Shown: in pieces, positions 1 to 64,000 of the stretch
How the letters are laid out: each line of letters starts with the position of its first letter
Position numbering within the stretch: position 1 is the first letter of the stretch
NCBI GenBank assembly: GCA_038319835.1
Contig: JBBQDQ010000001.1
Coordinates: 19,627-83,626, forward strand
Origin: Thermoanaerobaculia bacterium
GTDB lineage: Bacteria > Acidobacteriota > Thermoanaerobaculia > UBA5066
Reading direction: 5' to 3'
DNA length: 64,000 nucleotides
Notes under the pieces: generated by a model
What the model was told of the DNA's origin: nothing
The model's database searches: none
Seen by the model: only the letters and a program-made list of their open reading frames with translations
Made by a program: the position numbers and the translations under genes

Positions 1-1274
1 AACGAGATGTGTCCGCCCGCGTCCATGTACTTTGCCGCGTTGTTCAGGAGGTTTACCACCACTTGCTCGATCCGGCCCGCGTCGGCCAGGCTCCAGAGCG
101 GCTCGGTCGGGAGCGACAACGAGAGCTCGTGCCGGCACTGCTCGATGAGAGGTCGCGCCGAGGATGCGGCCGCTGCGACGATGCTCCTGAGGTCGACGAT
201 CTCGAGCGTGAGCTGAACGCGCCCAAGAGTAACGCGGGAGACCTCCAGGAGGTCGTCGACGAGTCGCGCAAGCTGGCCGACCTGGCGCTCGATGACCTCG
301 CGCGCGTGTCGCTGGACCGTGCTCTCACCACCGGCGGCTCGCAAGAGAGCGGCCGAGGTCACGATCGGTGAAAGAGGATTGCGCAGCTCGTGAGCGAGCA
401 TGGCCAAAAACTCATCCTTGCGTCGGTGAAGGTCCGCCAGGTCCTCGTTCTGCGAAGCCACACGCTGCTCGAGGCGCACGCGCTGGCTGATGTCGCGGAT
501 ATTGCACTGGATGACTCTGGTGTGATCGACCGTGTAGATGTTGCTCACGAACTCCACCTGGGCCGCCCGACCGTCCTTGGTGCGGAGCGGCAGGTGGTCG
601 TAGCGGACGTAGCCGTGTTTCTGGAGCTCCTTGAACATGCTCTTGTTCGCTTCGATGTCCGCGAAGAGCCCGATCTCCCAGAGCTGCTTACCGAGGAGCT
701 CCTCCCTCTTGTATCCGAGCAGCTTCTCGATGAAAGGATTGGCGTCGTCGATCGCTCCATTCGGCTCATCGAGGATGAGGATCGCGTCCTCCGCCGCCTC
801 GAAAAGGCGACGATAACGGACCTCGGAGTCCTCCAGGAGCTTCAGCGCGTGATTCCTTGTTGTCATGTCCTCGATGGCGAGAAGGATCAGATCGGAATCG
901 TTACTCCCGCGGAGGAGCCTTCGCGCATTTAGCACCAGCGACCGAGGTCCCAGACTCGGGAAGTCGTGCTCGACCGTGAAATCCTCGAGGGCAGGGCTCT
1001 TAGCCAGCAGCTCCTCGAGGAGCTCCTTCAACCTGGAGATCTCCCACTGCCCGTCGCCCAGTGCGTAAATCAAACGGCCTTCGGTCTCATCGGGAGTCGT
1101 GCGAAAGGCCGTGTAGAAGGCACCGTTCGCGAACCTCACGACGAGGTTCCGGTCCAGGATGAGGAACGGCTCTCGAAGCGTCGCGATCACGTCTCTGCCG
1201 TAGTCGTGCGCTTCCTCCAGGGCTCGCTCCGCGGCCCTTCGTCCCTGGCGCAGCCCAATTTCGTCGTTCGTCAT
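1..1274 (-). CDS. PAS-domain sensor histidine kinase, partial (C-terminal HATPase end runs off the window at position 1)
   Basis: Reverse-strand translation from ATG at 1274 gives ~425 aa: two PAS-like segments, HisKA H-box 'LAHELRNPL', and HATPase N-box 'LLNNAAKYMDAGGHIS' at the window edge. Absent from the ORF track only because it has no in-window stop. Confidence 0.85.
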   Translation of the reverse strand, partial: MTNDEIGLRQGRRAAERALEEAHDYGRDVIATLREPFLILDRNLVVRFANGAFYTAFRTTPDETEGRLIYALGDGQWEISRLKELLEELLAKSPALEDFTVEHDFPSLGPRSLVLNARRLLRGSNDSDLILLAIEDMTTRNHALKLLEDSEVRYRRLFEAAEDAILILDEPNGAIDDANPFIEKLLGYKREELLGKQLWEIGLFADIEANKSMFKELQKHGYVRYDHLPLRTKDGRAAQVEFVSNIYTVDHTRVIQCNIRDISQRVRLEQRVASQNEDLADLHRRKDEFLAMLAHELRNPLSPIVTSAALLRAAGGESTVQRHAREVIERQVGQLARLVDDLLEVSRVTLGRVQLTLEIVDLRSIVAAAASSARPLIEQCRHELSLSLPTEPLWSLADAGRIEQVVVNLLNNAAKYMDAGGHIS

Positions 1275-1296
1275 TTCGAGACTACCTGAGACGAAG

Positions 1297-1324
1297 AGGA
1301 AGGGGGCCGGGTCAGCCCCCTTCC
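1297..1324 (-). terminator. Rho-independent terminator hairpin (GGGGGC-7 nt loop-GCCCCC, T-rich flank on the minus strand) after the 1335..1832 gene
   Basis: Perfect 6-bp GC stem at 1302-1320 directly downstream of the minus-strand stop at 1335. The reverse complement of the flanking 1291-1301 is TTCCTCTTCGT. Confidence 0.6.
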
Positions 1325-1334
1325 TTCCGTTCGA

Positions 1335-1832
1335 TCAGCTCCCGCGCACCCGGATCCAGGAGTCGCGCGTGGCGTCACGGACCTCTTTCCACTCGTAAAG
1401 GCTGTTTCCACGAGCTTTCGGCCACGTGCGCTCGAGCTCCGGCTCCACTTGTTCGAAGCGTTGGCCAGCCTTCGCCGACACGGCCTGCTCCCATCCATAC
1501 CGGTATGCCGGCTCGAGGTCCTCGAACTTGCGGTCCTTCCGGTAGTAGGGACGCGTGTTGTAAATATTCCGCCAATACGCGGCTTCGACCGTAGGGTCCA
1601 GCTTCTCGCCGACGGCGTGACCGGCAATCCCGCCCGCGACCGCTCCGGCAGCGGCTCCGACGACGGCGCCGACCGGCCCACCGACCGCCGCACCCACCGC
1701 GGCTCCCGCCGCCGCCCCCCCCACTGATCCCACGCCCGTGCCCACAGGGTGGGATCCGGGCTGACCGGTCATGGGATCCGGGTTCAGATTCTCTTTCACG
1801 ACGGGCCTGGGCTCTTCAAGTGTGCTTTTCAT
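1335..1832 (-). CDS. Glycine-rich hypothetical protein with a conserved aromatic-rich C-terminal domain ([12 protein letters not shown]...[18 protein letters not shown])
   Basis: ATG at 1832 is preceded by AAGGGAG with a 6-nt spacer (the track's TTG start at 1850 is less likely). Protein-like composition. The C-terminal 46 aa plus terminator are duplicated at 38815-38998. Confidence 0.65.
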
Positions 1833-1917
1833 TTTCTGCTCCCTTTCCAATTCAATGACGGCTCACGAGAGATCCGACGAGGAAGCCGCGCAGATTTCGC
1901 TCACGCGGCCGCCGCGG

Positions 1918-2145
1918 TTAGCGTTCGTGATGCGCCTTCTCGCGAATATCGCTCTTGAGCGCGTCGACCTTGTCCTTCACGAATTCGGCTGCCTTGACCG
2001 CCTCGACCTTTGCCTTTCCAACGACCTTCTTTACACGCCCATCGGCCTCCATCTTTTCGTTCCCGATGGCCTTCCCGACGGTCTGCTTGATCTTGCCGCC
2101 GAGCTCCTCGGCCGCGCCTTCTACCTTCTTCGTGATGTGGCTCAT
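1918..2145 (-). CDS. csbD: CsbD-family general stress protein
   Basis: 'MSHITKKVEGAAEELGGKIKQTVGKAIGNEKMEADGRVKKVVGKAK...' matches the CsbD KxKG repeat pattern. Internal ATG at 2145 with a weak SD chosen over the upstream TTG/ATG extension. Confidence 0.7.
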   Translation of the reverse strand: MSHITKKVEGAAEELGGKIKQTVGKAIGNEKMEADGRVKKVVGKAKVEAVKAAEFVKDKVDALKSDIREKAHHER

Positions 2146-3133
2146 GTTGAACCTGCCTTTCCCGTACTGAAGCCAGTACACGTCCATCACCGGAGCAACT
2201 GCCGTGCCGATTTGCATTTACATCCCTAACGGTGGCGGCAATGTCAGGGCGCCTTCTCGGGCGATCCCTCGCCGCGCGTTGAAGAAACTGCACCGAAACA
2301 TCCGATCTATGCCCGAGTTGCGCCGGATCGTCCTGGGTCCGGCTTTCGACGTTCGGAAGCTGCTCGCGTCGAAGCGGCCCTCCGAGACCGCTCCCAAGGT
2401 CAAGACGGAAGCGCCTGAACATCCTCGCTGGAACTGGTGCCCTTGACCCTGAGATACTCTGCGAAAAGCGTCCTGACGTTGACCTCGAGGGGAGACGTCC
2501 GTCGAGAAGCACAATCTCATCGCCCAGTGGGCCTTCGACACCCGGCCGGTGCTCCTCCGCTTCCACCTGTGGTCGGAGGACGTGGAGGTGGAGCGGGCGC
2601 AGACCGATCCGGTGTCGGCACACGCGTTCACGCCCCGCGGCATCGCCCGATGCCTCGCGATGACGTCCGCGGCGTCGCCGACGGGGTCTACCGGGTGAAC
2701 ACGAGACTTGCCGCGCACCAGGCCTCGAGCCGGATCGCCTTCACCTTCCGCCTGATGGAGCCTCTCGAAAGGGCACGCCACGTCTTCAGCCCGCTCCTCG
2801 TCCGCGCGTCGACCACACGACGCGGACGTCGTGCCGCGCGAGAAGCAGGAGACCATCCGGAAGGTGCTGGAGTGGTACCGGTCAAACCACCGGGCCTCCA
2901 TGGTCGCCCTTCGTGTAGAGACGAACCGAGAGCGCGGTTAACAGGGTCGGTCGTGGAGAAATTGTTCGCGTCGTCCATGTTGTCGACGTCGTTGCCGGTC
3001 TCGGGCGGCCGCTCGGCGAGGCGTTCGGCGATGGCGTCGAAAGCGGTCTCCGACCGGCAGGGACTCGCCGGTGAGCGCCGACTCGCGCACGTGGAGGTTC
3101 TTCGCCTCCTGCCGGATAATCTACGGTGTCTTG

Positions 3134-4456
3134 ATGAACGGTCCGTTTCCCTCCAATGTCGATGCGCTGATCTGTGGCGGAGGCCCGGGTGGCTCCACGT
3201 TCGCCTCGCTGATGGCGAAGAGTGGATACCGCACGGTCCTGTTCGAGCGCGACAAGTTCCCCCGCTTCCACATCGGCGAGTCGCTCCTCCCATGGAACGT
3301 GCCGCTCTTCGAGCGCATCGGCGTGTTGCCGAAGCTGATGGCGTCGGCGCCCCAGGTGAAATTCGGTGCGCGCTTCACCCATCAGGGATCGTCCCTCACG
3401 CGTGAGATCGTGTTCCGAAACGGCATCGACCAGGACCACCCGAGCGCGTTCCAGGTGAAACGGGCCGAGTTCGACGCGCTCCTCCTCGACCACGCCCGTG
3501 AGTCGGGGGCGGCCGTTTTCGAGGAGGCCCGCGTGACCGAGGTCGTCTTCAGCGCAGACGGCTCGAGGGCCATCGGCGTGAAAGTCCTGTTGAAGGGGGA
3601 GAGCGAGCCGCGGATGGTGGAGGCGAAGGTGGTCGTGGATGCCACCGGCCGGGACGCCCTCCTGTCCCGCCGCCTCGGCGGCCGGCGGCGCGATCCGGCT
3701 CTCGACCGCTCGGCCGCGTTCGCTCACTACGACACGTTTCGGCGTGCGGCGGGGCCCACCGGCGGCGATATCGTGATCGTCACGACGCCGGACGGCTGGT
3801 GGTGGCTGATTCCGTTTTCCGACGGCTCCGTTTCCGTCGGCATCGTCATGCCTTCCAACCGCTTCAAGGAGCGAATCGGCAGCGTCGAGCAGCTCTTCGA
3901 AGATTCGATCGCACGGACGCCGGAAGTGAGCGACCTCCTGGCAGACTCGAAGCGCACGATGGACGTGCAGGCCATCGCCGACTATTCGTACAGCACGCCC
4001 CGGATCTGCGGCGACGGCTTCTGCCTCGTCGGCGACGCGGCCTGCTTCCTCGACCCGGTCTTCTCCACCGGCGTCCTTCTCGCGATGTCATCCGCCGAGA
4101 TCGCGGCCGGAGCCGTCGACCGCGCGCTGCGCGCCAAGGGGCGCGTGGACGCGGCCGATTTCAGGGGCTTCGAGAGGACATACCGCGGAACAATCCGGCG
4201 GTTCACGCGTTTCATCCATGGCTTCTATCGCCCGCACGTGCTCGAGACTTTCTACACGACCGCGCCGAATCCGTGGATCGAGCGCGGAGTCACGACGGTC
4301 CTCGGAGGCGGCATCTTTCGCCCGACTCTCCGGGCACGGTTCTGGATCTTCGCCTTTCACGTCTGCACCGCGGCCATGTGGTTCCAGCAGCGCCTCCGGG
4401 GGCGGGGCGCCTTCGAGCGGGCGACGGGAATCGTCGAACGGGAAGGGCGGACGTGA
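3134..4456 (+). CDS. Flavin-dependent halogenase-like FAD monooxygenase
   Basis: GxGxxG ('ICGGGPGGSTFA'), 'DKFPRFHIGESLLP' (conserved Lys/GE(S) region), the diagnostic WxWxIP motif ('DGWWWLIPF') and FxxPxxSxG ('FLDPVFSTG'). Start could alternatively be GTG 3071. Confidence 0.75.
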   Translation: MNGPFPSNVDALICGGGPGGSTFASLMAKSGYRTVLFERDKFPRFHIGESLLPWNVPLFERIGVLPKLMASAPQVKFGARFTHQGSSLTREIVFRNGIDQDHPSAFQVKRAEFDALLLDHARESGAAVFEEARVTEVVFSADGSRAIGVKVLLKGESEPRMVEAKVVVDATGRDALLSRRLGGRRRDPALDRSAAFAHYDTFRRAAGPTGGDIVIVTTPDGWWWLIPFSDGSVSVGIVMPSNRFKERIGSVEQLFEDSIARTPEVSDLLADSKRTMDVQAIADYSYSTPRICGDGFCLVGDAACFLDPVFSTGVLLAMSSAEIAAGAVDRALRAKGRVDAADFRGFERTYRGTIRRFTRFIHGFYRPHVLETFYTTAPNPWIERGVTTVLGGGIFRPTLRARFWIFAFHVCTAAMWFQQRLRGRGAFERATGIVEREGRT

Positions 4457-5742
4457 GCTTCTGGCGCGGCCTGAAACTGGCCGGCTTCGCGCGCCGCCAC
4501 CTCGGCCGCATGGGCAGAGGCCGCAGAGAGGTGATGCAGCACCTCGCGAGCCCCCGCGCCGACAACCTCCCGATGCCGACCTTCGTGCAGCTCCGCGTCA
4601 CGAATCTCTGCAATCTCCGCTGCAAAATGTGTGGACAGTGGGGCGACACGGGAATCTACCGCGCGGACGCCCAGGCCGCCGTGTCCGACGGCGAGCGGGA
4701 GAGAAGCCGGATCAAGGAGCTGATCGGGCTCGACCGCCAGATGAGGCTCTCCGACTACGTCCGTCTCCTCGACGAGCTCGCGCCGTCGGCGCCGATCATC
4801 AGCCTGTTCGGCGGCGAGCCGCTGCTCTATCCCGATCTCCTGCCGCTCATCCGGGAGGTGAAGCGGCGCGGCCTGACGTGCTCGATGATCACGAGCGGCT
4901 GGCGGCTCGAGGAAATGGCGCGCGAGATCGTGGAGTCGGGTATCGACTCGATCATGGTCTCGATCGATGGGCCTCCCGACCTTCACGACCGGATCCGCGG
5001 TCAGGCGGGCACCTTCGCGCGCGCCGCGGCCGGCGTCCGGGCCGTGGCCCGCGCTCGCGCCTCGCTCGGTTCGGCAACGCCGATGCTCCTCGCGATGCTG
5101 CCGATCACCGAGCTCAACCTCGAAGACGTCGCGCCGGCTCTCGCGGCCCTCCGGGAGCTTCCCCTCGACACCGTCAACATCGGGCTCCGCTGGTTCGTCT
5201 CGAAGGACACCGGTGCGGCATACGAGAAGGTGATGTCGGAGACCTTCGGCGTCACGGGCGGCTCGTGGGAGGGGTTCGACTTCGACGGAGCGGACTTCGT
5301 CGCCACGAAGGGGCGCCAGCTGACCGAGCTCGCGAAGCTCCTGAAGGGCCTCCGCCGCCGCCGATTTCTCGACTCCGCCCGGGGACTTCCTTGGGTGTCC
5401 TTCGTGCCCGACGTGCCCGCGGACGGGGTGTCGGACTATTTCGCCGACGCGACGAAGACGTTCGGACACGACCTCTGTCCCGTGGCGTGGTATTTCGCGC
5501 AGGTGGAGCCGGACGGCGAGGTCTGCTTCTGCGGTGATTTCCCGGACTACTTCATCGGTAACGTCCGGAAGACCTCCTTCCGCGAGATCTGGACGGGGGA
5601 GCGTGCCGGCCGGTTCCGGGAAAAGCTCGCGAAAGAGCCGCTCCCGATCTGCAGCCGGTGCTGCGGGAACTACGTCTACGGAAAGTGGAAGCGGCCGCCG
5701 GCGGCCTACGCCGATGCGCCCGGATCGTCCCAGAAGCGGTAG
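4453..5742 (+). CDS. Radical SAM protein with C-terminal SPASM/twitch-like Cys cluster
   Basis: CxxxCxxC 'CNLRCKMCGQWG'; C-terminal 'CPVAWYF...CFCGDF...PICSRCCGNY'. GTG start overlaps the halogenase stop (GTGA), indicating translational coupling. Confidence 0.75.
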   Translation: MSFWRGLKLAGFARRHLGRMGRGRREVMQHLASPRADNLPMPTFVQLRVTNLCNLRCKMCGQWGDTGIYRADAQAAVSDGERERSRIKELIGLDRQMRLSDYVRLLDELAPSAPIISLFGGEPLLYPDLLPLIREVKRRGLTCSMITSGWRLEEMAREIVESGIDSIMVSIDGPPDLHDRIRGQAGTFARAAAGVRAVARARASLGSATPMLLAMLPITELNLEDVAPALAALRELPLDTVNIGLRWFVSKDTGAAYEKVMSETFGVTGGSWEGFDFDGADFVATKGRQLTELAKLLKGLRRRRFLDSARGLPWVSFVPDVPADGVSDYFADATKTFGHDLCPVAWYFAQVEPDGEVCFCGDFPDYFIGNVRKTSFREIWTGERAGRFREKLAKEPLPICSRCCGNYVYGKWKRPPAAYADAPGSSQKR

Positions 5743-6677
5743 AAGTTGAACCACTGCGTCGGGTGGGCGCGTACGACGCCTTCAAGGTCGGCTGCAACGC
5801 GGCTCATGACGCGGCGGGCGTCTTCCTCTGGCGAGAGCGAGCCGTCCGCGGTAATGGGCGCCCCCCAGACGTTGAAGTAAGACCCGTCGCGGCTGCGCAG
5901 GAAGAACCCGGGCAGGATTTCGCAGCCGCAGAAGCGGGCGAGGAGGGCCGGCGACCGGAGGAACGGCGTGGGGCGCCCGAAGTAAGGGACGAGCACCTGA
6001 TCTTCCGGGTAGGCCCGGTCGACGAGCAGCGCGACCGCGCGCCCCCCCTCGACCGCAGCGCGCACCCGGAACGCCGTGGCCATGGAGGAACCGATGTCGA
6101 TGGACTCGACGCCCAGCCGCGTCCGAAGACTCAGGCGCATCGCCTCCACGTCGGGGTCGAGCTCGGGCTGGCCCACGACGGCGGGCGTCAGCCCGTGGCC
6201 GCGCAACGTCACGGCGCCCATCTCCCAGTTTCCGACGTGTCCGGTGACGAGGAGAAATCCCCGGCCGTTCTTTCGCACGCTCGCGAGGACCGCGCGGTCC
6301 GCTTCGAACGACGTGATGCGGGGAACGAACGCGTCGCTTCGGAGGCGCCAGACGTCGATGACCGAGCGGCCGTACTCGAAGAAGAGGCACCGCCCGAGGC
6401 GTCGCGCCTCCCGGCTGGAGACACCGAGAGCGAGACGGAAGTTCTCCCGGATTCCGGCGAGCGTCTCCTTCATCACGATCACCGCGAGGCCGTTGCAGAC
6501 GAGCGAGATTCCGTGAAGGACGGCGAGAGGCAGCCAGAGCGCGCCGTAGTGAAGGCCGCGATACACGACCCGGTTCGACAGCCCGTGGCTCACCCATTTC
6601 CGGCGGCCGCGCGGGACGCTGCCGTCGGGCGCCGCTGGAATCGCCGGGCCGGCCTCGGAAGCCTCCCGCTTCAGCAT
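5706..6677 (-). CDS. Lysophospholipid/lipid A acyltransferase (LpxL/HtrB/MsbB family)
   Basis: 'LLVTGHVGNWEMG' matches the HxxxxD-type LPLAT motif of LpxL (LTGHFGNWE). Convergent with the radical SAM gene, overlapping by 37 bp. Confidence 0.65.
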   Translation of the reverse strand: MLKREASEAGPAIPAAPDGSVPRGRRKWVSHGLSNRVVYRGLHYGALWLPLAVLHGISLVCNGLAVIVMKETLAGIRENFRLALGVSSREARRLGRCLFFEYGRSVIDVWRLRSDAFVPRITSFEADRAVLASVRKNGRGFLLVTGHVGNWEMGAVTLRGHGLTPAVVGQPELDPDVEAMRLSLRTRLGVESIDIGSSMATAFRVRAAVEGGRAVALLVDRAYPEDQVLVPYFGRPTPFLRSPALLARFCGCEILPGFFLRSRDGSYFNVWGAPITADGSLSPEEDARRVMSRVAADLEGVVRAHPTQWFNFYRFWDDPGASA

Positions 6678-6774
6678 CGAGACACTTTCTCACGTTCCTG
6701 GGTCTGCGAGGTAGCCGCAGCGACCCGAAGGGCAGGTGCGGCGGAGAGCTCCCGATAGGAGCATTCTTCAGCGG

Positions 6775-9513
6775 ATGTCCCGGCGCCCCCGTATCCCGCT
6801 CCTTCTCCTCCTGGCTCTACTCGGCCCGGGTCCGCTCCTCGGCGCCCCGACGGTCTACGTTGGCACATACGTGTCGCCTGCCGACGGCGTCTTGCGCCTC
6901 TATGACGTTCGAACGCCCGCAGGGTATGACGGCGTCTCCAAAATGCCGGCCGCTCTCTTCCTGCACGGCAGAGGGGGAGGCGGGACGTCGTTTCAGACGG
7001 ATGGGTACTTCGCCGAGGCGGATGCACGCGGGTTCGTGCTCGTCTTCTGGCGGGGACGTTTCGATCCTACGATCGGAGCTCTCTCCACGCAGTACGTCGA
7101 CGGCGTGAACGGCATTCCGGACGAGACGGACGTCCTCGCGTGCCTTGCGAACGCGCTCACGTCGTTCGCGATCGATCCGGATCGCGTCCACCTCGTTGGT
7201 TTCTCGCAGGGCGGGAAGGGTGCGCTTTTGATCGGACTGAAGAACCCGGACCGCTTCGCTTCGATCGTCGACGGCGCCGGCCCGTCGGATGCCTTCGAAG
7301 GGCAGCTCTGGTCCCCGGGATTTCCCGATTACCGCGCGTCCGCGGGCGGCGATTTCGTGGGAGCGCAGGGTCCGGTGCTCGCCCGCTGGTTCGCACAGTC
7401 CCCTCGCTTCTACCTCGGCAACGCCAGGAACATCCCGCTGTACCTGGCGCACGGCACGTCGGATACCGTCGTTCCCGACTCGGTCTCGCTCTTTCCGTAC
7501 CGGAACACGCACCACATCGCCGACACGCCGGGATTCACGGACGCCCGGGGTTCCGTGGCGACTCTCTCCCAGCTCCGGCTTCAGGATTCCGGGGGTTACG
7601 TCACCCAAACCGCCTATCCGGTGGGCGTCGACCACGTGGAAGAGGTTGTGCTCGCTCCCGGACCGATCTTCGATTTCATGCTCGGCAGGGTCCGGGCGCA
7701 TCGTCCGGACAGGGTCGTGGCGACGTCTTACGATGGGGCCGACCGGAGCTACTACTGGTCGCGGCTCTCGAGAATGAACCCGCCGGACGGGACGCCTGCG
7801 GCCCTCGACGCAATCGCGGACCGTGCGGCGAACGCACTATCGATGACCGTCTCGGGAAGCCCGGACGTCGAGGTCCGCGTCGAGGACGCCGGGCTCGATC
7901 CCTCCCTGCCGCTGACGCTGCATGTCGCGGGTGGGCTCGCCCGCGTGCGCCTCACGGGAGATTTTCCGGCGGGGCTTCAGGTCCTTCGCGGCGGGATTCT
8001 CCAGAGTGAAGGCGCCTTCTACGGCCGGGCCGGCGCGGACGTCGTCTTTTCGCCCGCGGACGGCTTCCACGGGGAAGAGGTGAGAGTCGAAGCCGGGCCG
8101 CCGGGAGCGCTATCCGGGAGCGACCTTCTCGTTCCGGCGCTCGTCGACGCTCAGGGCCTTTCCGGTGCGGTCTTCAGGTCCGAGCTGACGCTGACGAACC
8201 TGTCTCCGCGGGATCTCACGGTCGAAGCGCTGCTGCTGGACGGGTCGGCCGCGACGACCTCCATCCACATGTCCTCGTTCGAAACCCTGTCGAAGTCGTC
8301 GCACGCTCTCTTCGCGTCGCTCGGCAAGCCGGGTGGAGTCGCCCCCCTCCGCCTCCGGATCGTGTCGGGGACGCCGGGCGTCCTCCTCGCGTCCGCGCGA
8401 GTCTTCAACACGGTTTCGGGCGGCGGGACGTACGGTCTGTCGTTTCCCGTCCTCTCCGCGCGTGAGTCCGTTCTGAGCGCGGGCGAAACGGTCGATCTCT
8501 TCGGGGCCTCGGACGCCCACCCGGCGCGCCTGAACGTCTCGCTCTTTGCCCCCTTCGAGGACGTGACTGCGGTTCTCGACACGTTCGACCCTCACGGCGC
8601 CCGCGCGACGAGCCGACCTCTCTCCCTCCCGGCCGGATCACGGACGCAGATGAACGACGTCCTGGCCGGCGTTCCGAATCCGGGGCGCGTTTCGCTTTCG
8701 ATCCTGACGGGACGGGCCCAGGTCTACGGAACCGCGATCTCGAATGCGTCCACGAACGATCCATTCCGAAGCCCACCGCTCGCGCGGAGCAATGTCTCGA
8801 CGGTCTGGACGGTCCCGGCCGTGGCCGCCGCTCCAGGCCGCGAGGGAGCCGTCTTCTCGAGCGACGTCTTCCTCGGCGCGCCTCCCGGCGCGCCGGATTC
8901 CGGGGTCTCGGTCGACCTCACCTTCCGATCCCGCGACGGAAGTCCTCCCGTGACCATGACGACCGCGGTCCCACGGGGAGCAACGCGGATCCTGGCGGAC
9001 GTCTTGCGCAGCGAGTTTCCGCAGTCGGTGCCGGGCGCGGGCGCGCTCGAGATTCGAAGCAGCGCGGGCGTTCAGGTTCTCGCCGTGACGCGGAGCGACT
9101 CGGACACGGGCCCCGCGTCGCAGGACGTCGCGTCGATCCGAGGGGGAGACGAGATAACCGCCGCGTCACCCTCCGCGTTTGTCGGAGTCGCCGAATTCGG
9201 GGAGGCTCGCTCGAATCTCGTCCTCGTGAACGAGGGGCCCGGCACGACCGTCGATCTCCGGATGTTGTACGAAGGGGGAGTCCTCGGAGGACACGTCACG
9301 GTCGACCTCGGTCCGGGCGAGATCAGGCAGGTCGATTCGTTCGCACGGCTCTTCGCACCGGGCTCCCGGATTCCGGTGAATTCGGCCACGCTCCTCTTGA
9401 TTCCGGCGCCGGGCGGGAGGGTCGTCGCGTCGGTCGCCCGTATCGACAACCGTACGAATGATCCAACCGGGATCAGCCCGGTTCCGATTCCGCGTGCGGC
9501 GAGCCTTCCTTAG
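6775..9513 (+). CDS. Secreted alpha/beta-hydrolase (esterase/PHB-depolymerase-like) with a large C-terminal beta-rich extension
   Basis: Signal peptide 'MSRRPRIPLLLLLALLGPGPLLGAP'; nucleophile elbow 'GFSQGG'; 'AHGTSDTVVP'. ~910 aa. Alternative GTG start at 6736. Confidence 0.65.
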   Translation: MSRRPRIPLLLLLALLGPGPLLGAPTVYVGTYVSPADGVLRLYDVRTPAGYDGVSKMPAALFLHGRGGGGTSFQTDGYFAEADARGFVLVFWRGRFDPTIGALSTQYVDGVNGIPDETDVLACLANALTSFAIDPDRVHLVGFSQGGKGALLIGLKNPDRFASIVDGAGPSDAFEGQLWSPGFPDYRASAGGDFVGAQGPVLARWFAQSPRFYLGNARNIPLYLAHGTSDTVVPDSVSLFPYRNTHHIADTPGFTDARGSVATLSQLRLQDSGGYVTQTAYPVGVDHVEEVVLAPGPIFDFMLGRVRAHRPDRVVATSYDGADRSYYWSRLSRMNPPDGTPAALDAIADRAANALSMTVSGSPDVEVRVEDAGLDPSLPLTLHVAGGLARVRLTGDFPAGLQVLRGGILQSEGAFYGRAGADVVFSPADGFHGEEVRVEAGPPGALSGSDLLVPALVDAQGLSGAVFRSELTLTNLSPRDLTVEALLLDGSAATTSIHMSSFETLSKSSHALFASLGKPGGVAPLRLRIVSGTPGVLLASARVFNTVSGGGTYGLSFPVLSARESVLSAGETVDLFGASDAHPARLNVSLFAPFEDVTAVLDTFDPHGARATSRPLSLPAGSRTQMNDVLAGVPNPGRVSLSILTGRAQVYGTAISNASTNDPFRSPPLARSNVSTVWTVPAVAAAPGREGAVFSSDVFLGAPPGAPDSGVSVDLTFRSRDGSPPVTMTTAVPRGATRILADVLRSEFPQSVPGAGALEIRSSAGVQVLAVTRSDSDTGPASQDVASIRGGDEITAASPSAFVGVAEFGEARSNLVLVNEGPGTTVDLRMLYEGGVLGGHVTVDLGPGEIRQVDSFARLFAPGSRIPVNSATLLLIPAPGGRVVASVARIDNRTNDPTGISPVPIPRAASLP

Positions 9514-9813
9514 GCCGCCGGGCGACCGCGGCGCCTCCGAGGAGCCACGAGAGAAGACCACCACCACACCCGGATCCCATCGAGAAGAGCACGCGCCCGC
9601 CCTTTTCGACGTCGATACGGAGGCGATGAGTCTCGAGAGAGCGCGCCGCCAGACGAAGCCAGCGCCTCTCCCGGCCGCGCACGGCCATCCGCGGGAGAGA
9701 CGTCCAGCGGATGCCAGAGGCGTCGAGCACGAGGCGGCTGCCGAGCCCGGTCAGTCTCATCGAGCCTGAAGGGCCCGTCAGAGCCAGCCAGCCGTCGACG
9801 GCGAGGCCCGGAT

Positions 9814-10035
9814 TCAAGGCTTCGCGGCCGCGATCTCGCGCGTCCGGATGACGACGCGGCCGTTCAGGGTCCAGAGCGCGTGGTCCGCGTCCTTGCCCGT
9901 TCGGCTTGGAACGTGCACGTTCAGGTTCTCGAAATCGTAGGTGATCTCGGCGCCGCGGCCGGTCAGCTTCTCGAAGAGGCCGATCGCGAGATCGGGCCAG
10001 GTTTTCGTGTCGGGATCCACGTAGGGGTTGTTCAT
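9814..10035 (-). CDS. Small conserved hypothetical protein (73 aa)
   Basis: ATG at 10035 preceded by GGAGG with a 5-nt spacer. Non-repetitive protein-like sequence 'MNNPYVDPDTKTWPDLAIGLFEKLTGRGAEITYDFENLNVHVPS...'. Confidence 0.6.
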   Translation of the reverse strand: MNNPYVDPDTKTWPDLAIGLFEKLTGRGAEITYDFENLNVHVPSRTGKDADHALWTLNGRVVIRTREIAAAKP

Positions 10036-10130
10036 CGGGCCTCCACGCGAAATTACGCCGTCCGGCGGCGCGTGGATGCGAGACACAACCCGCGGAATCC
10101 GGGGGAGTGTTGCCCGCGTAAGAAGTTTGC

Positions 10131-11126
10131 ATGACGCCCGGTCCGGTCCTGATCGTGGGCGCAGGCGTGACCGGGCTCGTCGCGGCGCGGAGTCTCGAGG
10201 ACCGGGGAATGCGCGCCGTTGTCGTGGACAAGGGCAGGGGAGTCGGCGGACGGCTTGCGACGCGCCGACTCACAGACGGCTCCGCGTTCGACCACGGGGC
10301 CGCGCTCTTCGACGCGGTGTCGGAGCCGTTCCGGCGGCGCCTCTTGCAGTGGGAGTCGGAAGGACTCGTCGAGCGGCTGCGCGACGGGACGGGCGCGTTC
10401 CGCGTGCTCGGTCCGGCGACCCGGCTCGCGAAGCACCTCGCCCGCGGGTTGGACGTTCGTCCCGGCGCGAAGGCAACGGCTCTCGCCAAGGGGAGCGGCC
10501 TCACGGTCACGTTCGAGAACGGGCCGGCGCTCCGCGGTGCGGCGGCCGTCCTCACGGCTCCGGTCCCACAGTCGCTCGAGCTGGTCGCAGCAGGTGGCGT
10601 CCTCGACTCTCTCGCCGGGGGGCTCCGTGCCTCACTCGAAGCTGTCGCGTACCACCCCGCGTTCGTCCTCCTCCTCCGGCTCGAGACGCGCGTGCCGATG
10701 CCTTCCGGCGGGCTGACGCTCCGGGACGGGGGACCGATCTCGCGGATCCTCGAGAACGCCCGCGACGGCGGTCCGTCGCGTCTGTCCATCTACGCCCGCG
10801 AGACCTGGGCGCGCGAGCACTTCGAAGCCGCGGCCGCCGACGTCGCCCCGGTGCTTCGGGCGGCGGCGGCGGCCGCCCTCGGATTCGACCTGCGTGCGGT
10901 CGCCGAAGAGGACCTCAAACGCTGGCGGTACGCCCGGGCCGCCTCGCTCTTCGCCGAGCCCGTTGCGGTCGGCCGGATCGGCGGCGCCCCGGTCGTCTTT
11001 GCAGGGGACGCATTCGGTCTCCCGTGTGATGCCCACCCGGAGTTCCCTCCTCCCGACGGGAACTCGGGAGTCGAACGCGCGTTCCTTTCCGGCCTCGCCG
11101 CCGCCGCGGAGATCCGCGGCTTCTAA
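10131..11126 (+). CDS. FAD/NAD(P)-binding oxidoreductase (amine-oxidase/renalase-like)
   Basis: N-terminal Rossmann dinucleotide motif 'VLIVGAGVTGLVAARSL...VVVDKGRGVGGR'. 331 aa. Confidence 0.65.
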   Translation: MTPGPVLIVGAGVTGLVAARSLEDRGMRAVVVDKGRGVGGRLATRRLTDGSAFDHGAALFDAVSEPFRRRLLQWESEGLVERLRDGTGAFRVLGPATRLAKHLARGLDVRPGAKATALAKGSGLTVTFENGPALRGAAAVLTAPVPQSLELVAAGGVLDSLAGGLRASLEAVAYHPAFVLLLRLETRVPMPSGGLTLRDGGPISRILENARDGGPSRLSIYARETWAREHFEAAAADVAPVLRAAAAAALGFDLRAVAEEDLKRWRYARAASLFAEPVAVGRIGGAPVVFAGDAFGLPCDAHPEFPPPDGNSGVERAFLSGLAAAAEIRGF

Positions 11127-11143
11127 GACGGCGTCGGGCGAAT

Positions 11144-11428
11144 GTGTCGCGTTTCGTGGGCAAGGCTGCCGTCGTCCTGGGTGGCTCGGGCGGGATCGGG
11201 AGCGCCGTTGCCCGCGACCTTAACCCGATGCGGAAGGCACGAGGCGGGTCGATCGTGCTCTTCGGCTCGGCGGCCGCAACGCTCGGCCTTCCGAATCACG
11301 CAGCCATCGCCGCCGCGAAGGCCGGGGTTGTCGTTCTCGATCTCCTCTCCGACGGTGCCGCGAACGTAACCGGGGCGGTTCTTCCCGTGGACGGCGGCCT
11401 TTCGGCGGGCCGCCCGCCGGGGGCGTGA
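11144..11428 (+). pseudogene. Internally deleted short-chain dehydrogenase/reductase (SDR) remnant
   Basis: 94-aa ORF joins the SDR N-terminal TGxxxGIG motif ('KAAVVLGGSGGIGSAVARDL') directly to the C-terminal tail ('AAIAAAKAGVV...ANVTGAVLPVDGG'). ~150 aa of central catalytic region (Ser/YxxxK) are missing. Confidence 0.6.
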
Positions 11429-11442
11429 GCCCGCCCGTCGCG

Positions 11443-12012
11443 TCACTTCTTCGGGAGAACGGCCTCGAGCTTCCCGGTGAGTTCTGACGACATGGGCGCC
11501 ACGTTCGAACCGAAACGGGCCACGATCTTCCCGTCCGGGCCGACGAGGATCTTGTTGAAGTTCCACGAGACGTCTCCCGAAAGACCCTCCTGGGTCGTGA
11601 GCCAACGGTAGAGCGGGTCGATGTTCTTCCCTTTGACGCTGATCTTCGAGAAGATCGGGAACGTGATGCGATAGGTCGCCGTGCAGAACTGCTTGATCTC
11701 GGCGTCCGTCCCCGGCTCCTGGCCGAAGAAGTTGTTCGCAGGGAACGCGAGAACCGTGAAACCCCGGTCCTTGTATTTCCCGTAGAGCGCCTCGAGCCCC
11801 TCGTACTGTGGCGTGTAGCCGCACTTCGAGGCCGTGTTCACGACGAGGATCGCCTGTCCCTTGTACGCCGAGAGGGGCTGGCTCTTTCCGTCGATCGATT
11901 TCATCGTGAAGTCGAAGAGGGAGGCGGGAGCGTCGGCCGTTGCGGCGGTGGCGAGTAGGCCAAGAAAAGTGAAGGCCAGGATCGTTTTCGGAGACGTCTT
12001 TACGAGGCTCAC
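11443..12012 (-). CDS. Glutathione peroxidase (secreted)
   Basis: 'VVNTASKCGYTPQYEGLEALYGKYKDRGFTVLAFPANNFFGQEPG' is the GPx active-site region. GTG at 12012 with AGGAG upstream. Signal peptide 'SLVKTSPKTILAFTFLGLLATAATA'. Confidence 0.8.
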   Translation of the reverse strand: MSLVKTSPKTILAFTFLGLLATAATADAPASLFDFTMKSIDGKSQPLSAYKGQAILVVNTASKCGYTPQYEGLEALYGKYKDRGFTVLAFPANNFFGQEPGTDAEIKQFCTATYRITFPIFSKISVKGKNIDPLYRWLTTQEGLSGDVSWNFNKILVGPDGKIVARFGSNVAPMSSELTGKLEAVLPKK

Positions 12013-12359
12013 CCGGGGATGACTCCTGAGTGAACGCCCGCCACGAAAAGAGACAAGGCCAGAAGGCCGAGAGCCGGCAGGTACTCTTTCAATGGGTCGC
12101 GGACATTGAAGTGGGCCCACAGAGCCCCCGCCATCAGAGCGGCCATGAGCAGAGCGGGAAGGAGGGCCAAAGCGGGATACCAGATTGCCGCCACCAGCAG
12201 GGTGGCCAGGGAGATCTTCGCGGCGCCAACGGCCGTGCGAAGGAGGTCCGGCAGGCGGTAACGTTTGAACTCCTGCACGATGTTGTCGAAGCGGCCGATC
12301 CAGACGATCGCGATCGACAGGGCGATGACGATTTGGGCGAATATGGCGTAACGATTCAA
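12009..12359 (-). CDS. DoxX-family membrane protein
   Basis: Four hydrophobic helices. 4-bp overlap with the gpx start, consistent with an operon. Confidence 0.6.
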   Translation of the reverse strand: MNRYAIFAQIVIALSIAIVWIGRFDNIVQEFKRYRLPDLLRTAVGAAKISLATLLVAAIWYPALALLPALLMAALMAGALWAHFNVRDPLKEYLPALGLLALSLFVAGVHSGVIPG

Positions 12360-12457
12360 CAGAGGTCCCCATTTTTCCGGCTGCGGCGAGCGGCCCGTAG
12401 AAAAGAAAAAGGGGAGGGGGCTGGCGCCCGCTCCCCCGTGTTCGACGAAAGACCGGT

Positions 12458-12985
12458 TCAGTTCGGAAGGAGAACCGAGTCGACGACGTGGATGACGCCG
12501 TTGGACTCCATGAGGTCGGCGGCCGTCACGGTGGCCTTCCCGCCCTTTTCGTCCGTGATCACGACGTTCTTGCCGGCCATCGAGGCGGTGATCTTTCCGC
12601 CCGCGACCGTCGTGAGGGTGGCCTTTCCTTTGCCGGCCTTGATCGCCTTCACGACAGAGGCCGCGTCGAGCTTACCGGCGACGACGTGGTAGGTCAGGAT
12701 CTTCGTGAGGGTCTCCTTGCTCTCGGGCTTGAGGAGGTTGTCGACCGTCCCGGCCGGGAGCTTCGCGAACGCCGCGTTGGTCGGCGCGAAGAGGGTGAAG
12801 GGGCCTTTGCCCTTGAGGGTGTCGACGAGGCCGGCGGCCTTGACGGCTGCGACGAGCGTCGTGTGGTCGGCGGAGGCGACGGCGGCGTCGACGATGTCCT
12901 TGGTGGCGTGCATCGAATGGTCTTCCGCGAAGGCCGGAGACGCGAGGAGGGCGAGGACGATTGCAGATCCGAGAAACTTCTTCAC
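12458..12985 (-). CDS. Fasciclin (FAS1) domain secreted protein
   Basis: GTG at 12985 with AAGGAG 6 nt upstream. Signal peptide 'KKFLGSAIVLALLASPAFA'. FAS1 hallmarks 'TLFAPTNAAFAKLPAGTVDNLL...ILTYHVV'. Confidence 0.75.
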   Translation of the reverse strand: MKKFLGSAIVLALLASPAFAEDHSMHATKDIVDAAVASADHTTLVAAVKAAGLVDTLKGKGPFTLFAPTNAAFAKLPAGTVDNLLKPESKETLTKILTYHVVAGKLDAASVVKAIKAGKGKATLTTVAGGKITASMAGKNVVITDEKGGKATVTAADLMESNGVIHVVDSVLLPN

Positions 12986-13117
12986 GAGTGACTCCTTGAT
13001 TGTTTGTTGGTGGGTGGCGGGAGCATCAGGCGGTAGGTCGATTGTCTTCGTCCCTCCCTCTACGCGTCCGGCGACGGTGCGGATTCCACGAGATCCGAAC
13101 GGGCGCCCGCCGTCGGA

Positions 13118-13777
13118 GTGGAGCCGATGGAGACGTACCTTCAAGTCCGGCCCGACTCGGGCCTGCTAGTCTCGCCGCTCCACATGAGCGACGACCTGAC
13201 ACCCGCGTCGCCAAAAGCCGAAGCGGCGCCCGCGACCGATCTCGACCTCGTGGAACGCATCAAGAACGGCGATTCGACGGCGCTCGACGCCCTCTACGAG
13301 CGCTACTCGTCCCCCGTCTATTCCCTCGTGTGGAAGATCCTTCAGAGTCCCGAGGAGGCCGAAGACGTCGCCCTCGACGTCTTCTGGCAGGTCGGGCGGC
13401 AGGCCGACCGCTACGACCCCTCCCGGGGGGCGCCGCCCGCCTGGATCTTCACGGTTGCGCGCTCGCGCGCAATCGACCGCCTCCGCGCCCGCCACCGCCG
13501 CGAGGACCGGACGATCTCGTTCGACGACCCCGCCGTGAACCTCGACCCGCTCGACGAGGAAGCGGCGCCGGACATGGTCGCCTCCTTCCGCCAGACGCGT
13601 GACGCCGTCCGCGAGGCGGTCAAGACGCTTTCGGCGGTCCAGCGCCAGGCCGTCGAGCTCGCGTTCTTCAAGGGGCTCACGCACGTCGAGATCGCCGAGA
13701 AGCTCGGCCAGCCGCTCGGGACGATCAAGACGCGGATCCGGCAGGGGCTGATCAAGCTGAGGAAGACCCTTGACTGA
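13118..13777 (+). CDS. ECF-type RNA polymerase sigma-70 factor
   Basis: Region 2 ('LDALYERYSSPVYSLVWKIL...DVFWQV') and region 4 HTH ('LSAVQRQAVELAFFKGLTHVEIAEKLGQPLGTIKTRI'). Confidence 0.8.
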   Translation: MEPMETYLQVRPDSGLLVSPLHMSDDLTPASPKAEAAPATDLDLVERIKNGDSTALDALYERYSSPVYSLVWKILQSPEEAEDVALDVFWQVGRQADRYDPSRGAPPAWIFTVARSRAIDRLRARHRREDRTISFDDPAVNLDPLDEEAAPDMVASFRQTRDAVREAVKTLSAVQRQAVELAFFKGLTHVEIAEKLGQPLGTIKTRIRQGLIKLRKTLD

Positions 13778-14252
13778 AGACGCCGTCTTCGCCGGGTTCG
13801 CGGACGTCGTCTGGGCGCTCGCCCTTTGCGTGCCGCAGGTCGAGGCACCGGCCCGGCTTCGCGAGCGCGTGCGCGGGCGCATCGCGGGCTTCTGCGCCGA
13901 GCGCGAGGCCGCGTTCCACCTCGTCTCGCGCCCGGCGGACCTCGTTCCGTCGACGACGCTCACGCCCCCCGGGAAGCGGCGCCGCCGCGGCGCGCCGCTC
14001 GGCCGCTTCTTCCTCGACCGCCGAGAGCGCAAGGCTGCTTTCTTCTGCTGGTACCTCGCGCCCCGTGGGAGCTATCAGCTGCGGTTCACGGCGGGGCGCC
14101 GCGTCTTCCTCGGCCCCGGCTTTACCGCAGATCTGACTGGCGACGGCGAGATCCCGATCGTGCCACTCCCGCGAGGCGCCGAGAAGATGACGAGCGTCGC
14201 GCTCGTCGAAGTGACGTCCGGCAAGGCCGTCCTGCGGGGCGCGCTCGCGTGA
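13770..14252 (+). CDS. Putative anti-sigma factor / sigma-coupled hypothetical protein
   Basis: TTG start overlaps the sigma-factor stop (TTGACTGA). No recognisable zinc-finger or TM segment, so function is inferred from position only. Confidence 0.4.
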   Translation: MTEDAVFAGFADVVWALALCVPQVEAPARLRERVRGRIAGFCAEREAAFHLVSRPADLVPSTTLTPPGKRRRRGAPLGRFFLDRRERKAAFFCWYLAPRGSYQLRFTAGRRVFLGPGFTADLTGDGEIPIVPLPRGAEKMTSVALVEVTSGKAVLRGALA

Positions 14253-14462
14253 TCGAACCCGAGGGACCGGTTTGCGGGTCGGGTGCGATCGCTCGGCGAC
14301 CTCTCTAGCGCCGAGCCTGATGCGGCCTGTCGCTGGGGCGCTGGGAGCTACGGCCGCAACTGGTTCACCTGCATCAGCCCCGAAACGGCCCCCGGCGTCG
14401 GACCATGTCATCTGGCGGGATATCCCTTTTCCGGTTCCGTCCCGCGCACGGAGGACGACATG

Positions 14463-16019
14463 CCGAGAGTCGACGCGGGCGTCGCGGAAGTCCTGGAGAC
14501 CCGCATCGCGGAGCTGGCCGCGACGTACCTTCCGCTCGCGGTCGAGATGCTCCGCGAGGCCGTCCGGATCCCAGGCGACTACGTCGACAAGCCCGCGGAC
14601 GCCGGCGGCGATCCTCTCTGCGGCCTCTCGAACCACGAGCTCCCGCGCCTCGAGTACCTGAAGAAGAAGATCGTCGAGATCCGGGCCGTGCGCCGGCCCG
14701 AGGACGCGTTCTTCGACGGCTTCGGCAACCTCGTGTGGCAGGTCGAGGATCCCGACGACGGGATCGCGCCCGCGAAGAAGAAAGTCGTCTACATCGACGG
14801 GCACACCGACACCGTCCGCGCGCTGAGGGACCAGTGGCGGGCGAAGGTCGGCGGCGTCGACTGCTACGACGGCCTCCTCGACCGGTCGAAGGTCAACCGG
14901 GAGTTCCTCCTCAAGGAGCTCGGCTGGGTGCCTCCCGAGTCCGAGTGGGAGCACCTCGTCTTCGGCCGCGGCGCGGCCGACCAGCTCGGCGGCGTCGTCG
15001 CGGCGGCGATCGCGACGAAAATCCTCGTCGAGCTCACGCGCGAAGGCTCGCTCAAGGGCGCGATCGTCCGCTCGTACGCGACCGTCTGCGAGGAGGACAA
15101 CGACGGCGCCGGGCCGATGTACCTCAATCGCGAGATCTTCCCGACCGCGAAGCCGGAGCTGATTCCCGACGTCGTCATCCTCACGGACGGCACCGGCTGC
15201 AACAGGCGCGGCGCCCTCGGGATCTACCGCGGCCAGCGGGGCCGGATGCAGATCGAGGTCTCCGTGACGGGTAAGTCCTGCCACGGGTCGATGCCGTGGG
15301 AGGGGCTGAACCCGTTCGAGTACGGGGCGGCGATCGTGCGCGAGGCCGCGGAGGCCTACGAGAGGCGCGACGGCTTCCTCGACGACCCGTTCCTCGGCCA
15401 CGGCACGCGCACCGCGTCGTGGGCGCGCCTCGACACGCCGAGCGACTGCGCTGTCCCCGAGCGCCTCGCCTTCCGCTTCGACCGCCGCCTGACGATCGGC
15501 GAGACGCCCGAGCGGGCGCTCGAGGACGTCGAGCGCCTCCCCGCCGTCGCCGCAGCGCGCCGGGCCGGCCTCGTGGTCGACGTCTCGGTGCCCGTCTACC
15601 CGAATGCGAGCTGGAAGGGCTACGTCCTCGGCAACCCGCAGGTCTACCTCGGCTGGGTCACGCCCGAGGATCACCCCGCGATCCGCGCCGCCGTCGCGAC
15701 GTACCGCTCCGTCGTGAGCCCGCACGTGGACGGGGAGATCGGCACGGGCGGCGTCCTCACGAAAGAGCCGCGCGTCGAGCGCTGGGTGTTCTCCACGGAC
15801 GGCGTCGGCTTCCCGGTCCCGAAGGACGCGAGCGTCCCGGGTGCGGCCGGCAAGGGCTGGGTCGTGGGCGAGCGCTACAAGCACCCCGCGATGTTCGGGT
15901 TCGGGCCGGGCATCGAGCAGAACACGCACAAGATCGGCGAGTGCCTCGACGCGCGCGAGATGCAGCACTGCGCCGCGTTCCTGGCGCGCTTCCCGAGCGT
16001 CTTCGCCGCGCCGCGCTGA
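14463..16019 (+). CDS. ygeY: M20-family peptidase/amidohydrolase (YgeY-like)
   Basis: ATG at 14463 preceded by GGAGG with a 5-nt spacer. M20 dimetallo-hydrolase fold motifs ('IDGHTDTV', 'VFGRGAADQLGG', 'ATVCEEDNDGAG'). First gene of the syntenic cluster. Confidence 0.7.
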   Translation, partial: PRVDAGVAEVLETRIAELAATYLPLAVEMLREAVRIPGDYVDKPADAGGDPLCGLSNHELPRLEYLKKKIVEIRAVRRPEDAFFDGFGNLVWQVEDPDDGIAPAKKKVVYIDGHTDTVRALRDQWRAKVGGVDCYDGLLDRSKVNREFLLKELGWVPPESEWEHLVFGRGAADQLGGVVAAAIATKILVELTREGSLKGAIVRSYATVCEEDNDGAGPMYLNREIFPTAKPELIPDVVILTDGTGCNRRGALGIYRGQRGRMQIEVSVTGKSCHGSMPWEGLNPFEYGAAIVREAAEAYERRDGFLDDPFLGHGTRTASWARLDTPSDCAVPERLAFRFDRRLTIGETPERALEDVERLPAVAAARRAGLVVDVSVPVYPNASWKGYVLGNPQVYLGWVTPEDHPAIRAAVATYRSVVSPHVDGEIGTGGVLTKEPRVERWVFSTDGVGFPVPKDASVPGAAGKGWVVGERYKHPAMFGFGPGIEQNTHKIGECLDAREMQHCAAFLARFPSVFAAPR

Positions 16020-16023
16020 CGCC

Positions 16024-19000
16024 ATGGAAAGAGCCTTCCGACCCCTTCCGCTCGAGCGTCTCGCGCGGTGGGTGTTCGGGGATCTCGCGTCCGCGGACTC
16101 GGTGCTCGGGATTCCGAGGGCGAACTTCGCCGTGCCCGAGGCGCGGCTCGCGTCGCGCGTACTCGGCCGGCGCCTCGCCGCTCCGCTCGGCCTCGCGGCG
16201 GGGCCGCACACGCAGCTCGCGCAGAACATCGTCGCGGGCTGGCTGTGCGGCGCGCGTTTCGTCGAGCTGAAGACGGTCCAGGTCCTCGACGAGATCGACG
16301 TCGGCCGCCCGTGCATCGACTCGGCCGACGAGACGTTCAACTGCGAGTGGTCGCAGGAGCTCCGGCTCGAACAGTCTTTCGGCGAGTACCTCAAGGCGTG
16401 GGTGCTGATTCACGCCCTCGCCGCCCGGATGGGGCTGCCGGAGCCGGGAGCGCTCTTCGCGATGAGCGTGGGTTACGACCTCGCCGGGATCAGGAGCCCG
16501 CGCGTCGCGGGGTTCGTCTCGCGGATGCGCGACGCGGGCGCCGCCCTGCCCGCCGCCGTGGACGAGGTCGCGAAGGCGTGGCCCGGCGTCCGCGACGTCC
16601 CGATCCCGGCGCGCCTCTCCGACCACGTGACGCTCTCGACGATGCACGGCTGCCCGCCGGCGGAGATCGAGAAGATCGCCCGGCACCTCCTCGAGGACGT
16701 CGGCGTCCACACCTGGATCAAGCTCAACCCGACGCTCCTCGGCCCCGAGCGCGTCCGGGGGCTCCTGAACGGGGCGCTCGGCTACGCGATCGAAGTCCCG
16801 GACGAGGCGTTCGCGCACGACCCGCGCCTTTCGGACGCGCTCCCGGTCCTCGAGCGGCTCGCCGAAGCGGCGCGCGCGCGGGGCCTCGGGTTCGGCGTCA
16901 AGCTCTCGAATACGCTCGAAGTCGTGAACCGCCGGCCCGTCCTCCCGCCGAAGGAGAAGACGGCGTACCTCTCGGGCCGCGCGCTCCACCCGCTCACGCT
17001 GAGCCTCGCGCGCCTCGTCGACGACGAGCTCGAGGGGCGGGTGCCGATCTCGTTCTGCGGCGGCGCCGACGCCTGGAACTTCGCCGACCTCGTCGCGGAC
17101 GGTCTGACGCCCGTCACCGTCTGCACGGACCTCCTCAAGCCGGGCGGCTACGCGCGTCTCTCACAGTACCTCGCGAACCTTGGCGCGGCGATGTCGGCCG
17201 CGGGGGCGGCGGACCTCGACGCCTTCGTGGCCGCGACGTCGGGAGGCCGCGGGCGCCGCTGGAACCTCGCGCGGCACGCCGGGCGCGTCGCCGCCGACGG
17301 CCGCTACGCGCGCCGCGCGCGAGAGCTCGCCTTTAAGGGCAGCCGCCCGCTCGGGCCGTTCGACTGCGTCGCGGCCCCTTGCGTGGAAGCCTGCCCCGCA
17401 CATCAGGACGTCCCTGGCTACCTCCGGCTCGTCGCGCAGGGCCGCGACGACGAGGCGCTGAACGTCATCCGCCGGTCGAACGCGTTGCCCGGCGTGACGG
17501 GCAGCATCTGCGACCGCCCGTGCACGGAGCGCTGCGTCCGCAACTTTTACGACGCGCCCGTCGGGATCCGCGAAGTGAAGCGCTTCGCGGTGGAGCACGG
17601 CAGGACGGCTGCGGAGGCGCCGGCTGCTCCCGTGGGCGCCGCGGTGGCGATCGTCGGCGCCGGCCCCGCCGGGATCTCGGCCGCCCTCGAGCTCGCACGC
17701 CTGGGCTTCGCCGTCGAGATCTTCGAGGCGACGAGCCGCGCGGGCGGGATGGCGGGCGGCGCCGTGCCGCGTGACCGGCTCGACGACGCGAAGCTCAGGG
17801 GCGACCTCGAGAGGCTCGCGGCGCTCGGCGTGAAGATCCATTTCAAGACCGCGGTCGGAACGGACGTCCCGCTCGCGGACCTCTCCGCGCGCTTCGTCCA
17901 CGTCTTTCTCGGGGTCGGTGCCGGGAAGGGGAGGCGCCTCGGCATCCCCGGCGAAAGCGCCGAGGGCGTCGTCGACGCGCTGGAGCTCCTGAGCGGCCTG
18001 CGCGAGGGCGCGGCGCGGCCGCTCGGCAGGCGCGTCCTCGTCGTCGGAGGCGGTAACTCCGCTCTCGACGGCGCGCGCTCGGCCCGCCGCCTCGCGAAGG
18101 GCGGCGAGGTCTCCCTCGTCTACCGCAGGACGCGCGCGGAGATGCCCGCCGATCCGGGCGAGGTGAAGGACGCGCTCGCCGAGGGCGTCCTCTTCCGCGA
18201 GCTCCTCGCGCCGTTGCGCGTCGTCGTCGAGGGCGGGCGCGTCGTGGGTCTCGCGTGCGCGCCGATGACCCTCGGCGCTGCCGACGCCTCCGGCCGCCCG
18301 CGGCCGGTTCCGACCGGTGGGAGCGAGGTCGTCCTTCCGGCCGACACGATCGTCACCGCGATCGGACAGGAGCCCGCCACCGTGCTCCTCGGAGGAACGC
18401 TCTCCGCGAAGGAAGACGGGACGCTCGCCGCACGCGCCGGAACGGGCGAGATGCCGCAGCCCGGGCTCTTCACGGGCGGCGACGCCGTCCGCGGCCCCTC
18501 TTCGATCATCGAGGCCGTGGCGGACGGGTTCGCCGCGGCGCGCGAGATCGCCCGGCGGCACGGCATCGTCGTCGCCCCCGAGCCGCGGCCTCCGGCGCGC
18601 GCCGACGGCGCGGATCTCATGGCGAAGAAGGCGAGCCTCGTCGGGCCCGAGCCGGTGCCCGAGCTCCCCGTGGAGGAGCGCGGGGGCTTCGACGAAGTCC
18701 TCCGAAGCCTGGGCGCCGAGGCCGCCCGGCGGGAAGCGAGCCGCTGCCTCGACTGCGACGAGGCGTGCGGCCTCTGCGTCACCGTCTGCCCGAACCGGGC
18801 CAACCTGTCGTATGCGGTCCCGCCGCTGGCGCTCGAGCTCCCGTCGTTCGTCGTCGAGGCGGGGCGGGCGGTCCCGTGCGGGACGACGACGTTCTCCGTC
18901 GCGCAGGGCGTGCAGATCGTCAACGTCGGCGACGCCTGCAACGCGTGCGGAAACTGCACGACGTTCTGCCCGGCTGCCGGCGCGCCGTACCGCGACAAGC

Positions 19001-19317
19001 CGACGTTCTGGATCGACGCCGAGGGCTTCGCCGAGGCGGAGGGCGACGCGTTCCGGATGACGCGCGAAGGCGGCACGACGGCGATCGATGCGCGCGTCGG
19101 CGGCCGGCGCCACCGCCTCGAGCGCCGAGGCGACGCCGCCGAATACGTCTCCGAGTCGCTGCGCGCCACGTTCGACGCGTCGCGCTGGACGCTCGCCGAG
19201 GCCTGCCTCGAAGGGGCGCCCGAGGAAGGGACGTCGCTCGACCTCTCGACGTGCGCCCTGCTGATCGCGCTTCTTCATGCCGCCCCCGCGCTTCCTCCCG
19301 GACGGGAGGCTGCATGA
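16024..19317 (+). CDS. ygfK: YgfK-like multi-domain Fe-S flavoprotein (DHODH/PreA-like TIM barrel + GltD-like FAD/NADPH + 2x[4Fe-4S] ferredoxin)
   Basis: 1097 aa. Cys clusters 'CVAAPCVEACPAH', 'CDRPCTERCVRN', 'CLDCDEACGLCVTVCP', 'CNACGNCTTFCP'. Dinucleotide motifs 'VAIVGAGPAGISAA' and 'VLVVGGGNSALDGA'. Confidence 0.75.
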   Translation: MERAFRPLPLERLARWVFGDLASADSVLGIPRANFAVPEARLASRVLGRRLAAPLGLAAGPHTQLAQNIVAGWLCGARFVELKTVQVLDEIDVGRPCIDSADETFNCEWSQELRLEQSFGEYLKAWVLIHALAARMGLPEPGALFAMSVGYDLAGIRSPRVAGFVSRMRDAGAALPAAVDEVAKAWPGVRDVPIPARLSDHVTLSTMHGCPPAEIEKIARHLLEDVGVHTWIKLNPTLLGPERVRGLLNGALGYAIEVPDEAFAHDPRLSDALPVLERLAEAARARGLGFGVKLSNTLEVVNRRPVLPPKEKTAYLSGRALHPLTLSLARLVDDELEGRVPISFCGGADAWNFADLVADGLTPVTVCTDLLKPGGYARLSQYLANLGAAMSAAGAADLDAFVAATSGGRGRRWNLARHAGRVAADGRYARRARELAFKGSRPLGPFDCVAAPCVEACPAHQDVPGYLRLVAQGRDDEALNVIRRSNALPGVTGSICDRPCTERCVRNFYDAPVGIREVKRFAVEHGRTAAEAPAAPVGAAVAIVGAGPAGISAALELARLGFAVEIFEATSRAGGMAGGAVPRDRLDDAKLRGDLERLAALGVKIHFKTAVGTDVPLADLSARFVHVFLGVGAGKGRRLGIPGESAEGVVDALELLSGLREGAARPLGRRVLVVGGGNSALDGARSARRLAKGGEVSLVYRRTRAEMPADPGEVKDALAEGVLFRELLAPLRVVVEGGRVVGLACAPMTLGAADASGRPRPVPTGGSEVVLPADTIVTAIGQEPATVLLGGTLSAKEDGTLAARAGTGEMPQPGLFTGGDAVRGPSSIIEAVADGFAAAREIARRHGIVVAPEPRPPARADGADLMAKKASLVGPEPVPELPVEERGGFDEVLRSLGAEAARREASRCLDCDEACGLCVTVCPNRANLSYAVPPLALELPSFVVEAGRAVPCGTTTFSVAQGVQIVNVGDACNACGNCTTFCPAAGAPYRDKPTFWIDAEGFAEAEGDAFRMTREGGTTAIDARVGGRRHRLERRGDAAEYVSESLRATFDASRWTLAEACLEGAPEEGTSLDLSTCALLIALLHAAPALPPGREAA

Positions 19318-20693
19318 CGCGGACGCTCGTGAAGAACGGCCGGCTCGCGCTCGACGGCGGCGTCGAGGACGGCGACCTCCTCCTCGAGGGCGGCCGCATC
19401 GTCGCCGTCGGGCGGGACCTCGGCCCGGTCGAGCGCACGATCGACGCGGCCGGCTGCTGGGTCCTGCCGGGCCTGATCGACTTCCACACGCACATCGGCG
19501 ACCGGATCGGCCGCTTTGACCTCGCCGACGACTACGCGAGCGGCACGCGTGCCGCCGTCGAGAACGGCGTCACGACGCTCTGCACGTTCGTGACGCAGTC
19601 CGAAGGCGAGCCGCTCGGCCGGGCGGTCGAGCGGGCGAGGAGCCGCGCGGAGCGGTGCTGCCACGCCGATGTCGCGTGGCATCTCACGCCGACGCGCTTC
19701 GAACCGGCCGACTGGGCGGAGATGGAAGAGCTCGTTCGCGCCGGCTACGGGACGTTCAAGCTCTACACGACGTACCGCGCCTCCGGCCTCTTCTCGGACG
19801 AGGCGCGCATCGCGGAGCTCTTCCGCCGCCTCGGGCCGCTCGGGGTGCGGTTCCTCCTGCACTGCGAAGACGACGGGATGCTCGGCACCGTCGACACGGC
19901 GCGGCTCGACCTCTCGCGCGCCTCCTCGCACGCGTGGCTCAGGCCCGAGGAGGCGGAGGTCGCGTCCGTCGAGGCGCTTCTCGCCCTCGCGGCGCGCTGG
20001 GGCGTTCCGCTCCACGTCGTCCACGTCTCGACGTCCGCGGCCGCGGAGCGGATCCGTGCGGCGCGCGCGGTGCAGGACGTGACGTGCGAGACCTGCCCGC
20101 AGTACCTCTGGCTCGACGTGTCCTGGCTCGCGCGCCCCGACGGGCACCGGTGGATCTGCTCGCCGCCGCTCCGCAACGGGCGCGAGCGGTTCCGCGAGCT
20201 CGCGCGCGCGGGCGCTTTCGACATCCTCGCGACGGACCATTGCGCCTTCACGCGCGGGGAGAAGGACGACTGGGACGGCCGCGACGTGCGGACGGTCGCG
20301 AACGGCCTCGCGGGCCTCGGCGCTCTCGCGCACCTCGCATGGAAGCTCTGGGAGGACGAGCCCGACCGCGCAGCCGCCGAGCTCGCGCGGCGCCTGTCGG
20401 CGAATCCCGCCGCGCGCCTCGGCGCCTCGGACCGCAAGGGTGCCCTCCGGCCCGGCCTCGACGCCGACGTCGCGATCCTCGACCCGAACGGCGACGAGCG
20501 CCCGATCCGCTCGACGCTCGCGGACGCGTACGAGACGTACCCCGGCTTCACCTCGCGCCTGAACTTCCGGCACGTCCTCCTCCGGGGCGAGCCCGTCGTC
20601 CGGGACGGGCGGCTGCTGGAGTCCGCCCGCCCGTCCGGCCGGTCCGCGGCGCGGGCCGCCGTCCGCCCCGGCGCCGCTCTGGGGCCCTCATGA
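19314..20693 (+). CDS. hyuA: Hydantoinase/dihydropyrimidinase-family cyclic amidohydrolase (HyuA-like)
   Basis: ATGA overlap with the ygfK stop. 'VLPGLIDFHTHIGD' metal-binding HxH motif. 459 aa. Confidence 0.75.
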   Translation: MTRTLVKNGRLALDGGVEDGDLLLEGGRIVAVGRDLGPVERTIDAAGCWVLPGLIDFHTHIGDRIGRFDLADDYASGTRAAVENGVTTLCTFVTQSEGEPLGRAVERARSRAERCCHADVAWHLTPTRFEPADWAEMEELVRAGYGTFKLYTTYRASGLFSDEARIAELFRRLGPLGVRFLLHCEDDGMLGTVDTARLDLSRASSHAWLRPEEAEVASVEALLALAARWGVPLHVVHVSTSAAAERIRAARAVQDVTCETCPQYLWLDVSWLARPDGHRWICSPPLRNGRERFRELARAGAFDILATDHCAFTRGEKDDWDGRDVRTVANGLAGLGALAHLAWKLWEDEPDRAAAELARRLSANPAARLGASDRKGALRPGLDADVAILDPNGDERPIRSTLADAYETYPGFTSRLNFRHVLLRGEPVVRDGRLLESARPSGRSAARAAVRPGAALGPS

Positions 20694-20722
20694 CGAAATC
20701 GATTTCGAGACAGGAGCCGAAC

Positions 20723-21916
20723 ATGCCCTCCCTCGCAGCCGCCGCCGAGACCGCCCTCCTCCGGGGCCTGAAGATCGACATGGCCCGGAAGGACTTCCTC
20801 CTCACCTGGGAGCACACCGAAGACGAGATCCGCGCGGTGCTCGCGGTGGCGGAGACCTTCAAGCGTCTCCACCGCGAGGGCCGCTCCTTCCGCGTCTTCG
20901 ACACGGGCCTCGCGATTTCGATCTTCCGCGACCATTCGACCCGGACGCGCTTCTCGTTCGCGTCGGCCGCGAGCGCGCTCGGCCTGTCGCTCGCCGAGCT
21001 CGACGAGGAGAAGAGTCAGGTCGCGCACGGCGAGACGGTGCGCGAGACCGCGAACATGATCGGCTTTCTCACCGAGGTCATCGGCATCCGCGACGACATG
21101 TTCCTCGGCGAGGGACACCGCTATATGCGCGAGGTGGGCGAGGCGCTCACGGACGGTGCGGCAGAGGGCGTCCTCCACCGGCGGCCGAGCGTCCTGAACC
21201 TCCAGTGCGACGTCGACCATCCGACGCAGTCGCTCGCCGACCTCGCCTGGCTGAAGGCGCACTTCGGCGGGCTCGAGAACCTGAAGGGAAGGAAGCTCGC
21301 GATGTCCTGGGCCCACAGCCCGAGCTACGGCAAGCCCCTCTCGGTGCCGCAGGGCGTGATTGGCCTGATGACGCGCTTCGGGATGGACGTCACGCTGGCC
21401 CACCCGCAGGGCTACGGCCTCATCCCGGAGGTCGTCGCGATCGCGGGACGGAACGCGGCGAAATCCGGCGGCTCGTTCCGCGTCGTCGACCGGATGGAGG
21501 AGGCGTTCGCCGGCGCGGACGTCGTCTACCCGAAGTCGTGGGCGCCGTACGGCGTGATGCAGCGGCGGACGGAACTCCTGAAGAAATCCGACAAGGACGG
21601 CCTCAAGGCGCTCGAGAAGGAGTGCCTCGCGAGCAACGCGAGATTCACCTCCTGGGAGTGCGACCGAAAGAAGATGAGCCTCACGAGGAGCGGCAAGGCG
21701 CTCTACATGCACTGCCTCCCGGCCGACATCACGGACGTCAGCTGCAAGGCGGGCGAGGTGAGCGCCGACGTCTTCGAGGAGTACCGGATCCCGACGTACC
21801 ACGAGGCGTCGTACAAGCCCTTCGTCATCGGCGCGCTCATCTTCCTCACCCGGGTCGAGGACCCCGCGGCGAAGCTCGCCGCGATCCTCGAGCGCGACCG
21901 GGCCCTCTCGCTGTAG
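20723..21916 (+). CDS. ygeW: YgeW-like carbamoyltransferase (OTCase/ATCase superfamily)
   Basis: 'STRTR' carbamoyl-phosphate motif and 'HCLP'. ATG at 20723 with AGGAG 6 nt upstream (alternative ATG at 20690 overlaps the hyuA stop). Confidence 0.75.
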   Translation: MPSLAAAAETALLRGLKIDMARKDFLLTWEHTEDEIRAVLAVAETFKRLHREGRSFRVFDTGLAISIFRDHSTRTRFSFASAASALGLSLAELDEEKSQVAHGETVRETANMIGFLTEVIGIRDDMFLGEGHRYMREVGEALTDGAAEGVLHRRPSVLNLQCDVDHPTQSLADLAWLKAHFGGLENLKGRKLAMSWAHSPSYGKPLSVPQGVIGLMTRFGMDVTLAHPQGYGLIPEVVAIAGRNAAKSGGSFRVVDRMEEAFAGADVVYPKSWAPYGVMQRRTELLKKSDKDGLKALEKECLASNARFTSWECDRKKMSLTRSGKALYMHCLPADITDVSCKAGEVSADVFEEYRIPTYHEASYKPFVIGALIFLTRVEDPAAKLAAILERDRALSL

Positions 21917-21925
21917 GAGTGTGCG

Positions 21926-23392
21926 ATGAAAGACACCTCGCGCATCATCAAGACCGTCGACACGCGGGTGAGGGCGCGGACGGCGAAGCGCTGCAAGGAG
22001 CGCGGCATCGTGATCCCGACGTTCCGCCAGATGCGGGACCCCTCTCTCGTCCCAGAGGCGGTGAAGGCAAAGCTGAAGGGCGTCGGGCTCTGGGACGTCG
22101 ACCCGCTCAATCTCTTCCGCATCACGTGGAAAAACGACCCGGAAACGGGCCTCTTCGCCGTCCCGAACGTCCTCGAGATCCCGCGCGAGATCACGGGCCT
22201 CAGGGCCCGGGTCTTCGGGCTCATCGGGAAGTTCTTCCCGACGGGCGCGCACAAGGTCGGCGCCGCGTTCGGGTGCCTCGTCCCCCGCCTCGTGAGCGGT
22301 GAATTCGACCCTGCCTCGCACAAGGCCGTGTGGCCCTCGACGGGCAACTACTGCCGCGGCGGCGCGTTCGACTCCGCGATTCTCGGCTGCCACGCCGTCG
22401 CGATCCTCCCCGAGAACATGTCCAAGGAGCGCTTCACGTGGCTCGGCACGATCGGAGCCGAAGTCATCGCGACGCCGGGCTGCGAGAGCAACGTCAAGGA
22501 GATCTACGACAAGTGCTGGGAGCTCAAGCGAGATCCCGCGAACGTGATCTTCAACCAGTTCGAGGAGTTCGGGAACCCGATCTGGCACTACAACGTGACC
22601 GGGCCCGCCGTCGAGGAGGCGTTCGCCGCGGTCCGCGGCGAAAAGGGCCGCCTCGCCGCGTGGGTCAGCGCGACGGGGAGCGCCGGGACGATCGCGGCGG
22701 GCGACTACCTCAAGGCCCGCTTCCCGGGCGCGAAGGTCGTCGCGTCCGAGGCGCTTCAGTGCCCGACGCTCCTTTCGAACGGCTTCGGCGACCACCGGAT
22801 CGAGGGGATCGGCGACAAGCACGTCCCGTGGGTCCACAACGTGAGGAACACGGACGCCGTCGCGGCCGTCGACGACGAGGACTGCATGCGCGTTCTCCGG
22901 CTCTTCAACGAGCCCGCCGGGCGCGAGCTCCTCGCCGCCGCGGGCGTGCCGGAGGCGACGTTCGGGAAGCTCTCTCTCCTCGGCATCAGCGGCATCTGCA
23001 ACGTCCTCGCGGCGATCAAGGCCGCGAAGTACTGGGAGCTCGACGAGAACGACGTCATCTTCACCGTCTTCACGGACAGCGTGGAGATGTACCGCTCGCG
23101 CCTCACGCAGCTCTCGGAGGAGAGGGGCGCGTTCGGGGCGCTCGACGCGGCGCACGCCTTCGCGGGCAGCCTCGAACGGCAGACGCCGGACGCCTTCAAG
23201 GAGCTGACGTACGCGGACCGCAAGGCCATCCACAACCTGAAGTACTTCACGTGGGTCGAGCAGCAGGGCAAGACGTACGAGGAGATCTGCGCGCAGTGGG
23301 ATCCCGAGTACTGGCGCACGCTCTTCGAGGACGAGGTCGTCGTCTTCGACCGGCTCATCGGCGAGTTCAACGAGGAGGTCGCGCGGTCGTGA
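21926..23392 (+). CDS. PLP-dependent enzyme, fold-type II (Trp-synthase-beta/cysteine-synthase superfamily), function unknown
   Basis: 'PTGAHKVGAAFG' Lys-containing PLP-site-like motif and glycine-rich 'SATGSAGTIAAG'. AGGAG RBS. 488 aa, larger than DAP ammonia-lyase. Confidence 0.6.
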   Translation: MKDTSRIIKTVDTRVRARTAKRCKERGIVIPTFRQMRDPSLVPEAVKAKLKGVGLWDVDPLNLFRITWKNDPETGLFAVPNVLEIPREITGLRARVFGLIGKFFPTGAHKVGAAFGCLVPRLVSGEFDPASHKAVWPSTGNYCRGGAFDSAILGCHAVAILPENMSKERFTWLGTIGAEVIATPGCESNVKEIYDKCWELKRDPANVIFNQFEEFGNPIWHYNVTGPAVEEAFAAVRGEKGRLAAWVSATGSAGTIAAGDYLKARFPGAKVVASEALQCPTLLSNGFGDHRIEGIGDKHVPWVHNVRNTDAVAAVDDEDCMRVLRLFNEPAGRELLAAAGVPEATFGKLSLLGISGICNVLAAIKAAKYWELDENDVIFTVFTDSVEMYRSRLTQLSEERGAFGALDAAHAFAGSLERQTPDAFKELTYADRKAIHNLKYFTWVEQQGKTYEEICAQWDPEYWRTLFEDEVVVFDRLIGEFNEEVARS

Positions 23393-24717
23393 CGCGTCTC
23401 CTGATCGAGGGCGGCACGCTCGTGACCTTCGGCGACCCGTGCCGGGTCCTCGAGGGGCGCGCCCTCCTGATCGAGGACGGCCGGATCGCGCACATCGCCC
23501 CCACCGGGGAAATCGCAGGGCCTTTCGACCGCGTCCTTTCGGCGAAGGGGAAGCTCGTCCTCCCGGGCTTCGTGAACGCCCACATGCATTTCTACTCGAC
23601 GTTCGCGCGTGGCCTCGGGAAGGTCGCGCCGAGCGCGACGTTCCGGGAGGTCCTCGAGCACCTCTGGTGGCGCCTCGACCGGGCGCTCACGCTCGACGAC
23701 GTCGAGACGAGCGCGCGGGTGATCCTCCTCGAGGCCGTCCGCAAGGGCACGACGACGCTCGTCGACCACCACGCGAGCCCGCGCGCGGTGCGCGGCTCGC
23801 TCGGGCGCATTGCCCGCGCCGTGAAGGACACAGGCCTGCGCGCGTGCCTCTCGTACGAGGTCTCCGACCGCGACGGCGAACGCACGGCGATCGAAGGCCT
23901 CGAGGAGAACGCGGACTTCGCGCGGGCCTGCGCGCGGGAGCGCGACCCGCAGCTCCGAGCCCTCGTCGGCCTCCACGCCGCGTTCACGCTCTCGGACGCG
24001 ACGCTCGAGCGCGCGGGCCGTCTCGGCCGCGACGTGGGCGCCGGGTTCCACGTCCACGTCGCCGAGGCCGCGTCCGACGTGGAGGAGAACCTCGAGCGCT
24101 TCGGGAAGACCCCGGTCGCGCGGCTCGCCGCGCACGGAATCCTGGGCCCCGGCAGCATCGCCGCGCACGCGGTGCACGTGGACGACGCGGACGCGGACAT
24201 TCTTCGCGCGGGCGGCGCGTGGGTCGTCACGAACCCGCAGTCGAACCTGAACAATGCCGTCGGCGTCGCGGACGTCGCCGGCCTCGTCCGCCGCGGCATC
24301 CCGGTCGGCCTCGGCACGGACGCGATGACGGTCTCGATGCCGGAGGAGCTGCGCGCCGGGATCTGGGCGCAGCGTCTCAAGCAGGCCGACCCCGGCTGCG
24401 GCTTCGCCGAGCTGACCGCGGCGCTCTTCGTGCGCAACCCCGAGATCGCGACGGGCCTCTGGGGCTTCCCGGTCGGGACGCTCGCGGAGGGCGCGGCGGC
24501 GGACGTGATCCTCGTCGACTACGAGCCGGCGACGCCGCTCGACGAAGCCACGGTGCTCGGCCACCTCGTCTTCGGGGTCTCGCAGGCGGCCGTCGATACG
24601 ACGATCTGCGGCGGGAAGATCCTCATGGAAGGCAAGGTCCTCCGCCTCGGCGTCGACGAGGCCGCGCTCGCCGCGGAGAGCCGGCGCCTCGCGGCCGCGC
24701 TCTGGGAGCGGTTCTGA
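23389..24717 (+). CDS. ssnA: SsnA-like amidohydrolase (chlorohydrolase/aminohydrolase family)
   Basis: GTGA overlap with the upstream stop. 'VLPGFVNAHMHF' HxH motif. ~442 aa. Confidence 0.75.
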   Translation: MTRLLIEGGTLVTFGDPCRVLEGRALLIEDGRIAHIAPTGEIAGPFDRVLSAKGKLVLPGFVNAHMHFYSTFARGLGKVAPSATFREVLEHLWWRLDRALTLDDVETSARVILLEAVRKGTTTLVDHHASPRAVRGSLGRIARAVKDTGLRACLSYEVSDRDGERTAIEGLEENADFARACARERDPQLRALVGLHAAFTLSDATLERAGRLGRDVGAGFHVHVAEAASDVEENLERFGKTPVARLAAHGILGPGSIAAHAVHVDDADADILRAGGAWVVTNPQSNLNNAVGVADVAGLVRRGIPVGLGTDAMTVSMPEELRAGIWAQRLKQADPGCGFAELTAALFVRNPEIATGLWGFPVGTLAEGAAADVILVDYEPATPLDEATVLGHLVFGVSQAAVDTTICGGKILMEGKVLRLGVDEAALAAESRRLAAALWERF

Positions 24718-25664
24718 TGGCGTCGCGGACGATCGTCCTCGCGATGGGCGGCAACTCGCTCATCACGGACAAAGAGCACCAGAAGGTGCCGGACCAGTAC
24801 CGCGCGTGCTCCGAGACCTGCCGGCACGTGGCGCCGCTGCTTCGGGATCCCGAGCTCCGCCTCGTCGTCACGCACGGGAACGGCCCTCAAGTGGGCTACA
24901 TCCTGCGCCGCTCGGAGCTCGCGTCGAAGGAGCTCCACATGGTGCCGCTCGACTCGTGCGTCGCGGACACGCAGGGCGCGCTCGGGTACCACATTCAGCT
25001 CGCGCTCCACAACGCGTTCCGGCGCATCGGCCTTTCGAAGGCCGCGGCCACGGTCGTCACGCTCTGCGAGGTGGACCGGGACGACCCGGCGTTCGCGAGG
25101 CCGGATAAGCCGATCGGTTCGTTCCTCACGAGGGAGGAGGCGGAGCTCCGCCGCGCCGCCGACGGCTGGGACGTCGCCGAGGACGCCGGACGTGGCTGGC
25201 GCCGCGTCGTCGCCTCGCCCATCCCGAAGAGGATCCTCGAGCTCGACGCCGTGAGGAGCCTCCTCGACGCGGGCTTCGTCGTCGTGGCCGCGGGCGGCGG
25301 CGGCATCGCGGTCGTCGAGAACGGCGCGGGGGAGCTGGCCGGCGCCGCCGCGGTGATCGACAAGGACCACGCGTCGAGCCTCCTCGCGCGCGAGCTCGGG
25401 GCCGAGCTCCTCGTGATCTCGACGGCGGTCGAGAAGGTTGCGACCGGCTTCGGAACGCCGGCGCAGAAGGAGATCGACACGATGACGGTGGCCGACGCGA
25501 GGCGCTGGGCGGCAGAAGGCCACTTCAAGCCCGGGAGCATGCTCCCGAAGATCGAAGCCGCGATCGCGTTCCTCGAGGGCGGCGGCAAGGAGGCGATCAT
25601 CACGGACCCGCCCCACCTCGGTCTCGCCCTCGCGGGGCGGACCGGCACGCACGTGATCCCGTGA
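24717..25664 (+). CDS. arcC: Carbamate kinase (YqeA/ArcC-like)
   Basis: ATGA overlap with the upstream stop. 'IVLAMGGNSL...VVTHGNGPQVG' carbamate-kinase N-terminal signature. 315 aa. Confidence 0.8.
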   Translation: MASRTIVLAMGGNSLITDKEHQKVPDQYRACSETCRHVAPLLRDPELRLVVTHGNGPQVGYILRRSELASKELHMVPLDSCVADTQGALGYHIQLALHNAFRRIGLSKAAATVVTLCEVDRDDPAFARPDKPIGSFLTREEAELRRAADGWDVAEDAGRGWRRVVASPIPKRILELDAVRSLLDAGFVVVAAGGGGIAVVENGAGELAGAAAVIDKDHASSLLARELGAELLVISTAVEKVATGFGTPAQKEIDTMTVADARRWAAEGHFKPGSMLPKIEAAIAFLEGGGKEAIITDPPHLGLALAGRTGTHVIP

Positions 25665-26839
25665 GCGCCATCCTCCTCGAGAACCCGCTCGCGAAACCCG
25701 GTCAGCGCTGGCCGGCGCCGGACCCGGCCATCCGCGCCTTCCACCGGCGGCTGACGGGCTATCGCCCGACGCCGCTCCTCGACGCCCCCGGCCTTGCGGC
25801 GCGCTACGGCGTGAAGCGCGTCCTCGTGAAGGCGGAGTCGCAGCGCATGGGCCTCCCGAGCTTCAAGATCCTCGGCGCGTCGTGGGCGACGTATCGCGCG
25901 CTCTGCGACCGCCTCGGCTCCGAGCCCGGGCCATGGGCGGACGTCGACGAGCTCGCCCGGCGCGTCGCGTCCCTCAGGCCTTTCTCGCTCGCGGCGGCGA
26001 CGGACGGCAACCACGGACGCGCCGTCGCGCACGTGGCGCGCCTCCTCGGCTTCTCGTGCCGCATCTTCGTCCCCGAAGGGACGTCGCCCGCGCGCATCGG
26101 CGCGATCGAGGGTGAGGGCGCGGAGGTCGTCGTCGTGGACGGCGACTACGACGACGCGGTCGAGCGCTCGGCGGAGGAAGCCGCACCGGGGTGTCTCGTC
26201 ATCTCCGACACGTCGTGGCCCGGGTTCGAGACGATCCCCGGGAGCGTCATGGACGGCTACACGACGATCTTCCTGGAGATCGAGGAGGCGCTCGCCGCCG
26301 CGGGCGCTCCCACGCCGGACGTCGCAATCGTCCCGGTGGGCGTCGGCGCGCTCATGGCGGCCGCCGTCACATTCTTCCGGAGCCGCCCGTGGACGGGAGC
26401 GCTCGTCGCGATCGAGCCCGACGACGCGAACTGCCTGCAGGTCTCCGCGCAGGCCGGGCGGATGACGGCAGTTCCGGGGCCGCATCGCTCGATCATGGTC
26501 GGGCTCAACTGCGGTCTCCCGTCGTCCGTGGCGTGGCCGCGCCTGGCCGCCGGCGTCGACTGGATGGTCGGGATCGGCAGCGACCGGGCGCGCCAGGGCA
26601 TGCGCGAGCTCGCGGAGGCGGGCGTCGTCGGCGGGGAGACCGGCGCCTCGCCGCTCGGCGCGCTCTGCGCGCTCCACGGCGACGTCTCCACGGCGGCCTT
26701 CCGCGCGCGCGGCCTCCTCGGAGAGGACCGGACGGTCCTCCTCGTCGTCACGGAAGGCGCGACGGACCGCGAGCACTACCTTTCCATCGTGGGCCGGACT
26801 CCCGAAGAGGTCGGGGCGTCCGCGGTGCGGAGCCTCTGA
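25661..26839 (+). CDS. ygeX: Diaminopropionate ammonia-lyase (YgeX/DpaL-like PLP enzyme)
   Basis: GTGA overlap with the upstream stop. 'ESQRMGLPSFKILGASW' PLP-lysine motif typical of DAP ammonia-lyase. Confidence 0.75.
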   Translation: MSAILLENPLAKPGQRWPAPDPAIRAFHRRLTGYRPTPLLDAPGLAARYGVKRVLVKAESQRMGLPSFKILGASWATYRALCDRLGSEPGPWADVDELARRVASLRPFSLAAATDGNHGRAVAHVARLLGFSCRIFVPEGTSPARIGAIEGEGAEVVVVDGDYDDAVERSAEEAAPGCLVISDTSWPGFETIPGSVMDGYTTIFLEIEEALAAAGAPTPDVAIVPVGVGALMAAAVTFFRSRPWTGALVAIEPDDANCLQVSAQAGRMTAVPGPHRSIMVGLNCGLPSSVAWPRLAAGVDWMVGIGSDRARQGMRELAEAGVVGGETGASPLGALCALHGDVSTAAFRARGLLGEDRTVLLVVTEGATDREHYLSIVGRTPEEVGASAVRSL

Positions 26840-26850
26840 GAGGAGGGCAC

Positions 26851-29421
26851 ATGGCCACGTTCCACGTCAACGGGCGGGAGGTCACGGCGACCAGGGAGCG
26901 CAACCTCCTCCATCTCCTGCGCGACGACCTCGACGTCACGTCGGTGAAGAACGGCTGCTCGGAGGGTTCGTGCGGGGCCTGCATGGTGCTCGTCGACGGC
27001 CGGGCCACGAAGGCCTGCCTCCTCGACGCCGGCAAGGTCGACGGAAAAAGCGTCGTGACGGTGGAGGGGCTGTCGCCGCGCGAGAAGAACGTCTTCGCAT
27101 GGGCGTTCGCGAACGCCGGAGCCGTGCAGTGCGGCTTCTGCATGCCGGGCATGGTCATCAGCACGAAGGGCCTCCTCGACGCCAACCCAGAGCCCCGGCC
27201 GGAGGACGTCACGAAGGCGCTCTCTCACGGCATGTGCCGCTGCACGGGCTACGTGAAGATCGAGAAGGCGGTGATGGAGTCGGCGCGGATCCTGCGCGAG
27301 GGCGCCGAGGTGCCCGACAGCCATGAGATCCCGCTCGCCGTGGGCTCGAGGGTCCCGCGCCCCGACGCGCTCGCCAAGGTCCTCGGCACCGCCGTCTACG
27401 TCGACGACATGAGGGTCCCGGGAATGCTCCACGGGGCGGTCCTGCGCGCGCCGAAGCCGCGCGTGAAGGTTCTCGGGATCGACGCGACCGAGGCCCTCGC
27501 GCTGCCGGGCGTGATGGCGGTCCTCACGGCGGCGGACGTCCCGGGGCAGCGCCTGCAGGGGCACATCGTCAAGGACTGGCCCGCCCTCGTCGCGGTCGGC
27601 GAAGAGACGCGGTACGTCGGCGACGCGCTCGCGCTCGTGGCCGCCCAGACTCGGGAAATCGCGCGGGAGGCGGTCGCGAAGATCCGCCTCGATTGCGAAG
27701 TCCTGCCGCCGCTCGTCGACCCGCATCGCGCGCTCGACGCGGATGCGCCGCGCCTCCACCCGAACGGGAACCTCCTCGCGAAATCGGTCCTGAGGCGCGG
27801 CGACGCGGAGAAGGCGATCGCCGAGGCGGCGTACGTCGTGCGCGAAAGGTTCCGGACGCCGGAGACCGAGCACGCGTTCATGGAGCCGGAGAGCGCGCTC
27901 GCCGTCCCCGAGCCGGACGGGACGCTGACCGTCTACACGGGCACGCAGAGCATCTACGACGACCTCCACGGGATCGTCGGCGTCCTCGGCGTCCCGCCCG
28001 ACCGCGTAAAAGTCGTGAGCGCGTGCGTCGGCGGCGGCTTCGGCGGCAAGGAGGACCTCTCGGTCCAGCACCACGCCGCGCTCCTCGCGTTCCGGACCGG
28101 TTCTCCCGTGAAGCTGACGCTCGAGCGGCAGGAGTCGATCCGCGTCCACCCGAAGCGCCATGCGATGGACATGGACTACACGGTGGCCGCGGACGCGTCG
28201 GGACGCATCACCGCCGTCTCCGCGCGCATTCTCGAGGACACTGGAGCCTACGCGTCACTCGGCGGTCCGGTACTTCAGCGAGCCTGCACGCACGCGGCGG
28301 GCCCGTACCGGATTGCGAACGTCGACGTCGAGGGGACCGGCGTCTACACGAACAACCCGCCGGGCGGCGCGTTCCGGGGCTTCGGGGTGCCGCAGGTGTG
28401 CTTCGCGATGGAGTCGTGCGTCACGCTCCTCGCGAAGAAGATGGGCCTCGACCCGTGGGAGATCCGCTGGCGGAACGCGGTCGAGCCGGGCGACGTCCTG
28501 CCGAACGGCCAGATCGCCGACGCGGGGACCGCGCTCAAGGAGACGCTCCTCGCGGTGAAGGAGGCCTACCTCTCGCGCCCCGACGCCGGGATCGCGTGCG
28601 CCGTGAAGAACGCCGGGCTCGGCGTCGGGCTCTCGGACGTCGGGCGCGTGAGGATCCGCGTCGAAGGCGGGAAGGCGGTGGTCTACACGAGCGCGGCCTG
28701 CGTCGGGCAGGGCCTCGCGTCCGTCCTCATGCAGTTCGTCGCGGAGGCCTCGGGCCTCTCGTGGGACGCAATCGCGGTGGCGCGCCCGGACACGTCGAAT
28801 TCGCCCGACGGCGGGACGACGACCGCGTCCCGGCAGACCGTCTTCAACGGAGAGGCGGCCCGCCTCGCGGCGCTCGACTTGAGGAGCGACCTCGTCTCCC
28901 ACACGCTCGAGGAGCTCGAGGGCCGCGAGTACTACCGCGAATACTCCGGCGTCACCGACCGCTTCGGGTCCGACAAGCCGAACCCCGTCAGCCACGTCGC
29001 GTACTCGTACGCGACGCACGTCGTCCTCCTCGACGGGAACGGGAAGCTCGAGAGCGTCGTGGCGGCGCACGACATCGGGCGCGCCGTGAACCCCGCGCAG
29101 GTGGAGGCGCAGATCGAGGGCGGCGTCACGATGGGCCTCGGCTACGCGCTCACGGAGGACTTCCCGCTCAGGGACGGCGAGCCGCTGGCGACGTACGGGA
29201 CGCTCGGCCTCCTGAGCGCCTCGAAAGTCCCGCCGATCCGGACGATCCTCATCGAGAAGAACCCCTCGCCGCTCGCGTACGGCGCGAAGGGCCTCGGCGA
29301 GATCTCGACGATCCCGACCGCGCCCGCGGTGGCGGGCGCCTACTTCCGGCGCGACGGGACGTTCCGCACGGAGCTGCCGCTCGCGGGAACGCCCTACAGC
29401 CGGAAGAAAGCGCCCCCATGA
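26851..29421 (+). CDS. xdhD: XdhD-like molybdenum hydroxylase: [2Fe-2S] ferredoxin domain fused to the molybdopterin-binding catalytic subunit
   Basis: N-terminal 'CSEGSCGACMV...CGFCMPGM...CRCTGY' 2Fe-2S motifs. Ald_Xan_dh hammerhead and MoCo domains ('GGGFGGK', 'GQGLASVLMQ'). AGGAGG RBS. 856 aa. Confidence 0.8.
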   Translation: MATFHVNGREVTATRERNLLHLLRDDLDVTSVKNGCSEGSCGACMVLVDGRATKACLLDAGKVDGKSVVTVEGLSPREKNVFAWAFANAGAVQCGFCMPGMVISTKGLLDANPEPRPEDVTKALSHGMCRCTGYVKIEKAVMESARILREGAEVPDSHEIPLAVGSRVPRPDALAKVLGTAVYVDDMRVPGMLHGAVLRAPKPRVKVLGIDATEALALPGVMAVLTAADVPGQRLQGHIVKDWPALVAVGEETRYVGDALALVAAQTREIAREAVAKIRLDCEVLPPLVDPHRALDADAPRLHPNGNLLAKSVLRRGDAEKAIAEAAYVVRERFRTPETEHAFMEPESALAVPEPDGTLTVYTGTQSIYDDLHGIVGVLGVPPDRVKVVSACVGGGFGGKEDLSVQHHAALLAFRTGSPVKLTLERQESIRVHPKRHAMDMDYTVAADASGRITAVSARILEDTGAYASLGGPVLQRACTHAAGPYRIANVDVEGTGVYTNNPPGGAFRGFGVPQVCFAMESCVTLLAKKMGLDPWEIRWRNAVEPGDVLPNGQIADAGTALKETLLAVKEAYLSRPDAGIACAVKNAGLGVGLSDVGRVRIRVEGGKAVVYTSAACVGQGLASVLMQFVAEASGLSWDAIAVARPDTSNSPDGGTTTASRQTVFNGEAARLAALDLRSDLVSHTLEELEGREYYREYSGVTDRFGSDKPNPVSHVAYSYATHVVLLDGNGKLESVVAAHDIGRAVNPAQVEAQIEGGVTMGLGYALTEDFPLRDGEPLATYGTLGLLSASKVPPIRTILIEKNPSPLAYGAKGLGEISTIPTAPAVAGAYFRRDGTFRTELPLAGTPYSRKKAPP

Positions 29422-30218
29422 CGCCGGAAGACGGCGGCCTCGTCGTCGTGCGCGGCGCGGGCGACCTCGGCACCGGGTGCATCGTGCGCCTCGTGAAGTC
29501 CGGGTTCCGGGTGCTCGCGCTCGAACTGCCGAACCCGAGAGCCGTCCGCCGGACCGTGAGCCTGTGCGAGGCGGTACACGACGGTGTGGCGGCCGTCGAG
29601 GGCGTGCGCGGAATCCTCCATTCCTCCGTCCCGGCCGCGTGGGCGCGCGACGAGGTGCCCGTCGTCGTCGACCCGGAGTGCACGAGCCTCGCGCCTCTCG
29701 CACCGCTCGCGCTCGTGGACGCGATCATGGCGAAGCGGAACCTCGGCACGCGGATCGACATGGCCTCGGCCGTCGTCGGGCTCGGCCCGGGGTTCGTCGC
29801 CGGACGCGACGTCCATGCCGTCGTCGAGACGAACCGCGGACACGACCTCGGGCGCGTGATCTACGCCGGCGCCACGCAGGCGAACACGGGGGCACCCGGC
29901 CTCGTCGGCGGGCACGGCGGGGAGCGCGTGCTCCACGCCCCGGCGGGCGGCGTCGTCGAAGCGGTGAAGGCGATCGGAGACCGGGTCGAGGCAGGAGACG
30001 CCGTGCTGACGGTGGATGGAACGCCGGTGCGCGCGGCGATCGCGGGAGTCGTCCGCGGGCTCCTGCGCCCGGGCTCCCGGGTCCACGCAGGTATGAAGGT
30101 GGGCGACGTGGACCCCCGGTGCGTGAGGGAGAACTGCTTCACGATCTCCGACAAGGCCCGCGCCGTCGCGGGCGGAGTCCTCGAGGCGATCCTGACGCTC
30201 GCGCCCGCGGGACGCTAG
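29418..30218 (+). CDS. yqeB: YqeB/EF2563-family selenium-dependent molybdenum hydroxylase system accessory protein
   Basis: ATGA overlap with the xdhD stop. N-terminal 'VVVRGAGDLGTGCIVRL' Rossmann-like segment and overall YqeB-like architecture. 266 aa. Confidence 0.6.
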   Translation: MTPEDGGLVVVRGAGDLGTGCIVRLVKSGFRVLALELPNPRAVRRTVSLCEAVHDGVAAVEGVRGILHSSVPAAWARDEVPVVVDPECTSLAPLAPLALVDAIMAKRNLGTRIDMASAVVGLGPGFVAGRDVHAVVETNRGHDLGRVIYAGATQANTGAPGLVGGHGGERVLHAPAGGVVEAVKAIGDRVEAGDAVLTVDGTPVRAAIAGVVRGLLRPGSRVHAGMKVGDVDPRCVRENCFTISDKARAVAGGVLEAILTLAPAGR

Positions 30219-32455
30219 AAGAGCCACCGGTATCCGAGGTACCAGGCCGTCGCGATGTGGACGGTGATCACGAGGACGAGCAGGACGGCCAGCACGACGT
30301 GGAAGCCGCGCCAGTAGTTCATGACCATCTTCACCGTCCGGTACACGGACGCCTGCCGCCTCATCCTGAGGAGGCGCTTGATCGTCGTCGAGAAGTCGTG
30401 ATGGTCCTGCCGCGTCGGAAAGAGGGACCGACACGAGACGAGCGAGAGACGGACCCGGATCGCGTCCAGGGGGAAGGAGAAGATCGCCCGGAAAAAGCCC
30501 ATCCCCTCGGGAGGATCGGACGTCGCGGTCTTCAGGAGCCAGTGGATGTCCTGCGGCTTGACGACGTTTGCGAGCAGCGGGTTGAGGCTCTCGCGGAGCT
30601 GCACGATCTCGCTCCGAAGCTCCGCCATCTCGAGATAGTGGTCTCCCGCGATGGGGATCAGCCCGAAGAGGAAACGCCCGACGAGCCCCGTTCCGACCAC
30701 GCAGACGAGCGACGTGTAGCAGAGTGTCGCGATCATGTTGTTGGAGCCGAACGCCGCGTGAAAGAGGATGACGAGAGGGCTCATGATGCCGACGAAGACG
30801 TGGAACGTGAGCCACTCCTTGATCGGCTTGCGGCCCTTCAGCCGGCGCCAGTGCTTGCGGAGCGGGAGGAGGAAGTTCGAGAGCATCACGAGCGTCGCCA
30901 CGACCCCGACGCCGTGCCCCCACCCGCCGCCCGGCTTGAGGAACTTGTGGAGCGGTGAGTACGAGCGCTGGGCGAGAGGGAGCCAGTAGTAGTTCCGGCC
31001 CGTGTACCACAGGCCCGCGAGGATGATCACGCCGAGGACGGCCAGCGCCGTGCCCAGCCGGATCCGGTGGCGCTCCTCGGTGTTCTCTTCGGTCAGGACG
31101 CGCGAGGTCGTCGAGACGGACTTCTTCTTCGGCTTCTGGGCCACCTGCCCGACGTGCCGCTGAATGGACACGCCGACGCTCTTGAGGAACTCCGTGGGCA
31201 GGACGCCGCCGACGTTGACGACGACGTAGTCGTTCGCGATCTCGGTCCGGAGCCCGGCGACGTCGATCTCCACCCGGTCCGGGTGAATGGCCACGACAGT
31301 GGAGCTCATGATCGCGTTCACACGGCCGTCCTGGATGAGCTTCTCGATGTTGTCCTTGTTGCGCTGCTTGGCCCGTCCGAAGGCGGGGGACCGGTAGGAG
31401 ATGCTGACCTCGGTCCCCTCCTCGGCGGCGAGCATCTGCGCGATCTCGAGGGCCGAATCGCCTCCTCCGACGACGAGGACCTTCTTCCCGGCGTACTGCT
31501 CCGGATGGAGGAGGAGGTAGGTCACCTTCGGAAGGTCCTCGCCGGGGACCTCCAGCTTGCGCGGAGTCCCCATGCGGCCGATGGCCAGGATCACCTTCTG
31601 ACACCGGATCCGGCCCTTTTCCGTCTGGACCGCGAAGTTCCCGTCTTCGCCGTCGATGCCCGTCACCTTGACGCCGTGAACGATCTTGATCTCGGCCTTG
31701 CGGAGAGCCTCCGTGAACATCTCCATCAGAGCTTCTTTGGAGATGAGGGGCCTGCCGAACTTTCCGTAGAAGGGGAGGTCGACGGTCTCCGTCATGACGA
31801 GCTTCTGGCGCGGGTAGTTCGCGATCGTCCCGCCGAGCGAGGTCCCCTGGTCGATGAGGGCGAAAGAGACGCCCGCCTCCTTCATCGCCAGCGCCGCCGC
31901 GATCCCGGACGGCCCCGCGCCGACGATCACGGCGTGGAACTGCCCTCCGGTCGTGGGCCCGACGACGTCCTTGACGCGCCGCCCCACCTGCAGCCCCTGT
32001 CTCACGGCGTTCTTGATGAGCCCCATGCCGCCGAGCTCCCCGACGATGTGGACGCCGGGGCGGTTCGTCTCGAAGAACTCGTCGACTTCAGGGAGGTCGA
32101 GCCCGCGCTCGCTCGTCCCGAACACGAGCTTGATCGCGCCGACCGGACATTCGAGCTCGCACCGGGAATGGCCGATGCAGTTGGCCGCGACGACGAGCGC
32201 GGCCCGGCCGTCCACGACGCCGAGAATGTCGCCCTCCGGGCAGACCTTGATGCACGAGAGGCTCCCGATGCACGTGTTCGGGTCGATGACCGGGTGCAGC
32301 GAGGGGGGGAGGTGGAGCTCCTTCTCGATCGACGATTTCAGGGTTTGTGTGTCGCGCGTCTGCCGCCTCTGCCGGCGCAGCAGGAACAGGGTGACCCCCA
32401 GGCCCACGGCAAGGAACGACGCGATCAGGACGGTCGGGTTCTGCATGGCCTCCAC
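30215..32455 (-). CDS. Membrane-anchored iron-sulfur flavoprotein (2x[4Fe-4S] ferredoxin domain + pyridine-nucleotide-disulfide-oxidoreductase FAD/NAD(P) domain + C-terminal polytopic membrane domain)
   Basis: 'CIGSLSCIKVCP', 'CIGHSRCELECP', 'VIVGAGPSGIAAA', 'VLVVGGGDSALE', then 6+ hydrophobic helices. Convergent 4-bp overlap with yqeB. Confidence 0.65.
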   Translation of the reverse strand: MEAMQNPTVLIASFLAVGLGVTLFLLRRQRRQTRDTQTLKSSIEKELHLPPSLHPVIDPNTCIGSLSCIKVCPEGDILGVVDGRAALVVAANCIGHSRCELECPVGAIKLVFGTSERGLDLPEVDEFFETNRPGVHIVGELGGMGLIKNAVRQGLQVGRRVKDVVGPTTGGQFHAVIVGAGPSGIAAALAMKEAGVSFALIDQGTSLGGTIANYPRQKLVMTETVDLPFYGKFGRPLISKEALMEMFTEALRKAEIKIVHGVKVTGIDGEDGNFAVQTEKGRIRCQKVILAIGRMGTPRKLEVPGEDLPKVTYLLLHPEQYAGKKVLVVGGGDSALEIAQMLAAEEGTEVSISYRSPAFGRAKQRNKDNIEKLIQDGRVNAIMSSTVVAIHPDRVEIDVAGLRTEIANDYVVVNVGGVLPTEFLKSVGVSIQRHVGQVAQKPKKKSVSTTSRVLTEENTEERHRIRLGTALAVLGVIILAGLWYTGRNYYWLPLAQRSYSPLHKFLKPGGGWGHGVGVVATLVMLSNFLLPLRKHWRRLKGRKPIKEWLTFHVFVGIMSPLVILFHAAFGSNNMIATLCYTSLVCVVGTGLVGRFLFGLIPIAGDHYLEMAELRSEIVQLRESLNPLLANVVKPQDIHWLLKTATSDPPEGMGFFRAIFSFPLDAIRVRLSLVSCRSLFPTRQDHHDFSTTIKRLLRMRRQASVYRTVKMVMNYWRGFHVVLAVLLVLVITVHIATAWYLGYRWLF

Positions 32456-32601
32456 CCTAGAGCAGTCTCAGAACAGCTTCTGAGGACACCGAATCACGGA
32501 CCCAAGGATATCGTGCGGACCCGGGCCCGCACCTCACGAGGCGTGCGCCCCGTCACGGCGTCCGGAGGAGGAACTGGATATGGTCGGCCTCAAGAAGCCG
32601 T

Positions 32602-32997
32602 ATGGAGCTCACCCGGATACTCGACGAGGTTCTGCAGATCGAGAGCCTTTCGTGCGGCGTTGTCATCGACGAGTTCGGCGAGGTTCTGGCCCGCGCAGGA
32701 GACTTCGAGTCCTATCCCGAGAAAAGCCTCGTTTCGTCCGTCCTCGGTCCGTCCGGGAAGCCCCGCCAGACGTACGCGAGCCTGGAAGGCCAGCCCCTTC
32801 CGGCGATCTGGGGCGAGGGCGAGTGCTACGCGATCCTCGACCGGCCTGTCCCCGGAATCGCCTTCGCGCTCTTCGGCGTTCCGGCGCGCCCCCGTCTCGC
32901 GTTTCTTCGGCCTCGCTCGGGTGAGTACGAGGCCATGTCGCTGATCGAGCGTTCGAAGCGGGTGAGCCGACGCCTCCGCGAGGCCACCGCTCACTGA
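32602..32997 (+). CDS. Roadblock/LC7-like small protein (tentative)
   Basis: 131 aa; 'LDEVLQIESLSCGVVIDEFGEVLA...ECYAILDRPVPGIAFALFG' resembles the Roadblock/MglB fold pattern. No SD at the first ATG. Confidence 0.4.
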   Translation: MELTRILDEVLQIESLSCGVVIDEFGEVLARAGDFESYPEKSLVSSVLGPSGKPRQTYASLEGQPLPAIWGEGECYAILDRPVPGIAFALFGVPARPRLAFLRPRSGEYEAMSLIERSKRVSRRLREATAH

Positions 32998-33044
32998 TCC
33001 GGCTCGAACGCAAACGGGGTACGCTCTTCCAGCAGGGAGTGCGC

Positions 33045-33485
33045 ATGAACCTAAACGTCATCCTGTTGACCGCGTTCGTGGCCGCGACGGCATCCGCGCA
33101 GGAACGTGCGGTGCCGGTGGAGCAGGAACCGGAGCACAAGACGGTCTTCAAGAACGAGTACGTGCAGGCTTTCCATGTGACCCTCGCGCCCGGCAAGAGC
33201 ACGGGGATGCACGTGCACGCACACGACGACGCCGTCGTAAGACTGAGCAAGGCGACGGTGACGTCGGACAGCCCGGGCAAGCCGACGGGAGATCCGGAGT
33301 TCGTCGTCCCGGGCCTCGTGTCGGCGCGGGCCTGCGAGAAGGAGCCGCTCACGCACCGGGTCCACAACGTCGGAACGACGCCGTTCGAGGTCCTCAGGGA
33401 CGCCCCGCCGCGGCTAGAAAAGACCAACACGAGGGCGTGGCTCTTCCAGCCCTTCTCCGCCAGTGAGGCGCGTTGCCCGGCGTAG
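33045..33485 (+). CDS. Secreted cupin-domain protein
   Basis: Signal peptide 'MNLNVILLTAFVAATASA'. Cupin His motifs 'GMHVHAHDD' and 'HRVHNVG'. GGGAG RBS. Confidence 0.55.
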   Translation: MNLNVILLTAFVAATASAQERAVPVEQEPEHKTVFKNEYVQAFHVTLAPGKSTGMHVHAHDDAVVRLSKATVTSDSPGKPTGDPEFVVPGLVSARACEKEPLTHRVHNVGTTPFEVLRDAPPRLEKTNTRAWLFQPFSASEARCPA

Positions 33486-33497
33486 AATGCCGGGACC

Positions 33498-34166
33498 GTG
33501 ATCCAGAGGCTCGTGCGCGTCCTTGCTCTCCGAGCCGGCGGCACGCACCGCTCCTCCGGGGCGCTGGACGGCTTCGTCGACGCGCTCCTTCAGAAGTTCG
33601 AGAACTGCCGCCCGGGGATCCACGACGACCAGACCGGGCCCTCGGGCGAGACGCCCGAGGCGTTCTTCGGCAGGCTCTACGACGAGGAAGTCCCGAGGCT
33701 GAAGGACCAGATCCGGATCGAGGAGCCGCAGCTCTCGTCCGGGGAGCGGTCCCTCGTGTTCGCGAAGGTCGACGGGATGATCCGGAGCGTCGTCCTCCCG
33801 GCGTACGTGCGCCTCTCCTCGCGCTTCACTTTGCGCGAGCGCAACGGCTTCTACGTCGCGCCGGATCCGCTCCACGGGCTCGAGCGGCTCGGCTGGGCGG
33901 TCGCCGGCCTCGTGCTCGGCGGGCTCGTCGTCTGGGCGCCCTTCATCCCGCTCTGGTCCAAGGAGTGGGTGCTCCCCTTCATGCTCGGGGGGCTGTTTTT
34001 CCCGGACCTGCGCGGGTTTCTTTCGGTCCGGAGGTACGAGCGCGAGCTGAACCGCCTCGTCTCGAACGTGGACGACGAGATCAGCCGCCTCAACGTGCGC
34101 CTCCTCCTCCGGCCGGCGGAGCCGGGAGAGCCGCCACTCACCCTGCCGGCCGGCGAGGAGTCCTGA
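33498..34166 (+). CDS. Hypothetical membrane protein (two C-terminal TM helices), first gene of the SPFH operon
   Basis: GTG start. Hydrophobic 'LGWAVAGLVLGGLVVWAPFIPLW...VLPFMLGGLFF'. Stop overlaps the next start (TGATG). Confidence 0.5.
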   Translation: MIQRLVRVLALRAGGTHRSSGALDGFVDALLQKFENCRPGIHDDQTGPSGETPEAFFGRLYDEEVPRLKDQIRIEEPQLSSGERSLVFAKVDGMIRSVVLPAYVRLSSRFTLRERNGFYVAPDPLHGLERLGWAVAGLVLGGLVVWAPFIPLWSKEWVLPFMLGGLFFPDLRGFLSVRRYERELNRLVSNVDDEISRLNVRLLLRPAEPGEPPLTLPAGEES

Positions 34167-35269
34167 TGGTCAACGTCGCCGGGCAGAAGTCGTTCCTCGA
34201 GTCGCTCCGCGGAAATGCGCGGCGGACGGCTCTCACGGTCCTCCTCGCCGCGATCGTCCTCGCCTTCCTCTACACGGGCTGCGCCGCTCGCGTCCTCCCG
34301 AACGAGCTGGGCGTCGAGCAGCGGAAGTTCGGCTTCAAGACGGGCATCGTCGAGCGGACCTTCGGTCCGGGGCTCTACCTCGTCGGGCCCGGCACGACGA
34401 TGCACTCCTTCTCGCGGGAGATCCACGTCCTCGAGGCGACCACCGGACAGGGCGACACCGCCGAGCGCTCCAGGCTGCGCAGCAAGGTCCTCGGGCGCGA
34501 CACGCACCGCGTGATCGACGCGATCAACGTCCAGACCTCCGACGGCTACTCCGTGACGGCGGACGTGACGCTCCTCTTCTCGATCGTGGACCCGGTCAAG
34601 GTCGCCAAGGCCTACGGCTGGGGCACGCTCTACATGGATTCCTTCGTCATCAACACGTTCCACAACGGCGTCCTCACGACGCTCGGCAAGATGAACGCCG
34701 AGTCCTTTTACGACGAGGCCGTACGCATCAAGGCGGTCGCCGAGGCCGAGACGACGCTGCGCGAGAAGTTCGCCGACCGCGGCTTCCGGGTGGAGAAGCT
34801 CCTCCTCCGGAGCTACGCCTACGTCGCGAACTACGAGAAGTCGCTGCACGACAAGAAGGTCGCGGTGCAGCTCACCGAGAAGAACCGGAAAGAGAGCCTC
34901 GTCAACGAGGAGAAGGCGAAGCTGAGACAGATCGAGTCGAAGGGCAACGCCGCGATCACGATCGCCGAGTCCGAGGTGAACGCGCGCATCGCGAAGATCC
35001 GCGCCGAGGCGGAGCTCTACTCGTCGCAGGTGCACGCGCGCGGCGACAAGGAGGTCAACGTCGCGGCGGCCGAGGCGAAGCGCCTCAAGGCGGACGCGTT
35101 GACGGGGGCGGGCGGGCGCTACGTCGTCGCGCTCGAGACCGCGAAGATGTTCGACAACATCGAGGGCGCCGTCATGACGCCGGAGCAGTACATCGCCTTC
35201 ATCCGGAACGCCTGGGCCGTCATCGGCGCGAGCCCCGGCGGTCCGCCGCCGGCGGGAGGCGTGAAGTGA
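34166..35269 (+). CDS. SPFH/band-7 (stomatin/prohibitin/HflK-HflC) domain protein
   Basis: N-terminal TM; SPFH core 'QTSDGYSVTADVTLLFSIVDPVKVAKAYG'; coiled-coil tail. Confidence 0.75.
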   Translation: MVNVAGQKSFLESLRGNARRTALTVLLAAIVLAFLYTGCAARVLPNELGVEQRKFGFKTGIVERTFGPGLYLVGPGTTMHSFSREIHVLEATTGQGDTAERSRLRSKVLGRDTHRVIDAINVQTSDGYSVTADVTLLFSIVDPVKVAKAYGWGTLYMDSFVINTFHNGVLTTLGKMNAESFYDEAVRIKAVAEAETTLREKFADRGFRVEKLLLRSYAYVANYEKSLHDKKVAVQLTEKNRKESLVNEEKAKLRQIESKGNAAITIAESEVNARIAKIRAEAELYSSQVHARGDKEVNVAAAEAKRLKADALTGAGGRYVVALETAKMFDNIEGAVMTPEQYIAFIRNAWAVIGASPGGPPPAGGVK

Positions 35270-36318
35270 GCGCCGTGCGCCGCTTCCGCACGGTTCTCGC
35301 CGTCGCCCTCGCGGGCGCGCTCTCGGGCTGCGGCGCGACGACGTCGACCGAGGTCGGCGTCCGCACCCGGCTCGTCTGGTTCTTCGAGAAGCGCGGGGCG
35401 CAGGAGATCTACCAGCCGGGCGGCGTGTATTTCTTCCTGCCCGTCATCAACGCCTGGTCGACGCTCCCGATCTCCCAGCAGAACCTCTCCATGACGGCCA
35501 ATTCGAACGAGGGCGACCGGCTGGGCCGCGACGACATCACGTTCAAGACGAAGGACGGGAACAACGTCTTCATCGACGTGAACGTCATGTGGCGCATCGA
35601 TCCTGCGAAGGCCGCGTCCCTCGTGTCGAACGTCGGCCAGAGTGCGACGGAGATCAAGGAGCGCCTCGTGCGCCCGGTCTCGCGCTCGATCATCCGCGAC
35701 GTCTTCAACGAGATTACGAGCGAGGAGTACTACCAGGTCACCGTCAAGAACCGCATGGCGCAGCGCGCGAAGGAGCTGCTCGAGAAGGACCTCGGGCCGT
35801 TCGGCATCATCGTGGACCAGCTTCAGGTCCAGCAGCACCGGTTCGACAAGGAGTATCAGGACGCAATCAACGCGCAGAAGCAGGCGGAGGCCGACGTCCA
35901 GACGCTCATCGAGCAGCAGAAGAACATGTTCGTGCAGAAGCAGAGCGAGCTCGAGGGAAAGCGCTCCGAATGGAACAAGCAGCTCGAGGACGCTCTTGGC
36001 GAGGCCGGCCGCATCAAGAACGAGGCCGACGGCTATTACCAGACGAAGACGAACGCCGCGAAGGCCCAGATCGCGGTCGCGCAGGCGGAGGCGGAAGGCG
36101 TCCGCAAGGAGGCCGAGGCGCTCGGCAAGCTCGGCGGCGACGCCTACGTCAAGATGCAGGTCGCCAAACAGCTCGCGCGGAAGAAGATCATGCTCGTTCC
36201 GTCGGCGAACGTCTCGACGATGAACGTGAACGAGCTCGTGAGCTACCTCCTCGGCCGGGCGCACGCACCCGCTGTCGAAGCGCCCGAGACCGCTGCGCCC
36301 GCCGTCCCGAAGAGATAG
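35266..36318 (+). CDS. SPFH/band-7 domain lipoprotein (paralogous partner)
   Basis: GTGA overlap with the upstream stop. Lipobox 'LAGALSGC'. SPFH core 'TKDGNNVFIDVNVMWRIDPAKAASL'. Long Q/E/A-rich coiled coil. Confidence 0.75.
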   Translation: MSAVRRFRTVLAVALAGALSGCGATTSTEVGVRTRLVWFFEKRGAQEIYQPGGVYFFLPVINAWSTLPISQQNLSMTANSNEGDRLGRDDITFKTKDGNNVFIDVNVMWRIDPAKAASLVSNVGQSATEIKERLVRPVSRSIIRDVFNEITSEEYYQVTVKNRMAQRAKELLEKDLGPFGIIVDQLQVQQHRFDKEYQDAINAQKQAEADVQTLIEQQKNMFVQKQSELEGKRSEWNKQLEDALGEAGRIKNEADGYYQTKTNAAKAQIAVAQAEAEGVRKEAEALGKLGGDAYVKMQVAKQLARKKIMLVPSANVSTMNVNELVSYLLGRAHAPAVEAPETAAPAVPKR

Positions 36319-36321
36319 CGG

Positions 36322-36373
36322 GAAATTCGTGAAAGACAAGGTCGACGCTCTCAAGAGCGACTGTGTCAGATAA
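36322..36373 (+). pseudogene. Remnant of a csbD-like gene 3' end (encodes ..KFVKDKVDALKSDCVR*)
   Basis: 36324-36362 matches the reverse complement of 1928-1975 (csbD C-terminus 'EFVKDKVDALKSD') at ~36/40 nt, in the opposite orientation. Ends with in-frame TAA and lacks any N-terminal part. Confidence 0.55.
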
Positions 36374-36532
36374 CTGTCTCAGGACGCCGGTGTAGCGTCG
36401 AATTTTGGCTCCGAACGGCGGTTTCCACACGCTAAATGTTGTGTAGAATCACTTAACACCTCGGGCGCAACTCTTGCTTGTCATGTGTCTCGCGCCGCAG
36501 AGTATCCACCTCTGTCGCGTAGAGGAGAACCA

Positions 36533-38167
36533 TTGACCAAGAATCGCGCTCATACGACATTCTCGCTTCTTGCCGCCATGCTGCTTGCCGTTCCTGTGGC
36601 GCGGGCAGTAGAGCCGGTCGATTCGGGATTGCAGAACTGGTCCACGCCTCCTTACTGGTCATCGCCGAAGGACACGGCCGTCGAGCAGAGCGGCCGGGCC
36701 GCCCTCGCCGGTCGGCAGGCGCTCGCCCCGGCCCCGGCTCCGCTGCCCTTCGTGGCCGTCGCGCCCTGCCGTCTCGTCGACACGCGCGGCCTGACCGCGG
36801 CCCTGCCGGGCGGCGGCTTCCTGCCTCCCTCCACGGCCCGCACCTACACGGTCACCGGCGTCTGCAACATCCCGGCGGACGCGAAGGCGATTTCCGTGAA
36901 CGCCACCGTCGTGAATCCGACGGGCCCCGGGTTCCTGACCCTCTGGGCCCAGGGCGGGGTGTTTCCGTCGGTTTCGACGCTGAACTATCTCGCGGGCCAG
37001 ACGATCGCGAACGCGGCCGTCGTGCCCCTGAGCGCCGGCGGAGGTCTCTCGGTTGCGATGGGCGTCTCGGGCGGCGATCTCGTCCTCGACACGAATGGTT
37101 ACTACTCGCCTCTCGGCGTCGTGAACAGCCTGAACGGCCAAGGCGGGGACCTGACGCTCGTGGCGGGAACGAACGTCACGCTGACGCCAGGAGTAGGGAC
37201 GCTTTCGATCAGCGCGGCGAGCGGCACGGGACCGGCGGGACCGGCCGGACCGGCCGGACCGACGGGGCCGGCGGGCGCGACGGGCGCGACGGGCGCGCAG
37301 GGATCCGTGGGTCTCACGGGAGCGACCGGTCCGCAAGGCCTCGCCGGCCTCACGGGCGCGACGGGTCCAGCCGGCCCGACCGGACCGCAGGGTCCGACCG
37401 GCACCTTCGACACGTCTTGCGCGATCTCGTCTGGGGACTGGGACCAGTTCCGCAACTGCCTCCTCGCTCCGGCCGTCGTCTTCAACAGCATGCCGAATTC
37501 GACACCTCCGAACGTGGTGAGCGAAGGCTTCGAGTGCTGCCAGAACTCGGAGCTCGGCGACCGGATCCTGCTCGCGGGCTCGGCCCGGCGCGGAATTTCG
37601 GCTGCCCTGCTCATGTCCACGTGGGCGCTTCACTCCGACTACTCCGCGATGAGCGCCGCAGGCTGGTCGCATCCGATCACGCTCAATATCTACTCGGATG
37701 CCGCGCACGCCGCTGCGCACACACCGGATGTCGCGACCATCACACAGAACTTTGTAATCCCCTGGAGGCCCGTCGCGGATCCGACGTGTCCCGATACGGG
37801 GTACGGCGCCGGGTTCGCGTGGCGCGCGAGCAACGGGAACTGCTACAACGGGTACGCGTTCGCGCTCTCGTTCAACCTCGGCGGTGTGGTCCTGCCGGAC
37901 ACGTTCACATACGGCATCGCCTACAACACGCGCTCGTGGGGCTATCAGCCCTTCGGGTCCGGAGGCCCGTACGACTCGCTGAATGTGGGACTGACGACCT
38001 CGGGCCCGACGGTCGGCACGGACGTCGTTCCGGGCGAAGTCTGGCGCTCCGTCGCGGGCACTCCTTCCGGACCGGTCGCGCCTGAAGCGGGCTGGGTCAC
38101 CGAGCCGCCCGCGCCCCCGCCCCATCTCCCGTACACGCCGACGATCAAGTTCACGACGCTGCCCTGA
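36533..38167 (+). CDS. Secreted collagen-like (Gly-X-Y triple-helix repeat) protein with N- and C-terminal globular domains
   Basis: TTG at 36533 with AGGAG and a 5-nt spacer. Signal peptide '[24 protein letters not shown]'. ~20 uninterrupted GXY triplets '[58 protein letters not shown]'. Cys-containing C-terminal domain. Confidence 0.7.
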
Positions 38168-38315
38168 AGAGGAGAAAGCCTCAGGTCCGTGCGGGTTCCC
38201 GGTACCGCGTGAGCACCCAGACGACGAGGATCGCGACTTCCGCATCCACGAAGAAGATCCGTGCCGGCGAACCGGGGCCGGCGAGCGGGCCGCAGACGAC
38301 GGCCCGGCTGACGGC

Positions 38316-38589
38316 TCAGATCTCCGAGCGGAACGGACGGCACCGCGCAAGGTCGCTTCGGGACCGCTCCTCCATCACTGCGGCGAAGAGCGCGTCGTAC
38401 ACGACAAGGTTGAGCTCCTCGTTCAGGTGGAAGGAGCGATCGTCGAAGTTCGCCGAGCCGAGCGTGGACAGCAGCCCGTCCACGATCATCGTCTTCAGCG
38501 TCGCGGAAGCGCGACCCCACGTCGCCCGACCAGAAGATGTACGCCTCGAAGTTGACGGTCCTCCGGGCGGAGGCAATCGCGTCGAGCAT
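38316..38589 (-). pseudogene. Frameshifted, internally deleted phospholipase-D/cardiolipin-synthase remnant
   Basis: One frame gives 'LDAIASARRTVNFEAYIFWSGDVGSRFRDA' (start of a PLD domain). A second overlapping frame gives the HKD-region 'TLKTMIVDGLLSTLGSANFDDRSFHLNEELNLVVYDALFAAV'. The ~80 aa normally between them are missing and the frames differ. Confidence 0.55.
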
Positions 38590-38816
38590 GGCCGGGAAGA
38601 TCCTGTCGCTGAAATGCGCTTCGGGTCATACAGCTCGGCCCAGCGATTCTTCCGGCGCAGGATGAGATTCCGCCGCCCACTACGCAGACGTCCACCTCGA
38701 GGTCGGCCTTGAGCGGAGAGCCCGGCGGGCTATCGACGCCCATCCACGGAGAGACGGTCTTTCCAGAATCGCTTTTCACGGTCTTGGAGTTCTCCGCCGA
38801 TCGAGATCGGGAAGAC

Positions 38817-38842
38817 AAAGGGGGCCGATCGGCCCCCCTTTT
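38817..38842. terminator. Palindromic GC hairpin GGGGGCCGATCGGCCCCC followed by TTTT (bidirectional terminator-like)
   Basis: Perfect palindrome at 38820-38838, T-run 38839-38842, A-run on the other side. Lies between the PLD remnant and the duplicated 3' fragment. Confidence 0.55.
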
Positions 38843-38851
38843 CACGATCGT

Positions 38852-38998
38852 TCAGCTCCCGCGCACCCGGATCCAGGAATCGCGCGTGGCTTCACGGACT
38901 TCCTTCCAATCGAATGGAGTCGTCCCGCGCGCGGCCGGCCACGTGCGCTCGAGCTCCGACTCCACCTCTTCGAAGCGTCGGCCGGCCTTCGCGGACAG
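38852..38998 (-). pseudogene. 3'-terminal fragment (46 codons) of a paralog of the 1335..1832 gene
   Basis: ~85% nt identity to 1335-1480. Encodes '[47 protein letters not shown]' versus '[47 protein letters not shown]' for the intact gene. No upstream homology or start. Confidence 0.6.
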
Positions 38999-39072
38999 GC
39001 AAAACGACGGAATAGCCAGTCTTGGCCGGCGATCGGGGTTGAGCCGGCTTCGCCTGCGGGGAGGCGCCCGCT

Positions 39073-39978
39073 TTAGGCCGCGGCAGGCTTCGGCCCCGCC
39101 CGGAGCCGGCTTCCGAGGCGCGTCGGGTCGGTCCGCAGCGGCTTCGTCGACTGGACGAACTCGATCAGAACCGAGACGAACCGCAGCGGATCCTCGAGGT
39201 AGGGGAAGTGGCCGGCGCGCGGAAACACCTCGAGCCGGCTGCCCGGCATCCTCGCGTGCGCCTCGACGCCGTGGCGAACGGGAATGAGCGGGTCGTTCTC
39301 GCCCCAGACGATGAGCGCGGGCATCTCCTCCGTCAGGTAGAGGAGCTCGTGGGCCGAGACGCGCTGGCCGCCGACATCGATGATCTCGCGGACCGTCTGG
39401 ATGAACGCGCGACGCGCGTCGGGGGCGCGCAGCGACGCGAAGCCGCGCCAGGCTTCCTCGAGATCGGCGCTCGCCCGGAACCCGACGCGGCGGAGCATGT
39501 GCGCGACCTCGCGGACCCCGCGGTCGCCGGCCGCGCTCAGCCAGGGCAGCACGAACTCGGCCCCGGGGAGCGCCGCGGCGCGCAGCAGCGGATGGAGCTC
39601 GCGGCCGAGGCCTCCGCTCGACACGAGGACGAGTCTCTGGCAGCGCTCGGGGAACTGATACGCGAACTGCATCGCGACGCCGCCGCCGAGGGAATGGCCC
39701 ACGATCGTCCCACGGCCGTGGCCGAGCGCTTCGAGGAGGTCGCGCACCGCGTTCGCATAGGCGCCGAGCGAGAAGTCGCCGGTCGACCGCGGCGAGGCTC
39801 CGTGGCCGAGGAGGTCGGGCGCGAGCACGGTGAAGCGCGCTGCGAGCGCCGGGATCACCCCCTCCCACGTCTCGGAGCTGCCCGCGATGCCGTGCAGGAG
39901 GACGAGGAGCGGCCCGCGGCCGGCGGTCCGGTACGTGATGCGATGGCCGTGGAGCGTGATCTCGGAGACGGGCGTCAC
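39073..39978 (-). CDS. Alpha/beta-fold hydrolase
   Basis: 'LLVLLHGIAGSSETW', nucleophile elbow 'GHSLGG', C-terminal His region. 301 aa. Confidence 0.75.
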   Translation of the reverse strand: MTPVSEITLHGHRITYRTAGRGPLLVLLHGIAGSSETWEGVIPALAARFTVLAPDLLGHGASPRSTGDFSLGAYANAVRDLLEALGHGRGTIVGHSLGGGVAMQFAYQFPERCQRLVLVSSGGLGRELHPLLRAAALPGAEFVLPWLSAAGDRGVREVAHMLRRVGFRASADLEEAWRGFASLRAPDARRAFIQTVREIIDVGGQRVSAHELLYLTEEMPALIVWGENDPLIPVRHGVEAHARMPGSRLEVFPRAGHFPYLEDPLRFVSVLIEFVQSTKPLRTDPTRLGSRLRAGPKPAAA

Positions 39979-40062
39979 GGGACCATCCTAGTCCTGGCGT
40001 GCGCGCTCGGGACGGCGATCACGAGGCGCCTCACACCGGCGGCGCCTCGTGGACTCTAATCT

Positions 40063-40389
40063 CTAGTGAGGCCGCGGCCTGGGGCGGTTGGGCAGCGACG
40101 GGAGCTGCCGCGACGGCGGCGCCGGCCGGTACGCTGGCCGCGAAGGGCTCCTTCCCGGATGGGACGCGCCCACGTACGCGTTGCGATCGTGGTCCGGACG
40201 CGGCGGCGCGACGTGGTAGCTCGACGGCCAGTCGCCGTACACGTAGCCGGCGGGCTCGTAGAAGCCCACGCTGTAGCCCACCTCGATCGAGCTTCCGCCG
40301 TAGCCCGGAGTGGCGACGCATCCGGCCATGACGGCCAGCGACGCAGCGGCGAGCACGATCTTCGACATCAACCGCAGAGTCGCTCTCAT
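40063..40389 (-). CDS. Small proline-rich lipoprotein
   Basis: ATG at 40389 with GAGGTG and a 5-nt spacer. Lipobox 'LAVMAGC'. 4-bp overlap with the upstream VOC gene. Confidence 0.5.
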   Translation of the reverse strand: MRATLRLMSKIVLAAASLAVMAGCVATPGYGGSSIEVGYSVGFYEPAGYVYGDWPSSYHVAPPRPDHDRNAYVGASHPGRSPSRPAYRPAPPSRQLPSLPNRPRPRPH

Positions 40390-41303
40390 TTGGACACCTC
40401 TTTGCTTTCCGTGTCCGACCATTCCATGAGCCCGAACGGCGCGCCCGACGGGTCGGCGGCGACCGCGACCATCCCGCCATTCCGGTCGGGATGCGGCGCG
40501 ACGAGAACGCGCCCGCCCAGGGACACGACCTTGGCGGCCGTGTCTTTCGCGCCGACGACGCGGACGAAGTTGAGCCAGTGCGGGCGGCGCCTGCCGGGGT
40601 GCGAGGGCAGGTTGTTCGCGGTGGCGCGGGCGTACCCGTCGGTCGCGAGCAGCAGGTGCTGGCGTTCGTCGCCGCTGGTCGTGATGTCGAAGACGTCGTA
40701 GTCGAAGATCGCCTGGTAAAAGGCGCTGCCGGCGTTGGTGTCGCTCGTGATCAGCGAGCTCCAGATCCAGTCACCCGGCTCGGCGAGGACGTCGGCGGGG
40801 TCGCCGCTGGAAGACTGCAGGACGGCGAACACGGCTCCCTGGGGGTCGGCGAGGATCTCCTGGCGGCCGCGCTGAGGGTACTCGCGGGACGTGGCGAGTA
40901 CCTTTCCGCCCTTCGCGACGGCCACTCGCTCGGCCTCGGCCACGTCGCGGACGGAGATGAACGTCAGCCAGGCGGGCTGCTTCGACTTGTGCTTCGGCTC
41001 GGCCCGCTGGACGAGCCCGGCGATCGGGTGTCCGTCGAGCATCGCGAGCACGAAGTCCTTCTCGCCGGAGCGGACGTCCCGGAACGTCCAGCCGAAGAGT
41101 CCGGAATAGAAGCTCTTCGCGCCCTCGAGGTCGGGCGTGACGAGATCGACCCAGACCACCTTGCCCGGAAGGCGATCCGGAGTCGCCGGTTGAACGAGAG
41201 GAGGAAGCTCGAGAGGCGCCGCCACGGCCGCCGCCGTCCACGTGGACGCGATGGCCGCGAAGCCCCAGATCGTCAGATGCCGGCGGGAACGAGTTTGTGC
41301 CAT
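40386..41303 (-). CDS. Tandem VOC/glyoxalase-domain protein with Tat-like signal
   Basis: 'SRRHLTIWGFAAIASTWTAAAVAA' then two glyoxalase-like halves ('VVWVDLVTPDLEGAKSFYSGLFGW', 'WIWSSLITSDTNAGSAFYQAIFDY'). Confidence 0.65.
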   Translation of the reverse strand: MAQTRSRRHLTIWGFAAIASTWTAAAVAAPLELPPLVQPATPDRLPGKVVWVDLVTPDLEGAKSFYSGLFGWTFRDVRSGEKDFVLAMLDGHPIAGLVQRAEPKHKSKQPAWLTFISVRDVAEAERVAVAKGGKVLATSREYPQRGRQEILADPQGAVFAVLQSSSGDPADVLAEPGDWIWSSLITSDTNAGSAFYQAIFDYDVFDITTSGDERQHLLLATDGYARATANNLPSHPGRRRPHWLNFVRVVGAKDTAAKVVSLGGRVLVAPHPDRNGGMVAVAADPSGAPFGLMEWSDTESKEVSK

Positions 41304-41388
41304 GCCTTGGCCCTACCCTTCGGTACGAGCCTCAGCACGGCGCGTGCCAGACGGGAGGATCGGAGATCAGGGCGGAACCTGCGCTTTG

Positions 41389-41613
41389 CTACGCGCGGCG
41401 GGATGAGAAGACCAGCGCGACGCCGCCCACGATCGCCACGATGCCGAGGAGCGGAGAGAGCGGAATCGTCTTCTTCTCCGTGGTCGTCGCCTTGAGCGGT
41501 CCGATGTCGAGCACTTTCTTCTCCCGGGTGTAGGAAATGCCACCCCAGACGAGCGCTACGACGCCCAGGACGATGAGCGCGAGGCCGGCTAGCGAGGTAA
41601 ACGACTTGTTCAT
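41389..41613 (-). CDS. Small two-TM membrane protein
   Basis: 74 aa from the internal ATG. Two hydrophobic helices flank 'YTREKKVLDIGPLKATTTEKK'. No clear SD. Confidence 0.4.
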   Translation of the reverse strand: MNKSFTSLAGLALIVLGVVALVWGGISYTREKKVLDIGPLKATTTEKKTIPLSPLLGIVAIVGGVALVFSSRRA

Positions 41614-41771
41614 GGTGGGCAAGGGAGCAGGAACGGTGCCGGATTCCCGGGCCCGGCACAGCCGGCGCGCGTCGCCCTCGCCGGCGCGGCTGCTGGCGGC
41701 GGTATTGCAGTACCGGGAGCTCACCCTTCCGGCCGGTGGACGAGCGGAGGAGGCGAGAAAAGAGGTCCGCG

Positions 41772-43460
41772 ATGAGAAAGACCGCCCCGGGCTCCCTTGC
41801 CATCGCCGCGCTCGTCGGGGCCATGGCGCTCGCGTCCCCGTCCCGGGCGCAGACGGACGACATCACCCAGACCGTGGCGCGCCTCGCGTACTTCACGGGG
41901 ACGGTCTCGTACAGCCGCGGCGACGCGCCGGACGACTGGCAGCCGGCGTCGCTCAACTTCCCGATGACGCTCGGCGACCGCCTCTACACCGCGAAGGGCT
42001 CACGCCTCGAGCTCCAGACGGAAGGCGGCGCGATCTACCTCGCGTCCGATACGGATCTTGCCGCGCTGGACCTCACGGACGACGTGACGCAGCTTTCGCT
42101 GGGCGCCGGGTCCGCGTCGTTCCTGATCCGCCGCCTCGACCCCGGCGAGTCCTTCGAGGTCGACACCCCGAACGCGGCAGTCACGTTCGACAAGCCGGGC
42201 GAATATCGGATCGACGTGGACCGTGACGGGAACACGCGCATCGCCGTCCGGCGCGGGCACGCGTACGTGGCCGCGGCCGGCGGCGAGGTGCCCCTCGCGG
42301 CCGGTCAGCTCATGGAAGTGGAAGGCATCGATTCGCCCGTCTACGACTTCGCGGCGCTGCCGCGCCAGGACTCCTGGGACCGGTGGGTCGCGACACGCGC
42401 GAGTCGCCTCCGCGATGCGGGCCGGTACGTGAACCCGGACATCGCCGGCGTCGACGACCTCAACGAGTACGGCCGTTGGTCGCAGGTCCCGGGGTACGGC
42501 ACGTGCTGGAGCCCCGCAAACGTCGAGGCGGGCTGGCAGCCCTACCGGGCCGGAAGATGGGCCTGGCAGGACCCGTGGGGCTGGAGCTGGATCTCGAGCG
42601 AGCCGTGGGGCTGGGCTCCCTATCACTACGGACGCTGGGTCACGGCGCGGTCACACTGGTACTGGGTGCCGGTAGGACCTGCCGTCCGGACGATCCGCTA
42701 CGCGCCCGCGCTCGTCGCCTTCGTCGGCGGCCCGGGCTTTTCGCCGTCCGTCCGGGTGGGAAGCGGCGGCTACGTCGGCTGGTTTCCGCTCGCGCCGCGC
42801 GATCCGTTCGTTCCCTGGTGGGGAGCCGGCGCGCACGCCGCGGCCGGGCCGAACGTGACATACGTGAACCGCACGCACGTGACGGTCGTCAGCCAGAACA
42901 ACTTCGTCTCGGGTGCTGCGGTCGCGACGCACGTGATCCGCGACGCGAACACGGTCCGGGAGATCTCCAGGGCTCCGGCCATCCGCGGGCCGATCCCGGT
43001 CGTCCCGATCGCGGCCTCGATCCGCGTCTCCACGAAGAAGGTCCCGGCGCCGCGCCCCCCTGCCGCGACATTGGAGCGCGCCGTCGTCGTACGCCGCGCG
43101 CCGCCCGCGGCCCCGGCTCCCTTCCGCGTGAAAGAGACCGTCATCCGCGAAAACCGCGGTGCGCCGGTGGCGCCCGCTCAGGCCGCGCGCCTCCCGGCCG
43201 AGAAAAGGGAGATCCGGGCCACGCGGCCGGTCGTCTCGGAGGAGGGCCGCGTCACGTTCGCACCCAGGAACGCGCGAGCGGCCGTGCCCGCCCCCGTGCC
43301 GGTCACGCGGGCGCTCCCGCCGGGCCGGGCGCGCCGCGAGGTGGAGCCGGCTGCGGTGAAAGGCGCCGGCGAGGAGCAGAAGAAGGGCCAGGACAAGGGC
43401 CAAGACAAGGGCCAGGACAAGGACAAGGGCCACAAGCCCGACGCGAAGGAGAAGCGCTGA
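41772..43460 (+). CDS. Secreted DUF6600/FecR-like protein with W-rich YGxW repeats
   Basis: Signal peptide 'MRKTAPGSLAIAALVGAMALASPSRAQ'. 'LNEYGRWSQVPGYGTCWSPANVEAGWQPYRAGRWAWQDPWGWSWISSEPWGWAPYHYGRWV'. C-terminal (KGQD)x3 tandem repeat. Confidence 0.65.
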   Translation: MRKTAPGSLAIAALVGAMALASPSRAQTDDITQTVARLAYFTGTVSYSRGDAPDDWQPASLNFPMTLGDRLYTAKGSRLELQTEGGAIYLASDTDLAALDLTDDVTQLSLGAGSASFLIRRLDPGESFEVDTPNAAVTFDKPGEYRIDVDRDGNTRIAVRRGHAYVAAAGGEVPLAAGQLMEVEGIDSPVYDFAALPRQDSWDRWVATRASRLRDAGRYVNPDIAGVDDLNEYGRWSQVPGYGTCWSPANVEAGWQPYRAGRWAWQDPWGWSWISSEPWGWAPYHYGRWVTARSHWYWVPVGPAVRTIRYAPALVAFVGGPGFSPSVRVGSGGYVGWFPLAPRDPFVPWWGAGAHAAAGPNVTYVNRTHVTVVSQNNFVSGAAVATHVIRDANTVREISRAPAIRGPIPVVPIAASIRVSTKKVPAPRPPAATLERAVVVRRAPPAAPAPFRVKETVIRENRGAPVAPAQAARLPAEKREIRATRPVVSEEGRVTFAPRNARAAVPAPVPVTRALPPGRARREVEPAAVKGAGEEQKKGQDKGQDKGQDKDKGHKPDAKEKR

Positions 43461-43545
43461 GGGCGGGAGACTCCGGCATGCTGACCGGTTCGGAAATGTG
43501 GCCGCCGCATTGCAACAACGCAGTCGGAACCAAGGGAGGTCCCAA

Positions 43546-43983
43546 ATGAAGCAGACTTTTCACGCCGCCTTCGTCGCCCTCGCCGCGGCCGCGGTCCTGA
43601 CCGCCTGCAGCAAGCCGGCGGACACGATCGAGCGGAAGTCGGACTCCACGATCACGAGCCCCCAGGGGTCGGTCGAGACCAAGCAGGAGTCCAAGCAGGT
43701 CGGCAACACACTCGAGGTCAAGACCGAGACGAAGAGCAAGACCGACGACGGCACGCTCAAGAGCAACGTTCAGACGTTCGTCGGAACCGTGACCGTCTAC
43801 GAAGCGGGCAAGACGATCGAGGTTCTCACCGGGGAGAGCACGCGTCACACCGTCGCCCTCGACGGGAAGGACGTGGTTGTCAGCGTCGTCGGCCCGGTGG
43901 CCGTCGGCTCCCGCGTGCGGCTCGTCGAGGAGAAGGGCGATCGCGGCACGCGCGTGAGCATCAACCTGGAGGCGAAGTCATGA
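43546..43983 (+). CDS. Lipoprotein (hypothetical)
   Basis: GGGAGG RBS. Lipobox 'VLTACS'. ATGA overlap with the downstream csbD-like gene. Confidence 0.6.
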   Translation: MKQTFHAAFVALAAAAVLTACSKPADTIERKSDSTITSPQGSVETKQESKQVGNTLEVKTETKSKTDDGTLKSNVQTFVGTVTVYEAGKTIEVLTGESTRHTVALDGKDVVVSVVGPVAVGSRVRLVEEKGDRGTRVSINLEAKS

Positions 43984-44183
43984 ACAAGAACGAAGTGCAC
44001 GGCAAGACCCAGAGCCTGAAGGGCCGGATCAAGCAGGCCACCGGGGTCGCGATCGGGAACCCGAAACTCGAGAGAGAGGGCGCCGTCGAGCGCGCCGCCG
44101 GGGCGGTCGAGGCGGATCTCGGCAAGGCCCGCCGGAAGGTCGGTGATGCCCTCGCGCGGCTCGGCAACGCCGTCAAGAAGTAA
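43980..44183 (+). CDS. csbD: CsbD-family stress protein (second copy)
   Basis: 'MNKNEVHGKTQSLKGRIKQATGVAIGNPKLEREGAVERAAGAVEADLGKARRKVGDA' matches the CsbD pattern. Confidence 0.7.
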   Translation: MNKNEVHGKTQSLKGRIKQATGVAIGNPKLEREGAVERAAGAVEADLGKARRKVGDALARLGNAVKK

Positions 44184-44227
44184 TCGCTTTCCCTCCACGG
44201 CAGCTCGCGCCGACCAGGCCGCCGAGC

Positions 44228-44854
44228 TTGGGGGCGTTCTGCCCCTCGACCACAGCCCGTGGAACGCCCGCTGGTGGGCCGGGGACATTCACCCGGCCCC
44301 TTCCTTTCCCGTGTCAACCGCTGCCGTCGCGTGACGGCACTAACCAGAAGGAGAACGCCGGGACGAGAGTCGTTTCAAGCCTCGCCGTCGCCGCATCGCT
44401 CGCGCTCGCCCCGGCCGCCGCCGCCCAGACGCCGAGCCCCGCTCCCAAGACACCGTCCACGCAGAGCATGAAGGGCGGCCACCACCACAGGGACGGCATG
44501 ATGGCGGAGTGTCAGGCCATGATGGCCAAGAAGCAGGACATGCAGGCCAAGATCGAAGCGATGGACGCCACCCTGGACAAGCTCGTCGCGGACATGAACG
44601 CCGCCGGGGCCCTGAACAAGGTGGACGCGATGGAGAAGCCGATCGCCGCCGTCGTCACCGAGCTGGTCGCGCAGCGCAAGGCGATGCGCACGATGATGAT
44701 GGAAATGGAGCCCGCCATGATGATGCACATGGGGCATCACATGGGCCCGCACGACGCGAAGGGCGCCCGCCACTCCATGTCGGAATGCCCGATGATGAAG
44801 AAGGACGGCACCGCCCCGAAGGCCGCCGAGCCGGAGAAGCCGCACGCGATGTGA
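44228..44854 (+). CDS. Met/His-rich periplasmic protein (possible Cu/metal binding); start uncertain
   Basis: 'MMAECQAMMAKKQDMQ...MRTMMMEMEPAMMMHMGHHMGPHD...MSECPMMKK'. A signal-peptide-like 'VVSSLAVAASLALAPAAAAQ' lies in frame after an AAGGAG but has no ATG/GTG/TTG start. The first canonical ATG is 'MKGGHHH' at ~44468. Confidence 0.45.
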   Translation: MGAFCPSTTARGTPAGGPGTFTRPLPFPCQPLPSRDGTNQKENAGTRVVSSLAVAASLALAPAAAAQTPSPAPKTPSTQSMKGGHHHRDGMMAECQAMMAKKQDMQAKIEAMDATLDKLVADMNAAGALNKVDAMEKPIAAVVTELVAQRKAMRTMMMEMEPAMMMHMGHHMGPHDAKGARHSMSECPMMKKDGTAPKAAEPEKPHAM

Positions 44855-45089
44855 GCCGCCGGGCTTCCGGATCGTTCAGCGCGGGAGAGGCGCCTCCTCG
44901 GACGGGAGGCGCATCGGGCGGCCGTAGACGACGGGCACGAGCACGCGGCTCTCGAACTCTTCGTACGCGACCCCGGCGGGCCGCCCGGGGGCCTCCGCCC
45001 ACCGTGATGCAGTTGCGTCAGTAGCCAGGCGGAGCTCCCGGGACGAACATCGAACTGACGCCCCTTCATCGGGACGCCAGGAGGATTCG

Positions 45090-45917
45090 ATGTCGAAAAC
45101 AACGGTCGCCGCGCTCGCGGTGCTCCTCGCCTCCGCCTCCGCCCTCGCGGTGAAGCCCGACAAGCCGGGCTGCGCCGACCACGCCCTCTTCCCGACCCGG
45201 ATGCCGAACTACCGGATCGCGGCTTGCGAGATCAAGGAGTTCAATGCATACACGTTCCGCCTCGCGGGCGGAAAGAAGCAGACAGTCGAGGGGAAGTTCA
45301 CGTTGCTCACGTACGTCGTCGACGACCGCAAGGACGACCAGTCGGGCGTCGCCGTCGTCCGCAACTACGAGAACGCGATCAAGAAGATCGGCGGCACGGT
45401 CCAGGGCACGGCCGCGGACCGGTGGGTGACCCTGTCGGCCGTCGTCGACGGGAAGGAAGCCTGGGCCGAGGCGGAGAAAGGGAACGGCACGATCTGGCTC
45501 CGCGTCGTCGAGAAGCAGGCGATGGAGCAGCACATCGTGGCGGACGCGGCTTCCTTCGGCAACGACCTCAAGTCGACCGGGCACGTGGCGGTCGAGGGGA
45601 TCTACTTCGACACGGCCAAGTCTGTTGTGAAGCCGGAGTCGACGCCCGCCCTCAAGGAAGTCGCGAAGCTCCTCGCGGCCGATCCGGCCTTGAAGCTCTG
45701 GGTCGTCGGGCACACGGATGCCGTGGGCGCCGTCGACGCGAACATGAAGCTCTCCCAGGCGCGGGCCGAGGCCGTCGTCGCGGCGCTCACGGGCGGGAAC
45801 GGCGTCGCCGCCGCGCGGCTGAAGGGTTACGGCGTCGGGCCGCTCGCCCCGGTCGCGTCGAACGATTCCGAGGACGGACGGGCGAAAAATCGGCGGGTGG
45901 AGATCGTCAAGCAATGA
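45090..45917 (+). CDS. OmpA-family protein (N-terminal domain + OmpA C-terminal peptidoglycan-binding domain)
   Basis: Signal peptide; 'IYFDTAKSVVKPESTPALKEVAKLL...VVGHTDAVG...NMKLSQARAEAV...GRAKNRRVEI'. Confidence 0.8.
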   Translation: MSKTTVAALAVLLASASALAVKPDKPGCADHALFPTRMPNYRIAACEIKEFNAYTFRLAGGKKQTVEGKFTLLTYVVDDRKDDQSGVAVVRNYENAIKKIGGTVQGTAADRWVTLSAVVDGKEAWAEAEKGNGTIWLRVVEKQAMEQHIVADAASFGNDLKSTGHVAVEGIYFDTAKSVVKPESTPALKEVAKLLAADPALKLWVVGHTDAVGAVDANMKLSQARAEAVVAALTGGNGVAAARLKGYGVGPLAPVASNDSEDGRAKNRRVEIVKQ

Positions 45918-46849
45918 CGAAGGCCCGGCTGCTCCTCCATGAGGTCGGGCCGCGCGACGGCCTGCAGGTCGAGTCGCGCACGGTTCCGACGGAGACGAAG
46001 CTCGGCTGGATCGATGGCCTGCTCGCCGCGGGCGTCGACGTCGTGCAGGTCGGCTCCTTCGTCCATCCGGAAAAGGTCCCGCAGATGGCCGACACGGACG
46101 AGCTGTTCCGCCTGCTCGCGCAGCGGCCGGACGCCGGAAGGGCAGTCCTCTCGGGCCTCGTCCTGAACGAGAAGGGGCTCGACCGCGCGCTCCTCTGCGG
46201 CGTCCCCCTCGTGTGTCTCGGCGTCTCGGCGAGCGACACGCACAGCCGAAAGAACACGGGAATGGACACGGCGGAAGCGACGCGACGGATCGTCGCGACG
46301 GCGAAGAGAGCCGTCGAATCGGGCCGGGCCGTTCAGGTCTCCGTCCAGTCGGCGTTTGGCTGCGGCTTCGAGGGACCGGTTCCCGAGGAGCGCGTCCTGG
46401 CGATCGTGAAGGAGTATCTCGGTGCGGGCCTGAGGAGGATCTCGCTCGCGGACACCGCCGGGCACGCTTACCCCGATCAAGTCGAGAGGCTCTACGGCGC
46501 GATCCTCGCGCTCGCGCCGGACGCCGAGCCGGCCTGCCATTTCCACGACACGTTCGGGCTCGGCATGGCGAACGTCTGGGCGGCGATGCGCTCGGGCGTC
46601 GTCTCGTTCGAGTCCTCGTTCGCCGGGCTCGGCGGCTGCCCGTTCACGAGGGTCGCAGCGGGCAACGTCGCGACCGAGGACCTCGTCCACGGCTGGCAGA
46701 GGTCGGGCCTCCGGACGGACGTGGACCTCGCGGGCCTGATCGAGGTCGCGCGCGCGGTCTCGGCGTTCTTCGGGCGCGAGATGCCCGGCCGGGTTTACAA
46801 GGCGGGGCCGGTTCCGGACGGACGGAAGGCCGTGGAGGTCTCCGCGTGA
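45914..46849 (+). CDS. Hydroxymethylglutaryl-CoA lyase-like (HMGL family)
   Basis: ATGA overlap with the upstream stop. 'LHEVGPRDGLQ' and 'CHFHDTFGLGMAN' HMGL signatures. Confidence 0.8.
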   Translation: MTKARLLLHEVGPRDGLQVESRTVPTETKLGWIDGLLAAGVDVVQVGSFVHPEKVPQMADTDELFRLLAQRPDAGRAVLSGLVLNEKGLDRALLCGVPLVCLGVSASDTHSRKNTGMDTAEATRRIVATAKRAVESGRAVQVSVQSAFGCGFEGPVPEERVLAIVKEYLGAGLRRISLADTAGHAYPDQVERLYGAILALAPDAEPACHFHDTFGLGMANVWAAMRSGVVSFESSFAGLGGCPFTRVAAGNVATEDLVHGWQRSGLRTDVDLAGLIEVARAVSAFFGREMPGRVYKAGPVPDGRKAVEVSA

Positions 46850-48045
46850 CGAAGAAGGCGCTCGAAGGCATCCGCGTCCTCGACCTGACGAACGTTCTCT
46901 CCGGTCCGTTCGCGACGCTCCACCTCGCGCTCCTCGGGGCCGAAGTGATCAAGATCGAGAACCCGCTCGACGGCGACCTCGCGCGAAAGCTCGGGAACGT
47001 CCCGAAGCTGAACAAGGAGCTGATGGGGACGAGCTTCCTCGCGCAGAACGCGAACAAGAAGTCGATCACGCTGAACCTGAAGAAGAAGGAAGCGAAAGAG
47101 ATCTTCCTGAAGCTCGCCGCGGGCGCCGACGCCGTGGTCGAGAACTTCCGGCCCGGCGTCATGACGCGGCTCGGAGTCGGGTGGGACGCCATGAGAGCCG
47201 TCAACCCGCGCCTCGTCTACTGCGCGATCTCCGGCTTCGGGCAGGACGGACCCGACGCCGACAAGCCGGCGTACGACCAGATCATCCAGGGGCTTTCCGG
47301 GGCGATGTCCGTCAACGGCGACGAGCGGCTCAACCCGCTCCGCTGCGGCTTTCCGGTCTGCGACACGGTCGGCGGGCTGACGGCGGCCTTCGCGATCATG
47401 ACCGCCCTCTTCCACCGCGAACGGACCGGCGAGGGGCAGATGGTCGACGTCGCGCTCCTCGACGCGATCATGCCGCTGATGGGCTGGGTCGCGGCGAATC
47501 TCCTGATCGGCGGCCAGCAGCCGGTCCTGATGGGGAACGACAACTTCACCGCGGCGCCGAGCGGCGTCTTCAGGACCGGCGACGGCTACGTCAACATCGC
47601 GGCGAACAAGCAGGAGCAGTGGGAAGCGGTCTGTGACGCCCTCGGCGTGCCGGAGCTGAAGATCGATCCGCGGTTCGCGGAGCGCGACACGCGGAAGAAG
47701 AACCGCAAGGAGCTCACGCCGCTCCTCGAGGCGAAGCTGGCGGGAAAGACGACGAAGGAATGGGTCGCGCTCCTGAACGCGAAGGACGTCCCGTCGGGCG
47801 AGATCCTCGGCCTCGACGAGGCGCTCCATCAGCCGCAGATCGTCCACCGCGGAACGCTCACCACGGTCGACGCGCCGGGCATCGGGCCGCTCCCGCTCTT
47901 CAATCTCCCGGCGCTCTTCGGCTCCACGCCGGCCGTCGTCGAGGCCCCGCCGCCGCGGCTCGGCGAGCACACGGCCGAGATCCTCGGCGCCCTCGGCTAC
48001 GGGAGGTCCGACCTCGACAGGCTGAAGGAGTCCGGCGCGATCTGA
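46846..48045 (+). CDS. Family III CoA-transferase (CaiB/BaiF)
   Basis: GTGA overlap with the upstream stop. 'LEGIRVLDLTNVLSGPFATLHLALLGAEVIKIE' and a conserved Asp region. Confidence 0.8.
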   Translation: MTKKALEGIRVLDLTNVLSGPFATLHLALLGAEVIKIENPLDGDLARKLGNVPKLNKELMGTSFLAQNANKKSITLNLKKKEAKEIFLKLAAGADAVVENFRPGVMTRLGVGWDAMRAVNPRLVYCAISGFGQDGPDADKPAYDQIIQGLSGAMSVNGDERLNPLRCGFPVCDTVGGLTAAFAIMTALFHRERTGEGQMVDVALLDAIMPLMGWVAANLLIGGQQPVLMGNDNFTAAPSGVFRTGDGYVNIAANKQEQWEAVCDALGVPELKIDPRFAERDTRKKNRKELTPLLEAKLAGKTTKEWVALLNAKDVPSGEILGLDEALHQPQIVHRGTLTTVDAPGIGPLPLFNLPALFGSTPAVVEAPPPRLGEHTAEILGALGYGRSDLDRLKESGAI

Positions 48046-48069
48046 GCGCGGCGGCACCCGCCAGGCCGC

Positions 48070-48414
48070 TCAGGGGACGACGTTGACCTCAGGGTCGAGC
48101 GAGACCTTCTTCCCGTTTGCGAGCGTCACGAAGACGGTGTACTTGAAGGACCTGCCGACGTGCTTCGCGTCGGAGACGTGGTGCGAGAGGACGTGCCGCT
48201 TCGACTTCGGGTGGATGTGGTCCGCGTGGAACGGGTGCTTGCCGTTCTCGAACTCGATCGCATCGATCGTCCCTTCGCCGGCGAGGATCCAGTGCACCCG
48301 GTGTTTGTCCTTCACGGAGACCGGGATCTTGTCCGGCGACACGCTCAGCGTATCTCCCTTCACGTGAACGCACGCAATCTGTTCGTCGTCGAGGTCGTGC
48401 GAGAGGGCCGGCAT
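48070..48414 (-). CDS. Small beta-rich hypothetical protein encoded immediately downstream of the STK-TPR kinase
   Basis: AAGGAG RBS 7 nt before the ATG. C-terminal half homologous to the 60611..61069 product ('KYTVFVTLANGKKVSLDPEV' vs 'KYKYTITGEYDEKTKLDPNDPWIEV'). Confidence 0.6.
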   Translation of the reverse strand: MPALSHDLDDEQIACVHVKGDTLSVSPDKIPVSVKDKHRVHWILAGEGTIDAIEFENGKHPFHADHIHPKSKRHVLSHHVSDAKHVGRSFKYTVFVTLANGKKVSLDPEVNVVP

Positions 48415-48425
48415 CGGGAAACTCC

Positions 48426-51023
48426 TTAGTTCTGCTTCGCGCCCGCCCCGCCCACGCCGGAGAGGAGCAGCTGGAAGCGTGGCTCGTTTCGAAGTGATGA
48501 GAACTCGGGATCCGACCGGAATTCGACGCTACCATAGCCGCGCGCGACCGCCTGCTCGAGGAGCGTGAGCGCCTCGTCGCGGCGCGCGAGGGCGAGGTTC
48601 ACGATCGCTGCCCTCTCGAGGACGGTGGCGTTCTCCGGCTCGAGCGCGACCGCACGCGCGACGAGCCGTGCCGCCTCCTCCGTACGCCCCGTGCGTGCCT
48701 TGCAGAGCGCGAGCAGGCCCGTCGCGCGTCCGTCGCGCGGATTCACGCGGAGGACGCTCTCCGCGAGAGGGATCGCCTCTTCGTAGGCCTGCTTCGCCTT
48801 TTCGGCCCGGCCGGGCGCGAACGTGAGCGCGTCCCCGAGGTAGACGTGATAGCGGTAGTCGCCAGGCGTCAGCGTGATCGCCTTCCCGAACGAGTCGGTC
48901 GCTCCGGCGAAGTCGCCGAGCAGGTACTGGCAGGCTCCGAGATTCGAGTATGCGAGCGCGCTCGGCTTGATCTCGATCGACCTTCGGAGAGCCCCGATCG
49001 CCTCGTCGAAGCGTCCCTGCCGGATCCGGACCGCACCGAGGCTGTAGGGGAGGCCGTACGCGTCGGGATTGAGGTCCATCGCCTTCTGGTACGCCCGCGC
49101 CGCCTCGTCGTAGCGATTTCTGAAGAAGAAGAACCCGGCAAGGTCCTTGTAAGCCGACCACGACGTGGGCCGCATCGTCACGATCCGGGTCCACGTCGTC
49201 TCGGCGCCGGCGAAGTCCCCGACGCCCTGGAGCGCCGCCGCGAGGACCGCGAGGGCCTCGACGTCCCCGGGGCTCTTCTCGAGGACCTTGCGGACGATCG
49301 GGAGAGCCTCCGCCGGACGGCCCGTCGCGAGGGAGAGGCGCGCCGTCGTCACTTGCGCTTCGGGGAGGCCGGGATCGAGGGCGAGGGCACGCGCGGCGGC
49401 GGCCTTCGCCCGCTCGGCCGCCCCGGCGTCTTTCGTGAGCGCAAAGGAGAGGAGGTAGGCGCGGCCCAGCGCAGCCTGAACGAGAGCCGAGCGGTTTCCG
49501 CCGGGGATATTCTCGAGGAGGTCGGCACCTCTCTTGAGGAGTGCGGCGTCGTCGATGCGCTCGATGCAGCCGAGGGCGACGACGTACTCGCTCTGGGACG
49601 GCCCGCGGGTGATCTCCTCGCGGACGGGCGGGGAGCCGCCGCGCGCCAGATCGAGGGAGGCGCAGATCTTCTCGGAGAGCTCGTTCTCGAGCCGGAACCA
49701 CTCGCTCTCGGGACCGGTCACCTCGCCCGCGTCGATCTGGACGGGCGACGCCGCGAGGGCGAGGGAGTACGAGAGCTGGACCTGGTCGCCGCTCCGGCGC
49801 GCGCTCGGGACGAGGATGAGGTTCGCGCCGGTGTCGTGCGCCACCTTCGCGGCGTCCGTTTCGAGGCGGGCCGCCGCGGGCAGCATGATCGACACGCCGG
49901 GAACCCGACGGAGCTTCGACCGGAGGCTCACGGAGAAGCCGTCGCAGAGCTGGCGGCCGTCCGATCGCCCCGTGAGGTCGGTGGCCGGGAGAATGGCGAG
50001 GAGCTTGGAGGCCGGGAGGGCGGTGCCTTCCTTTCCGCGGAACGAGACGACGGCGAGGACGGCGATCACGGCCGCGAGAAGGGCCCCGGCGCCCGCCCAG
50101 AACCGCGGCGCCCCGGGAATCCGGACGGAAACCGCCGCGATGCTTCGGGAGGCTCCGGGGCTCTTCTCCTCGGCGGAGAGCTCGAGCTCCCTCCTCACGG
50201 ACGACATGTCGGGGGCGCGGCTCTCGGGATCCTTGGAGAGACATTGCGCGAGGAGAGACTGGATCCGGGGCGGTGTCTCTTTCGGGAGCGCGTTCCAGTC
50301 GGGCTTGCGCTCGAGGATGGCGACGAGGATGTCGACCTGCGAGTCTCCCGGGAACGTCTTGTGGCCGGCGAGCATCTCGTAGAGGAGGCATCCGAACGAC
50401 CAGACGTCGCTCCGCTGGTCGAGCGTCCTCCCGCGCGCCTGCTCGGGACTCATGTAGGGAACGGTGCCGAGGACCGTTCCCGACCGGGTCGCGGTGGCGC
50501 CGAGCGTCGGGGACTCCGAGAGGTCGGACACCTCCGACGCGGGCGCGAAGGCCTTCGCGAGGCCGAAATCGAGGAGCTTCACCCTGCCCTCGGGCGTGAC
50601 CTTCACATTCGCGGGCTTCAGGTCGCGGTGGAGGATTCCCTTCGCGTGCGCCGCCTCGAGCGCCTCGGCGGTCTGCCGGGCGATGTCGAGCGCGCGCGGA
50701 AGCGGGAGCGGCCCTGCGGCGAGGAGCTCCCTCACGGTCTCGCCCGGCACCATCTCCATGACGAGCAGCTGGACGCCGTCCGCTCGCTCGAAGCTGTGGA
50801 TCGACGCGATGTTCGTGTGGTTGAACGTGGCGAGGAGCTGCGCTTCGCGCTGGAACCTCGCGATCACCTCGCGGTCGCCGGCCACGGTCTCCGGCAGGAC
50901 CTTGAGGGCGACCTCGCGGCCGAGACGCGTGTCGCGCGCGCGCCAGACCTCGCCCATCCCGCCGACGCCGAGCTGCGAGAGCACTTCGTAGGGGCCGAGC
51001 TTCGTGCCGGGGGCGAGGCTCAT
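48426..51023 (-). CDS. Ser/Thr protein kinase with TM segment and C-terminal TPR repeats
   Basis: 'LGVGGMGEVWRARD...ALKVL', 'HRDLKPANV', 'DFGLAK', 'SPEQARG'. Long TPR region. 865 aa. Confidence 0.85.
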   Translation of the reverse strand: MSLAPGTKLGPYEVLSQLGVGGMGEVWRARDTRLGREVALKVLPETVAGDREVIARFQREAQLLATFNHTNIASIHSFERADGVQLLVMEMVPGETVRELLAAGPLPLPRALDIARQTAEALEAAHAKGILHRDLKPANVKVTPEGRVKLLDFGLAKAFAPASEVSDLSESPTLGATATRSGTVLGTVPYMSPEQARGRTLDQRSDVWSFGCLLYEMLAGHKTFPGDSQVDILVAILERKPDWNALPKETPPRIQSLLAQCLSKDPESRAPDMSSVRRELELSAEEKSPGASRSIAAVSVRIPGAPRFWAGAGALLAAVIAVLAVVSFRGKEGTALPASKLLAILPATDLTGRSDGRQLCDGFSVSLRSKLRRVPGVSIMLPAAARLETDAAKVAHDTGANLILVPSARRSGDQVQLSYSLALAASPVQIDAGEVTGPESEWFRLENELSEKICASLDLARGGSPPVREEITRGPSQSEYVVALGCIERIDDAALLKRGADLLENIPGGNRSALVQAALGRAYLLSFALTKDAGAAERAKAAAARALALDPGLPEAQVTTARLSLATGRPAEALPIVRKVLEKSPGDVEALAVLAAALQGVGDFAGAETTWTRIVTMRPTSWSAYKDLAGFFFFRNRYDEAARAYQKAMDLNPDAYGLPYSLGAVRIRQGRFDEAIGALRRSIEIKPSALAYSNLGACQYLLGDFAGATDSFGKAITLTPGDYRYHVYLGDALTFAPGRAEKAKQAYEEAIPLAESVLRVNPRDGRATGLLALCKARTGRTEEAARLVARAVALEPENATVLERAAIVNLALARRDEALTLLEQAVARGYGSVEFRSDPEFSSLRNEPRFQLLLSGVGGAGAKQN

Positions 51024-51111
51024 GGGTCGTGGCCGCCGATTATGGGGGACCGCGATCGATGGCGGCGCAGGAGCGCTCTTGCAGTAGGGACAGGGAGTCA
51101 GACCGCGGTGA

Positions 51112-53256
51112 TCACGTTGCGGAGTAGGCCGATCCCCGCAATCCCGATTTCACGCGCGCGGGTGTGAACGGCATCTCGAAGGGCCGCGCGCCGGTCGCGT
51201 CGAAGATCGCGTTCGCGATCGCGCCGCCGACCGGGACGAGCGCGGGCTCGCCGCCTCCCTGCGGGGACAGGTCGTCGTTCTTCACGAGGATCGTCTCGAG
51301 CGCCGGCATCATCGAGAACTTCGGCAGCTCGTACATGTCGAAGTTCTGCGTGTGGATCTTCCCGCCCGTGAACCGCACCTCCTCGGTGAGCGCGTAGCCG
51401 AGGGCCATCATCACGCAGCCCTCCATCTGCATCTTCGCGCCGTCGGGGTTGATCACGATCCCCATGTCCTGCGCCGCGACGACGCGGACCACCTTCACGC
51501 CGCCCGTCGCCGCGTCGACCTTGACCTCGGCGATGAGTGCGACGTACGTTCCCGCGTCGATCCCACACGCGATCCCGAAGCCGCGCCCGGTCGGTCCGGC
51601 GGCCTTCTTCCATCCAAACGCGCCGGCCGCGGCCTCGAGGACGCTCCGCATCCGCGGATCGGAGGTGTTCTTCAGGCGGAACTCGAGCGGGTCCTGCTTC
51701 GTCGCCGCGGCCATGACGTCGACCTGCGACTCGCGCGCGAAGACGTTCACGTTCGCGCCCGGAGCGCGCCAGGGGCCCGTCGCGAAGAGGTGCATCTTTG
51801 GTGTGTCGCTGCCCCAGCGCCCGTACGCTTTCATGAGGTTGTGGGGGACGTCGTAGAACTGCTCGGCGCCGCGCGTCCCCGCGCCCCAGACGCCGTAGTC
51901 CCACAGGCAGATCTTTCCCGCCGCGTCGAGGCCGGATCTGATCTTCACGACCGCCGCCGGGCGGAACGTGTCGAGGAAGAACTCCTCGGCCCGGCTGTAG
52001 GTGACCTGGACGGGCTTGCCGGCGATCTTCGCGAGCTTCGCGGCCTCGACGGCGTGGCCGCGCGTGCCGCTCTTGCCGCCGAAGCCTCCGCCGACGAACG
52101 GCGTGAGGATGCGGACCTTCTCCTTCGGGAGGCCGAGCGCCTGCGCGACGCCGGCCTGGTCGGGGAACGGCGTCTGCGTGGAAGTCCACACCGTCACGGC
52201 GTCGCCCTCGAATCGGGCGAGGGATGTGTGCGTTTCCATCGCGGCGTGCGCGCCGTACCCGTTGAGGTACCGGCCCTCGAAGATCTTCGCGGCATTCTTC
52301 GCGCCTTCGGCGAGGTCGCCCTTCTTCTCGGACTCCTGCCCGGCGCCCCCGCTCGCGACGAGGTGGTCGAAGACGGACCGGTCGTCGAACGCGGGCGCGG
52401 GGACGTCCCATTCCGCCTTGACGAGGGCGAGCGCCTTCTCGGCGGCCTCGGGGTCTCGGTGGAGGACCGCGACAAGACCGTCCTGGTTCACGACGACGGC
52501 CCCGTCGACCTTCGCGGCGGCCGAGACGTCGAGGCTCTTCCGCGTCGCGCCGTGGGCCGGCGGACGGAGGATCTTCGCGTAGAGCATGTCCGGGAACCTC
52601 ACGTCGCCGGCGTAGACGGCGCGGCCCGTGACCTTCGCGCGCGCGTCGAGGCGCTTCGTGGGCCTGCCCATGACGCGGAAGTCCGCGACGGCCTTCGGAA
52701 CGGCCCTTCCGTCGAGCGTCCGGACGATCTTCTGGCCCTTCGCGAGGTCGCCGAACGAGACGCGCGCCTTGCCATCCTTCGTGACGACGACGCCGTCCTC
52801 GACGCGGAGGTCGGCGGCAGGCGCCCCGAGGCGCTCTCCGGCGAGGGCGACGAGGACGGCCTTCGCCTCCGCTGCGGCCGCGCGGAGCGCGGGGCCGAAA
52901 AAGCGCGTGGACATCGAGCCGTACGTCCCGTTGTCGAACGGGCACGTCGCCGTGTCGCCCATGACCATGTCGATCGACGCGAGCGGCACGCCGAGCTCGT
53001 CTGCGGCCATCTGCGCAAGCGACGTCACGATGCCCTGGCCCATCTCGATCTTCCCCGAGTAGACCGTCACACGGCCATCGGCTGCGATCCTCAGGTACGC
53101 GTTGAAGTCGGTGGGGTAGCCGCGCGTGCGCGTCTCCTGGCCCATGAGGTCGGACAGGTCCGCGGTGAACAGGACGATGATCCCGCCCCCGAGGAGGCGG
53201 ACGAAGTCGCGGCGGTCGAGGCCGGGACGCGGCGCGGCCGTCGACGCCGCGCTCAC
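51112..53256 (-). CDS. Tat-exported molybdopterin-binding subunit of an aldehyde-oxidoreductase/IorB-like Mo hydroxylase
   Basis: Twin-Arg 'RRDFVRLLGGGIIVLF'. Xdh/CoxL-family MoCo domains ('PFVGGGFGGK'). 714 aa. Confidence 0.75.
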   Translation of the reverse strand: MSAASTAAPRPGLDRRDFVRLLGGGIIVLFTADLSDLMGQETRTRGYPTDFNAYLRIAADGRVTVYSGKIEMGQGIVTSLAQMAADELGVPLASIDMVMGDTATCPFDNGTYGSMSTRFFGPALRAAAAEAKAVLVALAGERLGAPAADLRVEDGVVVTKDGKARVSFGDLAKGQKIVRTLDGRAVPKAVADFRVMGRPTKRLDARAKVTGRAVYAGDVRFPDMLYAKILRPPAHGATRKSLDVSAAAKVDGAVVVNQDGLVAVLHRDPEAAEKALALVKAEWDVPAPAFDDRSVFDHLVASGGAGQESEKKGDLAEGAKNAAKIFEGRYLNGYGAHAAMETHTSLARFEGDAVTVWTSTQTPFPDQAGVAQALGLPKEKVRILTPFVGGGFGGKSGTRGHAVEAAKLAKIAGKPVQVTYSRAEEFFLDTFRPAAVVKIRSGLDAAGKICLWDYGVWGAGTRGAEQFYDVPHNLMKAYGRWGSDTPKMHLFATGPWRAPGANVNVFARESQVDVMAAATKQDPLEFRLKNTSDPRMRSVLEAAAGAFGWKKAAGPTGRGFGIACGIDAGTYVALIAEVKVDAATGGVKVVRVVAAQDMGIVINPDGAKMQMEGCVMMALGYALTEEVRFTGGKIHTQNFDMYELPKFSMMPALETILVKNDDLSPQGGGEPALVPVGGAIANAIFDATGARPFEMPFTPARVKSGLRGSAYSAT

Positions 53257-53726
53257 GCGGCACCTCCCGGTGCGGACGCCTGCTCGATCGCCTTAACGAT
53301 CCGGTGGTGGGCCGCACAGCGGCAGAGGTTGTCGTCCATCGCGGTGACGATTTCGGAGCGCGTCGGCTTCGGCTTCTTCAGGAGGAGCGCGTAGGCGTTC
53401 ATGATCATCCCGGGCGTGCAGAAGCCGCACTGCAGGCCGCCGACGTCCGCGAAGGCCTCCTGGAGAGGGTGGAGCTTGCCGTTCCGCTCGAGCCCCTCGA
53501 TCGTCGTGATGTCCTTCCCGCGGACAGACTTCACGGGCAGCTGGCACGAGCGCACGGCCTGCTTGCCGACGACGACCGTGCAGGCGCCGCACTGGTTCGC
53601 GCCGCAGCCGTACTTGGTCCCCGTGAGCCCGAGGTCGGTACGCAGAACCCAGAGGAGCGTCCGATCGCCGTCGACGTCGACCTGGACGGGTTTGCCGTTG
53701 AGCCGGAACGCGATGGAGTCAGGCAT
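53253..53726 (-). CDS. [2Fe-2S] small subunit (IorA/CoxS-like)
   Basis: 'CGANQCGACTV...C' and 'CGFCTPGM...CRC' motifs. ATGA overlap with the large-subunit start. Confidence 0.8.
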   Translation of the reverse strand: MPDSIAFRLNGKPVQVDVDGDRTLLWVLRTDLGLTGTKYGCGANQCGACTVVVGKQAVRSCQLPVKSVRGKDITTIEGLERNGKLHPLQEAFADVGGLQCGFCTPGMIMNAYALLLKKPKPTRSEIVTAMDDNLCRCAAHHRIVKAIEQASAPGGAA

Positions 53727-53751
53727 GGGGCCCTCCCCTCGAGCCCGGAGT

Positions 53752-54171
53752 CTAGTCGCTTCGGCGGTCGAGGGGCGCGAGCGTCGGAAGCGTCCGCGGG
53801 TCGTTCGTGACGTTGTCGATCACCGAGGCGTAGGCCCGGAAGTTCGACGTGCCGTTCACGGGCGAGAAGACGAGCCGCGCGCTCGAAACGTCCGCCGAGA
53901 GCGAGTACGTCCGCTCGGGGCCCGACGTCCCGTCCTTGTCGTGGCCGAGGAACCTGAGTGTGAACGAGACGGCGGCCGTGCTCGGATTCACGACGCTCAG
54001 GGCGGTCGTGTAGAAGGCTCCGTTCGCGCCGCCGGCCCGGGCCGTCGACGGGACGAAGATGGAATAGGCGGATTGCGCGAGCGCGGCTCCGGGAAGCAGC
54101 GCAACGGCGGCGAAGACGGCGCCGAGAGCTCTCACGGCGGCGGCGCTCCTCTCGACGAACCTCATTCGCAA
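53752..54171 (-). CDS. Secreted hypothetical protein
   Basis: Signal peptide 'AVRALGAVFAAVALLPGAALAQS' followed by a non-repetitive mature region. Confidence 0.4.
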   Translation of the reverse strand: MRMRFVERSAAAVRALGAVFAAVALLPGAALAQSAYSIFVPSTARAGGANGAFYTTALSVVNPSTAAVSFTLRFLGHDKDGTSGPERTYSLSADVSSARLVFSPVNGTSNFRAYASVIDNVTNDPRTLPTLAPLDRRSD

Positions 54172-54339
54172 AAAAAGTGTAGCTCCCTGGTACGAACCGG
54201 GTTGGCCTGCGGCTTCGGAACGACGTCGATCCTCGTGTGCTGGAAGGCGGAAACTGAACCGGATCCACGCCGTTTACATCGCGCAGTTCGCGCTCCGCCC
54301 GGTGCTCGTGAAGGCCCTGCCCACGCTGGCGCCCCGGCC

Positions 54340-55170
54340 CTAATTCAAAGGCGGACTGGCCCCGCCGACGGGTTTGGGCACGTGTGTCCCGACGGCCGCG
54401 GGCATCCCCGAACTCGGTGCAATGACGAAGACGGGCCCGAAGTACGAGCTTCCGTCGCCGCTGGCGCGGACCCAGTAGCTGTTTCCGGGAACCAGGTTCT
54501 TCCCGTCCGGGATGCGCGAGTAATTGGTGATGCTCGTGAGCTTGCCCACAATCCAGGAGTACGAGCCGCTCGCCGGGCACTTTGTGAAGTCGAGCGGGAC
54601 GTCGGCGATGTCGCCCACCTTGAAGGTGTCGTAGAACAGCTCGAGCTTCAGCTTCTTCGACGGCCAGTGCTTCGGGTTGGCGATGAGCGACCACGCGATT
54701 GCGCCCTGCTGCCCGAGCACGAGGACGCGCCCGGCGACCGGCTGGTCGACGCGGACGTTCGACAGTCCTCCTTTCGTGGGGAAGGCCATCGCCGCGAACA
54801 CCCCGAAGGTCTCGGTCGTGAACGAAAGGGCTCCGTCCTCGGTCGCGACGAGGGCGGCGTAGTTGCAGCCGATGTCGGCGGCGGTCGGCGTCCACCAGAG
54901 ATTGCCACGCAGAATCGGGCCACGCTGCGGAGAGGCTTCGTTCGTGAGCGAGAGGCCGGTGGCCAGCACGCGGAGCGATGCGCCGTTTCTCAGCAGCGTG
55001 ACCTTGATCTTCGTCCCGGGCTTCAGGTCCTTCGCAATCCAGCTGATCCCGAACTTTTGGCCCGGCCAGCCGTCGAGGCCGTTGAGCGTCCCACCGGGCC
55101 CGAGGGTTCCGGCCTGTGCGGACATTGCGGCTGCGAGCGCGAGCGCGAAGGGGAGAAGGAGCTTCCTCAT
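54340..55170 (-). CDS. Secreted hypothetical protein
   Basis: Signal peptide 'MRKLLLPFALALAAAMSAQA'; beta-rich mature region. Confidence 0.45.
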   Translation of the reverse strand: MRKLLLPFALALAAAMSAQAGTLGPGGTLNGLDGWPGQKFGISWIAKDLKPGTKIKVTLLRNGASLRVLATGLSLTNEASPQRGPILRGNLWWTPTAADIGCNYAALVATEDGALSFTTETFGVFAAMAFPTKGGLSNVRVDQPVAGRVLVLGQQGAIAWSLIANPKHWPSKKLKLELFYDTFKVGDIADVPLDFTKCPASGSYSWIVGKLTSITNYSRIPDGKNLVPGNSYWVRASGDGSSYFGPVFVIAPSSGMPAAVGTHVPKPVGGASPPLN

Positions 55171-55259
55171 GACGTCACCCGGCCTTTCTGTGGTCAAGAC
55201 ACAACGTGGGGCGGCCCGGGCCGGCCCGCAAGGGCCGAACCGCTCGGACCTCGCCTACC

Positions 55260-55916
55260 CTAGGAGCGACGCGTCGCCCGGACGATGAACCGCTGGGGAG
55301 CCGAGCCGACGAAGTAGAACGGGTAGCACGTCACGAGCGTGACGGCGGGCCCGCCGGTCTCGTCGAGGACGGAGACGTCCTCGGTGTCCACGATCTTCGT
55401 CCAGGTCACGATGTAGCGCGAGGTCTCGCGCGGGGTCTCGAGAAGGATCTCGTCCCCGACGGCGACGTCCTTGAGCGCGCGGAAGAAGCCGTCGCGATGA
55501 GCGGAGAGGCAGACGTTGCCCGCCTCGCCGGGGCGCGCCGTCCCCTCGATCCAGCCCGCTCCGCGGTTGAGCGTCAGGTCGTCCGTCCCCTCGAGGACCG
55601 GGACGTCGATCTTCAGGCGCGGCATCTTCAGGAGCGCGAGCGGCGCGCGGTGGTCGGCCGCGAGGCTCTCCTTCCACTCCCTCACCCGCACGTCCGACCA
55701 GAGGGAGACATCGACCGGCCCTTCCTCGAGGCGGACGGCCGCTGTGGGCACGGCGGTGGGGGCCGGAGGCCGCCCCCGTTCGGCGGCCCTCTGCGCCTCG
55801 AAGGCCTGCCGGTCGCGGCGCGACCCGAGGATCGAATGCAGACGGGCGGCGCCCCACACTCCGAGGAGCAGGATTCCGACGCCGATCAGCGCGTTTCCGA
55901 TCCGCCGCGAGAGCAT
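55260..55916 (-). CDS. Sortase-family transpeptidase
   Basis: N-terminal TM; 'NVCLSAHRD' (His), 'TLVTCYP' (TLxTC active site) and a downstream Arg. Confidence 0.65.
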   Translation of the reverse strand: MLSRRIGNALIGVGILLLGVWGAARLHSILGSRRDRQAFEAQRAAERGRPPAPTAVPTAAVRLEEGPVDVSLWSDVRVREWKESLAADHRAPLALLKMPRLKIDVPVLEGTDDLTLNRGAGWIEGTARPGEAGNVCLSAHRDGFFRALKDVAVGDEILLETPRETSRYIVTWTKIVDTEDVSVLDETGGPAVTLVTCYPFYFVGSAPQRFIVRATRRS

Positions 55917-55990
55917 CAAACTCAAGCGTACCGTACGGCGGCGGGGCGCCCGGTTCCGAACCGCAGCATGAAATGCGAGAATTGATCTCA

Positions 55991-56404
55991 ATGAACCGGT
56001 CCACGCGGAGCCTGGCGCTTCTGTTTCTCCCGCTCGCCCTCCTGGCGGCCGACCCGCTCGAGACGCAGCTCGCGAACGCGCGCGCCCTCGTGAAGGGCGG
56101 CAAGGCGGCCGAGGCCAAGGCGCTTCTCCGGGGCACCGTGGAGTCCAATCCGAAGAGCCGCGAGGCCCGCAAGGCGCTCCTCGAGGCCGCGGCCCTCACG
56201 AAGGACTGGGAGACGTGCAACGCGCAGGGAGCCGCCCTCGAGCCGTTCCCGGATGGCGAGGAGCCGGCGATGTTCTACGCGGCGGTCGCCCTGCGGGAGA
56301 CGGGCAGCGTCGCGAGCGCCCGGGCGCTCCTCAAGCGCGCGCGGCCGCTCCTCGCGCGGAACGCCTGGGTCGACTACTACACGAAGGAAATCCTCGGGGA
56401 CTGA
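55991..56404 (+). CDS. Small secreted helical (TPR-like) protein
   Basis: Signal peptide 'MNRSTRSLALLFLPLALLAADP'; helical A/L/K-rich body. Confidence 0.4.
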   Translation: MNRSTRSLALLFLPLALLAADPLETQLANARALVKGGKAAEAKALLRGTVESNPKSREARKALLEAAALTKDWETCNAQGAALEPFPDGEEPAMFYAAVALRETGSVASARALLKRARPLLARNAWVDYYTKEILGD

Positions 56405-56419
56405 CCCGCGCCAGGCGCC

Positions 56420-57502
56420 TCACAGCCAGAGAAACGCCATCGCGACGATCGCGTAGACGACGAGGAGCTGCGCGCCCTCGAGCCAGTTCGACTCGCCGTC
56501 CGCGGCGATCTGGCCCGCGATGAGGACCGACGCCGCGAGGACCGCGACCTCAAACGGGTTGAAGAAGAGCGTCATCTCCCTGCCGAAGAGGAGCGACACG
56601 AAGACGAGGAGCGGCGCGACGAAGAGCGCGATCTGCTGACTCGAGCCGAGGGAGATCGCGAGGGACAGCTCCATGCGGTTCTTCGCCGCGGTCGACACGG
56701 CGACGAGGTGCTCCGCGACGTTTCCGATGAGCGGGATGAGAACGATGCCGAGGAAGACTTCCGAGACGCCGGTGCGTCTCACGACGGGCTCCACGGCGCC
56801 GACGAGCAGCTCGGAGAGGACGACCGTCGCGAGGGTCGAGCCGACGAGGACGCTCACGGCCTTGCGGAGGCTCCAGGCGCCCGCGGGAGTCTCGCGATGC
56901 GTGACGCCGACCTCGGGCGCGATGCCGCGTGACGGCGTCGTGAGCGAGAAGACGAGCGAGAGGACGTAGACGAGGATCAGGACGGCCGCCACGCCGAGGG
57001 AGAGCCGGTCGAGGAGCGGGTCCGACGACTCGGTGAGGAGCGGCAGGTTCCGCTGCAGCTTGTGGACGACTTCGAAGAGCGTCGGGATCAGGAGGCCGAT
57101 GACGGAGAGCAGCATCATCGTCGAGGCCGTGCCCGCGGCGCGGGAGTCGAAGCGCTGGAGCCCGTTCTTCAGTCCGCCGACGAGGAGCGACAGCCCGAGG
57201 ATCAGAAGCAGGTTCCCGAGGATCGAGCCGATGATCGACGCCTTCACGAGCTCGACCCTGCCGGCCCGGAGCGCGACGACCGTGATGATGAGCTCGGCGG
57301 CGTTGCCGAGCGTCGCGTTCAGGAGCCCGCCGGCGCGCTCTCCGGTGCGGTGGGCGAGATGCTCGGTCGCCTCTCCCATGGCGGCCGCGAGCGGGAGGAG
57401 GCCGAGGCACGCGAAAACGAAGACGAGAGTCGGCGAATGGAGCAGCCACTCGGCGGCGAGAGCGAGCGGGACGAAGGCGAGGAAGGTGCGAAGGGCCTTC
57501 AC
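56420..57502 (-). CDS. Ca2+/H+ antiporter (CaCA/ChaA family)
   Basis: Two alpha-repeat signatures 'GNAAELIITV' and 'GNVAEHLVAV'. ~10 TM helices. Confidence 0.75.
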   Translation of the reverse strand: MKALRTFLAFVPLALAAEWLLHSPTLVFVFACLGLLPLAAAMGEATEHLAHRTGERAGGLLNATLGNAAELIITVVALRAGRVELVKASIIGSILGNLLLILGLSLLVGGLKNGLQRFDSRAAGTASTMMLLSVIGLLIPTLFEVVHKLQRNLPLLTESSDPLLDRLSLGVAAVLILVYVLSLVFSLTTPSRGIAPEVGVTHRETPAGAWSLRKAVSVLVGSTLATVVLSELLVGAVEPVVRRTGVSEVFLGIVLIPLIGNVAEHLVAVSTAAKNRMELSLAISLGSSQQIALFVAPLLVFVSLLFGREMTLFFNPFEVAVLAASVLIAGQIAADGESNWLEGAQLLVVYAIVAMAFLWL

Positions 57503-57705
57503 GCCGGCGGCGGCGCGGTTCCGAACCGGTCCTTGAAGACCTCGTAGGCGCGGCGCCGCCGCTGCGCCTCGTCGTCGGTACGCGCCGTGACGACGGCCCG
57601 GGCTTCGCGGTTCGTGGGATCCGGAGCGGTCATCCGACCCCAATTCTACGGGTGACGGATGGACAGGACGCCCGGGGACGGCTAGAACGTGCAGGGGAGA
57701 CACCT

Positions 57706-58125
57706 ATGCCGCTCGTCGATCTCGACTCGATTCCCCAGGTCCCGCTCGAATTCGTGAACGCCGACCACCGCGAGGAAGGCCGCCTCCTGAACGTGGTGGC
57801 CGAGGCGGTGGACGCGCTCGAGGCCGGGACGGGCGGCGCGCAAGCCGCGCTCGCGAGCCTCGCCGCGCTCCGCGACCACACGGCCCACCACTTCGGGCGC
57901 GAGGACGACGCGATGCGGCGGACGGGGTTCCCCGCCTTCCCCGTCCACCACGCCGAGCACGTGCGTGTGCTCACCGAGCTGGACGACGAGATCCGCCGCT
58001 TCCGCGAGACGGGAGACGCGGCGCGCCTGAGGGCCTGGGTCCTCGGCGACGTCCCGCAGTGGTTCGTGAACCACATCGAGACGATGGACCTCGTGACGGC
58101 CCGGTTCGTGGCGAGCCGGATCTAG
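57706..58125 (+). CDS. Hemerythrin-like metal-binding protein
   Basis: 'H..EE...H..H...E' pattern ('ADHREEGRL', 'DHTAHHFGREDD', 'HHAEHVRVL', 'WFVNHIETMD'). Confidence 0.6.
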   Translation: MPLVDLDSIPQVPLEFVNADHREEGRLLNVVAEAVDALEAGTGGAQAALASLAALRDHTAHHFGREDDAMRRTGFPAFPVHHAEHVRVLTELDDEIRRFRETGDAARLRAWVLGDVPQWFVNHIETMDLVTARFVASRI

Positions 58126-58201
58126 GAAGAAGCGGGCCCCGGCATAACGGGTGTTCGCGGCGCGCAGCGGGTTAGAATCAATCTCACAGAGGGGCTGCGC
58201 G

Positions 58202-59077
58202 ATGTCGTTGTTCGTCAAGTTCAATTTGATCCTGATCCTGGTTTTCGCCGTGGCGCTCGTCCCGGCGGCCTATCTGTCGAACCAGCTGCTCCAGACGAAC
58301 GCCCGCACACAGATCGTGCAGAACGCGCGGATCATGATGCAGACGGCCCTCGCGACGCGCGGCTACACGAACAAGCAGATCAAGCCCCTCCTCGCGCCCC
58401 GGCTCGCGGAGGAGTTCCTGCCGCAGTCGGTGCCGGCGTACTCGGCAACGGAGATCTTCAACAACCTGCGCGAGAGCAATCCCGAGTACACGTACAAGGA
58501 AGCGACGCTGAACCCGACGAACCCCCGCGACCGAACGGTCGACTGGGAAGCCGACGTCGTGAACGCGTTCCGTGCGGACCCGAAGCTCACGGAAGTGATC
58601 GGCGAGCGCGAGGGGCCGCTCGGGCGCTCGCTCCACCTCGCGCGGCCGATCAAGATCACGGACGCGGGATGCCTGTCCTGCCACACGACGCCCGAGATGG
58701 CCCCGGCGTCCGTCGTGAAGTCGTACGGCTCGAACAACGGCTACGGCTGGAAGCTGAACGAGACCGTCGGCGCGCAGATCGTCACGGTCCCGATGTCGGT
58801 GCCGATCGCGATGGCGACGAAAGCCTTTCAGACGCTTCTCGCGACCCTCGTGGGGGTCTTCGTCTTCATCCTCCTCTTCCTGAACGTCCTCCTGTGGTTC
58901 GTCGTGATCCGGCCGATCCGGACCCTCTCCTCGATGGCCGACCGCGTCTCGACCGGGGACCTCGACGTCCCGGAGGTCGCCGTCCGCGGCACCGACGAGG
59001 TGGCCGTGCTCGCGGGCTCCTTCAACCGGATGCGAATCAGCCTGACGAAGGCCCTCAAGATGCTCGAGGACGAGTGA
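58202..59077 (+). CDS. Membrane protein with periplasmic heme-binding DUF3365-like domain (CxxCH) and cytoplasmic HAMP domain; no output domain
   Basis: N-terminal TM, 'CLSCH', second TM, then a HAMP-like 'IRPIRTLSSMADRVSTGDLDVPEVAVRGTDEVAVLAGSFNRM'. Ends 20 nt before the kinase gene. Confidence 0.6.
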   Translation: MSLFVKFNLILILVFAVALVPAAYLSNQLLQTNARTQIVQNARIMMQTALATRGYTNKQIKPLLAPRLAEEFLPQSVPAYSATEIFNNLRESNPEYTYKEATLNPTNPRDRTVDWEADVVNAFRADPKLTEVIGEREGPLGRSLHLARPIKITDAGCLSCHTTPEMAPASVVKSYGSNNGYGWKLNETVGAQIVTVPMSVPIAMATKAFQTLLATLVGVFVFILLFLNVLLWFVVIRPIRTLSSMADRVSTGDLDVPEVAVRGTDEVAVLAGSFNRMRISLTKALKMLEDE

Positions 59078-59096
59078 CCAGGAAGACGCGGACGCT

Positions 59097-60599
59097 GTGA
59101 CCGACGGAACCCTAGCGCCGGGAGCGCGCTTCGGAGACTACGAAATTCTCGCCGAGCTGGGCGCCGGCGGCATGGGGCGCGTGTACCGCGCGAAGGACCT
59201 CACGCTCGAGCGGACGGTCGCGCTCAAGATGCTCGCGCCCCAGTTCGGGACGGACGCGGGGTTTGTCCAGCGCTTCCTGAAGGAAGCGCGCGCCGCGGCG
59301 CGGCTGAACCACCCGAACATCGTCCAGATTTACGACTTCGGCCAGGACGGAGACACCTACTACCTCGCGATGGAGTACGTCGACGGCCATTCGCTGGGCG
59401 AGTACCTCCGGCGCGGCCACTTCAGCGAGCGCGACGCGATCCTCGTGATCCGGCACGCGTGCCGGGCGCTCGCCGTCGCGCACGCCGAGGGACTCGTCCA
59501 CCGCGACATCAAGCCCGACAACCTCATGCTCACGAGCCGTGGCGAGGTGAAGCTCGTGGACCTCGGGATCGCCAAGCGCGTGGACGAGGACCAGTCGCTC
59601 ACGCAGACGGGCCAGGCCGTCGGCACGCCGCACTACATCTCGCCCGAGCAGATCCGCGGCTCGAGGGATATCGATCCCCGCGCGGACGTCTACTCGCTCG
59701 GCGCCACGCTCTACCACCTCGTGACGGGCCACACACCGTTCCGCGGGACGTCGGGCGCGCTCGTCATGTCGCTGCACCTCTCCCAGCCGCTCGCCGATCC
59801 CCGCACGTACGTCGCGGGACTTTCGGAGGGGATCTGCCGCGTGATCCGGAAGATGATGGCGAAGGACCGCGAGGAGCGTTACGCCGACGTCGACGTGCTC
59901 GACCGCGACCTCTACCGGCTGCAGACGGGGGAGATGCCCGAGGCGGCGGAGCCCGGCGCCACCGCCGTGGAGACGATCGTGCGCGAGCGCGTGCCGTCGA
60001 AGCCCGAGGCTCCCGCGTTCGCACACACAGCGACGCCCGCGCCGCACTCCGCGTTCGACTCGAGCGTCCTGAACCGCGTCGAGGAGCTCCTCGCGTCGGA
60101 GGTCGGGCCGATGGCCCGCGTCCTCGTCCGGCGGGCGGCGAAGTCGTTGCCGTCGCTCGAGTCCCTGTGCGGGGAGCTGTCCGAGCAGATCGGAGCCGGG
60201 CCCGCACGCGAGGCGTTCCGCTCGAGGTGCCTCGTGGCCGGCCGATCGGCGACCCCGCCGCCGGCGCCTGCTCCGCCCGCGACGCCTCCTCCTCCGTATG
60301 GCTCGAGCGCGCCGCGCACGACACCCCCGCCGCTGGAGAGACGACCGACGCCGGCGCCCGCCCACCGGACGCCCGGCGCCTCGCTCGGCGGAGGCAACTC
60401 CGTGTACGTGAGCGACCCGGACCTTCACGCCCTCGAAGCCGAGCTCGCGCGCCACGTGGGCCCGCTCGCCCGCATCCTCGTGAAGAAGGCCGCGAAGAGC
60501 GCGGGCTCTCTGGCCCAGCTCGTCGCGGCGCTCGAAGGCGAGATCCCGTCGGACGACGCGCGCCGCGCCTTCCGGACGGCGGTCAGGAAGCTCCGGTAG
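59097..60599 (+). CDS. Ser/Thr protein kinase with two C-terminal ~55-aa repeats
   Basis: GTG start. 'LGAGGMGRVYRAKD', 'HRDIKPDNL', 'DLGIAK', 'SPEQIRG'. Repeats 'LxxxVGPxARxLVxxAAKSxxSLxxLxxxL...ARxAFR'. Confidence 0.85.
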   Translation: MTDGTLAPGARFGDYEILAELGAGGMGRVYRAKDLTLERTVALKMLAPQFGTDAGFVQRFLKEARAAARLNHPNIVQIYDFGQDGDTYYLAMEYVDGHSLGEYLRRGHFSERDAILVIRHACRALAVAHAEGLVHRDIKPDNLMLTSRGEVKLVDLGIAKRVDEDQSLTQTGQAVGTPHYISPEQIRGSRDIDPRADVYSLGATLYHLVTGHTPFRGTSGALVMSLHLSQPLADPRTYVAGLSEGICRVIRKMMAKDREERYADVDVLDRDLYRLQTGEMPEAAEPGATAVETIVRERVPSKPEAPAFAHTATPAPHSAFDSSVLNRVEELLASEVGPMARVLVRRAAKSLPSLESLCGELSEQIGAGPAREAFRSRCLVAGRSATPPPAPAPPATPPPPYGSSAPRTTPPPLERRPTPAPAHRTPGASLGGGNSVYVSDPDLHALEAELARHVGPLARILVKKAAKSAGSLAQLVAALEGEIPSDDARRAFRTAVRKLR

Positions 60600-60610
60600 G
60601 CGCGCGCGCT

Positions 60611-61069
60611 CTACCGGTCGACCTCGATCCAGGGATCGTTCGGGTCGAGCTTCGTCTTCTCGTCGTACTCGCCCGTGATCGTGTACTTGTACTTGTGCTT
60701 TCCTTCGATCTCGACGAGCTTCTGCGGGATCACCCAGGTGCATGAGCCCAGGTTGTCACTGCACTCCGGCTGGTTTCCCCTGCCGATCTCCTTCTCGTCG
60801 AAGGTGATGACCGTGGATTTGTGGCCGTACCCCCAGGTCACGAGGTAGATCTTCGGAACGATCTTGTCGATCTTGACGGTGCGCGTTCCCGGAAATGCCA
60901 GGGCCTTGTAGTGGCGGGGCTCCTGCTCGAGCGCGGCGAGCCCGACGCCGGCCCGGACGATGGGGGTCTCCGGTGCGATCCTCGTCTGCGGGCAGGTGCA
61001 AGCGCCCGCGAGGGCGGACAACGCTATGACGAGCCCCGTCCGGGCTCGCCGAGACGTTCCGACGGACAT
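60611..61069 (-). CDS. Small lipoprotein, paralog of the 48070..48414 product
   Basis: AAGGAGG RBS 6 nt before the ATG at 61069. Lipobox 'LSALAGAC'. Lower-GC, protein-like body. Confidence 0.65.
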   Translation of the reverse strand: MSVGTSRRARTGLVIALSALAGACTCPQTRIAPETPIVRAGVGLAALEQEPRHYKALAFPGTRTVKIDKIVPKIYLVTWGYGHKSTVITFDEKEIGRGNQPECSDNLGSCTWVIPQKLVEIEGKHKYKYTITGEYDEKTKLDPNDPWIEVDR

Positions 61070-61092
61070 GATCGGCCTCCTTCTCGTTTCGT

Positions 61093-63696
61093 TCATTTTG
61101 CACCCGTCGTGCCCGGCGTCGACAGGGCCTTCTCGAAGAGGGGATCGGGCCGGAGCTCGGCGAGGTCCGGGTCCGCCCGGAGGAGGAACGGGCTGAACCC
61201 GTGCCGGACGCAGTCCCCGACGAGCGCGAGAGCGGTCGGCCGGTCGTGCCGTCTGAGGGCAGCGTGCGCGGCCTCGAGGAGGACGTTCGGGTCGTCCGGA
61301 GCCGCCGCCCGGGCGGCGACGATCGCTTCGCGTGCCCTGGCGTCCTCGCCGAGGAGCGAGAGCGCCTGCGCCCGGTTGCGCAGAGCCGGGATGCTCCGCG
61401 GGTTGACCTGCAGCTCGTCTTCGGCGCGGCGGAGGGCCTCCGTGTACGCGCCGCGCACGCGCTGGGCGTCGCCGTTCGACCAGCGCAGGGCATCGCCGAG
61501 GTTGATCCAGGGCGTCGAGCGCTTCGGTGCGGCGGCGGCGGCCTTCTCGAACGCGGCCGCGGCGTCCGCGTAGCGGCCCGAGTAGTAGTACGCCGTCCCG
61601 AGGTTCGAGAAACCGCTCGAGCTCTGCTGGAGGTCGAGGGACTTCTGGGCGACCTTGACGGCGTCCTCGAGGCGCCCGGTCTGCAGGTACGCTCCGCACA
61701 GGTTCGAGAGCGGCCGGGGGCTCGTCGGGTTCAGGCGCGCGGCCTCCTCGTACGCGGTGATCGCGCGCGCGTAGTCGCCTCTGACGAAGAGAAGCGCGCC
61801 GATGCGGTTCTGGGGCGCCCAGTACGCGGCGCGCGCTGCGGCGGCCCGCCGGTACGCGGTCTCGGCGTCCGCGGTCTTCCCGGAGTCCGCGAGGGCGTCG
61901 CCGAGGTAGAGGAGGGCCTCGACGGAACCGGGATCCCGCCCAAGGGCGCGCCGGAAGTCTTCCGCCGCTTCGTCGAAGCGTCCGGACGCCGCCTTGATGC
62001 GGCCGAGCGTGAGGACCGTCTCGAAGCGCGCGGGGTCGAGCGTCTGCGCGCTCTCGGCGCTCGCGCGTGCGAGGGACACGAACGCGCTGTCGTGTGTGTT
62101 CTGGTACGCCGCGAGGTACGCGCGGCCGAGCGCGGCCTGCACGATCGCGGAGGCGTCGCCGCCCGGGATCGCCTTGAGGATCTCGATCGCGCGCGTGACG
62201 GACGCGGGGTCGTCATACCGCTCGAGGTAGCCAAGCGCGACGACGTAGTCCGTCTGCGGGGCGCCCGCGGGGAGGGACGCGGGCGCCGCTGCGGCACCCT
62301 TCGCGAGCTGGATCTTCAGGGCCGCGACGAGCTTCTGTGTGAGTTCGTCCTCGAGCCGGAAGTGCTCGGCCGCTGGCCCGGACACCTCGCCGGCCGCGAT
62401 CTGTATGGGCGAGCCCGCGAGGGAGATCGAGAACGAAAGCTGGCGCGTTTCGCCCATCTGGCGGACGGCGGGCTGGACGAGGAGGTTCGCGCCGGTGTCG
62501 CGCGTCCACTTCGAAGGGTCGGTCTCCTTGAGCATCGCGGCGCTCGAGGGCCGCGTGATCGCGAGGTTCGGGACGCCCTGGAGCTTCACGCCGAGGCTAA
62601 AGGACACGCCGTCGCAGAGCTGCCGCCCGTCGGGCCGCCCGGTAAGGTCGGTTGCGGGGAGGATCGCGAGGAGCTTGGAGGCCGGCAGGGCCTTTCCGGC
62701 GCGCTCGTGGACGGCGAACCAGAGGAGCGCCGCGCCGACGACGAGGAGGACGGCTCCCGCGGCGAGGAGGGCGCGTCCGCCGCCGCGGCGGGCCATGGAT
62801 CCCGAGCGGCCGGAGGCCGGAAAGATCGCCGTCGTGCGCGAGCCGGCGGCGGCCTCGAGGAACCCGCGCGTGTCCGACACGGCCGCGGGGCGCCCGGCGG
62901 GGTCCTTCTGGAGAAGGCGCTTGATGAGGTCGCGCAGCGGCGCGGGCGTCGTGGCGGGTAGCGCGGCCCAGTCAGGCTCGCGGTCGAGGATCGCGACGAG
63001 GATGTCCGAGACGCTCTCGCCGTCGAACGCCTTCTTGCCCGCGAGCATCTCGTAGAGGAGGCAGCCGAACGACCAGAGGTCCGAGCGACCGTCGAGCGTG
63101 CGGCCGCGCGCCTGCTCGGGGCTCATGTAGCTCGCCGTGCCGAGGACGACGCCCTGGTGCGTCGGATCGGCGGCGATCGTGGGCGAGTGGGAGATCTCCG
63201 GGGAGGCCGCGCCGAGCGCGAAGGCTTTGGCGAGGCCGAAGTCGAGGAGCTTGACCTTGCCTTCCGGAGTCACGTTGACGTTTGCGGGCTTGAGGTCGCG
63301 GTGCAGGACGCCCCGGGTGTGCGCGGCCTCGAGCGCGTCTGCGATCTGGAGCGCGAAGCGGATCGCCTCGTGCACGGAGACGGGCGCGCGCACGATGCGC
63401 TGCTTGAGCGTCTCGCCGGAGACGAGCTCGAGGACGAGGAAGCGGAGGCCGTCGACCTCCTCGAAGCTGTAGATCGCGGCGATGTTCGGGTGGTTCAGGG
63501 ACGCGAGGACGTGGGCCTCGCGCGTGAAGCGCACGAGGCGGTCGGGATCTGCGGAGAAGGCCTCGGGGAGAACCTTGATCGCGACGTCGCGCTGGAGGCG
63601 TGTGTCCCGGGCTCGCCAGACTTCGCCCATGCCTCCCGCGCCGAGGCGCGAGAGGACCTCGAACGGCCCGAGACGGGAACCGGGTTCGAGAGGCAT
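61093..63696 (-). CDS. Ser/Thr protein kinase with TM and TPR repeats (paralog of 48426..51023)
   Basis: Near-identical kinase core ('LGAGGMGEVWRARDTRL', 'HRDLKPANV', 'DFGLAKAF'). 867 aa. Confidence 0.85.
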   Translation of the reverse strand: MPLEPGSRLGPFEVLSRLGAGGMGEVWRARDTRLQRDVAIKVLPEAFSADPDRLVRFTREAHVLASLNHPNIAAIYSFEEVDGLRFLVLELVSGETLKQRIVRAPVSVHEAIRFALQIADALEAAHTRGVLHRDLKPANVNVTPEGKVKLLDFGLAKAFALGAASPEISHSPTIAADPTHQGVVLGTASYMSPEQARGRTLDGRSDLWSFGCLLYEMLAGKKAFDGESVSDILVAILDREPDWAALPATTPAPLRDLIKRLLQKDPAGRPAAVSDTRGFLEAAAGSRTTAIFPASGRSGSMARRGGGRALLAAGAVLLVVGAALLWFAVHERAGKALPASKLLAILPATDLTGRPDGRQLCDGVSFSLGVKLQGVPNLAITRPSSAAMLKETDPSKWTRDTGANLLVQPAVRQMGETRQLSFSISLAGSPIQIAAGEVSGPAAEHFRLEDELTQKLVAALKIQLAKGAAAAPASLPAGAPQTDYVVALGYLERYDDPASVTRAIEILKAIPGGDASAIVQAALGRAYLAAYQNTHDSAFVSLARASAESAQTLDPARFETVLTLGRIKAASGRFDEAAEDFRRALGRDPGSVEALLYLGDALADSGKTADAETAYRRAAAARAAYWAPQNRIGALLFVRGDYARAITAYEEAARLNPTSPRPLSNLCGAYLQTGRLEDAVKVAQKSLDLQQSSSGFSNLGTAYYYSGRYADAAAAFEKAAAAAPKRSTPWINLGDALRWSNGDAQRVRGAYTEALRRAEDELQVNPRSIPALRNRAQALSLLGEDARAREAIVAARAAAPDDPNVLLEAAHAALRRHDRPTALALVGDCVRHGFSPFLLRADPDLAELRPDPLFEKALSTPGTTGAK

Positions 63697-63730
63697 GGCC
63701 CTGGTGAAGTTTATCTACAATCCCGGCCTT

Positions 63731-64000
63731 ATGTCGTTTCACCGTGCGTCCGCCTCCGCCGTCTTTCTTCTTGCCCTGCTCGCCGCCGGCCCCGCCGCCG
63801 CCGCCGAATCTCTTTCGACGTCGCTCTGGAACGCCTGGCCCGCCGCCCGCGTCTACGCGGGCGATCCTTTCGCGCTCAAGCACGCCGGCCTCCGCGCGGA
63901 GCTCGCCCGCCTCGCCGCGCGCCACCCGGGCCTGTTCCGCGTCGACGAGGAAGGGGTGTCCTCCGAGGGCCGGCCGATCCCGCTCCTCGTCCTCGGGAAC
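63731..64000 (+). CDS. Secreted M14-carboxypeptidase-like protein, partial (runs off the window end)
   Basis: Signal peptide, then 'LFRVDEEGVSSEGRPIPLLVLG', typical of the M14 N-terminus ('..EGRPI..L.IG'). Confidence 0.45.
   Translation, partial: MSFHRASASAVFLLALLAAGPAAAAESLSTSLWNAWPAARVYAGDPFALKHAGLRAELARLAARHPGLFRVDEEGVSSEGRPIPLLVLGN

Follow-up and report, generated by a model that had tools for sequence, protein, structure and literature searches.

Third-codon-position GC profiling of the 64-kb stretch of DNA analysed here (the window) delineates ten consecutive plus-strand genes between positions 14460 and 30218. These encode, in order, a YgeY-like M20 metallohydrolase (14460–16019), the Fe-S flavoprotein YgfK (16024–19317), a HyuA-like cyclic amidohydrolase (19314–20693), the knotted carbamoyltransferase YgeW (20723–21916), a fold-type II PLP enzyme of an unnamed CysK/CBS-like family that we refer to as PLP485 (21926–23392), the amidohydrolase SsnA (23389–24717), a carbamate kinase equivalent to YqeA (24717–25664), the 2,3-diaminopropionate ammonia-lyase YgeX (25661–26839), a fused 2Fe-2S/molybdopterin hydroxylase (26851–29421) and YqeB (29418–30218). 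Five junctions are overlaps (4, 4, 1, 4 and 4 nt) and the remainder are gaps of 4, 29, 9 and 11 nt; these coordinates bear out the count in the first-pass annotation of seven junctions that overlap or are separated by no more than 10 nt. An alternative ATG for ygeW at 20690 would overlap hyuA by 4 nt. In the upstream intergenic region (14253–14459, plus strand), a GGAGGA ribosome-binding site lies 8 nt 5' of the first ATG, and a plus-strand scan of the operon revealed neither a sigma-70 consensus nor a terminator-like site anywhere within it. The GC content of the cluster is 69–75%, within a window that ranges from 63 to 75%.

The locus had initially been delimited as 14463–32455. The ten genes on one strand stand, but both ends move: the first ATG is at 14460, and an eleventh gene, running in the opposite direction (30215–32455), starts at 32455, so that the one-strand operon ends at 30218. 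This minus-strand gene encodes a membrane Fe-S flavoprotein and is convergent with yqeB, the palindrome CTAG forming the stop codon common to both. It had been put forward as a possible electron outlet for the cluster; because its orthologues in relatives are unlinked to the cluster, it is not a dedicated one.

Profile searches assign each product to the family originally proposed for it, with the exception of the molybdenum (Mo) enzyme sub-type. Six products exceed pathway-specific NCBIfam cut-offs: YgfK (1097 aa; TIGR03315, 848 bits, cut-off 835), YgeW (397 aa; NF005538, 632 bits, cut-off 453), SsnA (442 aa; NF005540, 473 bits, cut-off 444), YgeX (392 aa; NF006058, 314 bits, cut-off 276), the Mo hydroxylase (856 aa; TIGR03311, 1308 bits, cut-off 830) and YqeB (266 aa; TIGR03309, 340 bits, cut-off 220). 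SsnA also scores slightly below the cut-off of TIGR03314 (446 against 455.5 bits). YgfK contains Fer4_20 and Pyr_redox_2 Pfam domains and matches E. coli YgfK along its whole length with 37% identity; identities to the E. coli counterparts are 65% for YgeW, 33% for SsnA and 35% for YgeX, which retains the residues that align with K77, D120 and D189 of the E. coli enzyme. The carbamate kinase (315 aa, 47% identical to E. coli YqeA) is above the cut-off of a generic subfamily model rather than a pathway-specific one (NF009007, 376 bits, cut-off 266). Two products fall under equivalog cut-offs, and both align with the E. coli enzymes over their full lengths. The HyuA-like protein (459 aa) has as its top match the D-hydantoinase/dihydropyrimidinase model TIGR02033 (263 bits, cut-off 393) and is 33% identical to E. 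coli HyuA, and the YgeY-like protein (519 aa) best matches the YgeY model NF009555 (196 bits, cut-off 321) and can be aligned from end to end with E. coli YgeY (35% identity, with several insertions). The latter retains the H/D/E/H metal motifs, but its fourth ligand is Asp, compared with Glu in E. coli; it is 81% identical to its orthologues in the related genomes L002–L005, described below.

The top named matches of the cluster proteins, and of an unrelated neighbouring gene, are to Thermoanaerobaculia and Holophagales. The lineage was at first described as soil-type with a high GC content; the GC content is as stated, and the named matches point to a host in the Acidobacteriota, probably a member of the Thermoanaerobaculia. 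Four Holophagales/Thermoanaerobaculia MAGs (L002–L005) carry these ten genes, identically ordered, with 66–83% amino acid identity, except that hyuA was not detected in L002 and L004. Because of this recurrence the arrangement is not a product of chance, and together with the profiling it confirms that the ten co-directional, tightly packed genes are real. Mesoterricola silvestris (L001) shares just the YgeY to SsnA part, which is followed by XdhC, and YgeW-PLP485-SsnA is present in all of L001–L005. The relatives also have a PbuX-type (xanthine) permease and a 294-aa porin-like protein inserted after ygfK; XdhC and YqeC lie between the Mo enzyme gene and yqeB in L002–L005, most of which have an RpiR-type regulator downstream. 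The operon described here lacks all five of these. In public records, the L001–L005 clusters are unannotated or carry generic names. Family membership of the products, operon structure and conservation in relatives are thus demonstrated directly.

The genes of the operon are those of the reductive uric-acid (2,8-dioxopurine) pathway, so that its core is already known. That pathway was solved between 2023 and 2025 (Liu et al. 2023, 2025; Li et al. 2025, Life Metab), and enzymes from E. coli and Clostridium have been shown biochemically to carry out each of its steps. For the present operon we infer which substrates are used, in which direction the Mo enzyme works and that selenium is involved. 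By homology, the Mo hydroxylase would strip the C6 oxygen from urate to give 2,8-dioxopurine; YgfK, whose role as a 2,8-dioxopurine reductase comes from published work (Li et al. 2025, Life Metab), would dearomatise this product by reduction, and SsnA would then open the six-membered ring of the dihydro-2,8-dioxopurine to yield ureidomethyl-hydantoin. The HyuA-like enzyme is predicted to open the hydantoin ring, giving 2,3-diureidopropionate, and YgeW would phosphorolyse one of the two ureido groups to carbamoyl phosphate, from which the carbamate kinase would generate ATP; coupling of these two activities has been demonstrated in vitro (Liu et al.). The YgeY-like enzyme is predicted to hydrolyse the remaining ureido group, and the resulting 2,3-diaminopropionate would be converted by YgeX to pyruvate and two molecules of ammonia.

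The E. coli ygeW-ygeX-ygeY-hyuA-yqeA...ygfK-ssnA-ygfM-xdhD cluster (Li et al. 2025) has the same enzyme families from dearomatisation to pyruvate, and a YqeB domain is likewise present, but its genes are arranged differently, and those described here all lie in a single operon. The cluster had been called syntenic with its enterobacterial counterpart; this is true of gene content, but the order is not that of E. coli. Genes for YqeC, MocA or transporters do not occur near the operon here, and the E. coli cluster has no counterpart of PLP485. The 2,8-dioxopurine pathway of C. sporogenes and C. difficile (Liu et al. 2023, 2025) has in common with this cluster the association with the YqeB selenium-cofactor trait, although the clostridial scheme does not include PLP485. 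There is no mention of Acidobacteriota in Liu et al. 2023 or 2025 or in the supplementary files examined.

YqeB is a marker of the selenium-dependent Mo-hydroxylase maturation trait, and its presence points to maturation of the Mo enzyme with selenium. The protein here matches just the C-terminal half of E. coli YqeB (48% identity to residues 265–530), which is twice as long, and misses the XdhC-like half. No homologues of selD, yqeC, mocA or xdhC and no purine permease were found within the 64-kb window, in agreement with the first-pass annotation as to the missing yqeC and selD accessory genes. The selenium dependence that was proposed is thereby half supported, with YqeB present and YqeC and SelD not in the window. 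The cluster could instead be selenium-free, with YqeB a remnant and the Mo cofactor carrying the usual sulfido ligand, as might be suggested by a window without YqeC, XdhC and SelD when relatives hold XdhC-YqeC-YqeB together, and by the PLP485-type clusters of other phyla, which mostly have XdhC without YqeB (YqeB is present in 4 of 40). We consider this unlikely. YqeB is intact and scores far over its cut-off; a 4-nt overlap couples its translation to that of the Mo enzyme gene, and the absences cover 64 kb of the genome only. Moreover, YqeBC and SelD occur in every urate-cluster strain of the gut library of Liu et al., and the enzyme studied by these authors is inactive in a selD mutant.

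The Mo hydroxylase contains Fer2_2, Ald_Xan_dh_C and MoCoBD_1/2 Pfam domains and, according to published description, clostridial XdhAC/DOPDH has the same FAD-less fused Fe-S/MoCo architecture. It had been named XdhD at first, but it is not an XdhD orthologue; this is ruled out by its score with the XdhD-type model TIGR03313 (216 bits, cut-off 1102), its 26% identity to E. coli XdhD and the missing YgfM, and it is instead of the FAD-less TIGR03311 type. Whereas E. coli XdhD has YgfM as its FAD subunit, the enzyme here is without one, and NADH is therefore unlikely to be its direct donor. Glu606 of XdhD, which is discussed by Li et al. 2025 (Life Metab), is within an insertion missing from this protein. 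We predict that the enzyme is a reductase of the DOPDH/XdhAC type acting on urate to form 2,8-dioxopurine; its sequence as such cannot tell a urate reductase from a xanthine dehydrogenase. It is quite improbable that it is a true selenium-dependent xanthine dehydrogenase forming urate from xanthine or hypoxanthine, with DOPDH encoded elsewhere or another purine as starting point. TIGR03311 is named 'selenium-dependent xanthine dehydrogenase' by NCBI, the protein is slightly nearer to E. coli XdhA (30% identity) than to XdhD, and C. sporogenes carries both XDH and DOPDH of this general type (Liu et al.). However, it is the sole XDH-type enzyme in a cluster with every downstream step, and the single equivalent enzyme of the clostridial clusters is a urate reductase (Liu et al.); that of C. 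difficile is also just ∼26% identical to XdhD. The other Mo enzyme in the window (51112–53726) has a different domain order and unrelated neighbours.

The new element of the operon is PLP485, which the published pathway does not account for; no description of its family was found in the literature searched. Among profile models, PF00291 is the sole domain matched by this 488-aa protein; there is no NCBIfam equivalog, and the CysK model gives 104 bits compared with a cut-off of 351. The nearest characterised relatives are CysK and CBS, with which it has the fold-type II core in common, and these are also the top PDB matches (∼25% identity) of an AF2 model (pLDDT 77, pTM 0.84). The PLP lysine, the Asn loop (with the S-T-G-N sequence, which binds substrate), an H-R-I-E-G-I-G motif and the phosphate loop all align, and the catalytic lysine and the loops of CysK type are conserved, but PLP485 has conserved extensions (∼80 aa N-terminal and ∼100 aa C-terminal), has GIGDKH where CysK has GIGAGF, and is found in a context of purine catabolism rather than sulfur assimilation. 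Relatives with 66–86% identity are present in about 590 species genomes, and in a comparison of 80 sequences 41% of positions reach a conservation of 97% or more.

The family pairs almost always with a YgeW-type carbamoyltransferase. Of 40 fully flanked loci, 38 have a YgeW-type gene in the vicinity; YgeW is directly upstream in 44 of the 67 loci that have upstream sequence (median gap 8 nt), and a carbamoyltransferase lies just downstream in 9 further loci. The pairing persists without a nearby Mo enzyme: in Terriglobia loci (L031 and L036) the neighbours of PLP485 are two carbamoyltransferases, carbamate kinase and a ThrC-like enzyme, and neither a Mo enzyme nor XdhC lies within 10 kb. We infer that PLP485 genuinely belongs to the lower half of the pathway, in which ureido groups are cleaved, and that it would carry out beta-elimination or beta-replacement on a free alpha-amino acid released there (albizziin or 2,3-diaminopropionate). 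The pathway shows no evident gap for it to fill, the published scheme being complete without PLP485 and YgeY and YgeX both being present here. A non-catabolic role, as a CysK-like desulfhydrase mobilising sulfur or selenium for Mo cofactor maturation with XdhC or YqeB, seems very unlikely. In many loci an XdhC gene lies ∼0.6–2 kb downstream, and one distant relative (46% identity) adjoins moaA on a 4-kb contig, but PLP485 tracks carbamoyltransferases (38/40) above XDH (33/40) or XdhC (16/40), and the Terriglobia loci speak against such a role. The known donors in Moco sulfuration are fold-type I desulfurases.

An ordinary reductive pyrimidine catabolic cluster (PreA/PreT, hydantoinase, beta-ureidopropionase) is refuted by the profile scores and can be set aside with near certainty, for although the YgfK core is similar to GltD/PreT-type flavoproteins and the hydantoinase scores best with a dihydropyrimidinase model, YgfK clears its model over the full length, and scores with the YgeW, SsnA, YgeX, TIGR03311 and YqeB models are all over cut-off, none of these six families being part of pyrimidine catabolism. 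Positions 14460–30218 thus very probably constitute one operon for the anaerobic reductive uric-acid pathway in an acidobacterial host, probably of the class Thermoanaerobaculia. The known cultured Thermoanaerobaculia are anaerobes and, if this applies to the host, the occurrence of a complete ten-gene operon for an oxygen-free route from urate to pyruvate in an environmental Acidobacteria-type genome would be less odd than the label 'soil-type' suggests.

Genes were called from third-position GC bias, with starts assigned from the frame transition and from ribosome-binding sites; raw ORF lists are crowded with spurious frames as a consequence of the 63–75% GC content of the window. Ten consecutive genes lie on the forward strand between 14460 and 30218, and encode in order a YgeY-like M20 hydrolase (14460–16019), YgfK (16024–19317), a HyuA-like hydantoinase (19314–20693), YgeW (20723–21916), an additional 488-residue fold-type II PLP enzyme that we refer to as PLP485 (21926–23392), SsnA (23389–24717), carbamate kinase (24717–25664), YgeX (25661–26839), a molybdenum hydroxylase (26851–29421) and YqeB (29418–30218). 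Five of the junctions are overlaps of 1–4 nt and the others are gaps of 4, 9, 11 and 29 nt, in agreement with the seven tight junctions counted in the first-pass annotation. The range of 14463–32455 given there requires adjustment at both ends, as the first ATG is at 14460, preceded by GGAGGA, and position 32455 is part of an eleventh, minus-strand gene (30215–32455); the forward-strand operon itself stands. No terminator-like site was found on the forward strand within the operon, a promoter scan returned nothing, and scans for Rfam families and for tRNAs, tRNA-Sec included, gave no matches. The stop codons of yqeB and of the convergent minus-strand gene overlap in the palindrome CTAG at 30215–30218, leaving no space for an intervening terminator.

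Third-position GC is 0.94–0.97 across the operon (14000–30000) and about 0.80–0.90 in the left flank, and total GC is 0.69–0.75 over the same interval and 0.63–0.69 in the flanks. This contrast, together with the different neighbours seen in related genomes, hints that the operon was inserted at its present site. Directly 5' of it and on the same strand (12458–14252) are genes for a SigK-like ECF sigma factor and a 160-aa ORF with no family match, possibly encoding an anti-sigma factor, with a divergent fasciclin-domain gene upstream of both.

Products were compared with NCBIfam models using curated cut-offs, and with Pfam for domains. Six of them score above a pathway-specific NCBIfam cut-off: YgfK (TIGR03315, 848 bits, cut-off 835; 37% identity to E. 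coli YgfK over its full length), YgeW (NF005538, 632 bits, cut-off 453), SsnA (NF005540, 473 bits, cut-off 444), YgeX or diaminopropionate ammonia-lyase (NF006058, 314 bits, cut-off 276), the molybdenum hydroxylase (TIGR03311, 'selenium-dependent XDH', 1308 bits, cut-off 830) and YqeB (TIGR03309, 340 bits, cut-off 220). SsnA falls narrowly under the cut-off of a further model (TIGR03314, 446 bits, cut-off 455.5), and carbamate kinase passes a generic subfamily model (NF009007, 376 bits, cut-off 266). In YgeX the residues aligned with K77, D120 and D189 of the E. coli enzyme are all conserved. The M20 hydrolase is below the cut-off of the YgeY model (NF009555, 196 bits, cut-off 321) on account of several insertions; its alignment with E. 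coli YgeY extends from end to end and shows the metal and catalytic motifs of M20 enzymes to be present, Asp replacing Glu at one metal-ligand position. The best model for the hydantoinase is TIGR02033 (263 bits, below the cut-off of 393), and the protein is 33% identical to E. coli HyuA across its full length. These profiles and alignments bear out the families predicted in the first-pass annotation, and the NCBIfam assignments exclude an ordinary pyrimidine-catabolism cluster.

The biochemistry of the urate pathway genes was solved in 2023–2025. The first step, reduction of urate to 2,8-dioxopurine, is carried out in E. coli by XdhD-YgfM and in C. sporogenes by the selenium-dependent XdhAC/DOPDH; YgfK then dearomatises 2,8-dioxopurine. 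Both rings are then opened by SsnA, which served Li et al. as the cluster marker, and HyuA to give 2,3-diureidopropionate, from which YgeW and carbamate kinase derive ATP using one ureido group and YgeY removes the other, with YgeX making pyruvate in the last step. By family membership the operon is this known reductive uric-acid/2,8-dioxopurine system, as was correctly recognised at first pass, and it is predicted to convert urate to 2,8-dioxopurine and on to pyruvate under anoxia.

The label XdhD for the molybdenum enzyme does not hold. Its domains are Fer2_2, Ald_Xan_dh_C and MoCoBD_1/2, its score against TIGR03313 is 216 bits relative to a cut-off of 1102, it is 26% identical to XdhD, and no homologue of the FAD-binding partner YgfM is present in the 64-kb window. 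The FAD-less fused architecture described for clostridial XdhAC, which does not use NAD(P)H, is matched by the window enzyme; Li et al. report that the C. difficile 'XdhD' is likewise ∼26% identical to E. coli XdhD. Glu606 of XdhD, also discussed by Li et al., is uninformative as to regiochemistry here, since it lies within an XdhD-specific insertion that the window enzyme is missing. A second, unrelated molybdenum hydroxylase is encoded on the minus strand at 51112–53726; its 2Fe-2S subunit has 157 aa and its MoCo subunit 714 aa, the latter with domains in an order unlike that of XDH, and a Ser/Thr kinase gene adjoins it.

Selenium dependence of the operon's molybdenum enzyme is indicated by the presence of YqeB, a prediction from gene content; the window YqeB matches only the C-terminal half of its E. 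coli counterpart. The first-pass annotation noted the absence of yqeC and selD from the window, and homology searches agree. YqeC queries from E. coli and from the related locus L003 had no match in the 64-kb window, TIGR03172 (YqeC) had none among the flanking ORFs scanned with NCBIfam (the remaining ORFs being scanned with Pfam only), and E. coli SelD had no tblastn match in the window or in related loci L001–L081. MocA has no homologue in the window.

The closest homologues of PLP485 and of the neighbouring flavoprotein (80–86%) are proteins whose named members are from Thermoanaerobaculia and Holophagales MAGs. An actinobacterial origin, initially suggested by the SigK-like sigma factor, the fasciclin protein and a KbpA-like match among the flanking ORFs, was discarded in view of these homologies. 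The ten-gene order is preserved at 66–83% identity in four loci from such MAGs (L002–L005), with hyuA undetected in L002 and L004. These loci have five further genes: ygfK is followed by genes for a PbuX-type xanthine permease and a porin-like protein of 294 aa, those for YqeC (180 bits to TIGR03172) and an XdhC-family maturation factor separate the molybdenum enzyme gene from yqeB, and in most an RpiR-type regulator is encoded downstream; no homologue of any of the five is present in the window. The permease, porin-like, XdhC and YqeC genes lie at about 5000–7400 and 17700–19600 in each locus, and the 294-aa protein has a signal peptide, the look of an outer-membrane channel and no family match. 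The window operon is a compact version of the known pathway, stripped down relative to L002–L005 and without several accessory genes of its nearest relatives. No mention of Acidobacteriota was found in the papers and supplementary files on the urate cluster that were searched.

The convergent minus-strand gene at 30215–32455 encodes a membrane Fe-S flavoprotein of 743–746 aa, with an N-terminal transmembrane helix, two ferredoxin-like motifs of three cysteines each (C-x2-S/H-x2-C-x3-C-P), a flavin domain resembling YpdA and, at the C-terminus, a block of about five histidine-rich transmembrane helices. The first-pass description of this protein as a membrane Fe-S flavoprotein is accurate, but the proposal that it could serve as the electron outlet of the cluster is not sustained: it has no homologue in any of 80 PLP485-centred loci, and its orthologues at 83–84% identity are surrounded by unrelated genes. 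It is a neighbour of the cluster, not a conserved partner. Its identity to orthologues is about 80% in Thermoanaerobaculia and about 50% in Myxococcota.

Elsewhere in the window, genes for a tryptophan-halogenase-like flavoprotein and a radical SAM/SPASM protein overlap at 3212–5742 on the forward strand, a pair that may act in peptide modification. Two adjacent SPFH/Band 7 genes are at 34166–36318, and a collagen-triple-helix repeat protein is encoded on the forward strand at 36485–38167, with a 9/18-bp tandem repeat in the gene at 37215–37297. There are three Ser/Thr protein kinase genes (48426–51023, 59172–60599 and 61093–63630), two of them with long C-terminal TPR arrays.

PLP485 matches PF00291 only and passes no NCBIfam equivalog. 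Alignment with CysK recovers the PLP lysine, the substrate loop and the phosphate loop, and an AF2 model (pLDDT 77, pTM 0.84) matches CysK and CBS structures at about 25% identity; it is not CysK, the name under which its relatives are listed in databases, scoring 104 bits against TIGR01139 (cut-off 351) and sharing only the fold and the PLP-binding motifs. Relatives at 66–86% identity occur in about 590 species-representative genomes from at least eight phyla, including Acidobacteriota, Bacteroidota, Ignavibacteriota, Verrucomicrobiota, KSB1 and Cloacimonadota. In a set of 80 sequences, conservation reaches 97% or more at 41% of positions, both terminal extensions included, and clustering at 50% gives essentially a single full-length cluster. 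More distant relatives are on contigs too short for informative context; one of these (L088, 307–2867 of a 4-kb contig) is full-length, 46% identical and directly 3' of moaA, and the gene after it has no family match.

The genomic context of PLP485 is strongly patterned. In 44 of the 67 loci having upstream sequence it is preceded by a YgeW-type gene at a median distance of 8 nt, and a carbamoyltransferase lies just 3' in nine others. Among 40 fully flanked loci, 38 have a YgeW-type gene, 33 an XDH-like gene, 32 SsnA, 31 an M20 hydrolase and four YqeB, and variant clusters also include a ThrC-like PLP enzyme, a PreA/PreT-like reductase and adenine deaminase. In Terriglobia loci PLP485 is accompanied by carbamate kinase, two carbamoyltransferases and a ThrC-like enzyme, with housekeeping genes on either side, and no molybdenum enzyme was found within 10 kb in either L031 or L036. 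The YgeW-type pairing and the Terriglobia loci link PLP485 to the lower half of the pathway, in which the ureido groups are cleaved. A compact module of the PLP enzyme, ATCase-like and OTC/AOTC-like carbamoyltransferases and carbamate kinase is found in Terriglobia and Bacteroidota MAGs (L031 9947–16171, L036 9998–16331, L052 9992–14875), to which L031 and L036 add the ThrC-like PLP enzyme, and in which L052 retains an upstream SsnA and an M20 hydrolase. Such an arrangement may allow ATP to be gained from both ureido groups.

A CysK-type enzyme would generate aminoacrylate from an alpha-amino acid bearing a beta-leaving group, and candidate substrates for PLP485 are albizziin (with urea as the leaving group) and 2,3-diaminopropionate (with ammonia). 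PLP485 would then eliminate or exchange the beta-substituent of one of these. The CysK homologue DcsD takes hydroxyurea as a nucleophile, providing a precedent for urea-type chemistry in the family. The main argument against a catabolic role is that there is no visibly vacant step for PLP485 to fill, because YgeY and YgeX already cover these steps, and we regard such a role as having about an even chance of being correct. We are evenly divided on the fuller proposal that PLP485 is an unrecognised obligatory enzyme of the environmental anaerobic purine/urate pathway, acting as a functional pair with YgeW-type carbamoyltransferases.

Among the alternatives, a role in cofactor maturation is hinted at by XdhC genes nearby and by the one distant relative adjoining moaA, but it is at odds with both the link to the ureido-cleaving half and the Terriglobia loci that lack a molybdenum enzyme. 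PLP485 is not a plain replacement for YgeX, as the clusters normally have a second PLP enzyme, either YgeX or ThrC-like. Nor is there support for a racemase supplying an L-specific YgeX, as both positions aligned with K77 and D120, the two catalytic bases of the E. coli enzyme, are conserved in the window YgeX.

Returning to PLP485 as a catabolic partner of YgeW, we found no literature on PLP485 or on the cluster in these phyla, and neither 2025 paper on the urate pathway mentions the enzyme. Li et al. scored neighbourhood YgeX as PF00291, which PLP485 also matches, so that earlier surveys would count PLP485 as YgeX. PLP485 is a conserved enzyme marking an environmental variant of the cluster, and it is on this point that the analysis adds to the literature.

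The core of the cluster is a range extension of an established pathway, now into Acidobacteriota, an anaerobic environmental phylum, and this occurrence supports the view that reductive uricolysis is more than a gut trait. A compact operon without XdhC, YqeC or permease also offers a natural comparison for determining which maturation genes are required beside a selenium-dependent molybdenum enzyme. The conservation of PLP485 and its pairing with YgeW-type genes point to a step that is either skipped or performed differently in E. coli and Clostridium. A 2025 commentary left open the sequence in which the ureido groups are cleaved and the stereochemistry of the pathway intermediates, and the activity of PLP485 bears on both questions; if the proposed role is correct, the substrate of PLP485 would decide the dispute as to which ureido group YgeW cleaves first.

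Follow-up and report, generated by a model that had tools for sequence, protein, structure and literature searches.

In the window, the whole 64,000-nt stretch of Thermoanaerobaculia DNA that we analyzed, two consecutive genes encode a predicted membrane-bound heme receptor and a Ser/Thr kinase. Their features are listed here, with the grounds for each.

58202..59077, + strand: gene of the Cache_heme-HAMP (CHH) receptor, 291 aa; TM1, a heme-c Cache domain predicted to be periplasmic, TM2, a terminal HAMP domain, then a stop
58214..58273, + strand: TM1, about residues 5-24 (Kyte-Doolittle, 19-residue window, peak 2.56)
58295..58792, + strand: sCache_heme/Tll0287-like domain (DUF3365), residues 32-197 (PF11845, E 3.6e-40)
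58670..58684, + strand: c-type heme attachment motif CLSCH (C157, C160, H161), read from the sequence; the single CxxCH
58838..58909, + strand: TM2, about residues 213-236 (Kyte-Doolittle peak 2.92), followed by R237 and R240
58904..59074, + strand: cytoplasmic HAMP domain, Pfam residues 235-281, with a helix to the C-terminus at 291 (PF00672, E 9e-13)
59078..59096, + strand: intergenic spacer of 19 nt, with a Shine-Dalgarno-like AGGAAG at 59080-59085
59097..60599, + strand: gene of a soluble Hanks-type Ser/Thr kinase with two C-terminal repeats (putative docking modules); GTG start, 500 aa
59139..59888, + strand: kinase catalytic domain, residues 15-264 (PF00069, Pkinase, E 4e-55)
60060..60245, + strand: repeat 1, a DUF8082/STAC-like module, about residues 322-383; motif VGPMARVLVRRAAK at 60102..60143 (residue 336)
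60246..60413, + strand: disordered, Pro-rich linker between the repeats (pLDDT about 44-64)
60414..60593, + strand: repeat 2, a DUF8082/STAC-like four-helix module, about residues 440-499; motif VGPLARILVKKAAK at 60456..60497 (residue 454)

The receptor frame runs from an ATG at 58202 to a TGA at 59075-59077. Its best 19-residue hydrophobic windows cover residues 2-20 for TM1 and 218-236 for TM2. Because the CxxCH lies between these two segments, with K6 on the N-terminal side of the first and R237 and R240 after the second, topology prediction places the heme motif in the periplasm; the prediction rests on hydropathy and on the basic residues flanking the segments on their cytoplasmic sides. 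An earlier note on this DNA had proposed the order TM, CLSCH heme domain, TM, HAMP and stop, and both Pfam and hydropathy bear it out along the 291 residues. The domain search that it named returned PF11845 and HAMP at the E values listed above, and the cytoplasmic location of the CxxCH that it had raised as a counterargument is at odds with the predicted topology. The motif is invariant in all 81 aligned receptors and contains the only two cysteines of the window receptor, which has no third Cys. Equally constant in those 81 sequences are S250, G252, S273 and S280 of the HAMP domain, where T251 is also present. Pfam detects no output domain C-terminal to HAMP in the receptor, whose chain stops 10 residues past the match. 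NCBIfam histidine-kinase and MCP models match the receptor along the TM2-HAMP stretch only, far under their cut-offs.

The earlier note had also placed a Ser/Thr kinase close downstream. This proved correct, although the gap measures 19 nt rather than the 20 nt that it gave. The kinase carries all of the catalytic motifs, namely VALK with K44, HRDIKPDN with the HRD aspartate D137, a metal-binding triplet that is DLG (D155) rather than DFG, SPE, and a TQT in the activation loop. Its hydropathy maximum is 1.1, and no hydrophobic segment was found in it. On these features the kinase is soluble, with an intact catalytic domain. Its best NCBIfam match is the PknB/Stk1 PASTA kinase model (NF033483; residues 15-305, 336 bits against a cut-off of 450). 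It shares with those kinases the catalytic domain and the TQT, but falls under the cut-off, has neither a TM helix nor PASTA repeats, and would have its sensing done by a separate polypeptide. No terminator was found in the 19-nt spacer, terminator-like sites occurring otherwise at chance level, and the promoter scan returned 0 promoters.

The two C-terminal repeats, which the earlier note had described as being of unknown function, are real; the second part of that description no longer holds, since modules of this kind are docking modules in a homologous Pseudomonas system. The repeats are helical, about 60 aa long and 39% identical to one another, and each matches a profile of orthologous repeats with E of about 1e-23 to 1e-25. 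In the predicted structure both are compact helical modules with pLDDT above 90. Repeat 2 is modeled as four helices with GP at the break between helices 1 and 2, and repeat 1 as three, helices 1 and 2 being merged into one long helix, so that a four-helix bundle is not obvious there. Both carry the motif [IV]GPxAR[IV]LV, whose G, P and A do not vary in either repeat of 22 aligned homologues or across 42 aligned repeats ([VIL]GPxA). Precomputed Pfam matches assign DUF8082 (PF26309) to the repeats of orthologous Pseudomonas and acidobacterial kinases. A direct Pfam scan of the window repeats gave Spc19, DUF982 and ParB_C, which we reject as chance matches; the scanned set apparently lacks PF26309, and a Pseudomonas kinase with a precomputed PF26309 match likewise had none in the direct scan.

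Conservation of the gene pair

The comparative set comprised 80 species-level genomes, with the end of the receptor gene on the contig in 79 loci and 77 loci informative for the kinase. An orthologous kinase lies directly 3' of the receptor in 77 of the 80 genomes, which is every informative one; in the remaining three, no more than 176 bp of DNA lies downstream of the receptor. From receptor stop to kinase start the median distance is 16 nt, and in loci L001-L003 the kinase match starts at the receptor stop codon (6873, with the stop at 6874-6876). The pair was found in genomes of Acidobacteriota, Krumholzibacteriota and Betaproteobacteria, and receptor identity across phyla is unusually high (55-96%). 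Receptor and kinase are thus passed on together in several phyla, in an arrangement far beyond chance, as the co-occurrence analysis suggested in the earlier note now documents. In about one-third of the orthologous kinases there is a single repeat, and at loci L083-L085 an adenylate/guanylate-cyclase-like protein in the operon bears the same repeat. Look-ups of 30 cluster representatives yielded Zoogloea, Janthinobacterium, Trinickia, Rhodospirillales, Acetobacteraceae, Isosphaeraceae and one other Pseudomonas sp.; Pseudomonas azotoformans was absent from them.

These data bear on two ways in which the arrangement could be spurious. First, a sequencing or assembly frameshift might have split what is truly one fused heme-HAMP-kinase sensor. 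The 19-nt gap is short, terminal HAMP domains are rare, and a distant protein, P0209, does fuse Cache_heme directly to a kinase domain, but without HAMP. However, in each of the 79 loci where the contig includes its end, the receptor terminates at a stop codon of its own after 290-291 aa. The kinase follows in frames 0, 1 and 2 relative to the receptor in 22, 43 and 12 loci, with no fusion among them, so no single correction could join both genes. Among the best 120 receptor homologues, 116 have 291 aa, one has 292 aa, and three are N-terminally truncated, and the representatives of 50%-identity clusters are mostly about 290 aa long. The homologous Pseudomonas receptor and kinase were also purified as separate polypeptides (10.64898/2026.05.25.727664). 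The frameshift, which the earlier note had itself named as a threat to its reading, is therefore rejected as exceedingly improbable.

Second, an orphan receptor might by chance lie beside one of the many acidobacterial Ser/Thr kinases. The region is indeed kinase-rich, a second, unrelated STK-TPR gene (61093..63696) lying 0.5 kb away. Against this stand the recurrence of the same kinase orthologue, with its C-terminal repeats, beside the receptor in all 77 informative genomes and in several phyla, and the confinement of the repeats to the receptor-linked kinase in the window and the 80 genome loci. We give chance adjacency almost no credence. The STK-TPR kinase itself was rejected as a partner, since its conservation does not extend beyond Thermoanaerobaculia and it has no docking repeats. 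A hemerythrin gene upstream of the receptor was likewise rejected as a conserved third component, being present only in L001-L006 and at variable distance.

Relation to the Pseudomonas azotoformans system

A CHH receptor/STPK system of this kind has been described in P. azotoformans (Deshpande, Xu, Dunleavy, Zhulin and Crane, bioRxiv 10.64898/2026.05.25.727664, May 2026; companion preprint 10.64898/2026.02.01.703092). The window receptor is 36% identical, end to end, to the Pseudomonas CHH protein P0225 (E 3e-76), and the window kinase is 35% identical, repeat included, to the CHH-linked kinase that partners P0225 (E 9e-63). The identity of the window kinase to the catalytic domain given for P. 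azotoformans in the preprint supplement is 43%. Common to the window and P. azotoformans are a receptor built of TM, heme-c Cache domain, TM and terminal HAMP, an operon-partner soluble PknB-like kinase continuing into a linker and two small helical modules, and the recognition motif of those modules. The motifs published for the P. azotoformans kinase, IGPLARFLVRKSLN and IGPIARIVVSRALR, were seen at the cryo-EM interface (10.64898/2026.05.25.727664). The systems differ in the linker between the modules, which is about 55 aa and Pro-rich in the window and about 30 aa in P. azotoformans, and in phylum, the preprint's systems being gamma- and beta-proteobacterial (10.64898/2026.05.25.727664) and the window's acidobacterial (Thermoanaerobaculia). 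Judged by its sequence, the window locus is an acidobacterial member of an already published kind, and its principle is not new; what the comparison adds is that CHH receptor/STPK systems evidently occur in Acidobacteriota, Krumholzibacteriota and other phyla as well. A PP2C phosphatase accompanies some proteobacterial clusters, less often than the kinase, and does not define the family (10.64898/2026.05.25.727664); a scan of the window's ORFs between 54 and 64 kb turned up none, and L081 and L082 have none either.

In P. azotoformans, the receptor carries heme c covalently and binds NO tightly, and one receptor dimer binds one kinase with nanomolar affinity, the HAMP domain becoming ordered upon binding. 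The two C-terminal bundles of the kinase, pseudo-symmetric modules bearing the conserved recognition helix, clamp the HAMP dimer, and NO on the heme speeds phosphorylation of HAMP at Thr256 (10.64898/2026.05.25.727664). The biochemistry and cryo-EM of that homologous pair demonstrate the logic that the earlier note had proposed, in which a split heme-HAMP receptor feeds a separate Ser/Thr kinase, and thereby support it for the window. We put the probability that the window genes constitute one operon encoding a split transmembrane heme sensor of the CHH receptor/Ser/Thr kinase type at about 0.8. For the window locus, heme binding, ligand, docking and phosphosite are inferred from a homologue of about 36% identity.

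By homology to P. azotoformans, the receptor would be a dimer with covalent heme c and a labile distal site, and one kinase would be held permanently on the HAMP four-helix bundle. The kinase repeats would serve as HAMP-docking modules, each touching one HAMP protomer beneath helix AS1. A diatomic ligand, which in the homologue studied is NO, would bind the ferrous heme and shift the HAMP conformation across the membrane, and this shift would speed phosphorylation of the HAMP connector, and presumably of further substrates, by the tethered catalytic domain. The acceptor Thr256 of P. azotoformans lies where the HAMP connector begins, whereas the connector of the window HAMP (D253-G263) contains no Ser or Thr. 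The nearest candidate acceptors are the invariant S250, T251 (in 62% of orthologues) and T264, which is variable.

The signal may differ from NO within the same architecture, with periplasmic redox potential, O2-driven oxidation, CO, sulfide or nitrite-derived species as candidates. Hemerythrins are an O2-, NO- and iron-binding family, and the hemerythrin gene lies 76 nt upstream of the receptor, which itself is only about 36% identical to Pseudomonas CHH; the hemerythrin neighbor, however, is limited to the closest relatives. The preprint authors allow that another heme ligand might be the true signal, and the related Geobacter c-heme sensors are thought to be redox sensors (10.64898/2026.05.25.727664). 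On the other side, the effect of NO in the single system tested was much larger than that of oxidation or reduction (10.64898/2026.05.25.727664), and NO dissociation kinetics in P. azotoformans resemble those of known NO sensors. The window receptor also lacks a distal Cys, as does the NO-binding class. With just two cysteines it cannot ligate heme through Cys/His as redox-type stand-alone proteins do, and its sequence fits the ligand-binding "cluster 2" of Cache_heme proteins. We regard a signal other than NO as rather unlikely, though a serious alternative.

Considerably less probable is that the receptor is mainly a membrane anchor, scaffold or substrate of a constitutive kinase, its heme doing a periplasmic job with no transmembrane signaling. 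HAMP domains are signal converters, and the strong conservation of this one, with its four residues invariant in 81 sequences, weighs against such a role. So does the finding that relatives' sensor domains, 40-54% identical, are fused through TM and HAMP to GAF-HisKA-HATPase modules, to a hybrid histidine kinase or to a SpoIIE phosphatase. In the P. azotoformans homologue, moreover, NO on the periplasmic side altered phosphorylation on the cytoplasmic side. An anchoring role would agree with the observation that neither ATP nor the state of the ligand affects binding in the homologue, and with the authors' view that the catalytic domain, being flexibly tethered, is unlikely to be modulated directly (10.64898/2026.05.25.727664). 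Half of the Cache_heme proteins, too, are stand-alone and probably redox proteins.

Kinase repeats and the STAC domain

A second comparison concerns the repeats and an archaeal receptor. Af1503 of Archaeoglobus fulgidus is a TM receptor with HAMP as its sole cytosolic part and is coupled translationally to Af1502, a stand-alone STAC domain of 68 aa with four helices, the first two linked by an LGPx(x)A motif (PMC4834066, PDB 5A1Q). The portion of the PMC4834066 text covered here reports no binding of Af1502 to Af1503. In CbrA, a STAC domain docks under an SLC5 transporter. Among PDB copies that lack the preprint's cryo-EM entries, Af1502 is the best fold match of the window repeats (Foldseek probability 0.93-0.94, TM 0.54-0.59, rmsd 3.2-3.4 A over 63-64 columns, E about 1). 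In the same copies it is also the best match of the repeat profile, with the motif in register over 23 residues but below significance (E 0.058, 17 bits), and the HAMP domain of Af1503 is the second-best sequence match of the window HAMP (E 7e-5).

STAC domains are four-helix bundles of about 60-70 aa made from two alpha-hairpins, and the modeled repeats resemble them, repeat 2 with four helices and repeat 1 with three. The STAC motif LGPx(x)A has its counterpart in the [VIL]GPxA of the repeats. Both are also coupled, genomically or physically, to a membrane sensor, the repeats being always encoded beside a HAMP-only receptor. However, Af1502 is a free protein with no enzyme attached, whereas the window repeats sit on a kinase, and the sensor domain of Af1503, unlike that of the window receptor, is not a heme Cache domain. 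We give even odds to the proposal that the kinase repeats (DUF8082) are STAC domains homologous to Af1502, in which case STAC would be a general, portable means of docking outputs on HAMP receptors that have none of their own.

If this is true, several consequences would follow. Two-copy kinases would bind as one kinase per receptor dimer, and the one-copy third of the orthologues possibly as two per dimer. The cyclase-like protein of L083-L085 would dock likewise, as would the archaeal Af1502 on Af1503, giving the archetypal "orphan" HAMP receptor a testable partner interface. More broadly, there would be a large class of split receptors with exchangeable outputs, well beyond Proteobacteria. 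The link to STAC could also turn the question left open by the 2015 work on Af1502, namely what Af1503 signals to, into a direct binding experiment.

Place among heme sensors

It is useful to set the locus beside other heme sensors. [quoted passage not shown] However, proteins of that cluster are soluble, single-domain and Cys/His-ligated, with probable redox roles, whereas the window receptor is membrane-anchored and ends in HAMP. In the fused Cache_heme sensors, such as histidine kinases, SpoIIE proteins and the heme-c MCPs of the Geobacter GSU0582/GSU0935 type, the output is part of one chain; the window receptor has no fused output and would recruit its output non-covalently. The NO sensors H-NOX and NosP are cytoplasmic heme b proteins whose targets are histidine kinases or c-di-GMP enzymes. 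Compared with them, the window pair would combine a c-type heme, predicted to be periplasmic, with a Hanks-type kinase docked on HAMP as its output. What they share, according to the preprint's introduction (10.64898/2026.05.25.727664) and general knowledge, is that heme gas sensor and kinase are separate polypeptides encoded together.

The locus may be relevant for signaling in several ways. First, a receptor can terminate in HAMP and signal through a docked Ser/Thr kinase encoded by another gene, which ties heme-based sensing of gas or redox state in the periplasm to Hanks-type phosphorylation. Second, the findings are new in scope, since receptor and kinase stay together in Acidobacteriota of soil and sediment and in other phyla outside Proteobacteria. 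Finally, they bring new variants, in the single-repeat kinases and the cyclase-like protein with the same repeat, and a plausible evolutionary link that would connect the repeats with STAC and with Af1503/Af1502.

Separate receptor and kinase genes and their genomic neighborhood

The sensory unit consists of two adjacent genes on the forward strand.

Receptor and kinase genes of the window
58202 (ATG)..59077 (TGA), forward strand: CHH (Cache_heme-HAMP) receptor, 291 aa
59097 (GTG)..60599, forward strand: CHH-linked Ser/Thr kinase (STPK), 500 aa

In the receptor, Pfam finds a Tll0287-like domain (PF11845, formerly DUF3365; residues 32–197, E = 3.6e-40) followed by HAMP (residues 235–281, E = 9e-13), with no domain after it; where NCBIfam matches histidine kinases or chemoreceptors, the match is confined to the TM2–HAMP stretch and falls far under the cut-off. 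The receptor's only two cysteines belong to CLSCH (residues 157–161), which has a strongly hydrophobic segment on either side (best 19-residue windows 2–20 and 218–236), with basic residues near these segments at K6 and R237/R240. This arrangement predicts a periplasmic c-type heme motif, as the earlier note had supposed, and a cytoplasmic HAMP. The kinase gene follows after a gap of 19 nt, with AGGAAG 11 nt upstream of its GTG and no terminator found between the two genes. Its Hanks-type domain (Pfam, residues 15–264, E = 4e-55) retains VALK, HRDIKPDN, DLG, and SPE and has an activation loop with a PknB-like TQT; judged by these motifs, the catalytic site is intact. The kinase has no hydrophobic segment. 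No significant match to its C-terminal 190 residues came from a Pfam library that apparently lacks PF26309; this region holds a pair of related segments that share 39% identity, both centered on [V]GP[ML]AR[VI]LV. The domain layout that the earlier note had described for both ORFs, including the two C-terminal repeats, proved accurate in every respect checked.

A receptor that stops after HAMP could in principle reflect a frameshift dividing a single fused sensor, a possibility that the note itself had raised. Homologues refute it. A search of 5.8 billion proteins recovered more than 7,500 receptor homologues; among the best 120 of these (75–95% identical), 116 are exactly 291 aa long, one is a residue longer (292 aa), and the remaining three lack part of the N terminus. 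A genome scan with one genome per species gave 80 receptor loci, distributed over Thermoanaerobaculia, Vicinamibacteria, other Acidobacteriota, Krumholzibacteriota, one Verrucomicrobiia MAG, and Betaproteobacteria, the last including Parazoarcus communis and Viridibacterium curvum (loci L070 and L080), both cultured. Wherever the contig covers the receptor end, the receptor has its own stop at 290–291 aa. An orthologous kinase lies directly downstream in 77 of the 80 loci (median gap 16 nt; catalytic domains 29–92% identical), and the three loci without a kinase call have at most 176 bp of sequence downstream of the receptor. Relative to the receptor, the kinase is in frame 0, 1, or 2 in 22, 43, and 12 loci, respectively, so no one indel would join them into a single ORF. 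The kinase match of the three closest relatives starts at the receptor stop codon, and a fused receptor-kinase version was not seen in the 80 loci. The receptor–kinase pair is inherited as a unit. Separately, two MAGs have an interrupted CHH-linked kinase, L051 (6878..7739) through a frameshift and L037 (5176..5971) through a premature stop codon at 265 aa; assembly errors or gene decay may account for these interruptions.

Neighboring genes in the window
55260..55991, reverse strand: sortase-domain protein
55973..56404, forward strand: small TPR protein
56420..57703, reverse strand: CaCA-type Na+/Ca2+ exchanger
57652..58125, forward strand: hemerythrin-domain gene (PF01814, E = 8e-11; NCBIfam hemerythrin domain, 57.6 bits)
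60611..about 61140, reverse strand: small ORF, read from an internal Met (MNETRRRP...), no Pfam match
61093..63696, reverse strand: second Ser/Thr kinase, 867 aa, kinase domain plus TPR array, convergent with the CHH-linked kinase

On the strand of the receptor, 76 nt separate the end of the hemerythrin gene from the receptor start, and the two genes could be co-transcribed in the window. The hemerythrin gene is found only in the closest relatives (L001–L006), at distances of ∼80 nt to 1.3 kb, and therefore does not count among the conserved parts of the module. The second kinase carries no DUF8082 repeat; an orthologue occupies the same position in many Thermoanaerobaculia loci (e.g., L001–L005, L009, L011, L012, L016, L017, L020, and the acidobacterial locus L082) and in none of the loci compared outside that class. 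The small ORF lies between the two kinases and is separated by 11 nt from the CHH-linked kinase's stop. Its sequence includes a lipoprotein-like signal (…LSALAGAC…), and several related loci have weakly conserved counterparts, among them a 144-aa gene in L082. The upstream context (55260..57703) is unrelated to the receptor–kinase finding.

Relation to the Pseudomonas CHH/STPK system

DUF3365 is the subject of two preprints released in 2026 by the Crane and Zhulin laboratories. One recasts DUF3365/Tll0287 as "sCache_heme", a Cache domain into which a cytochrome-derived CXXCH helix has been inserted, and sets stand-alone, Cys/His-ligated redox-type proteins apart from signaling-type proteins whose heme is a tight binder of NO but not of O2 (bioRxiv 10.64898/2026.02.01.703092). 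The other, of 28 May 2026, examines a Pseudomonas azotoformans CHH receptor and its adjacently encoded Ser/Thr kinase, which bind each other with nanomolar, ATP-independent affinity. In its 3.5-Å cryo-EM structure, one kinase sits on each receptor dimer, each of two C-terminal bundles placing a conserved helix (IGPLARFLVRKSLN, IGPIARIVVSRALR) under the HAMP helix AS1 of one protomer and so ordering an otherwise flexible HAMP. Phosphorylation of HAMP Thr256 rises when NO binds the periplasmic ferrous heme. The authors themselves allow that the physiological signal may be another heme ligand, and they report the system from gamma- and beta-proteobacteria (bioRxiv 10.64898/2026.05.25.727664).

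The window pair resembles this system in both partners. Its receptor aligns end to end with the Pseudomonas CHH P0225 (WP_403129958) at 36% identity (E = 3e-76). The kinase encoded downstream of P0225 shares 62% identity with the catalytic domain that the preprint supplement gives for P. azotoformans, and 35% with the window kinase, repeat included. At the places corresponding to the P. azotoformans recognition helices, the window repeats carry VGPMARVLVRRAAK and VGPLARILVKKAAK. Precomputed Pfam annotations assign PF26309 (DUF8082) to the repeat in the Pseudomonas kinase and an acidobacterial orthologue, and to all 32 database homologues of the window kinase's C-terminal region. An AlphaFold2 model of kinase residues 305–500 contains two compact helical modules (pLDDT > 90) parted by a disordered Pro-rich linker of ∼55 residues; modules and linker fit the published description, although the window linker is longer. 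From the motif-bearing repeats, the homology of both partners, the DUF8082 labels, and the model, we conclude that the window encodes a CHH/STPK family member. The idea that a stand-alone heme–HAMP receptor feeds the adjacent Ser/Thr kinase is supported, both by the conserved pair and by homology to a characterized system. The pair is a new, non-proteobacterial member of the kind characterized in 2026, not a new kind.

By analogy with P. azotoformans, heme c would be attached covalently to C157 and C160 with H161 as proximal ligand, and the distal heme site would be labile, consistent with a receptor having no third cysteine. The receptor would be dimeric, with the kinase permanently tethered to HAMP, and ligand-dependent HAMP rearrangement would alter phosphorylation. 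The phospho-acceptor is the weakest link of the mechanism so carried over. In P0225, residue 256 is proline and a connector threonine stands at 259; the window HAMP connector (residues 253–263) contains no Ser or Thr, and the nearest candidate acceptors are S250 (invariant in 81 receptors), T251 (62%), and T264 (variable).

Predicted docking repeats, a possible STAC link, and module variants

The best PDB fold match of the modeled repeats (window 60060..60593) is Af1502 of Archaeoglobus fulgidus (5A1Q; probability 0.93–0.94, TM 0.54–0.59 normalized to target, E about 1). A profile of 42 repeats likewise has Af1502 as its best PDB sequence match (E = 0.058), aligning "LAaaIGPlArvLVkkaa" with "LKKEIGPIAKIFLNKAM" at the same positions in both. 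Window repeats and Af1502 share [LIV]GPxA at the junction of helices 1 and 2, and the Af1503 HAMP is the second-best PDB sequence match to the window HAMP. In CbrA, a STAC domain docks beneath an SLC5 transporter. As the founding stand-alone STAC domain, Af1502 forms a four-helix bundle, carries an LGPx(x)A motif where helix 1 passes into helix 2, and shows translational coupling with Af1503, a classic receptor with HAMP as its sole cytosolic part (PMC4834066). The main text of the CHH preprint (bioRxiv 10.64898/2026.05.25.727664) mentions neither Af1503, Af1502, STAC, nor DUF8082. Because the individual scores lie below significance, we rate homology between the repeats and STAC as probable rather than established, with the odds near even.

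Beyond the gamma- and beta-proteobacteria of the preprint, the 80 loci show the CHH–kinase module to be just as well conserved in Acidobacteriota and Krumholzibacteriota, and HAMP-terminal receptors of ∼290 aa also occur in Alphaproteobacteria and Planctomycetota. Recognition motifs were counted in 74 complete orthologous kinases: 49 carry two and 23 a single one (L021–L024, L028, L030, L032–L036, L039, L040, L042–L047, L060, L068, L069, and L078); two further kinases are truncated. All but one of the single-motif kinases (22/23) are acidobacterial, with 378–428 aa; the remaining one, the 490-aa betaproteobacterial kinase of L078, may hold a degenerate second copy. The 367-aa Pseudomonas sp. 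kinase (L081, 6884..7987) also has a single repeat. Such kinases differ from the P. azotoformans kinase with its dyad repeat. If each kinase brings a single repeat, there could be room for two kinases on a receptor dimer, and the receptor-to-kinase stoichiometry would differ.

In three metagenomic contigs, receptor and kinase are followed by a third gene, encoding the 342-aa protein P0353 (Guanylate_cyc, E = 1.6e-7) with one DUF8082 repeat; a TPR protein gene comes next.

Adenylate/guanylate cyclase-like P0353 genes
L083, 4940..5968
L084, 4021..5049
L085, 2751..3779

A cyclase-like protein with this repeat suggests that the docking module is portable, and P0353 may be a second output competing for the same HAMP. 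Direct fusions of the sensor also occur. P0209 (588 aa, metagenomic representative) joins Cache_heme and a TM segment through a low-complexity linker to a protein kinase domain, and has neither HAMP nor DUF8082. As a Rosetta-stone-like fusion, it lends support to a functional tie between the heme sensor and Ser/Thr kinases, in a single representative that could be an artefact. In P0133, P0134, P0229, and P0215, sensor domains 40–54% identical to that of the window receptor are fused to various outputs (hybrid histidine kinase; HAMP–GAF–histidine kinase; SpoIIE phosphatase with HATPase_c_2; TPR with pentapeptide repeats). Thus, the same input domain feeds many output types. Overall, the locus itself is of moderate to low interest, and somewhat more attaches to the STAC/Af1503 link and to the variation of the module in distribution, repeat number, and output.
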